Below are positions 1 through 64,000 of a DNA stretch of 64,000 nucleotides, one piece after another. Within the stretch, counting starts at the first letter, position 1, and every line of letters begins with the position of its first letter. The translations under genes and the position numbers were made by a program. The DNA lies in the NCBI GenBank assembly GCA_040954595.2, contig CM082598.2, positions 7,579,097 through 7,643,096 of the forward strand, in the 5' to 3' direction. This stretch comes from Balanoglossus misakiensis. Taxonomy: Eukaryota > Animalia > Hemichordata. The notes below the pieces were generated by a model. That model ran no database searches. It saw only the letters and a list, made by a program, of their open reading frames with translations, and was not told where the DNA came from.

Positions 1-1380
1 TGGTGACATAGACGAGAAATATATTCCCTAAGTAGGCAATGAGTTGTGAAACATGGCACCAAGTGATTGTTGTGGGGGGAAAGATTGACACCTATATCTC
101 ACAGCATACAGCTACATGTATGGTGACATAGACGAGAAATATATTCCCTAAGTAGGCAATGAGTTGTGAAACATGGCACCAAGTGATTGTTGTGGGGGGA
201 AAGATTGACACCTATATAACTCACAGCATACAGCTGCATGTATGGTGACATAGATGAGAAATATATTCCCTAAGTGGGCAATGAGTTGCGAAACATGGCA
301 CCAAGTGATTGTTGTGGGGGGAAAGATTGACACCTATATAACTCACAGCATACAGCTTCATGTATCGTGACATAGACGAGAAATATATTCCCTAAGTGGG
401 CAATGAGTTGCGAAACATGGCACCAAGTGATTGTTGTGGGGGGGGGGGGAAAGATTGACACCTATATAACTCACAGCATACAGCGTCATGTATCGTGACA
501 TAGACGAGAAATATATTCCCTAAGTGGGCAATGAGTTGTGAAACGTGGCACCAAGTGATTGTTGTGGGGGGAAAGATTGACACCTATATAACTCACAGCA
601 TACAGCTTCATGTATCGTGACATAGACGAGAAATATATTCCCTAAGTGGGCAATGAGTTGCGAAACGTGGCACCAAGTGATTGTTGTGGGGGGAAAGATT
701 GACACCTATATAACTCACAGCATACAGCTTCATGTATCGTGACATAGACGAGAAATATATTCCCTAAGTGGGCAATGAGTTGCGAAACGTGGCACCAAGT
801 GATTGTTGTGGGGGAAAAGATTGACACCTATATAACTCACAGCATACAGCTTCATGTATCGTGACATAGACGAGAAATATATTCCCTAAGTGGGCAATGA
901 GTTGCGAAACGTGGCACCAAGTGATTGTTGTGGGGGGAAAGATTGACACCTATATAACTCACAGCATACAGCTTCATGTATCGTGACATAGACGAGAAAT
1001 ATATTCCCTAAGTGGGCAATGAGTTGCGAAACGTGGCACCAAGTGATTGTTGTGGGGGGAAAGATTGACACCTATATAACTCACAGCATACAGCTTCATG
1101 TATCGTGACATAGACGAGAAATATATTCCCTAAGTGGGCAATGAGTTGCGAAACGTGGCACCAAGTGATTGTTGTGGGGGAAAAGATTGACACCTATATA
1201 ACTCACAGCATACAGCTACATGTATGGTGACATAGACGAGAAATATATTCCCTAAGTAGGCAATGAGTTGTGAAACATGGCACCAAGTGATTGTTGTGGG
1301 GGGAAAGATTGATACCTATATAACTCACAGCATACAGCTACATGTATGGTGACATAGACAAGACATATATTACCTAAGTG
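1..1380. repeat. 122-bp tandem satellite, ~11 copies, open at window start
   Basis: Unit TGGTGACATAGACGAGAAATATATTCCCTAAGT...CAGCATACAGCT recurs every ~122 bp; the ORF track repeats with the same period. Confidence 0.97.
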
Positions 1381-4032
1381 CGCAAAGTCTATTCCATTGT
1401 GTTACTAGTATTTTGTTTGATTTGATTTTGCCAAGTGGATTATAACTTCAGATACAGTCAAGTACACACTACCAGAACTGATTTGATGGTTGAATCATAC
1501 AATTGTATATTTCACCTCAACTTATGCAATAAATTAATGAATACAATGTGTGGTAGGTCATCTAACATGAGCATGTCACTAACAAATTTATCATTGAGTT
1601 TCAAATCCCAAGTAACTGTGGACTTATATAGTTTATCTCCCAGATGAAATTTTTTATCTAAATCTGCTCCTGTCGTAAGGTTGCTTTGTTAAGACATACT
1701 AAAGGAAATGATTGCATTGCATGTACACTGTGTGCCTCTGGATGAAAGACCAATCTGTGTACTTCATTGATGGGTACTACCACACGTTGTTCTGTCGAGC
1801 TCATAATTTGTGTAATGGGTACCCTCCAAAAATACATATGGAAGCACCCTAAAAATCAAATAGTTAAAAGCGCTGTTTATCAAAAAATGCTCACTATCCA
1901 ACATGATCCAACCACAATAACCCCATTGACCTACAGTCAGTTGTTTTAATTAGTTATTTGTATGTAAGCTGTACACACCTCTTGCCATTCCAAGGCTCCA
2001 TGCCAAACAACACTTTTCTGTTGTTGTTGTTGTTGTTGTGGATCAACTTGCTGCTGGCGAGTCTAACTTGATACACTTGAGCTGTAGAGGGCACTCGTAT
2101 GTCCAGATCCATCAGTAGTGAAGTACTGGTATTAGCCTGTGATAACACATACAAATCATGACTGTAAATAATTCTTTAATATCAATCACATGATCTGGCC
2201 ATGTGATCCAAAGCATTGTCATTTCCAGGTAACGGGCAAACAATATTTTGGTATCCCGTAAAAGATTTTTCTGGATGTGTTTGTACTTTAGAACCACCAG
2301 AAAGGTAACATGTATCAGGCATGGTGCCTCAACAGCATCTTGGCATTCATCTTCACAGTCATCATTTGCACCACGTTGCTGAAATTCCCCGTTAGCTGGA
2401 AATTTGAATGTCAACGGAACTGCGTCTGATGTCATTGATATCAAAGAAAATCTTTATCTACTGGTCATCCAATGTCCTCAGTTAAGACATCAAGCTGCCA
2501 TCTTCTCATGTCATGTTAGGTAACAAATTATCCAAATGCAGTTCTATTGAAATACTGAAAAGTGATAAAATGACACTTGCCAGGCAAAAGGGATAGGTGG
2601 GTATTATAACTCAGCTCATAACATAACATACCAATGACTGGTTTTGTACATGTACTTGTGGCTGTGTCAGAGTTGGAACAACATTGGTGCCAGTGGTGAT
2701 AGGTGGATTCTTGCTGCCGCTCACATTAGGTACTGTGGGTGTGTTGACTGCACTCCTGTTCGCATCGTTGACTGCATACCTGCTGATAAGTAAACACAGT
2801 AGTATTAAAACGTTAATAACTCCAACGTTAACTTTGGATAACAGCTGTGATGTCTTATTCTACTCTGTAAAACATTAAGAATTTACTCAGAGTTTTGTAT
2901 TCAAACAAAGGCGTTTCGTATATTGATCAGCATTGTTATTGTTGAAAAATGAATTCTAGTCTTCCAGTTCATTTATCAATAATATTAACAATGGCCATTA
3001 CTCATGTACATGTTTTGTTGAGAAGCTAAAGACTGAACATTTCATAAAGCTATCCAGAGCAAAACATGAAACTAGGGGTTTTTCCTTGGGTGAAAAATAC
3101 TGAAAAAAGCAAATGTTACTTGGGCTTTAGCAGTTTGCAAAAGTATCAAAAAAAATTCCATGACACTGGCGTTTTATACCATTGATTGGGGAATATGAAA
3201 AGGGAACTTGAATATTTTTTTCCGCAGGTTTTGGTAAAGTATAATCAACTAATGGTAAATGACTGCCATGGCAACATAACATATATGACCAGTGACAGTC
3301 AAAACTGTGTTTGTGGCCACCTCTATTATAGTGGCAACTTTGTTTCATTTCATGTACATGTACATTGCACATTTATTGACCAGTCTATAGAAGCCACCTG
3401 TCTAGCATAAATGCCAGTTTAAGAATGTCCCTAGACTGGCCAGTATAGACAGGTTTGACTGTACCTACCTCTTTGTGGCTGTGAATCAGTACCTGGCCAT
3501 TTCTGTCGTGACTGTGAGTTGATAGGATTCACAGCAGCAATTGGTGGTGTCTTACTGAACTGACTAGCATTTGCCATTTGCATGACACCCTCTGTGGCTT
3601 TCAGTGCAGCAGCTGGTGCATGCTGGGAAGTCATCTTTGGTGGTGAAGTTGCCTGTCTAAAAGGAGTAACAAACCTAGTTACTATGAAGCATTATCAATG
3701 CCAGTATTCAAAACCCAATTTTAAATTCATGACTTCAATTTTTGATTCGATGTTGAGCTTGCAACTCTCAAAGTCCTATTTTCAACACACATACCCACAT
3801 TAGGGCTTATCAACATTAATCACATTAAAAATTGAATTTGATCACTGAGTCTCTGGCATTATCCAAAAGAGTCTTTGCATTCACAGAGTGGGTTTCTAGC
3901 AACCAAAACAGAAGTTTTGAATGTGTTTTGAAACAATAGTTTACTGTATAGAAAATGGTAACACAAGGCTATGTGAAACAGTCATAAAAAGCTTTCAATT
4001 CACAGGATGGGTAACTAGAAACAGCTAATTTA

Positions 4033-4970
4033 CCGTATATTCTCACAAATAAGCGCCACCCTTGATTAGGCGCCAGTGATACCTGACTTTGCTACTTTTT
4101 ACTTAAAATTAAGCGCCAGGATTTTTTTTTTTTTTGAGGTGTGGACGTACGTGAATCATGGCAAGTACTACCGGGGTAACACCTGTTTAGGGGTCTTGTC
4201 AAAATCAACGGGGGCTTGCTGCGTGAATAATAATTGACCTGAGCAGACAATGCATGCTTTGGGCTGATGTGCTATTTATTTACAAGATGAAATCGGGCAC
4301 ATGTCAACCTCCTAATTTATGTAAATTATTATTCACTGCAAAAGACACAGGTGCCGTGCGTCTAGACACTCGTCTTTTTCCTGTCGATCGATCGGCAGCC
4401 GCTTACGTTACCGGCACTACCACCCAAGTTTGACCATATGGCCAGGGCTTTGAAATAATAGGACTAGTTTCAAGTTGTGAATGTTTGCAGTATTAATTTT
4501 CTCATGAATATTCACGCAACGTGAGTATTCACGCAACCTTGCCTGACCTTACATGTGTGAGAGCATGACAAAGACGCACTTGGACTAAACCACTATACGT
4601 CAGTAGATTTTGTTGATGGTTCAGCCAGCATACTGTAATGCTGCTCGTAGTATTCACTTCGTTGACAACTTTTTATTTCTGGAATATTTATTAGACAATA
4701 CATTGAACTGACTGTATTCGAATAGAAAATGTTAAAACTTTACATATGAATTCGAAACAGCCATTCATTCATTGCGGACACCCCCTTACGAGAACACTGA
4801 TTGGAACGTCCCAAATCATTTGCATATGAATCAACAGGGTACAGTACAGTATACAGGGCGACCCATGAATAAGCGCCACCGATTCTTGAAAGACTCATTT
4901 TTGCCTTTGTTTAGGCGCCACCAAAATTTGAAATGGTTAAAAAGTGGCGCTTATTTGTGAGAATATACGG
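4033..4970. mobile_element. Non-autonomous Tc1/mariner/pogo-type element
   Basis: TIR CCGTATATTCTCACAAATAAGCGCCA ... TGGCGCTTATTTGTGAGAATATACGG, flanked by TA on both sides; no ORF. Confidence 0.85.
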
Positions 4971-5485
4971 TAAATCACATAGACCACAACTGTACCTGAG
5001 TGGACAAAATTGTCTCATGGGGAGACTTGAAACAGTCACATTGGGTTGTTGTGTCCTGTTTGCTGTGACAGTGGATACTGGTTGGTTTGGTAAACTGGTA
5101 GGCTGGGCAAAAGGCATTGATGACCTTTGACATTGGCCCTGCATCTGTTGAGAGGATGACAGATGTTGTGGAGACGGACTTCCAATTTGACTTGGTTGTC
5201 CAGGTGACAGATGACTTGGTGTGGCACCTGCAGTAAAAATATCTAGTTGATTTATTTATATACTGTAAAACGGGAAATTTCTGTGACAGGAAATGTTCGC
5301 ATATCAAAGGAGACAGCTGTTACGCTACACTTAAATTTTGCATTCTCATATTTCACTAACTGCACCAATATCCTTGACCTTGGCCCTGCATCTGGGGTTG
5401 ACTTGGTTTAGTCAGTTTCTGATCACAAAGGGCTATATAACTTTAACTCATATCGTACTTAAGATCAACACGGCAATACTCTTAA

Positions 5486-5833
5486 AGGGACAAAGTCTCT
5501 CTTTCGCTGCCCTTTTTTCCATTAATTATATTTGATACAAGACACCGTTTGTTATTCTACATGTGGGTATATAGTGAATGAACATTCAACCGCACACAAC
5601 TTCCATCCCTCTTATAGACAGGAGAGTGAAAAGACTCGCCAAAATGAATAATCGTTCTTTACCATTTATTCATTTTGGGCGAGTATTTACTCTCATATCA
5701 TACAAGTGGGAAGGAAGTTTTGTGTGGTTGAACATTGATTCACTATATATCCACATGTACATTGACATAAACAGTGTCTTGTATCAAACATAATTAATGG
5801 TAAAAAGGGCAGCGAGAGAGAGACTTTGTCCCT
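5486..5833. mobile_element. TTAA-targeting MITE (Kolobok-like), near-palindromic
   Basis: TTAA|AGGGACAAAGTCTCTC...GAGAGACTTTGTCCCT|TTAA; long internal inverted symmetry; related copies at 8380/15340-15651 and ~58420-58730. Confidence 0.85.
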
Positions 5834-8486
5834 TTAATAATTCTACTACATGTATATCTCACACTTCACTTGGTGGTCTAATTATGTGCGGACTTAAATT
5901 GACAATGGCTGGGAAGCAACACTGGAGACTTTACCTGGAGATGAACTTCCAACAGTCGAATTGAGAGGATTTGATGTCATACCAGAGCTAGGCCCTGTAA
6001 CCATGGTAACTGTTTGCAGGTTTCAGTGGCTGTGTTGTGGTAGTGGTTGTAGACACTGAAGTGGTTACCATGATTGTAGGTTTCACTATTGCAACCGCTT
6101 TTGTATCACCACTTGACACAGATTTTTCTGAAACACAATCATTACAAAAATGGAGGATTATACAGTTTATGTGAAATTCTGCTGTGGATTCACACAATGT
6201 CACTAAACTTGTCTTGAACCTGTACCAGTGTTTCATCCAGGATGCATCCATGGAAACTGATTGCCCACCTACCAACAATTTTCAGGAGGATGCGTAATTC
6301 ATTGGCCAGGCATTGAAATGATGGGGAATAATAGGCTGGCTTGTGAAAGTACTGCAACAGAATACACTGCATCACTCGCGACAATAACTTCCATAAGCCT
6401 CAGATCGTGTGCAGAGGTCATGAAGTTCTGTCATATTTAGTATTAGCCAACCAGGAGCGCATAATAATACGTGATGTGTAATAAATATTAATAAATATAT
6501 TACAACCATTTTATGGAAGTACCAATTTAGAATAATGAAAATCTTAACAAACCACAAAATGATGAATTGGTTGTAAATGACCACGTAAACAGGTTATATA
6601 TTTGACCAGTGAACTTTAGAATCTAGATGGTATGATTGCAAATATTTGCATAGCAACAGATACCTACCTGCAAGTTGATAACCTTTGAGAAGTATCATGT
6701 GGTGTGGATCAGCCGCATAATCCTTAATAGGTACCATCTGTACTTCACCATATGCTTTGTCGTTAAGTTTTTGGAGTTCAGGCAGTTTGCGGGGTGATAT
6801 GATTGAGAAATGGACTCCTCTCTGTGAAAATACAACATTTGCTAAGAATCGAAATTTGGCATTCACATGTGAAGTCGTTAATGATGCGACAACTACAATT
6901 CAAACTTTAAAACAAAAGAGTTTTTGAGGCTTGAGTTCTTGTCATCTTTTTGAAGACAATCTGAACATTGAGCATTCCTCATCTTTACTGAAAATTTAGT
7001 TGCCCCCAGCAAATATACAAGTTCAATTTAATAATCACATACATACTAGAAAATGTTCCCAAAACGATGCATTTAGATATAAAACACATTTCAATCAATC
7101 AAAGTTTATTATAAAACCAGAATCCAAGAAAATATAGCTGTTCAATGGGGCTTAGTGTTTTTTTTCATCTTCCCTTGTCAGGTTGATATGACTATTGTTA
7201 GTATGCATTGTTGTATGAAATGTTTTACATCGCTTACTTACCTCACCCAACATGGCAGCCAATTGTTCTGCAGTCAATCCACTGTAATTAATACTATCTT
7301 GACTTGGCAAGGGATATGGAGGAGAGTTGCAGATCAATATACAATGTTTCTGTTCTTGTGTGCTGTATACAAAGAGAAGATAAAACAATATTTTGTTATT
7401 GGCAGTATTGTCAGTCAGTGTTTTTTTAACCCTTCCACCCCAATTTCCAACCTTATCATAGAAAACAATGCTGTTGGACTGAACCATAGTGATGATCAGG
7501 GTAATGTAACCAGGGTTCCCCAGTCATTTTGTTAGCATTCCTTATGGTACCATAAATGCAGTCATATTAATGGTAAGACAGGTGTTACATGGGGTTCCAA
7601 AATCACTTATTGCCCCCCCCCCCCCAACAATAGCCAAAATACTGTCAGTGTTATCCAAATTCTTATTTCACACCTGTTACAACTTACAAAGTATCTGTCG
7701 CAGTCATTTTATACTCTTTTAGTATTTAGGATCTGTTATCGATGATATAATCACCTCTGATCATATATAGACTAGATTGCATGTAAAGCTCAACAGAATA
7801 TTATTGAAGGTCAGAATGCTTTTGATGAGGAAACAACACACCAACTGCGAGATTATATCTTCTTCAGAAAATACAATCATTTTTATGTTAGTCAAGATAC
7901 TTTGCAACTGGTGTATTGTTCTTTTATCAAAAGCATTCTGACCTTCTATATTACTGTAAAACTGATTATTTTCGTGACAGGAAATTTTTGCGATATTAAA
8001 AGAGGCAACTGCTATGCGAGGATTAATTTTCATGTTCTTGTATGTCACTGCATCTTTATCTCCGAAAAACATTTTACGCAACTTTTTATGTTCACATTTT
8101 GTTGGCTCTCGCGTATTTCGCAAAAATTAATTGCTTGCGAAAATAACCCGTTTTACACACAGCAAGCTTTCTCTTATTGTGAGTATGGCAGAGAAAGTTT
8201 TGGCTGCTGTCAAAATTTTCTGACAAAGACAGAAGGATTATGGAACTGAAAATGTTGATAATACAGTGAAACCTGTCAATGCAGACATCTCTCTAATCAG
8301 GACACCTCTCTTTTAAGGAAAGATTGTTCAAGACAAGAGTAATGGTTTGAAGAGAATATTACATGTACATTTCTGTTAAAGGGACAAAGTCTCTCCATTG
8401 GTATAGGCCTATATCCCATGCAGGGTTGGCGCTAGACTTTGCAGTTTTTTCGTGCAGTGCGCGCAACGGGTATAATTTATTTACGT

Positions 8487-9017
8487 TGTTACAGTAGACA
8501 AAACCGGGAGCACACAATGGAGAATGTGGTTCAACAACAGAATATTTAATTAAACAACTAGCCTTCTAAAATCAAAAGTCACACAAAAGAAAACGTTCAC
8601 TGCGTGTTTTTACCCTGCTCGGTCGAGGAGTTACCGAGTCCACAAAAGTCCTGGCCGAACTCAGGGCACAGAAGTCCGTTGCTGACCAAGTCCGTCATTC
8701 ACAGAAGCCAGTTGCTCACACATAATCCGTTGCTCATGAAGTCGGTTGCTCACAGAATCCAGCCCAGCTAGGTAAATTCCTAATTCCCAAGGCGATGTGG
8801 AGCTGGAGCTACGACAGCTATGTGCTCCTCCGAGTCAGTGTTGAGAAGTGTGCCTCGTGGTTGTTGTGAGAAGGCCTTTTATATGGGTGACCATCTGGTT
8901 ATTTCTAATATTTAAATGAACTACTTGAAAAGGCAGGGCCCTTTGTTATGCAAAGAAAAGCTACCCCTCTCTCGACCAAGCAACTAAACAGGGTGTGTCG
9001 TAACACCCCCCCCCCCT
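8487..9017 (-). mobile_element. 3' LTR plus polypurine tract of a truncated LTR retrotransposon
   Basis: TGTTAC...GTAACA termini (8487-9005); minus-strand TATA (ATATAAAA ~8880); adjacent C-run reads as a G-rich PPT on the minus strand; no partner LTR seen. Confidence 0.6.
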
Positions 9018-9923
9018 TGGAAAAAGTTTGAATACAATGAAAACTTCAAAAAATACAAAGTTGAATATCACAAAGTACATGTAGTAGGGAGTTCAATGCA
9101 AAATTTTAAATTCATTTTAGCTTCATTGCAGTATAAACATTTTGAAGTATAATGTGAGAGAAACAAAACAAAAATTTTCAAAGTCCGTCAAGTAGTTGAA
9201 TTACGTCAATTTAAATGTTGCGAAAAAGGGGCTTTTTTGTGAAATTTTGCCGAAAAAATGGGGAAAAAACTGCAAAATCATCATTTTTAGAGATGCCAAA
9301 TTTCAATTATATTCATTAAAAATCCATTTTTGTGGTTAAAGCTACTAGAAAGTTTATTTTCTTCAAATTTTTGCAATGTTACATGTTCAATTGTGACATC
9401 ACATTTTAGAAATCCATCTTCAAAGTTCAAAAATACTTCATTGGACTTAGTTTTTACACGCACGGCACCATGGGAAAATTACAAAATCTGTCGATTTCAA
9501 AAGTTTGTATCTCCAAAACTATGTACATAATCCTGATGAAATTTTCTGTGAAAACTGACATGTACCTGTTCTCTTAGTTTGTTAAATCATAGATCTATAA
9601 GTACTTGTAGTATTACATTTAATCCAGCTTGAAAATCACAAAAAAATCACTTTTGACTGATTATGCTATGGGTGCTAGATAAGGTTGTTTAATCTCAAGG
9701 TTTTGTCAAATTCTCACGGCTATTCAAAAACTTTGTGACAAATATTGTTGAAAGTTGGTAAGCATTTAAATACATTATGAGATGTATTAATTCCACTATT
9801 AATTTGGCATGAGAATGAGTTATTGATAAATACATGCAGAATAAACATTACAACATATACACAATCCGGAAAAGGAACACACTAGTTCAGTACAATATAG
9901 TACATTATATTATTCTTAGCGGC

Positions 9924-12900
9924 TCAAAAATACTGACGTTTAAACTGTTTGTACATGTTCTCTACTTCAGTTACATCTTTGACTGACCAGGCACGAAGCA
10001 AGGAGTCTTTTGGTTCTATGTCAATTTCTCTTAAGATAAATTTTGAGTCAATATTCGAAACATCTGCTCGTGTTGGCCATTTAAATGAATTTGTACCTGT
10101 TCGAGACAGAAAGGTTGTTGTGACATTTTGACTTCCATCAGGATTTAAGTTAATATCTTTGTTTTCACCTGCAAACCAACAATTTTCATAAGCTACAGCA
10201 ATGTACATTCCAGCTTGTAATTGTCTCTGTACACCAAATTTCTGTACTTTCCTTTTTCTTGTTCTTTTTGATGTCTTTTTGAAGTTTTTCTTGTTAAGTG
10301 CCTGTTCAGTCTCAACTTTCTTTTTTCTTAAAGTATCATTTATCTCTTTGACGAAGTCTGGTAATTCACTGTTGTTTGCATGCATTATAGTTTTTAAGTT
10401 CTCTGTCAGTTGCTTAACAGTGAGTTTTCGTCCACTGTCTTGCCACTTAGACAGCTTTTTATTTGGTAGACTATCTTTAAGGAGGGTTACTCTGTACATA
10501 ATTTGGTCTTTAAGGGCCTTTGTTTGTTCGCTTAGTTTCATTTCTTGCAGCTTCCTATCTACCTCAGGCTCATCTTCCCAAACCCCCCACTTATGTACAA
10601 TTCTCTGCTCTAACTGGTGTCTTTTCTGCTGTTTTCTCTGTTTCTGCTTTTGTTTTTTTTCCATTCTTGATTTCTGTAATTCAAGTCTCTTCTTAATAAG
10701 ATCTTTACTGTGCATGTATTCTCTTTTTTTTCTTTTTGGTGCTTGCTTACGAGCTATCCGCAAATATTTCATTTTGATATGTTGTGGCAGCTTATGAAGA
10801 TAAGCAGAAGTTTTATTACTGCTGAAACAAATGACACCAGCCTTGGCTACTCTACTCTTTTGTGGTGCATGTCTAATCTGTCTGTCAAGGTCAGAGAAAT
10901 CACTTTCTGATCGTATATTTGTCAGTGGTGCACTTTGAACCTGCTCGCACAGAATCTCAGATGGTTGACTCTCTAGCCCACCAGGGAGTTGGTTACCAAG
11001 CTGCCTTTCAATAACAGGTAGCATTGACTTGCAAAATGTTTGCAATGCATCCAATGTTAGCAAATCAAAATGCGTGTCTCGTTCTGTTGGAAACAGACTG
11101 GAATACAATTCATCTTTAGTGATGGTTGTGTCTGACAAGTAGAAGGTTTCATTCAGTAGGGGTGTTGCATCTGATGAATTATCAGCTAGGCAAGTTTTCA
11201 ATTCTAACCAATGAACATTCATGTCATAATAATGTATATCCTTTCTTTCTAACAGTCGCATTAGAGGACCAGTGATTAGTTTAGATATTATTCCAAGAGC
11301 TCTACATTCGGCCATCACAATGGATTCATCCAAAATTGCTTGAACATGACATATCAACTTATTTGTTGACCCACAACACCCAGACTTCAAGAAGTCAGAA
11401 ATATGGTGTCTGTGATGATACACAGCAGCACCTTGATGAAAAGCAACATTGAATCTATTATGTTCAAATGCTATTAAATACTGATTTTCTTTCACTTCAT
11501 TCATATATGGGGCAAAATCAGTGTAAACACCTGATTTTTGACAACCAGAGTCAGTGAAGCCTTTGCTGGTTTGATATAACAGCGCAAAACAGTGTGACTG
11601 ATTACCAAATGTTGACTTTTCTGTTTTCATCTGACTCCTGTGTTCATTTTCAAAGATTCCACATGCTGTGCTCACTGCTGTAGCCATGTTACTTAAAACA
11701 GGGAATACCACATAGAAGATGGTTTACTTTTGTCATTTCCGATTTCTCATCATCACTTAATTTATCCCAGTTTTCCTCAATGACTGGTAATAAAGTTTCT
11801 CTCAGTTCTTCCAATTTGCTCTTGTATTTTCTATTTACAACATGACGATCACTCATAATGTTTTTACTACGAAGGAGGAGTTGTGCATATATAGATAATT
11901 TATCATTATCATCCTCAGCAATGGCTTCACTGAGCTCCTGAAATGTTAGTATTGTAGCATTCATGTAGTCATCGGCACTGCCTCGCAAAAGTTCTTGAAA
12001 TCCAAGAGATAGCGAGGATTTGTTTGGAAGTGTCACTTGCAGACCAGCATAGTCAATGAATTTCTTTCTTGTGCCATCACTATGGAGGGTATTGTATTTT
12101 TCCTGTTCTAATATTTCTGTAGCAGCTTGGGCCTGTGCAACAACCAGTGCTTCTACCTGCAACATTGATGTCAGTGATTTGCTTGGCAATCGTCCAACAT
12201 CAATGTTCAGGAGATTTTTGATTACAGATTTCACAACTGATGTGCAGTTATCCACTGAAACATTATGTGATAGCAGATCATAATAGATCTGTCTTATTGT
12301 ATCTGTGTATTTTCCATTTTCAAATGTTTTTATCTGATTGTCACTCATCATCTCTGTTACTCTTTCATGCAGTTCCTGATTTTCATTTTCCAACTGCCTA
12401 ACTTGATCCCTGGCTTCTCTTAATTCTATGGACTCTTGTTTATCTGCAGACTGGGCTTTCCTTTTCCAGTAACTTTTATTCTTTTGCAGATTAGTCTTTT
12501 CCTTTACTATTTGATCCAACTTTACTTTCAATTTCTCTGCTTCCTTTGTCATTAAATTCATATCACGTACTTGATCATCAATCACTTTCTTGTGTTCCAT
12601 CTTTGATATTTTCTCATCTCTTCTTTTTAGTTTCTTTGTTACATTTCTTGGTGCTAATGATGCCAGTTTTTCTTTGAGTTGTCTGATATCAATGATCTTC
12701 TTATTATACTTCAACTTCAGCTTATCTAGTTCTTTCACCTTCTCTAACACTTCCAGCTTCTCCTGAGCTAATTCTTCCATAGCTTCACCCAACATACTTA
12801 TTTCTTGGTAACTGTCTATCAGACTGTTTGTCAAATTTCCCATCATCTTGTTTATATCTATGTTATCAGTGTCATGTTCACTTTCATGTTCAGTATTGTT

Positions 12901-13377
12901 ACTGGTGTGTGATACACTGGCAGACACCTGATGCTGTGGCAGTTTGTATAGTTGGTTCACAAAACTCTCAAGTTCACTTTGATGATTATTCATTTTCAGT
13001 TTCAAGTATTTATCGTGGAATCTTGTCCACTGTCGAGTAATTGCAGCTGGACTAAGTGCTGTTTCTACTTTCAATGACATAAACTGTCTCAGCCATTTCA
13101 AGGCATGATCCCAAGGAAGGTGGTGTGTGACAAGAACATTTCTCAATTCCAGTATATGCTTGATTTGAAGGTTAATAGTGTTGTCCTGGCTATCTGAGAA
13201 ACTGCAAGTGAGCAAAACCTGCTTGGTGATATTATTCTCACTGAAAAAATCTGACAACTTCCTCTCTGCCTGGCCTGAAATAATGGTGCTGAGTATTCCG
13301 TCTTCATTTCCTTCTCTTTCACCTTTCTCTACTCTCTTCCTAACTTGCCTTGTTAAATTACTTATTTTTGCTGGCAA
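9924..13377 (-). pseudogene. Intronless DDE transposase (~1150 aa; CxxH class, hAT/MULE/P/Kolobok-like supergroup) split by one frameshift
   Basis: Coiled-coil N-terminus, then TLHSDGT (D), IMSDRH (D), LLCGI[H]VL (CxxH, broken at ~11700), TNIRSESDF (E), basic region and a C-terminal VAYE..W...FKWP..D module; the two ORFs overlap at 11689-11711. Confidence 0.75.
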
Positions 13378-14834
13378 AATGATGTCAGGATCAAACAGTT
13401 TAATGATGTGAGGTAAAGCCTGTTGAATATTAATTCAGGTTGCCTGCAGCCCATCGTGTAAACTTAGATACAGGTTGTAGGTCAGTGGAACCTCACAATT
13501 AATATCAGCTAAAGTCTTCTGTCCTGTCACTAAGCTGTCGAGATTGTCCCTTATCTTAAGTAGTACTGTTTCCATATTTCTAATGGGGGAAAAATACAAG
13601 GTGACTGAATTTTTAAATAATTCTATGTCACTGACTCAAAAACCTACTTAAAAAATGACCCCCAAATAAAAAATAAAATTTGTTCAGTACGAATTTATCC
13701 CAGGAGAGGGCTAAATACAATAAAAGAGAAATATGAACGAATGCAAAGGGGAAAAGCAAGACTTGACTGCTGACATGAGAAGGAAAAAAAATGCTGTCAT
13801 GGCAACAACGAGCTCGCTCACCAGCTGACACTTTTGTATGCATCAACGAAAATTTACTTCAAAGCTTAGAAAACACGTCTATTTTTATTATGCTTGCAAA
13901 ATTAATAGAAGATATGTCCCTCATAACAAGCTAAATTTGGTATCGCAACATAACAAAAAGTATCGTGTTGACATCAGTGCCGTAAATATAAAAATGACAG
14001 TTCACCATTCACTCACACTACATGAAATGATAAACAAGTTTGAACTTTTTCATCGCCAAAAAATCCATTCAAATACAATCATGCTTTGAAATTTAGCATT
14101 TTATGACCTGTAGATGCAAGTTTCTATCAAACTTTTCCGTGTTTTTCGTAATTCTGTACATTTACAGCATAGAAAATGCCGAGCGCAAAAAAAAAGATCG
14201 CGTCAACATGTTTGTTGATATCCCGTTCGGCCATCTTGACCTAGTTTCGGCGGGTAATTCCCCGCGACCTCACTGACACGGAAATTTATTGCCGGTAAAA
14301 AACGGTGAGCTCGTCAGTAAAATATCATTCCCCTAATTTTTAAAACAACATGAAATGATAAAAATCCTGGATATATGCGTTTATGAATTTTACATACCGT
14401 ATTTACGAAAGAAAAAACTTGACAAAACCTTTGACCCGCGCTGATGAATATATAGTAGCAGTGATTTCTTATGAAACTCATATCATATTATAGCTTGTTT
14501 TATTGGCTATAATTTGGTGTACTGTTGAAAGACTTTCAACGATTGGCTCATCCTTTGCTTTTCCGTTTTCCGTCCGCCACCCCTCACTTTTTAGGGCCAT
14601 GCGCACAAAAGACGGCACATTGGGGGTCATCGGCGATATTTTCCAGGGGGAGTACTACTCATGCATTAACCGTACAGAAGTTTTCACATGTTCTATTGAG
14701 AGAGAATGACTCCAGTGCTTCATTATTTAGCGTAAAATTATTATTGTACGACGCCAAAAAATTGAAAAACGGCGACTTTAAAATCTCCAAAAATTTACTG
14801 TGGGGGAGAGTTCGAACGGCCGCCATATTGGATT

Positions 14835-15060
14835 CTGTATGTATGTATGGATGGATGTATGGATGTATGTCCGTCCACATCAAAAACTTGAAAACCACTG
14901 CGTGTATCACCTTGATATTTGGTGTGCAGATGCAGGCTGGGCTGTAGATGGGAGTTTGTTCAAATGAAGTTGTCGTTGCCAAAATACACAAATTAGCTGG
15001 AAAAATGTGAATTTAGTCAAAACTCAGTAACTCAAGAACTACTGGTCAGATTGCTTTGCG
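14835..15060 (+). repeat. Interspersed repeat with (TGTA/GGAT)n microsatellite (Helentron/HINE-like non-autonomous element)
   Basis: Reverse-complement copy at ~18430-18625 (GCAGATGCAGG...GCTGTAGATGGGAGTTTGTTCAAATGAAG); a similar end at ~48460-48600. Confidence 0.55.
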
Positions 15061-15761
15061 AAGTAGTGTGTATTTACTTTATTGAGTTGTTTATATACAC
15101 TGCAAATTCCTGAATGATTACATAACTGGCTAAGTTTTAAAGAGGCCAGCTGTTCTATTTAGTGTATGTATAGTACATATGCTATTGGCAGCTTATGGGT
15201 CAGTCAGTGCTTGCCCATTGATCTCTTGCTATGTGTGTGTGTGTGTGTCTGTCTGTCTGTCTGTATATCGCCATGTACTCCGGTGTAGACTTTTTCTTGT
15301 GTATTCCCTCAATGGGACCATTGTGTCCTTGACGCGATTTTTATTATGTTTGATACAAGAGACATTTTATATTAATGTACATGTGTATATGTAGTTAATG
15401 AACGTTCAACCATACACAATTTCCATCCCACTTGAATGATCTGAGCATAAAAACTCGCCTAAAATGAATAAATGATAGAGACCGATTATCGGCGTGTGTT
15501 TTTTTATCACTCTGGTGGCTACAAGCAGGGTTGAAGTTGTGTGTGGTGAAATATTGATTCACTATATATCCACATGTAGAATAACAGAAATGGTGTCATG
15601 TAGCAAACCTAATTCATGGAAAAGGGGCAGCGAGATAGACAAATTGTCCCTTTAAGGACACCTCTCTATTAAAGACACATTTTGTGCTCCCAGAGGTGTC
15701 CTTCCTAGGCAGGTTTCAATGTACTTCACATGTTAGTTGTACTCAACTACAGTCTGTATGG

Positions 15762-16460
15762 CAGGGCTCGAAATTAGCGGTAGTCCCGCGTCCACAGACT
15801 ACCAACTTTTCCCTGGGGCTACCAAAATCTGCGTAATGGTAGCCCCCGCGGACTACCAAAACTTTGCGTGTGCGATCGACGCGATGTTGATCGCTTTGAC
15901 CTGATCAACGCTCACACGCGTACACGGCCCGATCAAACCAGCACTCTACAGCGAGACTGTGACATTGTTATGCAAATTAAAATCCACAGTGCGTGCAGGA
16001 GAATGTTTGATACAAACTTTCAATAAAAGTATCAATATCTGAACTGACTAATAACTGTAGTCTATTTTTAGTCTTGTTATGTCTCCTCCCCTGCTGATCA
16101 CTGTGGTCGTTGTCATGGCGAATGTAAAAATTTGCATATAACCTCTGCGTATTAATAGGTCATCAAACTTTTGGGTGTCGCCCTTGTCTGGACATGTACA
16201 TGCTATTCTTATACAGGGTATGATCTGCATGCAGCCAGCCAGGTACTAGAAAAAAAATTCATGAGCACAAGTCAATCATGAAAAAAAATATTTTTATTTT
16301 TTTCTTATGAGATTGATGAAAAAAATATCCTTCACAGAAAAAAAATATCACTCTTCATTGAAAAGGTGTGCGGGCTACCAGACCTTGTCATGGGGCTACC
16401 AACTTCAGAAAATGGTAGGCCAAGTGGACTACCAGTGAAAAAAGTTAATTTCGAGCCCTG
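15762..16460. mobile_element. hAT-family non-autonomous element (hAT5-like, 5-bp TSD)
   Basis: TIR CAGGGCTCGAAATTA ... TAATTTCGAGCCCTG; TATGG on both flanks; subterminal G(G/A)CTACCA repeats. Confidence 0.85.
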
Positions 16461-19400
16461 TATGGAATCATTTCCTGGTTTACATGGTGAGCTTTACAAA
16501 AACAGATAAACCACCAAAAAAAGTCAGGGCCATATGTAGAGAATGATCTTGAAACTCAGAATTTTACCATAATTACCTTGAATATCGTAAACTCTTCATA
16601 TCGTCAAATAACTGCAATGCAGTACTCAGACCTTCAGAAATCATACCGTATTTCTCACCTGCTCCTGACAACAATCTGAAATACAACAACAATCATTTAA
16701 CAAAAGGTGTATGTAAACAACGTCTACTCTGATTGTAGACAGATTTGACTAAACATTTTATGAAACATTTAAATTTAGGAACCTCTAATAAACGCAAGTG
16801 AGTCAAAGGTCAAAAAGAGCGGGTTTGTCTCTTTAACCTTCATCCCCAGTTCCTTCTATACAAGTCGAACCTTTTAATGGAAATCGATGGGTTTGGACTG
16901 AACCTTGGTTGTGAAAGGGTTAATGGGCTTCCATAATTAGTGTTCTTTAAAATTAGAGGGTGGTACTTAGGGGTTATTACACTAAATTAGGTGAGAACAA
17001 TAGAAAGTGGCTAATACAGGCTCTGCATGTATGATAATAATGACAATTACCCTTCTGCTTTAGAATCATCACCATTAAGCTATATTGATTGTATCCGCAT
17101 CAGTTTATCATCTTTTGCTAATGCATAACACGACTGTTGTGTACTCTTTAAATGGAGGCTGATTAAATCGGTGTGACACCCATTTAAAATAACACTAAAT
17201 AACGCAAAACTACAATGTGTGCGCGCAAATATTTTGTCACAGTTGCGTGACATGCGCGCAAAAAAAATCCATTGAAAGATAACAGCGGGCGAGGCTATCT
17301 GGGGCGCCTTGTCAAGGTTGGCCGGTCAGGCGCCCTGTACACATGTACGCGTACGCGCTCTTGTATGCTGTAGCAGGATGCACAGTGATGTACGTGCGGT
17401 AACCTAGGCCACAAACTTGACACGTGTCGGGGCTATAATTTATGCACACAGAAGCCATTAGATATAACAAAGCAAGTAGGGCTTCTGGGTCATTTTCCTT
17501 GATGATGTAACACAAGAATTCCATACCTTGTCTGTACTAATGCGTATCGGGGAGGGGGGGGGGGACCACTTGCAACAAGATCTCTTTCATGATGTTTATG
17601 TACTTTATTCGCTACATTGTAAATTCTTTTTTTTGTGTTGGGCCATCTAGACATGAAGGGAGAACTCATTCAAGTCGATGTTTATCTGAAAGCCTACTTG
17701 TCTATCGCTATTTTGTTGCACGTAATTCAAATACAATTTCACGAAAAAATTGTTGGCTCTTTATTCCATAATAATTCTGAAGAAGCCAATCCTATTAACT
17801 TACAACTCAAATTTATAGAAATCAGCCATAGAGTGTTCACTTTCTGAGAAATATAATTTTTTATCAAAATTGGTAAATATACCCCCAAAATACAAGACAT
17901 TGCCCCCACAAAACATTGACACATTCATCATAGGTTTTGTAAATCATCATGACAACTCACCATGGAACCTTCAAATCAAATTTCAAAGCAATGGAGTAGA
18001 GGGTTCTGAGAAAGAGTTTTGACCAAAAATGGCAAAAATCACCCCAAAAATATACACTATTGAATTCTACAAGTTGATTTGACAAACACACATCTCTATG
18101 CCTACCAAATTTCAAAGCAATCTGACAAGTGGTTTTACAGAAAAAAAAAATGATCAAAAAGGCAAAATTTGCACCAAAATTATAAATTTGCAAATTTTGC
18201 AGCAATTTAAACAAAGCTTTGATAACTCACATCACCTATATGAAGCACCATACTAAATTTCAAAGAAGTCAGATCATCAATTCCAGAAAAGTAGATTTTT
18301 TACCAAAAATGTGGAAAAAGACAAAAAAATGCATAAATTATAGAAAATTCAAACTATTAGTTCAAAACATACACAACTGTGTGAGGTTAATATTTATAAG
18401 GTACATGCATACTAATTTTCAAATCAATATGACCAGTGGTTGTTGAGTTTCTGAGTTTTGGCCAAATTTACGTTTTTCCCAACTAATTTGCATATTTTGG
18501 CAATGATAACTTCATTTGAACAAACTCCCATCTACAGCCCTGCCTGCATCTGCACACCAAATATCGAGGTTATATGCACAGCGGTTTTCAAGTTTTTCAT
18601 GTGAACGGACATACATCCATACAGACGCAACCGATCTCATAAGGACCCACTAGTACATACAAATGGGACCTAAAGATATTTGGGTGCAACTTGTAGACTG
18701 CATCATATATATATTGTTTCGTCGCCCAAATTGTGTGTGTGTGGGGGGGGGGGGTGTTCCCAATGTGCCCTTCCTATGATATCTGCAATAATTGTAGCCT
18801 AGATGGGATGATTGATCAAACCCATAAGCGATCAACCAGCCTACCAAAGCTACAATTATTGCACCTATTCCTATGATAGCTGGATCCATAGAGTAAACTG
18901 TACAAAACAAATAAGTGTCAGTATAAAATGTGGTAACTTTTGGCGTTTGTTTCTTCCCACTGAAATTCGACATCGCAAAGTGATTTCAGATGTCAGTTTA
19001 TATTTATAATAACATTGCTGCCACTAAGAAATATGAATGAAGTTGCACAGTTCATATAAACATTACACCACTGGCAACTCACTGTGCTATATCATGCCAC
19101 TTTTATGATCCCTTTTGACCTCTACATCCTGGCTTTTTGTCGGTGTGAGTATACAATTTCGAGTTTACCAACCATGCTATTGAATCAATGCACTTTTTCT
19201 CATCCTTGAACAAAACTGTTGAACATTGCCTGTTAGAAAAGGTTAGCTGTTGTATTTAACGTTGAATGGTGAATGATGTCATACAAACAAACCACCAGGA
19301 TGTAAGGTCACACAGGGGTCATGAAAGAGGCCTGTAAGATACTCTTGTTCTTTGCCCTCTTTCTAACCCTGTTGTCAGTGTCACTAACCAGCAGCAGGAA

Positions 19401-19877
19401 TTGGACAGGGGTCCAGGCTATACCTATATGACTGTTTGCTAACATTAAGTGTGTTTACTTGAGTAAGTTGGGTACTATAAAAGGAATTGTCACTATTACT
19501 GTAGAGGGAGACATGGGTCTACCTGGTTGATTTATATTTTACATGTTGTGCTTAGATTAATAGAAATAATTTATGCACGGTTAGTTAGGAACACTTCTAT
19601 AACTAGTCTGCATTTTTGCCTCTGCCAAATAGTAAAGAAAAAACATCAGAGAATAGGCAGAGTAGAAACTAAACTGCGCTCTCCTAAATATAAAATGGTT
19701 TACCCCTAAGTCTAATGTGATGCATAGTGTGATTCAATTTGTGTCAATAAAATTTCAACCACATCAGTGTTCAGTGAAAACAGTATGTGACATACTTTTC
19801 CACCTGACCAAATCTATTAGAAACACATTTTTTAAAGAAATTGTTTTAAAGGGGCAGCTGCTATGACGTTTGGGATT

Positions 19878-20332
19878 AATAGAATCTCACACTCCCAAGG
19901 ACCTGGGATCGTATTTCTCGCATGAGTTGGGGATTTTCTGTCACACACGAGCCGCAGGTGATTGTGGGACAGAAGACCCCGACGAGTGTGAGAAATACGA
20001 TCCCAGGTCCTTGGTGTGTGAGATTATTTTTCTCACACGGTCATAAATTAGCCAAATTCGTTAAAACATTGAATAAATGACTCTGGAACTGTCGTCTGGG
20101 GGCACGTTATAGTTCTGTCCCTGTAATACACATCGCGCCATTGGATAACATTTAGTGCGCGAAGAGAAAGAACTCTTTGTCAACCAATCAGCGCTCGCGT
20201 CATATACAGCTTTCGATTCAGTGAGAGTGTGAGAATAATAGAATCTCACACTCCCAAGGACGTGAGATCGTATTTCTCACACTCGTCGGGGATATCCTAT
20301 CCCACACTCCCAGCAGCCAGGAGTGTGAGAAA
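19878..20332. repeat. Palindromic interspersed repeat (long hairpin plus partial direct repeat)
   Basis: 19884-20025 folds back on itself (ATCTCACAC..CCAAGGACCTGGGATCGTATTTCTC ... GAGAAATACGATCCCAGGTCCTTGG..GTGTGAGAT); its start is repeated at ~20238. Confidence 0.65.
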
Positions 20333-20338
20333 TTAAAT

Positions 20339-20517
20339 ACAGTAAAACCCGTCTGAACCGAACACTGAAGGCACTGAAGAAATTGTTCAGTTTACAGACA
20401 TTTCCAGATTGCAAAGGTTCTTTTAATATGTGATTCTATGTCGAAGGGACTGAAAAGGTGTTCAGTATAGACAGGTTTCCAGATTAGACAGGGCTTGGTT
20501 TTGACAGATTTTACTGA
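20339..20517. mobile_element. Degenerate pogo/Tc1-like MITE
   Basis: TACAGTAAAACCCGTC ... GACAGATTTTACTG imperfect TIRs. Confidence 0.5.
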
Positions 20518-22587
20518 AGGTTGAAAATTAATTCTATGTGGCCACTGAAGATTCTTGTGCTACTCCCAACAATATTTTGAAACCCACAATTTATGTATAA
20601 AATACCATCCACTTAATATTTAAATGTCACCAAAAACATATTACTCTAAATAAATAAACATATTCTATAAAAACATATTTTTTAGACATGTTGCATATTT
20701 ACGTAACAGTAGTAAAAAACTGTGAATGATAACATCCACGGGCTATGTTGACAAGTGAAGTATAAATGGGTATATTAGCATGCTGTTTGGAGTAGAACAA
20801 GAAATTCCCATTGATACTCAGAACAAAAATATATGTACATCAATTAAAGCCAAAAGTTACAGCTAATGTCCTGTTAAGTGCATTGTAATTTAGAAAACTT
20901 CTGGAGCAGTGAATAAATCCTACTATTCCTAGTCTATCAGAAGTTTTTTTTTCATTATAAAAATCGAGCTAGTTGCTTTAAAAAAAATGAGACACTACTT
21001 TGCACAATAGTTATGAGAGCTTGCATTCACACAGATTTGAGACAGATATCTCAAAGCGTTAACAAAAAAACATAGAGAATACTGTTTTTGCGAATGTAAT
21101 TTAAATTGCTTGTTACGTGAACTGATAGTAGTGAAAACAATGGTGACATTGAAGTAACCGAAATGTTCTCCTATATCAAGCTTTCAGAGATAATTAACAG
21201 AGAAATGTTTATTTCAAAAAGTGAATGTCTTATTTTTTAGCTTATACAGTCACAATATGTAATAGAGGGACTGTGAGATAGTGCACTGGTTTGGCTGTTG
21301 TTTCACTACAGATTTTTGTGGTGGGGGTCACGGGTGGGTCTATGATGGGGGAAACCAGAATAGACCCCCCCACCCTCCCCCTATCTGTGTTTCCATAGAG
21401 ATAATGTAGTACTAAATGTGACATTATTATATGACTCAGAAGGTCACATAGCTCTGCGTACAGGTCTGTGTGTTCCCAGCTGTATGCAGAGCTAAAGGTC
21501 ACACAGAGAAACAACACGACAGAGATCTCACCATCTCAAAAAGCTGACTCTGAAAAGCATGTAAAAGAATTAAGACTGACTTACCTGCAAGGAGGACCTG
21601 TGTCACACATCTCTGCCCGCCAAGGTCTTGCCAACGACCCTGGCGATGTCTGTCATCTAGTCTTGCTCCAGGTCCAAAACTATAGAACGTCCTGTGGACG
21701 CGATGCTAATCACACTGGCGGCGCGTTGTACTGTTCCTTTCCTTTATCGACAGACACAGCGACTGCCATAAAGCCATGTCATCACCGGACTCTCATCATA
21801 TCTGATATACTTCCCTGGCCGGTCGGGGCAATACCGACGTCACGATAAAACGTCGTAGGTTCCGTGGCAACACCGTAGCTACACCCTGATCTGAGTGACG
21901 GCAACTGATCCAGGATCTCAATCACTCACCCGGCTCTGTCAGTGTCATGGCTCTCTCTCTCAACTACAGTGCGACCTGTGATGACGACCACCTCGCAAAG
22001 TTCTGTCAAGCGCCGCCGTGTCCAATGTAGAAAGGTTGCGAAACCCTTTGAAAACACTGCCAAGAATGCTCCATTATCCGAAATATGTTCTTTCACTGAC
22101 GTCTCCACTCATGAGAAATTTAAAAAGGGGGCGTAACACGCTGTTGTAAAAGATCAGCTGATTCGCGACCAAAACATTCACGATTGACCCTTGACCTAGG
22201 ATAGTCCTGTACCCTCGATCCAGCACCAGCTAAGTCGGCGTTGTTAAAATAATTATTAGGTAAACAGCCATCACTATAAGCTATAGATGTAATTCAGTAA
22301 ACCAAAATCTTTAAAAATATATGTTGTCAAGAACAACTTATTGACCAAGGCCATGGCCAGAGGTACATCCAAAAAATACCAACTGTACATGGTTATTCTT
22401 ATATAACCTTTGACCCCGATTTGTAAACAGTGCTGCACATATGTGGCCCAAAATGAACCAACGATTCACACGACCAAGTCCCACGACCGGTTGTGCGACC
22501 GATTTACAGTCGCGAATATAAACCCACTAAAGCTCGCGTACCTCTAAAAGGCAGTAGCAGTTGCCGCAAAGAGGACTATCAACGCAT

Positions 22588-22795
22588 GGAATTCGCGCAT
22601 GCGCCAAGCCTATCAAATCGGGCATTGCTTTGCGACAGTAATAAAACAATGGTGTAATGTTACGGGGGGGGGGGGGGCTACAACGTTTTTAGTATGACCA
22701 ACCACCACCACCCCCCCCCCCCCACACACACACACACAAACACGTACGCATCACCACAAACAACAACAACATCATCATCATCATCATCATCATCA
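22588..22795 (+). repeat. Left terminal inverted repeat
   Basis: GGAATTCGCGCATGCGCCAAGCCTATCAAATCGGGCATTGCTTTGCGACAGTAATAAAACAATGGTG... is the reverse complement of 61358-61540. Confidence 0.95.
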
Positions 22796-23489
22796 TTTCA
22801 ACAATCAGCAGTAGCAGGTCGAGGAACATGAGGAAAGGAAGCTGTACGACCGTTTGTAGGTCGTGGCTATAGGTTTTTGATTTTCCCGTCCCTTCTCTCT
22901 CAACGACCGACAGGGTTGTGCTATTAAAGGTTTCTTTTCGACATATCTTCTCCCACGACCGGTTTTTGGTCGTGGCTATGCTAAATTTCCAATTTCTCGA
23001 CAAATCTTCTCCCACGACCGTTTTTTGGTCGTGGATATGTGAAGTCTTTGATTTCTTGGTGTTTCTTCTGCCGTGTCTTTATGTCTTCACTCTGCTCGTC
23101 ACTCAAGTGTTTTACCGACATATAAGGCGCCAATGGCCAAATAAATAAACATTCTTAGTGTGAAAGTAAAGCGCGCGATGATCTTGATGATGGCGCCTTT
23201 TTTAATTCCCATAATTCGCCAATATTGCGCAATAGCTGCAGTATAAAATGAACGTTCGCGCTTTTTGTCGTCACTTGTCGTGAAGATCGCCATGATCGTG
23301 GAAGACGTGCCGAACGATTTCCCAAACCATGGAATGGAAATCGGCATACGCCGAAAGAAAAAGTTTATTTCTAGGGCGGAATTTTGCCTGAAAGTACTTT
23401 GTAAAAATCGAAGGTGTGATTCAAGGCTACAAAGTGATGGTAAAATCTTCAAGATCCCCACTCTTCGCAGAGAGGTACGTATTACTTAA

Positions 23490-23674
23490 AGGTATACGGT
23501 CACCTCGAATTTGCATACGCGCATAGATGGCTGAAATGGCGTATTTGAGCGTTCTAAAGAACATATGGTGGCGCTCTTTTTTTCGCGTGTGCCACCCACT
23601 GAAAATCCGTGATTGGCTAGATCCCAATTCGCCATGGTAACTATAGCTAATTTTCCATAGGTGACCGTATACCT
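23490..23674. mobile_element. TTAA MITE in intron 1 of the helicase gene
   Basis: TTAA|AGGTATACGGTCACCT ... AGGTGACCGTATACCT|TTAA. Confidence 0.85.
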
Positions 23675-26600
23675 TTAACTGTTTTATTTAGTGTTCGACG
23701 AACGCGCCAAGATGCTGGGTGCTCTAAATGGGTTAGGTGATTTTATCTGATTTTAACAAAGTTAAAACCAGGGAAAGTTAACGAGGTTCGCGCCACTGAA
23801 TTGGCGATTTTTATAAACGCTTCACAATGTGTACATGCTGCTGATATTGTATTTTCATCGTATTCGGAAGTTGATTTCGATGATTGATAATGACTCTACG
23901 CGCCAAAGTCGATAGGCTAAATACGATATGATTTCGGGTTGTGGTAATATGCAGTAGCAGTGTGGTAAAACCGCGATAGAATCGTTAAAACAATAACCGT
24001 TACAAAGCTCGTTTCGATATAGTGAGGTCTGAAGATATGGATCTGAACCCTAATCACTGAGCACATAGAAAGTGCGCAAAACCGGATACGCCGCGTCTAT
24101 GTCGATCAGAGAGCGGACAGTCATGATATATTCCCCGAATCCGATGTCATTGCTTGGCGCAAAGCTATTTACAGTTTTTTTATGACGAGTGTAAACGAAA
24201 ATATATGTAATTTATTGAGAAAATAGCTTTTAATCACGAGATGAGTAAGCGTAGTTTTTCGGCGCTAAATTGGCAGTCGGTGAGCCCCCTGGGGTGACCC
24301 CCATTAAATGCTTCAAACCAAATCAGACCTGAAACCAAATGTTGTCGCTGCAAATTGTCCCCCAAATTTTGGGACCGCATAACTTTGTGTGGAGTGACCG
24401 TGCTTAGTATAATATTTGCGTAACTGCATGCATTTTTTCATCTAAAACATCATTGCGCGGCAAACTAAAATTGTGGCGCGAAGCGCACGATCATTCCCGC
24501 CCGATACTAGAAGTAGTACCGCGCCGCTTCGCGACACCTTCAGAATCGACCAGCCCCTGAAGCAGCGGAGATAAAATCCATTCTGGTATTATGTCCAATT
24601 CACTTGTTGCATCCCAATATAATTTGTATCCACAATATTAGCAAGGTAAAATTGTATATACAAACATTTTAGATGACATTTTTTTGACTCGGTAAAAAAA
24701 GATTGTCTTTAAAAATGTTCATGAAGCAGGGACATTATCTCTTGAGCGCTACAAAATTGCCCATCGGTTGATTATGTTCTCACTCAGTTAGTATGATGGT
24801 TAGTATGGACTTATTCATTAAAACATTTGGGTAGATGTATTAGCCAAGTTAGAATATGGTCGGGTCTGTCAAGAACTCCCAAAAGGAACATTAAAAAAAC
24901 CGCGAAAATTTCCCCGGGGGAAAAAGCGCGCTTTTATATCTGAATAAGCAGGCAACGTCAACGCTGATTGGTCCAGAAGATAATGAATTAATTATCTGAC
25001 GTCAAGTAATTATAACTTTCCAAGCGCGGGAGATACACATAGATACGGCTCCGCAGATGCCTCTCATTAAAAAGAGCTCCGCATCCTGTCATCAGCTCGG
25101 CCTGAATATGTTTACATTGAAAATACGCAATTTGATAGCAATAGTTTAATCTAGGAAGCCTTCTGCATCACTCAGATCATGAACGATGTCATAAACATAA
25201 TAAAACAGTGGTTACTTGGCAAGTGCTGAAGCCAAACAAGACCATACAGGGTACCAGCAATGCGCATAAGATATACGTGCGCACAGGGCAATAAAGTACC
25301 AAACTGCATTGATTTTCACTGGGTGGTTACACACTCTTCTAACGTTGCCGCCCTGATAGGTCCGTACTTGTAGTGAGGAATATACTAATTTATTAATGTA
25401 CATAAGGGGTGGACAATTTGATTGTGGGGGGGGGATTTGTCAAAAGCCTTTTGCCGGGAAAGAAAAACCTGTTCGGGCTGAGTAAAAAATGTTTCTAATA
25501 AGGCTTTCGAAACAATCTGTTTGGAGAAGAAACAATTGCTGCTGTGGTTGAAGAAAAAATATTGTCATACCCAATCCCTCCAGCCGTCCCCCAGAAATCA
25601 CATGGTCTACCCCTAAACTGCTGTATGTCAATTGTCATTTCACGATTGTCATGCACACTGTGGCCCCTTTGAGAAAGTTTGATATGGAAAGTTTGACAGT
25701 ATGTTACATTTAAGCTGAATTTAAACCACTCATCGGGTAGGGGAAGGGTTATATTATTTGCTCTAATACAAGGGAATTGTCTATCCCATGCCATAAGAAA
25801 ACACTTTGAAGTTTTACCTGCTCTTACCAACCATTAAAAATATGCAGAAGTCAAATAAAAAATGCTGAAAGTGCATTTTTAAAACCCAAACCTGCTTCAG
25901 GTAGTACAGTGGTAATTTAAATTTTGATAGTTTCTTGCATATACATGTGAATTTTTATTTATAATTTTAATTCATTGTCCTTTTATTTTCAGTAATTGTA
26001 TCATTACCATGGAGGATTTAACCAGCACTGAAAAATTGATCCGGTGTATAAATAACCAGACCAAACTGGGGGTTATTTGCTCCCTGAAGAGGGAGGAATT
26101 ATCCACCTACATCCAACAAAAAGTGTCCACTTTTTATGCAAATGACCAGGTGGTCACTCTAAACAGCACAAAAATGATTGGTTTTCAACCAATTGACAAA
26201 GTTTTTGTACTGTCAAATGAGGTAAGTTATCTTTTTATTATCATAACTGCTCTGAATTGTATGCATGTTCTGAACTTATAGTCATCAATGAGAATTCTTC
26301 AACCTCTTTTCTGTCAACATGTAAGCAGATCTAGTGGCAGTATGGGTAATAATAATGTTTGTGTGCATATGTACACATCGACTGATAGCTAACTACTTTG
26401 TGATAAGGATGAGTCAGACTCAAAGTCTAATTCTAAGGCTTATTACTGAGAGTTGACAGTTTGCTAGGCTTTTAATTCTGTTGACATTTTTTTATTTCAC
26501 TTACTATTCTTTTTTTCAAATTTTGTTTGTTTTCAAATTTGTTTTTTATTTTACCTACTGTTTGTACAATTGTGTATTTAGGCCCTTAGATTATTTTATT

Positions 26601-29600
26601 TCTTTGTTTTGATTTCCTATTTTATGTCTTTTTTATGTTAATATTTTTCAAAAATATTACATTTTTGGGGGGGGATATAGGCCACCTCAGTTTTAGTGAT
26701 ATATTAAGACATTTGGTCCCTTCATTTTTTCCTCTTCTTGTTTGCTTGCCATAATTGTCTGTTCTCAATGTTATATATGTAACAGATTTATCTCTATTCT
26801 TTTACAGTTGCAGTTTTCTGAAGATGGACATCTTCTGGAGAAACCAGTGTATATCCTGGCAGATGATGTAAAATATTTGGCCCCAAGAATACCTCTACCA
26901 CTTTGTCCAACTGAGGCCCCTTTGAAACATCTGTTGGAATTGATGAAGGTATATTAGAACATTTTTGCCTCCCTTTCCATACATTATGCACTGTTATTTT
27001 TTTTTTAATTTGCAGATCAACAGTAATGTTTTTTTGTGTGTGTTTGAGCTGTTTAAAAATATAATACGTTGCATTGTATGTATCAAAAACTTCCATAGAT
27101 GAGTAGAATGCTGAAAATTAATTGATGCCACCACCCAGCGCCACCAAGGTTTTGCTATATAAATTTACACTGAAAATCGTTATAATACCTTGGCATTTTG
27201 TGTAAATATCCTAGAAAATATGCTAGAAAATATGATTGTGTAATATGTCATAGTAATTTCTGGTGTGTTTTTTTAGTGAAACTAACACCAGTGTGGAGTC
27301 AAGGTCTACTATCATCATGGCTTTAACATTTTTTATATCAGTAGAACTCCAAATGCAATGCCTTGCCAGCGAGGTTACCACATGATCTCATTTTGAGTTC
27401 TTTTGACTTGCAAAAAATGTAAAAGCCACGATAGAAGACCTCGACGCTACGCCGGTGTGAGTCATTGTAAAAAACACTAGTCTTGATTCTAGCTAGACTA
27501 CCTTTATCATACAGTGGACCATTTAATAGCCTGGGAAGTTGTTTACTTTATGCTTAATTTCTTTTTACACTTCTCTTCGAGAGAAATCTCTTTTTCTCTC
27601 CATCGAAGTTAAAAATTCCCAAACCTTAGGAACAGACACCAAAAAATAAACCTTTAGGCATGTATATGCCAGAGACATATTTGTTTCTCATGACTTAGTT
27701 GGCCCAATAATGAAATTATAGCTGGACTGAGAGCAATGTCATAATACGCAGTCTCTATTTTAATAATTCTGATTTTTTTTCCAATTTATCCTCAACAGGG
27801 CATGTTCATGCATAACTTTATGCCTGCAGTAGGCATTCTTGCTGGTGGACTTATGTGTCTCCACTATACCACCATAGTGGAGACATTTGGCAGCTGTCCG
27901 GTGATATTTGCATTTTCCAAAGAAGTTGACACTGGGAAGACGACCAGCCTGAAAATGCTATGCCAACTCTATGGAATGGCTGAAGGATTCCACAGTAACA
28001 TATCGGAAGCGGTCATGAAAAAAGTACTCAGCATGTCTGCACTACCATGTGTCATCGACGATATGGACTCAATCACCGGAGTTGAAAAGTTGGCAGTTAG
28101 ATACTTTAAAGGTGGGACACAAACTTATTCACATGGCACGTACGCTCCAATTACGACATTTCTATGCTCGGCCAACTTCTCTTTGGGAGAAAACGCAAGG
28201 TAGGTGATTGAGGCTAATAGTATGATGGATATACATGAGCATGTTATCAACATCAATTTGTAATGTTTTAAAAACAAAAATATTAGCAAGTTTAATAATT
28301 AACAAGTGCCACACTTTATTCAACCGTCTATTGCGAGAATACACAACTATTGTTGTGTATAGTAGGCATGTGCTTGGGTATAAGAATCCCTCAGAATATA
28401 AAGGAAAAGATTGAAATACTTTATTGAATAATATTGGGAGCTATTGGGGCTTTGAACACCAGATGAGTAGTGAGAAAGTCAAGATTTCTAATTACTCCAC
28501 CATACCTCATGTATTTATATTATATTTACTTTTTTGCTTATTTCTTATTTATATATCTTTAAAGGGCTGGCAACACGGTGTCTCTTGGTACTATTTTCTT
28601 TGCCGAGCATCACACCAACGACACCTGAACAGTACAGGTACTTTGAAAATTCGACCACCGTAGCAATAGAGGCCTGCAGAGCTGGGATTGGAAATATGCT
28701 TGGAATTGGAAAACTATACCAAGAAAACCAGTATGAAATAAAGGAACTCTACAAGAAAGAGGTCGAAACAGTTCTCCTGGGAAAACATCCCAGATTGACT
28801 ACTGGATACGCGTCATTATTATACATGATGCGGGAGGTAAGAATACAAGGCAAAACTGAGTGTCATGTTCGTGTAACTACACATGTTGGCAAATAATGGC
28901 TGGTTTATACTGGAGTACTTGAAATCCTTCATGTGCTGTATTTCTATGGTTTTTTGGTAATTAGTATTTTGACCAGAAATGTGTACATGCATTAGTAGTT
29001 TAATTTACCAACATTAGTCAAACTTATGCTAGGGGCCTCACCTGTATTGTATTGTGTTATGAGTTTTGACATAAATTAGTGCATATTACAATAATTTTAA
29101 TACAGGTTATATTTTTAATCCATTTTTATTTACTGAAATGGATTATTGTCATTTTAGTATTTGTATTTTTAAAATTTCTCCATTGCAATTGTGTCCCAGC
29201 AATTTGAATTCTTTGGTATACTAGTAATCTCAAACTTACCCCTTGCTTTATATGTAGTGTTCCTAGGTAATCAATACGACATATGTTGTAAAACTTACTT
29301 ATCTCACCATGCATTTTTAAATCAACATTTTACTGCACATAACTGGTGGTACATGTCCACTGACACAATCCTATGTTGCACAAGCCCAAATCCATGATCA
29401 AAAAAGTATATAACATCTTAATCAAATGTTCACCTTAATTGAAAAGCTAAAGATGCAAACTATATTTGTATGCCATGTACAATAACATTATATATTTCAT
29501 ATGTTGCAAGATTCTGCTGCTTGGTGGCTATAAGAAGTCCATTCAGGAAATGGGACTCCATTTCAAGAACATGATGGCTCCTGTTGTGATGGATCTGCTA

Positions 29601-30644
29601 AATCTTCAAGAGGACAAGTCACAATCACTTTTCAACCATTTCCTCACAGACCTGCTGACAGTGGTTGAAATACACCGGAAGAAGTAAGTGCAGTTTTGTT
29701 TTCAGTAATTGAATTGATATGATAGATGCCTAATTCTCGAGTGGGCCTCCAAAGCAACTCTCTGTGAACATTTTTATCTGTTTTGTTATCACTTACAGCT
29801 GCCTTGATTCCATATAAAAGTTTAGTAACTAATTATGTTCAATGGTTGGTGTTAAATTAAATGTGTTCCTATAATGACATTTACCTTCATGTTTTAGGTT
29901 AAAACTTTTATCAACCACAAAACGTACCACTCTGGATGCGCAACATTTGCTGTTCATTTCCCATCGCTAATTGAACTAATGGCAGTAACAGTCAACGCTA
30001 TGTATAAGGAAAAGAAATATACCAAAAGCCTCTTCCAAACAGTAAGAGGACAGTTAAATTTGTTCTCGGGTCCAGAATGTTTACCAAAGATGGTAACTTT
30101 AATGATTTCACGTTTTTATCTCCTGTTTTGGGCATGCATGTATTTGTATAACAATGGGAGTGGTGACTGAGATAATTGTTGTCTGTTAGTGTAATTGTAT
30201 GTATGTATGTATGTATAATGCTATGGTATGGTATATGGTACCAGTTAGCTTATGTGGTTTCAAAATGACTAAACCTGACTTCCATCATTTTCCAAAAGAA
30301 CTTTAACAAAAAGTGTCATTGCTAAATATGTAATGTTCCAGCAATGGCCACAATCCCTGAAATTGAAAATAAACCTTTTAATTAAGATGATGCACTATTA
30401 CAATCAGTACACTTATGTATGTGTACATTTACACTTTGTTGCAGGAGATGTTGGGAAATGGCCACGCAAGGCAGTACAAAATGACCAGCTTCGCTGCAGC
30501 CTCAAAACAGGTTTGTTCTAATTTTTATGTACTTTTCACATTATGTTCAACCTCACTCTTGATCAGTTACATGTACATACTTTAGGCAAATAAGTACCAG
30601 TAAAACATAGTACACTTTTATTTGCAGCTATCTGCAATAAATGT

Positions 30645-33600
30645 AGCGAGAACGAGTCTTCCCAAGCAGCATATGACATGGATGTAACCCCGGCAACCTC
30701 AACCCCCAGCGCATGGACAAGGGAGAGAACGAGTCTTCCCAAGCAGCATATGACACGGATGTAACCCCGGCCACCTCAACCCCCAGCACAGGGACAAGGG
30801 ACAGCGAGAACGAGTCTTCCCAAGCAGCATATGACACGGATGTAACCCCGGCCACCTCAACCCCCAGCGCAGGGACAAGGGACAGCGAGAACGAGTCTTC
30901 CCAAGCTGCATATGACAGGGATGTAACCCCGGCCACCTCAACCCCCAGCGCAGGGACAAGGGACAGCGAGAACGAGTCTTCCCAAGCTGCATATGACACG
31001 GATGTAACCCCGGCCACCTCAACCCCCAGTGCAGGGACAAGGGACAGCGAGAACGAGTCTTCAAAAGCAGCATATGACACGGATGTAACCCCGGCCACCC
31101 CAACCCCCAGCGCAGGGACAAGGGACAGCGAGAACGAGTCTTCCCAAGCAGCATATGACACGGATGTAACCCCGGCCACCCCAACCCCCAGCGCAGGGAC
31201 AAGGGACAGCGAGAACGAGTCTTCCCAAGCAGCATATGACACGGATGTAACCCCGGCCACCCCAACCCCCAGCGCAGGGACAAGGGACAGCGAGAACGAG
31301 TCTTCCCAAGCAGCATATGACAGGGATGTAACCCCGGCCACCTCAACCCCCAGCGCAGGGACAAGGGACAGCGAGAACGAGTCTTCCCAAGCAGCATATG
31401 ACAGGTATGTAACCCCGGCCACCTCAACCCCCAGCGCAGGGACAAGGGACAGCGAGAACGAGTCTTCCCAAGCAGAATATAACACGAATGTAACCTTGGC
31501 CACCTCAACCCCCAGCGCAGGGACACTTAGGGACAGCGAGAACGAGTCTTCCCAAGCAGCATATGACACAGATGTAACCCCGGCCACCTCAACCTCCAGC
31601 GCAGGGACAAGGGACAGCGAGAACGAGTCTTCCCAAGCAGCATATGACACGGATGTAACCCCGGCCACCTCAACCTCCAGCGCAGGGACAAGGGACAGCG
31701 AGAACGAGTCTCCCCAAGCAGCATATGACAGGGATGTAACCCCGGCCACCTCAACCCCCAGCGCAGGGACAAGGGACAGCGAGAACGAGTCTTCCCAAGC
31801 AGCATATGACATGGATGTAACCCTGGCCACCTCAACCCCCAGCGCAGGGACAAGGGACAGCGAGAACGAGTCTTCCCAAGCAGAATATAACACGAATGTA
31901 ACCTTGGCCACCTCAACCCCCAGCGCAGGGACACTTAGGGACAGCGAGAACGAGTCTTCCCAAGCAGCATATGACACAGATGTAACCCCGGCCACCTCAA
32001 CCTCCAGCGCAGGGACAAGGGACAGCGAGAACGAGTCTTCCCAAGCAGCATATGACACGGATGTAACCCCGGCCACCTCAACCTCCAGCGCAGGGACAAG
32101 GGACAGCGAGAACGAGTCTCCCCAAGCAGCATATGACAGGGATGTAACCCCGGCCACCTCAACCCCGGCGCAGGGATAAGGGACAGCGAGAACGAGTCTT
32201 CCCAAGCAGCATATGACATGGATGTAACCCCGGCCACCTCAACCCCCAGCGCAGGGACAAGGGACAGCGAGAACGAGTCTTCCCAAGCAGAATATAACAC
32301 GAATGTAACCTTGGCCACCTCAACCCCCAGCGCAGGGACACTTAGGGACAGCGAGAACGAGTCTTCCCAAGCAGCATATGACACAGATGTAACCCCGGCC
32401 ACCTCAACCTCCAGCGCAGGGATAAGGGACAGCGAGAACGAGTCTTCCCAAGCAGCATATGACATGGATGTAACCCCGGCCACCTCAACCCCCAGCGCAG
32501 GGACAAGGGACAGCGAGAACGAGTCTTTCCAAGCTGCATATGACAGGGATGTAACCCCGGCCACCTCAACCTCCAGCGCAGGGACAAGGGACAGCGAGAA
32601 CGAGTCTTCCCAAGCAGCATATGACAGGTATGTAACCCCGGCCACCTCAACCCCCAGCGCATGGACAAGGGACAGCGAGAACGAGTCTTCCCAAGCAGCA
32701 TATGACACGGATGTAACCCCGGCCACCTCAACCCCCAGCGCATGGACAAGGGACAGCGAGAACGAGTCTTCCCAAGCAGCATATGACACGGATGTAACCC
32801 CGGCCACCTCAACCCCCAGCGCAGGGACAAGGGACAGCGAGAACGAGTCTTCCCAAGCAGCATATGACACGGATGTAACCCCGGCCACCTCAACCCCCAG
32901 CGCAGGGACAAGGGACAGCGAGAACGAGTCTTCCCAAGCAGAATATAACACGAATGTAACCTTGGCCACCTCAACCCCCAGCGCAGGGACACTTAGGGAC
33001 AGCGAGAACGAGTCTTCCCAAGCAGCATATGACACGGATGTAACCCCGGCCACCTCAATCCCCAGCGCAGGGACAAGGGACAGCGAGAACGAGTCTTCCC
33101 AAGCTGCATATGACAGGGATGTAACCCCGGCCACCTCAACCCCCAGCGCAGGGACAAGGGACAGCGAGAACGAGTCTTCCCAAGCAGCATATGACAGGGA
33201 TGTAACCCCGGCCACCTCAACCCCCAGCGCAGGGACAAGGGACAGCGAGAACGAGTCTTCCCAAGCTGCATATGACACGGATGTAACCCCGGCCACCTCA
33301 ACCTCCAGCGCAGGGATTAGGGACAGCGAGAACGAGTCTTCCCAAGCAGCATATGACACGGATGTAACCCCGGCCACCTCAACCTCCAGCGCAGGGCAAG
33401 GGACAGCGAGAACGAGTCTTCCCAAGCAGCATATGACACGGATGTAACCCCGGCCACCTCAACCCCCAGCGCAGGGACAGGGGACAGCGAGAACGAGTCT
33501 TCCCAAGCAGCATATGACACGGATGTAACCCCGGCCACCTCAACCCCCAGCGCAGGGACAAGGGACAGCGAGACGAGTCTTCCCAAGCAGCATATGACAC

Positions 33601-36600
33601 GGATGTAACCCCGGCCACCTCAACCCCCAGCGCAGGGACAAGGGACAGCGAGAACGAGTCTTCCCAAGCAGCATATGACACGGATGTAACCCCGGCCACC
33701 TCAACACCCAGCGCAGGGACAAGGGACAGCGAGAACGAGTCTTCCCAAGCAGCATATGACATGGATGTAACCCCGGCCACCTCAACCCCCAGCGCAGGGA
33801 CAAGGGACAGCGAGAACGAGTCTTCCCAAGCAGCATATGACAGGGATGTAACCCCGGCCACCTCAACCCCCAGCGCAGGGACAAGGGACAGCGAGAACGA
33901 GTCTTCCCAAGCAGCATATGACAGGTATGTAACCCCGGCCACCTCAACCCCCAGCGCAGGGACAAGGGACAGCGAGAACGAGTCTTCCCAAGCTGCATAT
34001 GACACGGATGTAACCCCGGCCACCTCAACCCCCAGCGCAGGGACAAGGGACAGCGAGAACGAGTCTTCCCAAGCAGCATATGACACGGATGTAACCCCGG
34101 CCACCTCAACCCCCAGCGCAGGGACAAGGGACAGCGAGAACGAGTCTTCCCAAGCAGAATATAACACGAATGTAACCTTGGCCACCTCAACCCCCAGCGC
34201 AGGGACACTTAGGGACAGCGAGAACGAGTCTTCCCAAGCAGCATATGACACGGATGTAACCCCGGCCACCTCAACCCCCAGCGCAGGGACAAGGGACAGC
34301 GAGAACGAGTCTTCCCAAGCAGCATATGACACAGATGTAACCCCGGCCACCTCAACCTCCAGCGCAGGGACAAGGGACAGCGAGAACGAGTCTTCCCAAG
34401 CAGCATATGACACGGATGTAACCCCGGCCACCTCAACCTCCAGCGCAGGGACAAGGGACAGCGAGAACGAGTCTCCCCAAGCAGCATATGACAGGGATGT
34501 AACCCCGGCCACCTCAACCCCCGGCGCAGGGATAAGGGACAGCGAGAACGAGTCTTCCCAAGCAGCATATGACATGGATGTAACCCCGGCCACCTCAACC
34601 CCCAGCGCAGGGACAAGGGACAGCGAGAACGAGTCTTTCCAAGCTGCATATGACAGGGATGTAACCCCGGCCACCTCAACCTCCAGCGCAGGGACAAGGG
34701 ACAGCGAGAACGAGTCTTCCCAAGCAGCATATGACAGGTATGTAACCCCGGCCACCTCAACCCCCAGCGCAGGGACAAGGGACAGCGAGAACGAGTCTTC
34801 CCAAGCTGCATATGACACGGATGTAACCCCGGCCACCTCAACCCCCAGCGCAGGGACAAGGGACAGCGAGAACGAGTCTTCCCAAGCAGCATATGACACG
34901 GATGTAACCCCGGCCACCTCAACCCCCAGCGCAGGGACAAGGGACAGCGAGAACGAGTCTTCCCAAGCAGAATATAACACGAATGTAACCTTGGCCACCT
35001 CAACCCCCAGCGCAGGGACACTTAGGGACAGCGAGAACGAGTCTTCCCAAGCAGCATATGACACGGATGTAACCCCGGCCACCTCAACCCCCAGCGCAGG
35101 GACAAGGGACAGCGAGAACGAGTCTTCCCAAGCTGCATATGACACGGATGTAACCCCGGCCACCTCAACCCCCAGCGCAGGGACAAGGGACAGCGAGAAC
35201 GAGTCTTCCCAAGCAGCATATGACACGGATGTAACCCCGGCCACCTCAACCCCCAGCGCAGGGACACTTAGGGACAGCGAGAACGAGTCTTCCCAAGCAG
35301 CATATGACACGGATGTAACCCCGGCCACCTCAACCCCCAGCGCAGGGACAAGGGACAGCGAGAACGAGTCTTCCCAAGCTGCATATGACAGGGATGTAAC
35401 CCCGGCCACCTCAACCCCCAGCGCAGGGACAAGGGACAGCGAGAACGAGTCTTCCCAAGCAGCATATGACACGGATGTAACCCCGGCCACCTCAACCCCC
35501 AGCGCAGGGACAAGGGACAGCGAGAACGAGTCTTCCCAAGCTGCATATGACAGGGATGTAACCCCGGCCACCTCAACCCCCAGCGCAGGGACAAGGGACA
35601 GCGAGAACGAGTCTTCCCAAGCAGCATATGACACGGATGTAACCCCGGCCACCTCAACCCCCAGCACAGGGACAAGGGACAGCGAGAACGAGTCTTCCCA
35701 AGCAGAATATAACACGAATGTAACCTTGGCCACCTCAACCCCCAGCGCAGGGACACTTAGGGACAGCGAGAACGAGTCTTCCCAAGCAGCATATGACACG
35801 GATGTAACCCCGGCCACCTCAATCCCCAGCGCAGGGACAAGGGACAGCGAGAACGAGTCTTCCCAAGCTGCATATGACAGGGATGTAACCCCGGCCACCT
35901 CAACCCCCAGCGCAGGGACAAGGGACAGCGAGAACGAGTCTTCCCAAGCAGCATATGACAGGGATGTAACCCCGGCCACCTCAACCCCCAGCGCAGGGAC
36001 AAGGGACAGCGAGAACGAGTCTTCCCAAGCTGCATATGACACGGATGTAACCCCGGCCACCTCAACCTCCAGCGCAGGGATTAGGGACAGCGAGAACGAG
36101 TCTTCCCAAGCAGCATATGACACGGATGTAACCCCGGCCACCTCAACCTCCAGCGCAGGGCAAGGGACAGCGAGAACGAGTCTTCCCAAGCAGCATATGA
36201 CACGGATGTAACCCCGGCCACCTCAACCCCCAGCGCAGGGACAGGGGACAGCGAGAACGAGTCTTCCCAAGCAGCATATGACACGGATGTAACCCCGGCC
36301 ACCTCAACCCCCAGCGCAGGGACAAGGGACAGCGAGACGAGTCTTCCCAAGCAGCATATGACACGGATGTAACCCCGGCCACCTCAACCCCCAGCGCAGG
36401 GACAAGGGACAGCGAGAACGAGTCTTCCCAAGCAGCATATGACACGGATGTAACCCCGGCCACCTCAACACCCAGCGCAGGGACAAGGGACAGCGAGAAC
36501 GAGTCTTCCCAAGCAGCATATGACATGGATGTAACCCCGGCCACCTCAACCCCCAGCGCAGGGACAAGGGACAGCGAGAACGAGTCTTCCCAAGCTGCAT

Positions 36601-39600
36601 ATGACAGGGATGTAACCCCGGCCACCTCAACCCCCAGCGCAGGGACAAGGGACAGCGAGAACGAGTCTTCCCAAGCAGCATATGACAGGTATGTAACCCC
36701 GGCCACCTCAACCCCCAGCGCAGGGACAAGGGACAGCGAGAACGAGTCTTCCCAAGCTGCATATGACACGGATGTAACCCCGGCCACCTCAACCCCCAGC
36801 GCAGGGACAAGGGACAGCGAGAACGAGTCTTCCCAAGCAGCATATGACACGGATGTAACCCCGGCCACCTCAACCCCCAGCGCAGGGACAAGGGACAGCG
36901 AGAACGAGTCTTCCCAAGCAGAATATAACACGAATGTAACCTTGGCCACCTCAACCCCCAGCGCAGGGACACTTAGGGACAGCGAGAACGAGTCTTCCCA
37001 AGCAGCATATGACACGGATGTAACCCCGGCCACCTCAACCCCCAGCGCAGGGACAAGGGACAGCGAGAACGAGTCTTCCCAAGCAGCATATGACACAGAT
37101 GTAACCCCGGCCACCTCAACCTCCAGCGCAGGGACAAGGGACAGCGAGAACGAGTCTTCCCAAGCAGCATATGACACGGATGTAACCCCGGCCACCTCAA
37201 CCTCCAGCGCAGGGACAAGGGACAGCGAGAACGAGTCTCCCCAAGCAGCATATGACAGGGATGTAACCCCGGCCACCTCAACCCCCGGCGCAGGGATAAG
37301 GGACAGCGAGAACGAGTCTTCCCAAGCAGCATATGACATGGATGTAACCCCGGCCACCTCAACCCCCAGCGCAGGGACAAGGGACAGCGAGAACGAGTCT
37401 TTCCAAGCTGCATATGACAGGGATGTAACCCCGGCCACCTCAACCTCCAGCGCAGGGACAAGGGACAGCGAGAACGAGTCTTCCCAAGCAGCATATGACA
37501 CGGATGTAACCCCGGCCACCTCAACCTCCAGCGCAGGGACAAGGGACAGCGAGAACGAGTCTTCCCAAGCAGCATATGACACGGATGTAACCCCGGCCAC
37601 CTCAACCCCCAGCGCAGGGACAAGGGACAGCGAGAACGAGTCTTCCCAAGCAGCATATGACACAGATGTAACCCCGGCCACCTCAACCCCCAGCGCATGG
37701 ACAAGGGACAGCGAGAACGAGTCTTCCCAAGCAGCATATGACAGGTATGTAACCCCGGCCACCTCAACCCCCAGCGCAGGGACAAGGGACAGCGAGAACG
37801 AGTCTTCCCAAGCTGCATATGACACGGATGTAACCCCGGCCACCTCAACCCCCAGCGCAGGGACAAGGGACAGCGAGAACGAGTCTTCCCAAGCAGCATA
37901 TGACACGGATGTAACCCCGGCCACCTCAACCCCCAGCGCAGGGACAAGGGACAGCGAGAACGAGTCTTCCCAAGCAGAATATAACACGAATGTAACCTTG
38001 GCCACCTCAACCCCCAGCGCAGGGACACTTAGGGACAGCGAGAACGAGTCTTCCCAAGCAGCATATGACACGGATGTAACCCCGGCCACCTCAACCCCCA
38101 GCGCAGGGACAAGGGACAGCGAGAACGAGTCTTCCCAAGCTGCATATGACAGGGATGTAACCCCGGCCACCTCAACCCCCAGCGCAGGGACAAGGGACAG
38201 CGAGAACGAGTCTTCCCAAGCAGCATATGACAGGGATGTAACCCCGGCCACCTCAACCCCCAGCGCAGGGACAAGGGACAGCGAGAACAAGTCTTCCCAA
38301 GCTGCATATGACACGGATGTAACCCCGGCCACCTCAACCTCCAGCGCAGGGATTAGGGACAGCGAGAACGAGTCTTCCCAAGCAGCATATGACACGGATG
38401 TAACCCCGGCCACCTCAACCTCCAGCGCAGGGCAAGGGACAGCGAGAACGAGTCTTCCCAAGCAGCATATGACACGGATGTAACCCCGGCCACCTCAACC
38501 CCCAGCGCAGGGACAGGGGACAGCGAGAACGAGTCTTCCCAAGCAGCATATGACACGGATGTAACCCCGGCCACCTCAACCCCCAGCGCAGGGACAAGGG
38601 ACAGCGAGACGAGTCTTCCCAAGCAGCATATGACACGGATGTAACCCCGGCCACCTCAACCCCCAGCGCAGGGACAAGGGACAGCGAGAACGAGTCTTCC
38701 CAAGCAGCATATGACACGGATGTAACCCCGGCCACCTCAACCCCCAGCGCAGGGACACTTAGGGACAGCGAGAACGAGTCTTCCCAAGCAGAATATAACA
38801 CGAATGTAACCTTGGCCACCTCAACCCCCAGCGCAGGGACACTTAGGGACAGCGAGAACGAGTCTTCCCAAGCAGCATATGACACGGATGTAACCCCGGC
38901 CACCTCAACCCCCAGCGCAGGGACAAGGGACAGCGAGAACGAGTCTTCCCAAGCTGCATATGACAGGGATGTAACCCCGGCCACCTCAACCCCCAGCGCA
39001 GGGACAAGGGACAGCGAGAACGAGTCTTCCCAAGCAGCATATGACAGGGATGTAACCCCGGCCACCTCAACCCCCAGCGCAGGGACAAGGGACAGCGAGA
39101 ACAAGTCTTCCCAAGCTGCATATGACACGGATGTAACCCCGGCCACCTCAACCTCCAGCGCAGGGATTAGGGACAGCGAGAACGAGTCTTCCCAAGCAGC
39201 ATATGACACGGATGTAACCCCGGCCACCTCAACCTCCAGCGCAGGGCAAGGGACAGCGAGAACGAGTCTTCCCAAGCAGCATATGACACGGATGTAACCC
39301 CGGCCACCTCAACCCCCAGCGCAGGGACAGGGGACAGCGAGAACGAGTCTTCCCAAGCAGCATATGACACGGATGTAACCCCGGCCACCTCAACCCCCAG
39401 CGCAGGGACAAGGGACAGCGAGACGAGTCTTCCCAAGCAGCATATGACACGGATGTAACCCCGGCCACCTCAACCCCCAGCGCAGGGACAAGGGACAGCG
39501 AGAACGAGTCTTCCCAAGCAGCATATGACACGGATGTAACCCCGGCCACCTCAACCCCCAGCGCAGGGACACTTAGGGACAGCGAGAACGAGTCTTCCCA

Positions 39601-42600
39601 AGCAGAATATAACACGAATGTAACCTTGGCCACCTCAACCCCCAGCGCAGGGACACTTAGGGACAGCGAGAACGAGTCTTCCCAAGCAGCATATGACACG
39701 GATGTAACCCCGGCCACCTCAACCCCCAGCGCAGGGACAAGGGACAGCGAGAACGAGTCTTCCCAAGCTGCATATGACAGGGATGTAACCCCGGCCACCT
39801 CAACCCCCAGCGCAGGGACAAGGGACAGCGAGAACGAGTCTTCCCAAGCAGCATATGACAGGGATGTAACCCCGGCCACCTCAACCCCCAGCGCAGGGAC
39901 AAGGGACAGCGAGAACAAGTCTTCCCAAGCTGCATATGACACGGATGTAACCCCGGCCACCTCAACCTCCAGCGCAGGGATTAGGGACAGCGAGAACGAG
40001 TCTTCCCAAGCAGCATATGACACGGATGTAACCCCGGCCACCTCAACCTCCAGCGCAGGGTAAGGGACAGCGAGAACGAGTCTTCCCAAGCAGCATATGA
40101 CACGGATGTAACCCCGGCCACCTCAACCCCCAGCGCAGGGACAAGGGACAGCGAGACGAGTCTTCCCAAGCAGCATATGACACGGATGTAACCCCGGCCA
40201 CCTCAACCCCCAGCGCAGGGACAAGGGACAGCGAGACGAGTCTTCCCAAGCAGCATATGACACGGATGTAACCCCGGCCACCTCAACCCCCAGCGCAGGG
40301 ACAAGGGACAGCGAGAACGAGTCTTCCCAAGCAGCATATGACACGGATGTAACCCCGGCCACCTCAACCCCCAGCGCAGGGACACTTAGGGACAGCGAGA
40401 ACGAGTCTTCCCAAGCAGCATATGACACGGATGTAACCCCGGCCACCTCAACCCCCAGCGCAGGGCAAGGGACAGCGAGAACGAGTCTTCCCAAGCAGCA
40501 TATGACACGGATGTAACCCCGGCCACCTCAACCCCCAGCGCAGGGCAAGGGACAGCGAGAACGAGTCTTCCCAAGCTGCATATGACACGGATGTAACCCC
40601 GGCCACCTCAACCTCCAGCGCAGGGATTAGGGACAGCGAGAACGAGTCTTCCCAAGCAGCATATGACACGGATGTAACCCCGGCCACCTCAACCTCCAGC
40701 GCAGGGCAAGGGACAGCGAGAACGAGTCTTCCCAAGCAGCATATGACACGGATGTAACCCCGGCCACCTCAACCCCCAGCGCAGGGACAGGGGACAGCGA
40801 GAACGAGTCTTCCCAAGCAGCATATGACACGGATGTAACCCCGGCCACCTCAACCCCCAGCGCAGGGACAAGGGACAGCGAGACGAGTCTTCCCAAGCAG
40901 CATATGACACGGATGTAACCCCGGCCACCTCAACCCCCAGCGCAGGGACAAGGGACAGCGAGAACGAGTCTTCCCAAGCAGCATATGACACGGATGTAAC
41001 CCCGGCCACCTCAACCCCCAGCGCAGGGACACTTAGGGACAGCGAGAACGAGTCTTCCCAAGCAGAATATAACACGAATGTAACCTTGGCCACCTCAACC
41101 CCCAGCGCAGGGACACTTAGGGACAGCGAGAACGAGTCTTCCCAAGCAGCATATGACACGGATGTAACCCCGGCCACCTCAACCCCCAGCGCAGGGACAA
41201 GGGACAGCGAGAACGAGTCTTCCCAAGCTGCATATGACAGGGATGTAACCCCGGCCACCTCAACCCCCAGCGCAGGGACAAGGGACAGCGAGAACGAGTC
41301 TTCCCAAGCAGCATATGACAGGGATGTAACCCCGGCCACCTCAACCCCCAGCGCAGGGACAAGGGACAGCGAGAACAAGTCTTCCCAAGCTGCATATGAC
41401 ACGGATGTAACCCCGGCCACCTCAACCTCCAGCGCAGGGATTAGGGACAGCGAGAACGAGTCTTCCCAAGCAGCATATGACACGGATGTAACCCCGGCCA
41501 CCTCAACCTCCAGCGCAGGGCAAGGGACAGCGAGAACGAGTCTTCCCAAGCAGCATATGACACGGATGTAACCCCGGCCACCTCAACCCCCAGCGCAGGG
41601 ACAGGGGACAGCGAGAACGAGTCTTCCCAAGCAGCATATGACACGGATGTAACCCCGGCCACCTCAACCCCCAGCGCAGGGACAAGGGACAGCGAGACGA
41701 GTCTTCCCAAGCAGCATATGACACGGATGTAACCCCGGCCACCTCAACCCCCAGCGCAGGGACAAGGGACAGCGAGAACGAGTCTTCCCAAGCAGCATAT
41801 GACACGGATGTAACCCCGGCCACCTCAACCCCCAGCGCAGGGACACTTAGGGACAGCGAGAACGAGTCTTCCCAAGCAGAATATAACACGAATGTAACCT
41901 TGGCCACCTCAACCCCCAGCGCAGGGACACTTAGGGACAGCGAGAACGAGTCTTCCCAAGCAGCATATGACACGGATGTAACCCCGGCCACCTCAACCCC
42001 CAGCGCAGGGACAAGGGACAGCGAGAACGAGTCTTCCCAAGCTGCATATGACAGGGATGTAACCCCGGCCACCTCAACCCCCAGCGCAGGGACAAGGGAC
42101 AGCGAGAACGAGTCTTCCCAAGCAGCATATGACAGGGATGTAACCCCGGCCACCTCAACCCCCAGCGCAGGGACAAGGGACAGCGAGAACAAGTCTTCCC
42201 AAGCTGCATATGACACGGATGTAACCCCGGCCACCTCAACCTCCAGCGCAGGGATTAGGGACAGCGAGAACGAGTCTTCCCAAGCAGCATATGACACGGA
42301 TGTAACCCCGGCCACCTCAACCTCCAGCGCAGGGTAAGGGACAGCGAGAACGAGTCTTCCCAAGCAGCATATGACACGGATGTAACCCCGGCCACCTCAA
42401 CCCCCAGCGCAGGGACAAGGGACAGCGAGACGAGTCTTCCCAAGCAGCATATGACACGGATGTAACCCCGGCCACCTCAACCCCCAGCGCAGGGACAAGG
42501 GACAGCGAGACGAGTCTTCCCAAGCAGCATATGACACGGATGTAACCCCGGCCACCTCAACCCCCAGCGCAGGGACAAGGGACAGCGAGAACGAGTCTTC

Positions 42601-43547
42601 CCAAGCAGCATATGACACGGATGTAACCCCGGCCACCTCAACCCCCAGCGCAGGGACACTTAGGGACAGCGAGAACGAGTCTTCCCAAGCAGCATATGAC
42701 ACGGATGTAACCCCGGCCACCTCAACCCCCAGCGCAGGGCAAGGGACAGCGAGAACGAGTCTTCCCAAGCAGCATATGACACGGATGTAACCCCGGCCAC
42801 CTCAACCCCCAGCGCAGGGCAAGGGACAGCGAGAACGAGTCTTCCCAAGCAGCATATGACACGGATGTAACCCCGGCCACCTCAACCCCCTGCGCAGGGA
42901 CAAGGGACAGCGAGACGAGTCTTCCCAAGCAGCATATGACACGGATGTAACCCCGGCCACCTCAACCCCCAGCGCAGGGACAAGGGACAGCGAGACGAGT
43001 CTTCCCAAGCAGCATATGACACGGATGTAACCCCGGCCACCTCAACCCCCAGCGCAGGGACAAGGGACAGCGAGAACGAGTCTTCCCAAGCAGCATATGA
43101 CACGGATGTAACCCCGGCCACCTCAACCCCCAGCGCAGGGACACTTAGGGACAGCGAGAACGAGTCTTCCCAAGCAGCATATGACACGGATGTAACCCCG
43201 GCCACCTCAACCCCCAGCGCAGGGACAAGGGACAGCGAGAACGAGTCTTCCCAAGCTGCATATGACACGGATGTAACCCCGGCCACCTCAACCCCCAGCG
43301 CAGGGACAAGGGACAGCGAGAACGAGTCTTCCCAAGCAGCATATGACACGGATGTAACCCCGGCCACCTCAACCTCCAGCGCAGGGACAAGGGACAGCGA
43401 GAAAGAGTCTTCCCAAGCAGCATATGACACGGATGTAACCCCGGCCACCTTAACCTCCAGCGCAGGGGAAAGGGACAGCGAGAACTAGTCTTCCCAAGCA
43501 GCATATGACACTGATGTAACCCCAGCCACCTCAACCCCCAGCGCAGG
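30645..43547 (+). repeat. 81-bp coding minisatellite, ~160 units (27-aa RDSENESSQAAYDTDVTPATSTPSAGT), with higher-order repeats
   Basis: Directly visible; 80-, 81- and 84-bp variants; variant blocks recur at ~2764, ~2272 and 814-bp spacing. Confidence 0.98.
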
Positions 43548-45668
43548 GAGCAGCAACGATGGTGACCAAGAACTCATGTTCATGAAAACTCCTATCATTG
43601 TAAGGTCACCTTTAAAAGAAAAAAATATAGGTAAGTGCAGCAATACAGTATTTAGTGCAAGTATACAATCAAGTGTTACAATAACTCATAACAAGTACAT
43701 AGGAAAATACCTTGAAATAGTTGAATGCAGACTGCAGTGTTAAAGTCTGTTGAAAAACATTCTAAATAGTAATCACACTGGCTGCTGTGGTGAATTGTTG
43801 TTCAGCTCATTACTTCCATTTACATTTTAGCAGAAACATTGATAGCACCAATTATTTATATTTTGGCATGAACTTTAACCTACTTTTGACATTTCAGTAT
43901 TTTTCTGCATATATAATTTGAGACAGGGCTAGTTTTTTTTTTATTCTGGCTCACTTGACCTATACCTCATCAAATATGTGAATATATCTAATAATAGGCT
44001 TACCAGTAATGAACATGTACTGTGGGATGAAATTTAGTTGCCACCTTCTCAACCTCTTTGCTTAAATGTCAACTTTATTAGCTTAGGCCCTTCTGTGCTT
44101 GCAGTTTAAATTAATAATATGATTTAGTTAATTACAGAACTAGGGGCGGAGCTCCAAAATTGTTGAATGTATAATCAAGTTTACTTATCTTAGCATGGCA
44201 CTATGCCAATAGCAGTTGCCTTTTTCCTCCAGTTGTATAAAATTAAGTGTACCCAGGTCAATGTCTTGTCAATACTGGTTTCTGTCTGGTAAAGGGTTTT
44301 GGCCTATTTTTTTATTCCATGCACATAAGCTGACATTATTATTTTCCATTTTAACGGATATTGGCCAACATACATGCAGGTCAGAAACAACGCGTAAGGT
44401 GAGACATTTCTCCGTTATCTTGTTGGTGTTTTTCTGAATTGTTTTATGGCAAGAAAGGGGTTAGGTTATTATATTACACAAGCTGTCAGTGACACGTACA
44501 TTTTGCTCTGCAGGATTGTCTGTTATTTCATCGTCTGCCAAGGGTCAATCAAGTCCAAGTCTAATATAAGTTGTTTTGTCATGCGTTTTTCATGATTGTT
44601 CACATCTAAATTAGACTACTTGAATCAGACATGTTTTTTTGGTTCTGTGGTTGTTTGTTTGTTTGTTTGTTTGTTTGTTTGTTTTGGGGGGGGGTAAATG
44701 AAAATTTAGATGGCTTGTAACCAATGTTCATGTATTTTTAGGCTATGCTGTATGGGTAAATAACTTGCCGGCATCCTTTCACTCTGTGAAGTTTTTTGGT
44801 TAAATAGTGAAGACACACAGTCACAAAAAGCTACTTTACATATCTAATTATAACATCTGTTTTTGATGCTTTGTATAGTTGGGTGCTTGTGGGGCATTAG
44901 GCCTATATAGATTTTGGTGGATGAGTGTCATTATAATTTGACCATGTGTTCGCAATTCATTATATGAAGTTGTAATAATGTTGCTTACAACATATTTTCC
45001 TAATGATATTTTACATTTCTTCCAGTTTGAAATTCAGACTAAATTGTTTAATGCAACCAAGCCTGTCACCACCAGACATCACAATTCTAAAAGACGGAAA
45101 GTAAAAACAAAAACAAAATTAATTAATAAAATTGCATTGAGCAAAGTTTCATTATTTCTCTAAAATTATATGTCCAAAGACACAAACTCTATATTTGCAA
45201 AAGTTTCTCTTATGATTTGGCTTAAAACAAAAACTGTAAATGTTATTGTGTAAAATCATGTGGTTAACATCAAACAAATTGTAGAACTCATGTCTGATTT
45301 TTCAAGTAACATACACTTGCTCCCCGAATTTTATGTAGCAAAATATAAACACCCATTCTGAATTGAGGCTAAATTTATCATTAATAACATTTTTGTGAGA
45401 TAACTATTTTTAAACAAATCCATAAGTATTTTTTTCGGCACTTTGGCATTGTCTTGTAATTTTCTGCAAAGCGACATATCAAAGTTATTGTTTGGTATGT
45501 CCCAATATGCCAATTTCTTGCTGCCTACTGATCATTTTGAATTAATTTATTCATTCATACAAAATATTAGAGTGATCTGGAATTGTCTTTGACAATGAAC
45601 TGGCTTATGTGGCAAAGACTTTTAATTATATATCAGTAATTAACAAACATTTTTATTGCTTCCTACAG

Positions 45669-45857
45669 ATTAACAGAATAGACAGTACCACTGCCAGAAT
45701 TGACGACGAAACCTACTGCTGGTGCAAACGAGAGGCTTCTTATGACAACATGATTGCATGTGATGGTGATGGATGCAAGATCGAGTGGTACCATCGCAAG
45801 TGTGTTGGTATAAAAAAGGTGCCAGCTGGCACATGGAAATGTCCCATGTGCCAGTAA
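45669..45857 (+). CDS. ING-type PHD finger terminal exon
   Basis: tcctacag|INRIDSTTARIDDETYCWCKREASYDNMIACDGDGCKIEWYHRKCVGIKKVPAGTWKCPMCQ*; C4HC3 pattern with Y/M/W cage residues. Confidence 0.9.
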   Translation: MNRIDSTTARIDDETYCWCKREASYDNMIACDGDGCKIEWYHRKCVGIKKVPAGTWKCPMCQ

Positions 45858-46510
45858 ACTTCACAAAACATTACTTGGGACATAGCTGTGGAAATGCAGC
45901 TTTTCTACTGGGAGTGGGGGTGTTTTTGGTAATTCCATGCTGGCAGCTGTGGGCAAGCACTTGGACTTTGAAGATCGAACTGAGCATAATTCAATAAAAC
46001 GACCTGAACTGTGTTTATTTCTGGGGCCAAAACCCTTTTCATCAAGGAGCATGCTCGAGCACTACCCACTTGAAGTGACTGGAATGCTTAAAATTAATAA
46101 GGACCTCGCACAACGGTAGTGAGGGACAGAGTTTGTGTAATTCACTCCGCGCTGCTCTCATGTTGTCAAGCAAGCACATTGCATCATAACATACAATTAC
46201 TTTCAACCAATCTTCAGCAGGAACATCTTGAAGCACAAGAAAGAGAACACGAAGTAGCAACAGAAACACTTGACTCAGTGATTCACTCCTGCAAATAGGA
46301 CAAATGCCATGTTAACAAAACCCAGTGAATAACATGAAGGTACACTTCTCATGAAAAGATAGCTACAAGTAATCTGTATCAATCAGTAACACAACTGTGT
46401 TATTAAATGTAGTACATGTAATGCATTTTAGGATACAGATGCATTAAATGAAAATACCTAAAATTCTCATACATGTATTATGATGCAACTAACTTCATGA
46501 AAACCCTTAA

Positions 46511-47224
46511 GGTGGAATTGCCTGAAAAGTTGTTTTTTGTGAGTTTTACCTTTCTACATAAATTGGTAGGTCTAACCCACATTCTGACAAATGCGTCTTG
46601 GCGGAAATGGTACATAATCACCCAAAAATAGCAAAAATAGAATGAGTCCGCAGCTAAAGAAATAGGTGTCAACAATGCAAATTTCTCAGTTTGCATTTTC
46701 GCTGCTCTTGACAACTTCTGAAGAATTAAGCTTTGCTTTGCGTTGGCCGAATTTGCTCAAATTTTAACAGGGGATTGTGTATAACACATCTAACAAAACG
46801 ATTTTTTTTTAGTCGATAAAGTGTCCCTGGTGGGAATGAACTTTAATTCAATACAACTTATCGTGAATTTGATCACATTTTCTAAAAATCTGATTTGCAA
46901 ACGCTGTTACTCCTCAATGAAAGCAGATAATGCAACACAAACTTGGCGTTTATTTACACGTGTACTCTAGTTTTCGAATGACATATTAAGATGCGGGATG
47001 CATGGTCAACTTTTTTACCTAATTTCAATCGAATGACATAATATCAAAAATGTGTTTTTTAACTCAAAAACGCCACCATTTCGGGGGGGGGTCAATAAAA
47101 TGTGCAACTCAAACAAAAGTTCAAAAAATCAGCTTCCAGATTATGTGTGGTTTATAGGGGTTTTAACATTGTCATTGATGAGAAATTGGCCTCAAAAGTC
47201 TTCACGGTTTTGTGCAATGTCACC
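46511..47224. mobile_element. TTAA-flanked non-autonomous element in the last transposase intron
   Basis: TTAA|GGTGGAATTGC ... GCAATGTCACC|TTAA imperfect TIRs. Confidence 0.55.
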
Positions 47225-48955
47225 TTAAATGAGCTGCTTGGTGGACACACCAAGAAATATCCTAAATTTACAAAGATCTAAAATGTAGGAGTCTGAAGAC
47301 ATATTATGCACATTAGCCTGTCTGTGAATGTGCATTAATAAAAATGAAATGCATGAGAAAGATTAAACTTACTCTTTTCATATCAATTTATTTCACTGCA
47401 TTTTTTCTAGACAGGCATTTACTTAAAACTGTAACATTCACACATTTTCAACTAAGTTTCCTCCATATATTCAAACAGCAGGAAAAAAGGGATTTATGTG
47501 AAATTAATCTGTTTTTATTCCAGAAACAAAACTTACTTGTACTAGGGAATGAACGTCAAAATCACACCACCCCCAGAGACAACAAACTGATGACTATTTG
47601 ACCATTTTCTCAATTGCTTACTGGAGCCCAGGTTCTTCTTGCACGGTGTCTCATTTCTCATTACACTTCCAGCTTTACTTGGGTTCCTGTGGAGATATAT
47701 ATAAATTTAAAGCTCCATTCTTATCAATTTAATAGAAAGCCAAATTCAGTGCAAAGCATGAAACAAACACAGACAAAGTTTTTTTTAGGAAATCTCAGAG
47801 ACACTACAGCTTTAAGGTCATCAAAACTTCCTACACACTTTCTGAAATGTGTTGTTACCTTGTTCTTCTGCCACAGTATTTTCATTGCTGGCTTCTGAGG
47901 CAAGTTCATCCAGCACAACCCCCACATCATTGTATGTTCCTGAAAGCAGATTTAATAATACTGCGTGATCCAACTAATGAGATTATACCGGTAGTTACAA
48001 TGGTTGTATTATTGTGGTCGGTGCAGTAGTCCTGTTGGCCAGTGTGCAGCATAGGACCAAAATAAGAGGATTCACACAACGTTATTGTATGCAACTTTCA
48101 GTTCTCGCATGATACCTACAGAATAATTACTCCAGAGTGCCCCCCCCCCCCAATACAGCTGGTAACAGTAAGGTTTAAAAAGGAGACATTTATCATTAAA
48201 CATACACTTACAGAAATTTCTCATCAACATATTTGCTGACATGTAGCAATATCTCGTATGTTGCTTGATGTCAATATCATCTTTAAAGTGATCCGTTAAG
48301 ACAAAGCCAAAGAGACAACAACAAAATTCCTCCCCGTTGAGAAATATAGAAGGTTTTTTTACAAATACAGCTAGATCTACATGTAATCTTTGTCCACCAA
48401 ACACAACGTGAACTTGCAAACTAATTCTTAGAGCAATCTGACTAGTGTTTCTCGAGTTTTTGGGGATGACAACTTCATATCAACATGAAACGGCAGTGAT
48501 TTTCAAGTGTTTGCAGTGGACATACATATAATATACATACACACAGACAAACATACATACAGCCAACTTATACTATAAGCTCATATTAGTACACCAAATG
48601 AAGGCTTTAAATACAGATATGAGAAACGTAAACACGTACCTTCAGCTTCATCATCTTGTACCTTGTCAATCATACATAATAGGACCAACAATGTTTGTGT
48701 TCACATTTGAAAATGCAAGGCAAATTGTCTGTTGCCATATACACTGGGGTAGTTATTAGGGGGGGGGGGGGTGTACTTGAAAAATATGTCAGCAATGTCT
48801 TGTTGAACAGGCATTCAGTACTTTGATACTTAGTAAAATTGTGAATTGTATTGTTCACTATGATTGGTTATATACTGTAGTTATTGTGTTTAACTTGATG
48901 ATAAAATGGTGTTATTTTTCAGCTGAAGGGGTTAAAATAACATTGCGGTATCTCA

Positions 48956-49665
48956 GAAACATGCGGGGCCTTATACACTGCAATGAAGGAACAGTATTTG
49001 AAGGTATTATTTGATTGCTAATTTTATTACAGAAATCAATTGTATAACAATGACATTTTAATGACTTCTTTGCCATATCTATGACATATTCTGTTTATCA
49101 TTTTAAAAAATAAATAATCTTGTTTATCATTTTAACAAATAAATAATCTTGTTTATCATTTTAGCAAATAAATCTATAAATGTGTTACTGCATAGAAAAA
49201 ATTAACAACTAACACATAACCAGAAATAGATAACATGTAAAACAACACAATATTGCAAAAAAGCCCAGACAAATATAATAAATAATACAAGATAAATTGT
49301 AAAAATGCTACATTTCATGCAATAAAATAGCACATTAAAAACAGAGTTGTGTAATTTATAATTACACATGTGCATACAGCTCCCATTAATGATTTATATT
49401 CTAATTTGTTCCCCTTTAAATGTATACTTGTAAGTAAACTTTTAAAATTGACCAAAACTAATGCAATAAATAGCGTCAAGGACGCTTTGGTCTCATTTGT
49501 TTATTACAAAAAACACTTTCTAAATAAAATATTTAATAAACAGAATATGTCATAGATATGGCAAAGAAGTCATTAAAATGTCATTGTTATACAATTGATT
49601 TCTGTAATAAAATTAGCAATCAAATACTGTTCCTTCATTGCAGTGTATAAGGCCCCGCATGTTTC
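48956..49665. repeat. Fold-back inverted duplication of Harbinger exon/intron sequence
   Basis: 48956-49098 is the reverse complement of 49536-49665, apart from a 13-nt indel. Confidence 0.9.
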
Positions 49666-50297
49666 CTCGACAATGGCTGATACAGTCCTCTCCCCTATTC
49701 TGAATTGAAAGGAAAGACTTCTGAACGTTTCTCCTAAAAAAGAAGAACAAAATTATCATTAACTCCCAGACTAGTTAAATATTTTTAGCAATGCTGAAAA
49801 TTGTTTGAAAATAGTAAAAAAAAACCATGATGTCCAACATGTGCTACACAAGGTTTATGAACCCCCATGCTCGTATACATTTGACCTTAACTTGAACTAG
49901 TCTGAAAACATCAACATATATTTTGTTTAATCACTTGCCAGCATTTATTTTACCTACCTGTAGCAAGGAATCGTAATGTAACAGCAAGTCTTTCACTAGG
50001 ATCAACTGCTGATCGCATATTTGTGTTCTGTTTGGAAATGAGAGGGCCAACCATTGCCAGGACATCTTGGAAGGATTGGCTGTCTAGTCGATGGAACTGG
50101 CGGAATCTTTCAGGGTCTTCAGTCCTCAACTCTTGGATCAGGTTTGCATATGCTCCTTGAGCCTGTCGTCGCAAAATCCATTGTCGAGCCCAGGTTGTTC
50201 GAGCTGCCGCTCTCAACCGGCGTCAACGTCTATGAAGCAGCAAAAGAAATAATAACGCTTCTTCATCCTCTGATGCACTGGAATCTGTCAATTCCAT
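49621..50297 (-). pseudogene. PIF/Harbinger transposase, N-terminal part (2 exons)
   Basis: W..QWILRR..QGAYANLIQELR..D...FRQFHRL...F...L...P.I.KQNTNMRSAV.PSERLAVTLRFLATG|ETFRSLSFQFRIG..TVS.IV.ETC; stop codon at ~50223; DDE core absent. Confidence 0.9.
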
Positions 50298-50762
50298 TAC
50301 TGAACTGAAAAGGGAAAGTGCATTAAAGGTTTTATTTTAACAGCCAATTTTGATTCTCTGCTTACATATACCTCAGTATAGCCGTATAAAGTGTTTCATC
50401 CAGAAAGGGAAACGTCTATCGATATTAACACTCTGTTTACCATGTTGGTGCATGAAATGACGTCAGCGAGCTTGAACGCAGCGTTCACAACAAATCATCA
50501 GCTGATCATGTAAACAGCCCACAGTCGACTTGTCAATATAGGTAAACTGTAGCGAAAGTGTAACGATTTTGTAAACCAATAAACTTTGCTATTTTGCTTT
50601 CGGTGTAGATAAAAGGTCAAAAGGGCCATCCATTGTACTATGCAGGCAATGCAACACACGCAGCGACATGGGAGGTCCTAGTGTAGATCACAAACTTGTT
50701 TGCAGTTCACGGTCCCTCGACTCGTACGTGGTCAGTCAGGCAGATTATTTTTATTTTTCACT

Positions 50763-51057
50763 TGTGGTATTTCTGGAGAATACCTCACCTGGAGTATACC
50801 AGTGCCTGGAGATTCCTGTGGAAATGCTGATTGGGTGGTGACCCTTATGTGACCTGTCACGTGACCCCGTGAAGGTTATATATATCACCGTGGGACCGGA
50901 AGCCGGGGTTCTCTCTCGTCTCGTCCATGGTCTGGTGCTACACGCTCTACTTGTTCTGGACCCGGACCGCCTGCACGCACTCAACTAGGTGAGTATGCGT
51001 TACGGGCATTGACTAGGGAAACCTTTCCGTGGCGTTGAAGTTGGGGAAAACGCTACA
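50763..51057 (+). repeat. 5' LTR (TATA ~50876, splice donor AG|GTGAGT at 50989)
   Basis: Identical to 54241-54535 except at 3 positions by my count. Confidence 0.97.
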
Positions 51058-51058
51058 T

Positions 51059-51076
51059 TGGCGCTGCGAGCAGGGT
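51059..51076 (+). promoter_or_regulatory. Primer binding site, probably tRNA-Ser
   Basis: TGGCGCTGCGAGCAGGGT lies 1 nt after the LTR and resembles the complement of eukaryotic tRNA-Ser 3' ends. Confidence 0.75.
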
Positions 51077-51089
51077 AGAAAAAGGGAAA

Positions 51090-51458
51090 AGCCGGAAATT
51101 AAGTCATCCGTGCAAAGGACCTGGGATTATAATCAACAAGTTAACACCATACTTGTATAAGGTAAAATTCCAGCGGGCCATAGTAACTGCCCACCATGAT
51201 CGGCTTAAGCTATGTCGGAACCGAGACCTGCCCCAATGGGTCATGAGGTATCAAGAAAATCTCAAACGGAATAGTACAGGTAAGGCAGAGATCGCCGATG
51301 TATCATCGACACTATATTGTGTTTGTCGGAAGCCCTATCGTGGTGAGTTCATGATCCAGTGTGATGCTTGCTCGGAGTGGTACCATGGACACTGCGTTGG
51401 GGTGACGACCAGGGATGCGCGGAGGATTTCTGTTTATACTTGTCCGGCATGTTCTTAA
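51090..51458 (+). pseudogene. Integrase C-terminal (GPY/F-like) remnant fused to a PHD finger
   Basis: PCKGPGIIINKL..YLYKVK....HHDRLK followed by YCVCRKPY.GEFMIQCDACSEWYHGHCVG...YTCPAC*. Confidence 0.85.
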
Positions 51459-51489
51459 TCTATTGTCTTTCTCTTCATTGTCCACAGAC

Positions 51490-53862
51490 ATGGCTTCTTC
51501 GTCTCCACCTGATTCACCCAAGCGCCAATGGAAGGAGGTCGCTCCGACTGATCCAAGTGCCGCTCGCCAGCGTCTTAGCCAGGAGATATCCGATGCTACC
51601 ACCAATGACTTCCTTTGGCAAGTTCGAGAGCTCGTCAATGGCATCGGTGTTATCTCCATGGGACCTGACCGGTCTGTGGCACAGGGCCAGGAGCTCCTGA
51701 TCGGTCAATACACCATAGCGGCCCGGAGGAAGCGATGGGGATGGATCAGAGCCCTGCGCAAAGACGTCGATCTTTGCCTTGGTTTTGATCGCGCTTGGAT
51801 TGATGAACATCTTCCTCATCCAAATCCAAGAGAAAACACTTGGTCTGCTCCCCAAAGGTCCAAGAAGTCGGCTTCGTATGAAGTTCCACCTGATGGTATG
51901 TACCGGGACTTCCGTCTTCAGGACCCTGAGCAAGTGGAAAAATGGCAGCGGGAGTCTGTGCACTCAGGTATCCCGCAAGAGGTGCTGCCCGCAGCACCTC
52001 TGCCAGACGTCCAACGCACTCGGGGGCCGGGGGCGGGGGAACTGGTATGTCCACCGGTTGGATCCATATCGGAGGTGCAACCGGTGTTGGTTTCTGCCCC
52101 GGTGGAGGCAGCGCCGGAAGTACTTCCTGCGCCTATGGAAACGGCTAGCCCGCAACGAGGACCAGCGGTGAGGAAGGCTGTGGTGGCAACTGGCCGGGGT
52201 AAGAAGAAGTCCAGTAGAGGTAAGAAGGGGAAGGGGGTTCTGAATCAGCCTCCTGTTGGCTCCGCAGGGAGTCAGCGGGTGCAACGATCTAGCCCTCTTT
52301 CTCTGGTCGGACCCTATAGTGAGGCTTTTCTCCCGGTTGGTTTAGGGCAACCCCCTCTCGTTCCTCTTCCCCCAGGCTACCTTGGAATACCGCCGGCAGA
52401 TCATGTTCGTTGTCCCTTGCCGGAGTGCACGGAGGTAACTGTGGACCTCAGGGCTCATGTCTTGGGTAAGCATGTTCCTCCGGTACTCCGGGGTGATCAT
52501 CCTTTCGAGGCTTGGAGAGTGTTCCATGCTTTGGGCATTCTTCATTCCTGGATTGTTGGGGGATCACCAGGTTCACCGGCCATGAGCTTGTTGGTTTATT
52601 TCGAGCGGTTTGGCCATGTCTTTCTTCCGCCGGTTTCATCGGTAGAGGAAGAGTATTTTCCTTTGATGCATCAACTATGTAGGGATTTGGGGTGGGAGCC
52701 CATGCTACGGTTTGGACTCCACCCGCCAAATTCTCCCGCTGGACTCGTTCACTGGAGAGTGCTCTTGGTTTTGTTGGGTTTTCTTTCTCCTTTGCAGAGA
52801 GCGGAGTTTGCAGGCCTCTTCAGCGGGGATCGGCAGATTCTGCAGGCCAAGAAAACCAAGCAGAGCCATCCTCTGCCCAGGAAGTCGTGCACTGTGTCCC
52901 GATCACAGGAAGCGCAAGATTTGATTGCCTCGGCAACTGCTTCTGCTTCAGGGAGCCAGAGTTTGGATGTAGGTCCTCGCCCGACTAAGTCTAAGGGTAA
53001 GGTGAAATGTGTTGGCAGTGCGGCTTCGCCACTAGGAGCCTTTGATTCTCATTTTCATTTGGATCGATTGACTTCTTCGTGGCGGGGTACTGTCACCCGC
53101 GTGACATCGGACGTAGTGGTCTCCTCCCCTTCCATGCTGAAATCACTGACGGGGATTCCCGTATTGGGTGGGGTGGAGGTTTACTGTGACCCTACGACTT
53201 TTCCCACCAATCTTTCCCGGAGTAAGCGTTGGAAAATTGGCATTGCTGTGGGAATACATCCCAAACAGGCGGCAACACTGACTGGAAGTCGACTGGAGAA
53301 GTTCAAGGAATTAATCCAATCCCCTCAGGTGGCAGCAATTGGGGAGGTTGGGTTAGATTTCTCTGTTGAGACAGACAAATGGCCCCTCCATGAGACAGTG
53401 TTCAGGTTGGCCCTTTCCCAGTGTGATCCACGGAAGCTCCTGGTTCTGCACATCAGAGGAGCTACTGGAGATGTGTGTATTGCTGCTGTCGGGCGTAGGG
53501 CTCTTGAAATCGTTCGTGAGTACTGCGCCAGTGAGCAGTTGATCCACTTCCATGGCTTCACTGGAGATCGTTTTGTGGTCGAGTGCTGGATCAGGGATTA
53601 TCCGTACTGTTACTTCAGCTTTAATGCTGGTGTTAACACTTTTTCTACCCCTCAGCTTGAAGCACTCAGGGCGGTGCCAGAGGATCGTCTTCTCTTGGAG
53701 ACGGACTCCCCGTACTTCCCTGTGGCCAATGGTGCCAAGCCCAACACTCCAGCCTTTATCGGAGATGTTGCTGTCCTGGTTGCGGCGCGGCGGGGGATAC
53801 CTCTGAACCAGCTACTGGAAGCTGCTGCCAACAACACCAGGCGCTTGTACAGCTTCGACTGA
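51490..53862 (+). CDS. 790-aa protein: Pro-rich N-terminus, C2H2-like Zn finger, C-terminal TatD-family metal-dependent DNase
   Basis: Uninterrupted ORF. TatD motifs FDSHFH, VGIHP, IGEVGLD, LVLHIR, IHFHGF and LLETDSPY are all intact (domain from ~53035); CPLPEC...HVLGKH finger; ATG lies 2 nt after a splice acceptor. Confidence 0.92.
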   Translation: MASSSPPDSPKRQWKEVAPTDPSAARQRLSQEISDATTNDFLWQVRELVNGIGVISMGPDRSVAQGQELLIGQYTIAARRKRWGWIRALRKDVDLCLGFDRAWIDEHLPHPNPRENTWSAPQRSKKSASYEVPPDGMYRDFRLQDPEQVEKWQRESVHSGIPQEVLPAAPLPDVQRTRGPGAGELVCPPVGSISEVQPVLVSAPVEAAPEVLPAPMETASPQRGPAVRKAVVATGRGKKKSSRGKKGKGVLNQPPVGSAGSQRVQRSSPLSLVGPYSEAFLPVGLGQPPLVPLPPGYLGIPPADHVRCPLPECTEVTVDLRAHVLGKHVPPVLRGDHPFEAWRVFHALGILHSWIVGGSPGSPAMSLLVYFERFGHVFLPPVSSVEEEYFPLMHQLCRDLGWEPMLRFGLHPPNSPAGLVHWRVLLVLLGFLSPLQRAEFAGLFSGDRQILQAKKTKQSHPLPRKSCTVSRSQEAQDLIASATASASGSQSLDVGPRPTKSKGKVKCVGSAASPLGAFDSHFHLDRLTSSWRGTVTRVTSDVVVSSPSMLKSLTGIPVLGGVEVYCDPTTFPTNLSRSKRWKIGIAVGIHPKQAATLTGSRLEKFKELIQSPQVAAIGEVGLDFSVETDKWPLHETVFRLALSQCDPRKLLVLHIRGATGDVCIAAVGRRALEIVREYCASEQLIHFHGFTGDRFVVECWIRDYPYCYFSFNAGVNTFSTPQLEALRAVPEDRLLLETDSPYFPVANGAKPNTPAFIGDVAVLVAARRGIPLNQLLEAAANNTRRLYSFD

Positions 53863-54221
53863 ACGGGTAATCTTTGGGGGGGTCCTAGGCTGCAGTATTG
53901 GCGTTAGACTGTGAAATCCATATTACATCCGGAGCTGCCTTCCATGGGTCTTTCCCTTTTATCTGGGCCCACGCCACTGGGGATATTTTTGCTTGTTGGT
54001 TTTTGTTACTTCCGGTCCCTCCCCAGTGGCAGTAAAATTGTGTTTGCCACCATCGTGTAAGAATCGATCTCGACGGTATGGCTCTAAAAAGTCCCCAAAA
54101 AAGAAAAAAAAACGTGCCATATCCCGGATTGATTCGAATCGGCTGTTCTGTCCATAATCATCTAACCATCTATGAAAGGAATCTCCCAGTTTCCAGAGAT
54201 CCACACGGAACCCATCGCTTC

Positions 54222-54240
54222 AGAAGAAAACAGGGGAGAG
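54222..54240 (+). promoter_or_regulatory. Polypurine tract
   Basis: AGAAGAAAACAGGGGAGAG immediately 5' of the 3' LTR. Confidence 0.85.
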
Positions 54241-54535
54241 TGTGGTATTTCTGGAGAAAACCTCACCTGGAGTATACCAGTGCCTGGAGATTCCTGTGGA
54301 AATGCTTATTGGGTGGTGACCCTTATGTGACCTGTCACGTGACCCCGTGAAGGTTATATATATCACCGTGGGACCGGAAGCCGGGGTTCTCTCTCGTCTC
54401 GTCCATGGTCTGGTGCTACACGCTCTACTTGTTCTGGACCCGGACCGCCTGCACGCACTCAACTAGGTGAGTATGCGTTACGGGCATTGACTAGGGAAAC
54501 CTTTCCGTGGCGTTGAAGTTGGGGAAAACACTACA
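54241..54535 (+). repeat. 3' LTR
   Basis: Direct repeat of 50763-51057, followed by the TSD CACT. Confidence 0.97.
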
Positions 54536-54958
54536 CACTTGCCCAGACGAAAAATTATACTTGCCACGGGCGTCGGGCGATAGGAAATATCGAGACATGG
54601 AAATTTTTTCATTAGAAAAAAAAAGTAGTCGTCCGTGAAGAAAGAGCATTGTACTATGCATATATTACTTACCACAACAAGTGCTGTCATCAATGCTCGC
54701 TTTCAGTGGAGGCGGCCATCTTGTATCGTCGTCAAGTGATGCCGGTGCACGCGCAATTAGGCTAGATACATGAGTAAAATTACTTTGTTCGGCGCACAGG
54801 GTGAGTAATTTTCCTCGCGAGGAAAAAAATATCAAACACGTTGAATATCGTGATCCTCGGCGCAAAAGTAAAAATATCAGGAAAAATCGCCAGCACACAG
54901 AAGGAAAATTGCTCGAATGACTTTTTGCTCAGCTGATTTCTCTCGTGTGCGGCGGCCT
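54536..54958 (-). mobile_element. Probable 5' terminus of the Harbinger element
   Basis: Minus strand reads TAA|AGGCCGCCGCACACGAGAG, a Harbinger-like end with TWA target; partner end not found. Confidence 0.55.
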
Positions 54959-57900
54959 TTAACAAACAAAAAATAACTGAGCCAGTGATTCCAACTGGGT
55001 ATTAACAGTGCAACATTCTATATGGGAGCATTAACTTGCAGTTTGTTTGTAAAAGGGATATCCAAAATACTACATGTAGTAATTATAATCTATTTGTTGG
55101 GAAATGCAGACAAGAAAATCAGTCAGTCAGGTTGTTGTCTATGCTACCAGTAATCCCTGAGCAAACTCTAGCTACATATTACATGTACCAGTATATCAGA
55201 AATCATTCATTGACACATTCACACTTATTTTGTTTATCTAGTACCGACTACTTTTTCTAGCATATTCTATGAATCCTCTCACTGTTGTTGGTATTTGCTT
55301 CGTTTTCATTTGTTGGCAATGTTGAAGACAAAATGCTGATCCTTGTTCAGTTTCTTTGGTACAGACATCAGGAAAGTTTAGATTAGAAAAGCCTGCAATC
55401 TTCATTGGTACTTTAAACATGCAGTGTGAGAAAATTAACTTCCACAGTCCGTCTGTTGTGAACAGTCTTCCACATCCTTTAAATCAAAGATTTTATGATA
55501 AATACAAAACATAACATGAATAACACAGTATGGCTCAAAATTGATCAGCATTGGTTATACATGTATACATACTAAATTACTATGATTCATTTTTTGTAGA
55601 CACATGTTTATAGTTATGGATTTTCCATGACACAAACTGAGATAATGAAGAATTTATTAAAGCTATGGCTTCTTTGACAATGAATAAATCCAGCAAGTGC
55701 TAGAAAAGCCCATAAATGCTATGTAATATACTTTTAAACTAGAGGAGAAAACATTGAGGATGATAAAATAGTCTTTCTTTTCTTTTTTAAGCCAGATAGA
55801 TATAATGTTTAAAACTAAATTGACAGGAAAACTAGAAAAACAAATGAGTTACTAGTATTTACCTCTTTCCTCACACCCTTTACTACAGTTTTCATGCTTA
55901 TACAGACATTTCACCCTTTCAAGTTCATTATATTCCATGAAATCCTTGAACGTCTTCTGTTTGTTGAAAGCCCAAGTCTGGAGCAGTGAATGGTCTTTCA
56001 GCTAACTTCTGACTTCTTCAGCCCAAAATGCTGATGCTGCCACTTTCCTAGTGAAAACAGCTTCCAATTGAACTGGGTGACATTCAGCTACAAGATATAT
56101 TGTAAAGAATCATAGTAAATGATTAAGACTTTCAAAAAAGTAAAATGTGGATGCCCGGTACTCAGTTGATTGTTTTAATGGAAGCCACATATTATGCCTT
56201 AATTATTTCATATACGCATGCTCACGGAAATATCTGATAGAGTGCAACATGCAGTATGATTGTGAAGCAAGCCATGTCTTATTCAGTAATCTGTCTATAC
56301 TGAACAGTGTTTAAAAGGATCCTCTATAAACCAAACAGCACTGCATGCAAACAGAATAATTTTCACAATCCTTTAAATGTTTTGTTAGGATCAACAGGTT
56401 GGACTATATAAAACTTACCTGAGCAATTTTCTTGTACACTGCTGCTTTGTAACATATCTGAAGCTGTCCATCATCACAATATGAAAGAAACAATCAAAAA
56501 AAATTATGCAATCATAATGACAATGAACTGAATATGCCCACATGGCTTTTCAGTAACGATTGCAAATGTGAAAATTAGCATATAGTGCTCCTATTGTTGT
56601 GAAATTATGATTCAGCAAATCACATGACTTTAAAGCAGTAAATCTGCTCTTCAGGTAATTAGTGTACTATTTTTAATTAACACCAGTATAGCTATACTGT
56701 ATGTAAATAACAACTTCATCACATATGCAAATTTGCTGTTTGTTGCTCACAGATTGCATGGCATGCTTATTCAACATGAGACCAGTATCACTTTCAGGTT
56801 TCATTGGATTTATTGTAGTAATGGTACAATTCCATCATGCATTGATGATTCATGACAGTACTCCCTTCAGCTAAAATGGTCTTTTGAAATCCATGGATAT
56901 ATGACCATGTATCAAGGTAGTGGCTCTACACACAAACAAATCAAAACCCAATCACTGTCATGCCAGGCTGTCTTATACTAGACAAACAAACAAGCTATAT
57001 ACACCAGTGTTATTGTACATAAGTAATTTGATACTAATAACCAGTAATCAACAGCTGTACTAAAAATATAAATGCAATACCTGAGAAACTGTGGAAATTT
57101 TTTCTTCTTCTTCCTCTGTCAAAATAGAAACACCTGACTGACTCTCTTCCCTTGCTGTTGAAAAGACAATGATATAGGATAACTGTCTCGCTTTCTTCAA
57201 CAGATAAATGGCCATTAAAATGCATGCAGGAAAATGCAATGAAAAGCAGAAACCCAAGAAGCCTTATTCTCAATGCTGATTTATTGATTAAATTTCGCCT
57301 TTGAATGAGTAAAAACATCTACCGAACTTGGCAATGCATCTGTCAAAATTGGATTTGGGTTTCATGACTTGTTCATTTTCTATGTCATGCATAGGCGACG
57401 TAAACACACCCATCATGCAACTGTGACTACAAGAGATAAAACTGCACAGAAAAAATGTAATGTTAAAAATGAGTAACTGTGTCCATTTACAAACAAATGT
57501 ATACTCTAATATATTCTGAACATAATGTAAAAGGGTATACTTACATGTAAGGACATCTTTTGTGTTGATGTAATTCATGGTACACCGAGTGGCTTCATTG
57601 TACGCCTCAGCAAAACCTGAGAATGAAACCCATGAATGATGCCTGGGGGAAATAATAAATATATAAATGTAAGGACTAGAGAAGATGCAGCATTTGTAAT
57701 CTAGCAAAACTAAAATAAAGTAGGCTCACTGACTAGAATGTACGTAAGAACACTTATTTTAGAACATCAATATGCTACTATAGAATATAGACCCCAGTAT
57801 GTGTTATAACTTGCTTGCTCCAATCTACTACACTAAGTGGGTTACTGACATACATAAACTATTGAATATATGTAATATTAATAGAGAGTGCAGCAAGAGC

Positions 57901-58877
57901 GGCCGAAGGCCTCTCGCATAGTGAGCACTTTAGATAGCGCAGGTACGAGAATGGAGGATTATGGGAAATAGAATTTATCTCTATATACCTACAAGTTCAA
58001 AAAGTGTGTGTGTTGTTCCTACGGGGCCATCCATTAATTTTGATCTCTACGTTACGTAAAATCAACGTTGTTATTCATCAAAAATCCTACATAGTACTCA
58101 GAAATGCACATCGACACAATTCCACCAAAGACGGTTGAAAATTAAATTGGAAAATGAAATTCAGTTGCGTTTCTGGACATTTTTGAGCAGCCATATTGAA
58201 TCAAGCAAAATCACGCCATAATACGCGAGACTTCGAAATAATGTTATGCGTCCATCACCAACGACAACATTTATTCTTTTTGAGCCTAAACATTTAACAA
58301 CAAGACTACCACAATGACCGTAAATAGATAATCTGAAGCTATTACAGAAACGGAATGATGCTGATGTTGTAAATTACAACAATAATAATAACACTAGCAA
58401 TATTAGTTAAACTACTCTAACTCTCTTGCTGCCCTTTTTCCATTAGTTAAAATTGATACAAGACACTGTTTATGTTATTTTACGTATGAATATATACATG
58501 TATCTGACCACACACAACTTGCATCCCATTTGTAGGATATAAGAGTAAACATCTCGCTAAAATGAATAAATGGTAAACACCAATTATTCATTTTGGCGAT
58601 TTTTTCACTCTTTTGTGTACAAGTGGCATGGATGTTGTGTGTGTTCAAAGCAATGCACTATATATCTACATGTACATAAATATAAACAGTGTCTTGTATC
58701 TAACGTAATAGAGAGAAAGCAAATAGTATTAAACATGATGATGTATATCAATTGTGATTTATATTATGAATATTTTTTTGCAATACATGTACTGTTCATT
58801 CAAGAATGACCCACAATTGTCACTCACGGTGCCTAAGGCTCCTCCAATAGCAAAACACACTTGTGCAAGGGGTTGGA

Positions 58878-58937
58878 TAGCTCTGCGTACAGGTCTGTGT
58901 GTAACGCCGGGAACACACAGACCTGTACGCAGAGCTA
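58878..58937. repeat. 60-bp hairpin mini-element with TAG...CTA ends
   Basis: TAGCTCTGCGTACAGGTCTGTGTGT ... ACACACAGACCTGTACGCAGAGCTA; internally deleted copy at 21449-21494. Confidence 0.7.
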
Positions 58938-59899
58938 GGGGTGGGACATAGTTATAGAGTAATTAAAGAAACTTACGCTAATGCGGACTGGAATCGGTAC
59001 ACGTCTCTGTGTACATAAACCTTCGTGGAAGCTTCCAAAAATTCACAACTGTCTTCATAAAATCGCCTTCCGTCAACCGAAGTATAATAATATGGGGAGA
59101 ATGTCGAAGCACCACAATCCTTATTTTGGCACCGCAGAGTGATTTTTGATGCCGGTACTGGGCCGGAAAGCAGATATAGTGTCACATTCGTTGGCTCATG
59201 AAATGATGAGAGTTGTGAATCACAACCACAACAGCTTGTCACGGGTGGTGCCAGGAAATGGAGGTAATTTTTCCCCGAAGATTTTGACAAATTCCATAAT
59301 AGATCAACGAATTTGCCTGAGCTAGAATATACGAATGACCCACTAGTCCACATGTTATCAACCAGAGCTGATAAGCGTTCTACCTCTCTCGCGGAAATGG
59401 CTTTCGCTCGTTCACCTCCGGGCTCTATAGATGTCTCTGTCAGCCAGTGGTTGAGGATATCTGCTATGAATTCTATCTGTACTGCACGAAGCTATCTGGT
59501 ATATGGGCAAGCGACAGCGACAGTAGCTTTGTTCCTTCACACCCGAGGCACGAAAATAAAACAAACTCTTTTTCCTGTCTCGTCAGCGACATTCTTGCAA
59601 TGGTATCCCATGCATCCGTTTTCGCGGACAGTGCGGATCGGAAATCGTTCACATTATCTACACAATCGGTAAGTGAACTTCTGATCGCTCGATGAGCCGC
59701 ACCATCCACTTGACATGCAGCATCAAATACAGCAAAGTCCGTACATTTGGTTTTTCGCTGTTTAGGTGGCATCCTGTAGCTGCGGTTCGGAGGTCAACGG
59801 AAATGTGGAAAACAGTGGGGTCGTCACGACTAGACAACAAGCTTGCAAGCAGCCTGCTGAGTGCTGGCGCTGTGTACAGTTTTGTGCTCAAAGACTAAA

Positions 59900-61340
59900 A
59901 AATCCACGACCAAAAACCGGTCGTGGCAGAATATACGTAGAGAAATCAAAGACCTAAACATATCCACGACCAAAAAACCGGTCGTGGCAGAATATACGTA
60001 GAGAAATCAAAGACTTAAACATATCCACGACCAAAAAACCGGTCGTGTGGGAATATACGTAGAGAAATCAAAGACTTCAACATATCCACGACCAAAAAAA
60101 CGGTCGTGGCAGAATATACGTTGAGAAATCAAAGACTTAAACATATCCACGACCAAAAAACCGGTCGTGGCAGAATATACGTAGAGAAATCAAAGACTTC
60201 ACATATCCACGACCAAAAAACCGGTTGTGGCAGAATATACGTAGAAAAATCAAAGACTTAACATATCCACGACCAAAAAACCGGTCGTGGCAGAATATAC
60301 GTAGAGAAATCAAAGACTTAAACATATCCACGACCAAAAAACCGGTCGTGGCAGAATATACGTAGAGAAATCAAAGACTTCAACATATCCACAACCAAAA
60401 AACCGGTCGTGGCAGAATATACGTAGAGAAATCAAAGACTTAAACATATCCACGACCAAAAAACCGGTCGTGTGGGAATATACGTAGAGAAATCAAAGAC
60501 TTAAACATATCCACAACCAAAAAACCGGTCGTGGCAGAATATACGTAGAGAAATCAAAGACTTAAACATATCCACGACCAAAAAACGGTCGTGGCAGAAT
60601 ATACGTTGAGAAATCAAAGACTTAAACATATCCACGACCAAAAAACCGGTCGTGGCAGAATATACGTAGAGAAATCAAAGACTTCACATATCCACGACCA
60701 AAAAACCGGTTGTGGCAGAATATACGTAGAAAAATCAAAGACTTAACATATCCACGACCAAAAAACCGGTCGTGGCAGAATATACGTAGAGAAATCAAAG
60801 ACTTAAACATATCCACGACCAAAAAACCGGTCGTGGCAGAATATACGTAGAGAAATCAAAGACTTCACATAACCACGACAAAAAAACCGGTCGTGTGGGA
60901 ATATACGTAGAGAAATCAAAGACTTCAACATATCCACAACCAAAAAACCGGTCGTGGCAGAATATACGTAGAGAAATCAAAGACTTCACATAACCACGAC
61001 CAAAAAACCGGTCGTGGCAGAATATACATAGAGAAATCAAAGACTTCACATAACCACGACCAAAAACCGGTCGTGGGAGAATATACGTAGAGAAATCAAA
61101 GACTTAAACATATCCACGACCAAAAAACCGGTCGTGGGGGAATATACGTAGAGAAATCAAAGACTTCACATATCCACGACCCAAAAACCGGTCGTGGGGG
61201 AATATACGTAGAGAAATCAAAGACTTCACATATCCACGACCCAAAAACCGGTCGTGGGGGAATATACGTAGAGAAATCAAAGACTTCACATATCCACGAC
61301 CTAAAACCGGTCGTGGGAGAATATACGTAGAAGAAAATCA
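59900..61340. repeat. Subterminal ~60-bp tandem array (~23 copies) with internal palindrome
   Basis: Unit ACATATCCACGACCAAAAAACCGGTCGTGGCAGAATATACGTAGAGAAATCAAAGACTT; inverted copies at ~22930-23056. Confidence 0.97.
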
Positions 61341-61357
61341 GAAACTTAACACAACCA

Positions 61358-61540
61358 CGATGATGATGTTGTTTGTGGTGATGCTTACGTGTTTGTGTGT
61401 GTGTGTGGTGGGGGGGGGGTGGTGGTGGTTGGTCATACTAAAAACGTTGTAGCCCCCCCCCCCCGTAACATTACACCATTGTTTTATTACTGTCGCAAAG
61501 CAATGCCCGATTTGATAGGCTTGGCGCATGCGCGATTTCC
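61358..61540 (-). repeat. Right terminal inverted repeat
   Basis: ...GCAAAGCAATGCCCGATTTGATAGGCTTGGCGCATGCGCGATTTCC is the reverse complement of the left TIR. Confidence 0.95.
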
Positions 61541-61683
61541 GTCAATTGGTTTTCAAGCATAATATATACACAACACAACAAATTATATTGATATACCATG
61601 CCTAAAATATGAAATGGAAAAAATGCAATCAAATGAGTGGCCAAGCAATTTTTTTCCAAATTTTTCCATTTAATTAACATTTT

Positions 61684-62468
61684 GTAATAGTTTATATATT
61701 TTAGGCTAACTGTGGCTTGATTCTGTCTGTCTCTAACATTCAAGGAAAATTTGTTTGTAAAGTCATTTCAATGCCTGTCTATTAAAGCCTGTATAGCTGC
61801 CAAATTTTAACATTTTTCCACAATAAAATACTTCAAATATATTCCCTATCCTCTAAATCCTCAACTTAAGCCATATTACTTGCATTTGCATCAGTTTGTC
61901 ATCTTTTGGCGACGCCTACCACGATAGCTGCGTACTGTTTGTATGGAGGCTGATGAAATGGGTGCGGCACCGTTTTAATACAAAAGTGTTCAAATTGCAA
62001 CATGCAGTCATAATCGGGCATCGATAAGATGTTTATGTATACCTAAGTAAGCTTATTTAGATGGACTAATTTAAGTTGGAAATTAATGTAATAGTTTATA
62101 TATTTTAGGCTAATGTGGGTTGATTCTGTCTGTCTCAAACATTCAAGGAAAATTTGTTTGTAAAGTCATTTCAATGCCTGTCTATTAAAGCCTGTATAGC
62201 TGCCAAATTTTAACATTTTTCAACAATAAAATACTTCAAATATATTCCCTATCCTCTAAATCCCCAACTTAAGCCATATTACTTGCATTTGCATCAGTTT
62301 GTCATCTTTTGGCGACGCCTACCACGATAGCTGCATACTGTTTGTATGGAGGCTGATGAAATGGGTACGGCACCGTTTTAATACAAAAGTGTTCAAATTG
62401 CAACATGCAGTCATAATCGGGCATCGATAAGCTTATTTAGATGGACTAATTTAAGTTGGAAATTAATG
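61684..62468. repeat. ~400-bp tandem duplication (2 copies)
   Basis: GTAATAGTTTATATATTTTAGGCTAA...GGAAATTAATG starts at 61684 and again at 62088. Confidence 0.9.
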
Positions 62469-64000
62469 CTAAAAAGTGGCAGCTCTAGAGGCTTTCATTT
62501 CCACATCTTGCTGACAATAGATGTAGATGTATTTGAAATATGTGCTTTGATTGGATTATATGACATGAATTTATTTGAAGGGTGTGTTTGGATTAGATTA
62601 TGTGACCATTGGATTTTGGATTTGTGTTCAAGAAGTGTTTGGAAATATTGAAGGGATCTGATGAAAAATGTTCAGGCAATTATTTTACCTTGGTCTGGAG
62701 TTTTTAAAAAAGGGTGCGTGATTTTCATGTTGTTTGGGTATTGATACTATGTTCACTTCCAGTTCTATATTTGCAAATTGAGATATGTTTAAAATGTCCC
62801 GTATTCAGCTTATCATCTCAAACAGTATTTTCATTAATAACAATAAAATTTATGCGTTTATTGTTTGTGTATTTTGGATTATTAAGTCAAATGAGGGACA
62901 GTTCTTAATGTACACCTTGTAATGAATCAATCAACAACATAATAGATAGGTGAATATTTTTCCTCTATTTTGATGTGAACTTTGCTCAATCCTATTTATC
63001 ATTTCAACAGGAGATGAGACTTCAAGATGTCTGCAAAGATTTCAATGAGAGTGTATCAAATAAACCGGAAAAGCTCAACCAGAAAAGTGTGTATGATGAC
63101 AGCAGCTGATCACAGTCCCCAAGATATCCTTTGATGTCAATCTCTTGAAGTCATCTGTGCAAATTTAGGTGCAGTGACCAATTGGAGAGTTGACTTCTAG
63201 CCAATCACAGATTTTCAGTGGATGGCCATGGAAAAAACAATGCCACAGACTAAAACACACCATTTTACCATATATGGACATATGTAAATAAGGGGTGACT
63301 TTATTTCAGAACTTTGGGCTTTTGAAAATGACACACAAAATGCTCGCATTTTTGGCAATATATGTCATTTTTTGCATTATTTTCATGAGTTTACTTTCAA
63401 ACTAGGAATGGTTCATATATATGACCTAACTGATGGGTATCTACAAAACATATTATCAACCCCTGATTGTGGTTGTATATTTAGATAATTAACAGGTGTG
63501 GCACATGTTTATTCAGTTGTCTGATGCAAGAGTACACAACTATCTGCACATGGGTGTTAGAAACTCCACAAATTCAAAATGGTATCACCTGTGGACTTCA
63601 GATTAGAAAAAGATTGAAATACAAAATGTATGTTGTTGAATGAAATACGTGTAAACAGTGGCAGCTATTGGAGCTTTAAAAGGGATCTGACTTTGCAAAG
63701 TTCTCTTACAGATTCAAATAATTACAGGGGAATAACGCTTTTGGATGTATTCGGTAAAATATTTTGTGGTATTTTAAATTAAAGGTTGTACAAATGAGCT
63801 GAAAATACCAATGCTATTTGTAATGCACAAGCGGGATTTCGTAAAGGGTTTTCAACAACGGATAATATATTTACTTTGCATGCCATCATAAAATATTACA
63901 TCAGAGAAGGAAGGTGAAATTTTACTGTCTTTTTGTAAATTTTGCCAAAGCATTAGATTCTGTGGATCACAGATGTCTTTTTTTTCAAACTGCAGTCGAT

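Follow-up and report, generated by a model that had tools for sequence, protein, structure and literature searches.

A dead KDZ-type transposon copy, probably of the Kyakuja subgroup, with a gene for a predicted Cch-like ATPase bearing a PHD finger in Balanoglossus misakiensis

Introduction

Does a KDZ-type transposon of an animal carry its own motor protein beside its transposase and, if so, what would the motor do? The question is raised by a locus of Balanoglossus misakiensis (GCA_040954595.2, CM082598.2), from which a window of 64,000 nt was analyzed. To our knowledge, how KDZ elements transpose has yet to be established. We give somewhat better than even chances to the reading that positions 22436-61534 are a dead KDZ element, probably of Kyakuja type, the ATPase-PHD protein of which is likely its own chromatin-tethered unwinding motor in cut-and-paste transposition.

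Extent and ends of the element

The end structures of the element are as follows.

22436..22587, + strand: what is probably the real left end, with the outermost 152 bp, starting with CACATATG; a subterminal motif occurs twice, at 22469 and 22482
22588..22776, + strand: left arm of the inverted repeat, subterminal
22846..23072, + strand: about 3-4 degenerate palindromic 60-bp units
59888..61360, - strand: array of palindromic 60-61-bp units, 24.4 copies
61359..61540, - strand: right arm of the inverted repeat

The two arms are identical in 178 of 182 aligned columns and contain a perfect core of 70 bp. The junctions were placed by contigs aligned to the window, those for the left junction coming from two runs of one sample. 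In both runs a high-depth repeat contig stops at 22437 and then diverges from the window, which puts the left junction at 22436-22438. The ~200-bp inverted ends of the sequence-only reading are thus a real repeat with the wrong bounds: the left junction is 150 bp outside 22588, and the 180-bp inverted repeat sits 152 bp inside the left end. On the right, a second high-depth repeat piece sets in at 61534-61540, which marks the junction there. The last 6 bases of the right arm are common to the flanking host repeat; this overlap is probably a deletion joint, and the right terminus appears to have been lost. No target-site duplication of at least 4 bp was present across the 8 end pairs tested, and a TG-3' terminus with a 7-bp target duplication was not found at the right end, which appears deleted. 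What follows in the left host repeat beyond the junction does not occur in the window, and the two flanks do not assemble into a single empty site.

The palindromes mirrored near the two ends, described previously, are borne out. A hairpin of the 60-bp unit has z scores of -5.3 and -3.7 against shuffles, and the left units are likely candidates for transposase binding sites. The ~39-kb size is right as a span, but 12.9 kb of it is a coding tandem array and ~4.7 kb belongs to nested elements, leaving ~21.5 kb. The nested elements, and one further fragment at 49950, are the following.

23486..23678, no strand assigned: nested miniature inverted-repeat element of high copy number, bounded by TTAA on either side, within ATPase intron 1
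48956..49665, no strand assigned: nested foldback element with 143-bp arms
49950..50222, - strand: fragment that we take to resemble the N-terminus of a PIF/Harbinger transposase; no family match above the cut-off
50763..54535, + strand: nested LTR retroelement relic with 295-bp LTRs (99% alike), TG..CA ends and a 4-bp target duplication; inside lie an integrase-tail/PHD piece and a frame of 818 codons that has a TatD domain at its end

The transposase gene

The transposase gene is on the - strand.

58977..59772, - strand: first exon with the CxC5 domain (Pfam PF18718, E 1.6e-10) and a frameshift near 59480
55245..57642, - strand: middle exons (57642-57545, ~57157-57082, 56463-56419, 56087-55863 and 55476-55245), 68-76% identical to Ptychodera XP_070538641
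47537..47690, - strand: exon with an in-frame stop at 47542-47544, spliced in frame to the core exon
46042..46288, - strand: core exon with SES and YD..C motifs

The CxC5 cysteine cluster lies ahead of the core and its match is above the Pfam cut-off; Pfam describes CxC5 as KDZ-associated. The exon at 55476-55245 contains a second, Cys/His-rich cysteine cluster, and that at 56087-55863 has a stop at 56002-56004. The SES and YD..C motifs are presumably those expected of a KDZ transposase core, and we assume that the CxC5 cluster ties the protein to Kyakuja. Of the CxC5/CxC6 KDZ-like transposase proposed earlier, the CxC5 part is confirmed, but CxC6 and the KDZ core had no Pfam match when the exons were scanned singly. 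Neither CxC4+SWIM nor CxC1, the domains of Zisupton and Dileera, had a Pfam match among the exons scanned.

Sequence resembling the transposase family appears to stop near 46140, and the remainder of the catalytic domain with the 3' end was not found in the window. Both genes of this copy are dead, as each contains frameshifts and stops. Single-base frame breaks within short runs may be assembly errors; for the transposase, the stops and the missing 3' end suffice whatever these breaks are. The two genes are spliced and convergent, as had been claimed, but their tail-to-tail meeting at ~45860-46040 is probably in part a deletion scar, because both genes have frameshifts and stops and the transposase has lost its 3' end.

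The abrupt end of the transposase at the meeting point would also be expected if two halves from elements of the same family, or an ATPase-only element sharing Kyakuja ends, had been fused by a deletion near 46040-46140, in which case intact elements would not have the convergent layout. The flanks without a single empty site and the lack of a target duplication agree with such a fusion. However, the arms are 98% identical and inverted, as in a single element, and even a fusion would leave both genes adjoining the same end sequences. We regard this origin as very unlikely.

The ATPase-PHD gene

The second gene is spliced, on the + strand and convergent with the CxC5 gene on the - strand.

23292..23474, + strand: tentative exon 1, picked out by an animal N-terminus profile; a 1-bp insertion in it is probable
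25993..30510, + strand: exons 2-8 with AG/GT sites, 39-76% identical to Ptychodera XP_070550256
25993-26221 and 26808-26948, + strand: exons 2 and 3
27799-28199, + strand: exon with Walker A, Walker B and sensor 1
28565-28836, + strand: exon with the probable arginine finger and the lid
29511-29683, 29898-30041 and 30445-30510, + strand: exons 6-8
30628..43630, + strand: giant exon with an 81-bp coding tandem array (158.9 copies, 30645-43549)
45669..45857, + strand: last exon with the PHD finger

The candidate for exon 1 ranked second among 2161 six-frame segments compared with the animal N-terminus profile, at an E of only 0.3. Its phase matches that of exon 2 only if a 1-bp shift is assumed, and tblastn gave no support for it. 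The frame is broken at the 28565 junction and near 29675. The array fills 12.9 kb of the giant exon, includes 25 units of 80 bp and has one stop near its end; it is an expanded version of the repeat linker present in other animal homologues. The PHD finger that had been read in this gene is confirmed by Pfam (PHD, E 5e-6), and a polyadenylation-like signal follows its exon at 45992.

Fold and relatives of the ATPase

The Walker A lysine, the Walker B acidic pair and the sensor-1 asparagine are all present in the window's ATPase exon. In the ATPase alignment, K170, D210 and D211 are invariant over 44 rows, and N249 occurs in at least 90% of them. Folding from a single sequence gave no usable model (pLDDT 39.5). 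The model of the Ptychodera homologue (pLDDT 86.9) is closest to Cch (Z 23.1, 346 aligned residues, rmsd 9.3) and SaPIBov1 Rep (Z 20.5, 296 aligned, rmsd 4.3), followed by MCM8/9 at a Z of 12.9; Foldseek also ranks Cch first. The fold predicted for the ATPase thus resembles that of the Cch ring helicase. It had earlier been called DUF927/Cch/SF3-like, of which the Cch/DUF927 likeness stands, but the MCM-like kind of Cch is nearer than SF3: the SF3-type folds (E1, large T, Rep and D5) score at a Z of 7-12, far under Cch, and were set aside as nearest kin, though they may be more distant relatives.

Tn7 TnsC, IS21 IstB and MuB are AAA+ ATPase partners of DDE transposases. None of the three is among the 50 structural matches listed, and TnsC/IstB were likewise set aside as nearest kin; the predicted fold points to Cch/MCM.

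The Atlas clusters nearest to the ATPase bear DUF927, and Pfam DUF927 matches the Ptychodera protein at an E of 0.1 and two animal-type homologues at 5e-4 and 1.6e-4, just under the cut-off. Searches of PDB and PHROGs sequences returned weak matches only. Relatives at E<=0.001 number 226. Lookups of 21 homologues gave 12 named proteins of animals (sponge, coral, sea stars, lancelets and acorn worm), one that clusters with Crocosphaera and eight without a name. Several of the animal proteins bear a repeat linker or a PHD finger. A domain scan of 29 relatives found PHD in three and primase domains in four others, and no primase domain in the animal homologues scanned. Divergent lineages of the ATPase coexist in Branchiostoma in a tree made by a quick method from 85 of 149 rows, as is expected if the gene is mobile.

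The nearest prokaryotic relatives found are cyanobacterial primase-helicases (377 aligned columns, probability 100, E 2.5e-41), which adjoin genes for ParA, relaxase and integrase; none of the 36 of 68 adjacent frames that were scanned is a KDZ neighbor. The fusions of Crocosphaera, Richelia and other cyanobacteria have Prim-Pol/PriCT domains in front and no PHD. Animals probably acquired the ATPase gene long ago, from mobile elements of prokaryotes.

These relatives, and the initiators that head the structural matches, speak for a replicative element. The ATPase would be a self-loading initiator helicase like Cch or SaPI Rep that melts the palindromic arrays as if they were iterons, and host primase and polymerase would copy the element before or after excision. 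SaPI origins are short repeats in opposite orientation that are bound by Rep, according to the available text on these islands. However, primase is missing from every animal homologue scanned. For the C-terminal, iteron-binding winged helix, a profile of eight prokaryotic (cyanobacterial) segments was compared with the window and with 11 animal-type proteins and had no match above shuffled scores; the folded homologue ends before this region. Copy number looks low, as the contig depth is ~55-115 over the ATPase exons against ~1600 in the left-flank repeat contig, although contig depth is a poor measure and was not taken as copy number. Finally, a PHD finger suggests chromatin rather than an origin. 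We therefore find the replicative reading quite unlikely. An equally slight chance goes to its fuller form, that an animal KDZ lineage took the self-loading replication helicase of a cyanobacterial mobile element, exchanged the primase for a histone-reading finger and copies itself from the palindromic arrays at its ends. If true, this would give a eukaryotic DDE transposon an initiator for its own replication.

Do the two genes travel together?

In the window both genes are enclosed by one pair of near-identical ends. The sequence-only reading took them to be a two-gene module; one KDZ-type element does hold both here, but no such linkage turned up among the loci found in other genomes. The sole transposase homologue retrieved, by a weak search with four candidates, is on a 39.8-Mb Ptychodera contig, and the two Ptychodera ATPase homologues are on contigs of 0.9 and 13.2 Mb, apart from it. 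Word-based protein searches with the window genes matched in Ptychodera only. The Atlas had no usable match for the transposase homologue, and the viral contigs scanned had no match. A metagenome scan with a three-row alignment query pointed to one locus, which proved false; the match was to the strand opposite a gene of prokaryotic appearance. Against the two-gene reading stand the absence of a second locus with both genes among those found, of a target duplication and of a right terminus.

The separate Ptychodera contigs fit a passive cargo, that is, an ATPase-PHD gene acquired by the Kyakuja family and as dispensable for transposition as other KDZ cargo; extra genes are frequent in KDZ elements, as far as the available descriptions go. 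Yet nothing marks the gene as an ordinary host gene: its copies are patchy and highly divergent, and it has relatives in prokaryotic mobile elements. Passive carriage is unlikely in our estimate, though it deserves some weight.

Kyakuja and other known systems

The subgroup is probably Kyakuja, judging from sequence. The comparison covered 24 of the 38 Kyakuja rows of Table S1, the first 400 bases of each (PMC12730594). The 5' start of the fungal Kyakuja-1_LB is identical to the first 8 letters at 22436. Among these 24 rows, 8 start with CACATA and 16 with CAC; the chance of the 6-mer CACATA within three places is ~0.001, for a match that was noticed post hoc. The 5'-CA terminus that characterizes Kyakuja is found at the 22436-22438 junction. 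Kyakuja and the present element both have a cysteine-cluster transposase and palindromic repeats near the end, and the ~21.5 kb left without array and inserts is within the 9-31 kb of the 24 rows. Kyakuja has a 7-bp target duplication, according to the same text. In contrast to Kyakuja-1_LB, the element has an animal host, a 180-bp inverted repeat, the ATPase-PHD gene and no TET/JBP gene that could be seen. The inverted repeat, subterminal on the left, may speak against the Kyakuja reading, as the two fungal Kyakuja families are described in the available text without terminal inverted repeats (PMC12730594).

Zisupton, Dileera, Cryptococcus KDZ1-3 and KDZx1 are also KDZ elements of several exons or genes and have terminal inverted repeats, which measure 236 bp in Cryptococcus KDZ1. 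In the available descriptions, however, the Zisupton, Dileera and Cryptococcus elements have CxC1 or CxC4 instead of CxC5, 8-bp duplications and extra genes without predicted domains (PMC11343200, PMC9297572).

Cch of SCCmec and SaPIBov1 Rep (PDB 5DGK, 8TCH) share with the ATPase a predicted fold over about the whole 430 residues, the DUF927 signal and the ATPase motifs. Helicases of the Cch/DUF927 kind form hexamers and unwind DNA 3'-5'. The identity is only 12-15%, and the element's protein differs in its eukaryotic introns, repeat linker and PHD finger. Its partner is a DDE-type transposase, whereas Cch and SaPIBov1 Rep accompany a recombinase plus primase or SSB, as far as the available texts describe them (PMC7581432, PMC9371898). 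AcademH and KolobokH likewise combine a eukaryotic DDE transposon with a second, helicase gene, but these helicases are of a different kind from the Cch-like ATPase, namely DEAD/Helicase_C (SF2), and the transposases belong to other superfamilies, according to the available text (PMC10045372, PMC10799480).

The sequence-only reading knew of no described KDZ lineage with a DUF927/Cch/SF3-like helicase partner, and the literature search found no description of one; Iyer 2014, Böhne 2012, the AcademH paper, supplements and Repbase may bear on this. In the available text of Kojima 2025 (PMC12730594), 'helicase' occurs once, for Helitrons, and 'ATPase' never. The lineage is probably an undescribed, helicase-carrying Kyakuja lineage, and its mechanism can be proposed as follows.

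A model for the ATPase-PHD protein

In the chromatin-tethered motor reading that we prefer, the transposase would bind the 60-bp palindromes at either end of the element and cut at the CA terminus. The ATPase would assemble as a hexamer, which the PHD finger, on its long linker, may dock on histone tails; it would then open nearby DNA or translocate along it, so as to permit target capture or gap repair. This copy presumably inserted into a high-copy host repeat and later lost its right terminus by deletion at the six bases that it shares with that repeat. The transposase gene would also have lost its 3' end, other elements would have inserted, and the linker array would have grown.

The predicted fold resembles replication initiators and not known targeting ATPases, which weighs against a motor of this kind; AcademH and KolobokH, as described in the available text, are precedents for helicase-carrying DDE transposons. 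A PHD-bearing ring motor of Cch/MCM type would be the equivalent, in eukaryotes, of the ATPases that partner transposons in bacteria, and the element offers a way to test how large elements find or open chromatin targets. The scattered 'uncharacterized' proteins of marine invertebrates are probably transposon genes.

Ends and identity of the element

The ATPase-PHD gene, whose ATPase resembles the SCCmec helicase Cch, lies inside a probable Kyakuja (KDZ) element of about 21.5 kb net. The element is large, as the sequence-only reading had it, but a tandem array and nested elements make up part of the ~39 kb described there. The main features are as follows.

22436-61534: the element, with the CxC5 transposase gene on the minus strand and the ATPase-PHD gene on the plus strand
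22588-22776 and 61359-61540: arms of the inverted repeat
30645-43549, plus strand: tandem array of the ATPase gene
50763-54535: LTR retroelement relic

The inverted ends of ~200 bp noticed earlier are identical in 178 of 182 aligned columns. Palindromic 60-bp units lie internal to both arms, 24.4 on the right side and about 3-4 degraded ones on the left, in agreement with the mirrored subterminal palindromes of that reading. Two of the units, folded as DNA, gave z values of -5.3 and -3.7. A chimera, in which two halves have been joined, is a very improbable account of this arrangement.

The ends were mapped with contigs from one sample of one study (sequencing runs X1-X3), which may be the source of the window itself. 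At the left end, a repeat with a depth of about 1600, compared to about 55-115 for contigs of the ATPase exons, spans 21451-22437 and then diverges from the window in both informative runs. The 150 bases that separate this junction from the inverted repeat belong to the element because they contain the subterminal motif twice. The two bases preceding 22438 are compatible with both sides of the junction; counting them, the element starts CACATATG at 22436. The left bound of 22588 proposed earlier is replaced by the junction at 22436-22438, and the right junction falls at 61534-61540. At the right end, a further repeat piece of high depth starts at 61535 and is preceded by a loose end; six bases at the junction match both the flanking repeat and the inverted-repeat arm. 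The left repeat does not continue anywhere in the 64-kb window, and none of the eight end pairs tested had a target-site duplication of at least 4 bp. The right terminus was probably lost by deletion together with some host DNA. A contig of run X2 omits 318 bases within the left end (22625-22944), showing that a deleted variant of this end exists.

The first eight letters of the element are those of Kyakuja-1_LB (Table S1 of PMC12730594). In 24 of the 38 Kyakuja rows of that table, a CACATA start is found in 8 and a CAC start in 16. CACATA occurs 23 times on the plus strand of the window, giving a chance of about 0.001 for three places, a figure that applies to a match noticed after the fact. 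The element is genuine but dead, and it probably belongs to Kyakuja.

The transposase gene

The transposase and ATPase genes are convergent, as expected from the two spliced genes that had been seen to start near opposite ends. Transposase exon 1 encodes a CxC5 domain (Pfam E 1.6e-10), and the middle exons are 68-76% alike to a Ptychodera flava fragment. The exon at 47690-47537 is spliced in frame to that from 46288 onward, leading into a segment in which SES and YD..C occur, taken here as KDZ core motifs. Scanned singly, the exons gave no Pfam match to KDZ or CxC6, so that only the CxC5 part of the CxC5/CxC6 KDZ-like transposase proposed earlier was recovered by Pfam. Its reading frame shifts near 59480 and is interrupted by stops at 56002 and 47542. 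A six-frame search for the downstream KDZ motifs found no fitting position, and the catalytic domain therefore seems to lack its end.

Besides the LTR relic, the introns hold a foldback and a Harbinger-like fragment. The relic has near-identical LTRs and a 4-bp duplication, and contains an integrase-tail/PHD piece and an open frame of 818 codons with a TatD nuclease domain at its end (Pfam E 1e-37). Gag and reverse transcriptase were not seen in it.

The ATPase-PHD gene

Across ATPase exons 2-6, identity to Ptychodera XP_070550256 is 39-76%. The splice sites are AG/GT, and single-base frame breaks occur at three places. Walker A, Walker B and sensor 1, conserved among homologues, are kept. One exon, of 13 kb, consists of a tandem array, and the last exon encodes a PHD finger. 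The array is coding, 12.9 kb long, and is built of 81-bp units with higher-order repeats; the spacing is 80 bp in 25 of 158 cases, which may include assembly errors, and the reading frame is therefore broken. Over the exon 2 region (25855-26391) there are two kinds of contig of similar depth, one identical to the window and one about 8% diverged, the latter being either another copy or an allele that has diverged.

The structure of the Ptychodera homologue was modeled from a 44-row alignment (pLDDT 86.9). The model matches Cch (Z 23.1) and SaPIBov1 Rep (Z 20.5), followed by MCM8/9 (12.9), and Foldseek concurs with the Cch-like fold. The helicase had been called DUF927/Cch/SF3-like; its predicted fold is Cch-like, but SF3 helicases are not the nearest (Z 7-12). 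Phage DUF927 and Toprim-fused proteins head the matches from a viral library.

A full search with the Ptychodera ATPase found 226 relatives at E<=0.001, the best 150 of which were listed. Twelve of 21 looked up are named animal proteins (from Amphimedon, Paramuricea, Patiria, Acanthaster, Branchiostoma and Ptychodera), one clusters with Crocosphaera proteins and eight are unnamed. Among 29 homologues scanned for domains, three have a PHD finger, four others have primase-type domains and none has a KDZ domain. Repeat linkers are evident in six animal homologues. Of the 149 homologues, 74 with recognisable motifs were examined, and 46 of these 74 stop at most 40 residues past sensor 1. The window's intron at 28199 matches this position, which suggests that the animal genes have a common old intron there.

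Profiles of the animal and cyanobacterial types can be aligned over 377 columns (E 2.5e-41). In a quick, unrooted tree of 85 of the 149 rows, a branch with SH-aLRT 100 separates the eight prokaryote-type rows from the others. We infer the direction of transfer from the wide occurrence of the fold in prokaryotes and from the presence of introns in the animal genes. At nine cyanobacterial loci with primase-helicase-type relatives (L002-L010), plasmid-like neighbours are found among 36 of 68 frames scanned. With ParA, relaxase, pRiA4b ORF3, Tn3, integrase and reverse transcriptase genes nearby, the setting resembles that of a plasmid or an island.

Possible role of the ATPase

We lean, by a modest degree, towards a Kyakuja-type element in which the ATPase is a chromatin-tethered motor aiding transposition. 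Anatomy, motifs, predicted fold and architecture were established directly, and the proposed steps go beyond them. The transposase would bind the palindromic units and cut at the CA end. The ATPase may assemble into a ring, tethered to nucleosomes by its PHD finger, and could open or travel along DNA, aiding target capture or gap repair.

The ATPase might instead be the self-loading initiator of a replicative element. Its model is closest to Cch and SaPIBov1 Rep. This alternative is kept alive because Cch and SaPI Rep are described, in PMC7581432 and PMC9371898, as self-loading initiators that bind their own element's short repeats. However, the primase is gone and an origin-binding tail was looked for but not detected, and we consider this explanation unlikely.

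The weak point is linkage, since the two genes were seen together at the window locus only. The metagenome scan and four viral scans gave no second locus with both genes, and in Ptychodera the transposase fragment and each of the two ATPases map to separate contigs, three in all. The ATPase-PHD gene may have been carried along as passive cargo with no role in transposition, although this seems rather doubtful. The single locus from the metagenome scan was rejected as false.

Full-text literature searches, judged by titles and abstract openings, found no published KDZ element with such a helicase, consistent with the earlier suggestion of an undescribed lineage; no paper in a full-text search combined transposon, helicase, PHD finger and KDZ.

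Other features of the window

Two overlapping long frames of 581 and 599 codons on the minus strand (9924-13434) resemble a DNA transposase gene, broken by a frameshift, from a different family. A broken frame at 63700-64000 resembles a LINE reverse transcriptase. The right flank contains a tandem duplication of roughly 400 bp (61683-62468), and the window starts with a 122-bp satellite (3-1385).

Follow-up and report, generated by a model that had tools for sequence, protein, structure and literature searches.

Anatomy of the locus and of ORF3

The window, a 64,000-nucleotide stretch of Balanoglossus misakiensis DNA, contains an LTR retrotransposon with a single long reading frame (ORF3). Its features, in window coordinates, are as follows.

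50759..50762, +: left target-site duplication, CACT (flank comparison)
50763..51057, +: 5′ LTR, TG..CA, 295 bp (direct repeat comparison)
near 50877, +: TATA-like box in the 5′ LTR
50927..50929, +: upstream ATG, out of frame with ORF3 and in weak context, within the putative first exon
50986..50994, +: predicted splice donor TAG/GTGAGT, 69 nt before the LTR end
51059..51076, +: primer-binding site (PBS), at the same place as the deletion junction
51075..51458, +: remnant of the 3′ end of pol (integrase C-terminal tail, PHD finger and stop)
51460..51487, +: predicted pyrimidine tract and CAG acceptor
51490..53862, +: ORF3, 790 aa (open reading frame, Pfam, structure models)
54227..54240, +: polypurine tract, directly 5′ of the 3′ LTR
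54241..54535, +: 3′ LTR, TG..CA, 295 bp (direct repeat comparison)
54536..54539, +: right target-site duplication, CACT (flank comparison)

The direct LTRs bounded by TG..CA, the duplication, the PBS and the polypurine tract that define an LTR retrotransposon are all present, as the initial annotation had described, and the LTR pair differs at the three sites 50781, 50829 and 51052. An empty-site joint, 50752->54537, is found in contigs of runs X1 and X2. The PBS-like TGGCGCTGCGAGCAGGGT, with its first base at 51059, is near-identical to the PBS of the relative L007 and is presumably of the tRNA-Ser type; a canonical poly(A) signal was not detected in the element's LTR. Intact gag and pol, as required for autonomy, are lacking, the PBS being joined straight to the integrase tail. 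The almost complete deletion of gag-pol reported earlier is borne out, as 127 codons of integrase tail and PHD finger (51075-51455; PHD E 2e-11 in Pfam), which are 38-55% identical to the pol ends of relatives, are all that remains. Longer sister copies diverge from the window sequence after 51072 and rejoin it at 51075, and the upstream sequence goes on in them at the breakpoint; the deletion would likely have arisen from a mis-jump at the PBS during reverse transcription. The window copy is a young, internally deleted insertion that, with gag and most of pol missing, could move only with the help of full-length sisters.

The 790-aa frame is open as first annotated, and every class II TatD metal ligand is present (H521, H523, E619, H654, H688, E737 and D739), a motif set that fits the class II (HxH) definition given in passages of PMC10085689. 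ORF3 begins with a helical domain (aa ~20-118) and a disordered linker, continues with a C2H2-like zinc site and helical domain (aa ~303-450), and ends in a class II TatD barrel (aa 515-790; Pfam TatD_DNase at aa 518-788, E 1e-37). The predicted model of the TatD domain matches the TIM-barrel fold in Foldseek (E 1e-12) and aligns with YcfH over 251 residues (Z 30.3, rmsd 2.5), and the catalytic columns are conserved in 88-94 of 95 family rows. For the middle domain, no clear match was obtained in the PDB structure search (best Z 3.9), BFVD (best E 0.35) or Atlas (best 0.88), which does not show that the fold is new. Use of an alternative in-frame ATG at 51415 would give an ORF of 815 aa. ORF3 is quite likely to be a catalytically active nuclease, and the protein is predicted to act in the nucleus.

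Relatives, lineage and selection

Pattern scans returned 40 loci, from which 11 non-members (3 bacterial TatDs and 8 without a TatD or integrase match) were left out of the counts, leaving 29 family loci. An integrase-PHD homolog lies directly upstream on the same strand in 14 of these, the other 15 mostly having too little upstream DNA; L010 carries gag upstream of TatD, and L025 gave no pol match in its 310 upstream nt. Four relatives (L007, L024, L035 and L038) show by Pfam a gag, a pol in the order PR-RT-RNase H-integrase followed by the PHD finger, and TatD, so that the gag-pol-PHD-TatD order anticipated for full-length members does occur in other contigs. In the reverse search of two contaminated genome bins (G001/G002), TatD was found downstream in 14/14 strong integrase-PHD contigs versus 2/21 weaker integrase-PHD rows (Fisher p 5e-8). 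As other contigs carry the intact layout and the reverse search is uniform, the window TatD is no one-off capture. A quick RT tree of 49 elements, with no named reference elements among its members, places the 9 PHD+TatD elements in a single clade (SH-aLRT 99), whose sister is without the PHD finger yet has TatD. Over a set of 19 elements, TatD distances rise with integrase distances (rho 0.44, p 2e-4), and the TatD domains of elements with the same gene position are 30-63% identical.

Homologs are on record from four animal phyla. No Pol-TatD fusion proteins of 1384-3950 aa were found, which is weak evidence; in a set of 51 long homologs Pfam turned up two with a zinc knuckle but none with an enzyme domain of a retroelement, and scans of viral contigs returned nothing.

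Within the TatD domain, dN/dS is 0.085-0.198 in all five close pairs. TatD outpaces RT 3-5 times (dN of 0.33 versus 0.067, and of 0.43 versus 0.13), a pace that suits conflict with the host more than a housekeeping role. Taken with the reverse search and the RT clade, the dN/dS values uphold the original proposal of a Gypsy lineage in which the third ORF, placed where env would be, encodes a TatD nuclease: the elements almost certainly represent an old Ty3/Gypsy lineage in which a class II TatD gene with intact metal ligands follows pol clade-wide under purifying selection. The comparison of copies that had been suggested supports selection in the close pairs, whereas the ORF3 differences between the window copy and its sisters appear to be neutral (11 nonsynonymous and 2 synonymous; p 0.54). 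Because the deletion is a single event, the changes appear neutral and an ORF this old would stay stop-free with a chance of ~0.61, the open ORF3 of the window copy, the 'only intact gene' of the initial annotation, is no evidence of selection. Hypermutation of the window copy was considered; its 10 A-versus-G differences have no common neighbour base.

Splice signals

The predicted donor GT at 50989 and the predicted acceptor AG, which ends at 51487 with 2 nt between it and the ORF3 ATG, were re-found as annotated, and their positions are conserved in relatives, where the best donor likewise lies close to the LTR end, in its final 13-62 nt. An acceptor is placed 0-9 nt before the ORF3 ATG in 9/10 held-out loci (only loci fetched later, as the rule was fixed after viewing the earlier ones), against a background of 145/2632 ATGs, or 5.5%. 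No acceptor was found near the ORF3 ATG of L074; those of L007 and L024 are far from it, L021/L039 are below the acceptor threshold, and the LTR calls of L035, L023 and L003 are doubtful. The window donor alone is within chance (shuffle p 0.094) and such single-LTR tests are significant in 2/11 LTRs; the donor signal is positional, and support for the predicted splicing comes from the relatives and not from the window copy alone. On this pattern it is very likely that the message is spliced as for env, joining a donor close to the end of the LTR to an acceptor that immediately precedes the ORF3 start codon; ORF3 would be translated from the resulting LTR-to-ORF3 message. Its translation might be dampened by the upstream ATG at 50927, which is out of frame. 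Given clade-wide fixation, purifying selection and splice signals of its own, the element evidently needs its TatD.

Candidate substrates and precedents

Vertebrate TATDN2 is described (PMC10711561, PMC12709183, PMC10085689, in part) as a C-terminal class II (HxH) TatD that follows a long N-terminal extension, a layout similar to ORF3 in length (761 versus 790 aa) and in the spacing of the Glu/Glu/Asp ligands and cysteines. Its N-terminus is described there as disordered, whereas ORF3 has two folded domains in this region; ORF3 is moreover intronless and mobile. According to passages of PMC10711561, TATDN2 degrades R-loop RNA, is only minimally active on plain RNA-DNA duplexes, and possesses two specific cysteines, C538 and C656, not present in TATDN1/3; PMC12709183, in part, places TATDN2 at work in germ cells. 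The family has cysteines at the similarly spaced positions 566 (78/95) and 689 (80/95), a match by spacing only; the window copy has G at 689, and E. coli YcfH also carries the second cysteine in the alignment. The TATDN2-type cysteine in the family points to R-loop RNA as the leading candidate substrate, at somewhat less than an even chance. ORF3 is no stand-in for RNase H, as TATDN2 has minimal activity on plain duplexes and the RNase H motifs are kept in these elements. The TatD tree has bacterial TatDs as its only outsiders and includes no TATDN2 sequence, and a protein search with P0007 gave 5 matches, with no TATDN2 among them.

Taken as a whole, we consider it probable (roughly 0.75) that ORF3 is a spliced TatD gene of an old Gypsy lineage whose nuclease most likely clears R-loop-type RNA. 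The enzyme would clear RNA-DNA structures of the R-loop type of the RNA that stems from the element, acting at transcribed copies or at replication intermediates and possibly being aimed by its zinc-finger and helical domains; copies would thereby stay transcribed, or germ cells would survive the element's load. Descent from host TATDN2 combined with this site and manner of action is the weakest step of our argument, to which we give somewhat less than an even chance. More tentative still is the fullest version, in which an ancient Gypsy clade of molluscs, echinoderms, hemichordates and brachiopods would have captured TATDN2 as a germ-line R-loop RNase, fused it to a zinc-binding domain for which no structural match is known, given it its own spliced message, and used it to strip RNA off transcribed copies and so to resist silencing or replication damage.

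Passages of PMC10085689 ascribe DNA 3′-5′ exonuclease and AP endonuclease activities to TATDN3, TATDN1 and the E. coli paralogs, and with the class II members TATDN3 and YcfH among such enzymes, DNA is almost as plausible a substrate. A spliced ORF3 of this kind would trim or repair cDNA and integration intermediates, or destroy stray or competing cDNA; the initial annotation had put forward cDNA processing and competition as possible roles, with evasion of DNA sensing as a third candidate. YcfH-type DNases are the top structural and sequence matches, while a helix-hairpin-helix match occurs in the gag of 3/5 scanned relatives. That YcfH ranks first says little, as no solved TATDN2 structure is among the matches; the YCDP cysteine fits the spacing of the TATDN2-specific C538, and TATDN2 has little DNase activity, and we regard a DNA enzyme as unlikely overall. 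Less probable again is an anti-silencing factor that would degrade host small RNAs or silencing-guide RNA, its N-terminal domains binding host proteins. The faster divergence of ORF3 than of RT, a separate spliced message permitting independent dosage, and the pair L030/L079, with integrase tails 97% but TatD domains 63% identical, suggesting exchange or rapid change, are consistent with such a factor, as is the silencing role that Rodriguez et al. float for DEDDy ORF3s (PMC5408684, in part); close-pair dN/dS well under 1 and a middle domain with no informative match in PDB, BFVD or Atlas argue against it. Passive host-derived cargo, open only through the youth of the copy, would suit the neutral-looking changes and chance openness of the window copy, but is very improbable and already contradicted by the same gene in the same place in elements with such divergent TatDs, by the reverse search, by dN/dS of 0.09-0.20 and by the conserved splice signals. 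Least probable of all is an envelope-like protein for cell-to-cell spread, since beyond the env position and env-like splice signals the hydropathy scan finds no N-terminal hydrophobic signal, the top hydrophobic 19-mer (1.68) is inside the folded middle domain, and the models show soluble domains with a predicted C-terminal nuclease barrel in place of a signal peptide, transmembrane anchor or fusion glycoprotein.

Little is known of the accessory genes, other than env, that animal LTR retrotransposons carry. The closest precedent is found in Juno/Vesta of bdelloid rotifers, described in PMC5408684, a paper in which TatD goes unmentioned. These are likewise Gypsy-type, with an ORF3 that follows pol and encodes an enzyme instead of env, a DEDDy 3′-5′ exonuclease with intact catalytic residues, neutral within-genome copy variation and unproven function; ORF3s are typically made from spliced messages, according to the same source. 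In the window lineage the fold is instead a TatD TIM barrel, accompanied by two extra folded domains, and the gene is clade-wide, preceded by a PHD finger at the pol end, and under measured purifying selection, whereas the rotifer ORF3, the sole nuclease precedent, gave no selection signal. In Drosophila gypsy (errantivirus), env is also a third ORF after pol expressed from a spliced transcript (PMC8096092, in part), splicing being predicted in the window lineage; the gypsy splice supplies the gag start codon, whereas ORF3 carries an ATG of its own just downstream of the acceptor, with the donor inside the LTR and a nuclease-type product without membrane features. Literature searches, with Repbase and subscription journals outside their scope, listed no report of an LTR element with a TatD ORF3. 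ORF3 is a definite enzyme, open to assay, with which to ask how the cutting of RNA or DNA benefits a retrotransposon, be it in handling its intermediates or in opposing host silencing; if the R-loop reading is true, it would be a retrotransposon-encoded R-loop-clearing enzyme. Were the capture of TATDN2 also true, many 'TatD/TATDN2-like genes' annotated in these animals would be transposon genes. Near-identical multi-copy homolog records are found in Pinctada (7), Argopecten (5), Ruditapes (3) and Lytechinus (2), and genes annotated as 'TatD' or 'uncharacterized' that recur in several copies in bivalves and sea urchins are probably transposon ORFs.

Organization and distribution of the TatD lineage

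The initial description of the window element is borne out in its LTRs, CACT duplication, PBS, purine tract, 790-aa TatD ORF (ORF3, the third gene after gag and pol) and donor and acceptor positions, which on the forward strand are as follows:

50763-51057 and 54241-54535, 5′ and 3′ LTRs, 295 bp each, TG..CA, with 3 mismatches between them
either side of the LTR pair, CACT target-site duplication
from 50989, GT of the predicted splice donor
from 51059, PBS-like 18-mer, presumably of tRNA-Ser type
abutting the PBS, pol remnant of 127 codons with integrase tail and PHD finger (PHD Pfam E 2e-11), stop at 51458
to 51487, AG of the predicted splice acceptor
51490-53862, ORF3, 790 aa, TatD_DNase at aa 518-788 (Pfam E 1e-37)
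just 5′ of the 3′ LTR, purine tract

Homologs with both the ORF3 middle domain and TatD are on record for Ptychodera, Pinctada, Ruditapes and Tegillarca, and the 30 clusters looked up add the named genera Ostrea, Lytechinus, Argopecten and Lingula. In the profile search over 50%-identity clusters, the 150 top-ranking rows all reach E 5e-70 or better. At 90% identity several clusters contain more than one copy, with 7 records in Pinctada, 5 in Argopecten, 3 in Ruditapes and 2 in Lytechinus. Genomic context was drawn not from these named-organism records but from 40 loci matched by a DNA pattern based on the family motif, comprising 29 family members, 3 bacterial TatDs and 8 unrelated loci. Of the family members, 14 have a same-strand integrase-PHD homolog (38-55% identical) immediately upstream, and most of the remaining 15 have too little upstream DNA to judge; L010 has gag directly upstream of ORF3, and the short upstream stretch of L025 gave no pol match. 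In four loci (L007, L024, L035 and L038), Pfam matches follow the proposed order: gag, then PR-RT-RNase H-integrase-PHD, then TatD in an ORF of its own. As the pattern scan had started from TatD, the reverse search, integrase-PHD first and then TatD, was run in two retroelement-rich genome bins (G001 and G002), where TatD lies downstream in 14/14 contigs with a strong integrase-PHD match and in 2/21 weaker rows, a set with many short contigs. A quickly built RT-RNase H tree with 49 elements unites all nine PHD+TatD elements in a single clade (SH-aLRT 99). The initial proposal of a Gypsy lineage with TatD as its third ORF, as opposed to a one-off capture, is upheld by the reverse search and this clade. 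A tenth TatD carrier, L083, lacks PHD and falls in a neighbouring group; its ORF3 has the middle-domain motif in common with the PHD-lineage ORF3s.

The TatD domain has dN/dS of 0.085-0.198 in five close pairs and about 0.14 in two more distant pairs, with five further pairs saturated; these values are a sign of purifying selection on the domain. Integrase and TatD distances covary across 19 elements (rho 0.44, p 2e-4), which we read as joint inheritance and not co-adaptation because kinship alone yields covariation. Judged from these sequence comparisons, we regard as real a selected, clade-wide ORF3 of Gypsy elements encoding a predicted TatD nuclease.

Several further observations concern these loci. 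L083, L091-L093, P0007 and P0168-P0170 form a second group with shorter TatD ORFs (about 500-640 aa) and the same middle-domain motif; in L083 the order is gag-pol without PHD, then the shorter ORF3. In G001, the integrase-PHD tails of L030 and L079 are 97% identical and their TatD domains only 63% (DNA identity 87% upstream, 66% over TatD), which suggests either ORF3 exchange between families or rapid ORF3 change. L010:2331-3372 shows the end of gag, zinc knuckles included, continuing into a degraded ORF3, pol missing between; this is likely another, independent internal deletion. A helix-hairpin-helix match (HHH_3, E about 1e-6) stands at the start of the gag ORFs of L007, L024 and L039. Of the nine PHD-clade elements displayed, seven have FLDD as their RT motif. 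The records of G001 and G002 bear the title Sedimenticola sp. MAG. Reverse-transcriptase matches number at least 150 in the first and at least 66 in the second; heavy contamination of these bacterial bins by animal retroelements is therefore likely. The NCBI product name of their ORF3s is 'TatD family hydrolase [Sedimenticola sp.]'.

Predicted expression and function of ORF3

The acceptor rule, which requires YAG and 11 or more pyrimidines out of 16, was fixed after inspection of the first loci, and as background is met within 20 nt upstream of 145/2632 ATGs. Nine of ten later-fetched PHD-lineage loci, L074 being the only failure, have exactly one rule-fitting acceptor between pol and ORF3, at a distance of 0-9 nt from a following ATG (binomial p 4e-11), and eight of those nine ATGs open a frame of 787-973 codons. 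In the first set, the acceptors of L007 and L024 are distant from the ATG, and L021 and L039 are below threshold. In each of the 12 LTRs placed (3 LTR calls doubtful, 3 with ties), a donor with the top score precedes the PBS by 13-69 nt; donor by donor, just 2/11 are better than shuffles. From these signals we infer splicing of the LTR donor to the ORF3 acceptor. A transcript begun in the 5′ LTR would, if left unspliced, serve for Gag and Pol; once its LTR donor was joined to the acceptor that follows the pol stop, it would become a message with ORF3 alone. In the window copy, an out-of-frame ATG at 50927 would fall within exon 1 of that message. Spliced ORF3 expression has its model in Drosophila gypsy env, though there gag supplies the start codon (PMC8096092).

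The AlphaFold model, built with 95 sequences, predicts three domains with confidence (about aa 20-118, 303-450 and 515-790), with disordered linkers between them. The C-terminal one is a TatD barrel (Z 30.3 against YcfH, an E. coli TatD paralog) with complete class II ligands, each conserved in 88-94/95 rows. The middle domain, predicted to fold at pLDDT 91, carries a conserved C-x4-C...H-x4-H site and gave no clear match in the PDB, BFVD or the Atlas. According to PMC10711561, human TATDN2 degrades R-loop RNA, shows little DNase activity, is minimally active on plain hybrids, and has two cysteines (C538, C656) missing from TATDN1/3. Similarly spaced cysteines occur in the family at positions 566 (78/95) and 689 (80/95), the second being common to YcfH and replaced by G689 in the window copy; this spacing is a lead towards a possible TATDN2 origin of the ORF3 TatD. 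PMC12709183 locates tatdn2 to germ cells.

The ORF3 protein would act in the nucleus, directed by its N-terminal domains. As its substrate we rank first the RNA of the element's R-loop-type structures, with a probability of roughly 0.4. RNase H motifs are retained in these elements. DNA intermediates rank second and are a tentative alternative, and host silencing RNAs, ranked third, are rather unlikely. That the TatD gene is passive cargo is contradicted by the evidence and very improbable. ORF3 has no signal peptide and no clear membrane anchor, and an env role, also contradicted by the evidence, is the least credible reading.

The nearest precedent comes from the rotifer elements Juno/Vesta, whose ORF3 is a DEDDy exonuclease; the source (PMC5408684) does not mention TatD. 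A term search of PMC13524379, PMC6338049 and PMC6962438 found nothing on TatD in LTR elements, and literature pairing TatD with retroelement terms, a scope exclusive of Repbase and subscription journals, yielded no report of a TatD ORF3.

The window copy and its surroundings

The empty-site joint 50752->54537 is present in contigs of X1 and X2, two DNA runs of one sample (possibly the source sample) and hence not independent; the window insertion is therefore polymorphic. LTR ends at further sites are seen in X1. In X1, 51075-53343 is spanned by one 2263-nt contig with a depth of 273, the deletion junction is bridged by a 61-nt contig at depth 41 with flanks at depth 81-101, contigs in both runs continue upstream of 51075 into different sequence, and one X2 contig departs from the window sequence after 51072. 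Most sister copies therefore appear longer than the window copy, also with PHD and TatD, contig depth not being equal to true copy number. The bases 51073-51074 are unmatched by either side of the longer copies, yet lengthen the PBS as in that of L007; a mis-jump of tRNA-copied plus-strand DNA would fit this match as the cause of the deletion.

ORF3 of the window copy differs from its sisters at 13 listed single letters (11 nonsynonymous, 2 synonymous), a split consistent with neutral decay (p 0.54), and the probability of no stop after 13 random changes is 0.61; its open frame is therefore no sign of selection. With donor, acceptor and ORF3 kept, and gag and most of pol gone, the copy could still produce ORF3; nothing indicates that it is selected to do so.

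Adjoining the insertion, 54792-54955 is likely a high-copy small inverted-repeat element: in both X1 and X2 its contig depth is very high, and opposite-strand joints occur. The 81-bp tandem array at 30645-43549 comprises about 159 copies at 95% matches and contains open frames as long as 947 codons; it may be a satellite or a repetitive coding exon. Two neighbouring open frames at 9924-13434 (-), 599 and 581 codons long and without a Pfam match, are possibly a DNA transposon, and 58973-59491 (-) encodes the CxC5 cysteine cluster of KDZ-type transposases (E 1.6e-10). Further tandem arrays lie at 3-1385 and 59888-61360, with periods of 122 and 61.
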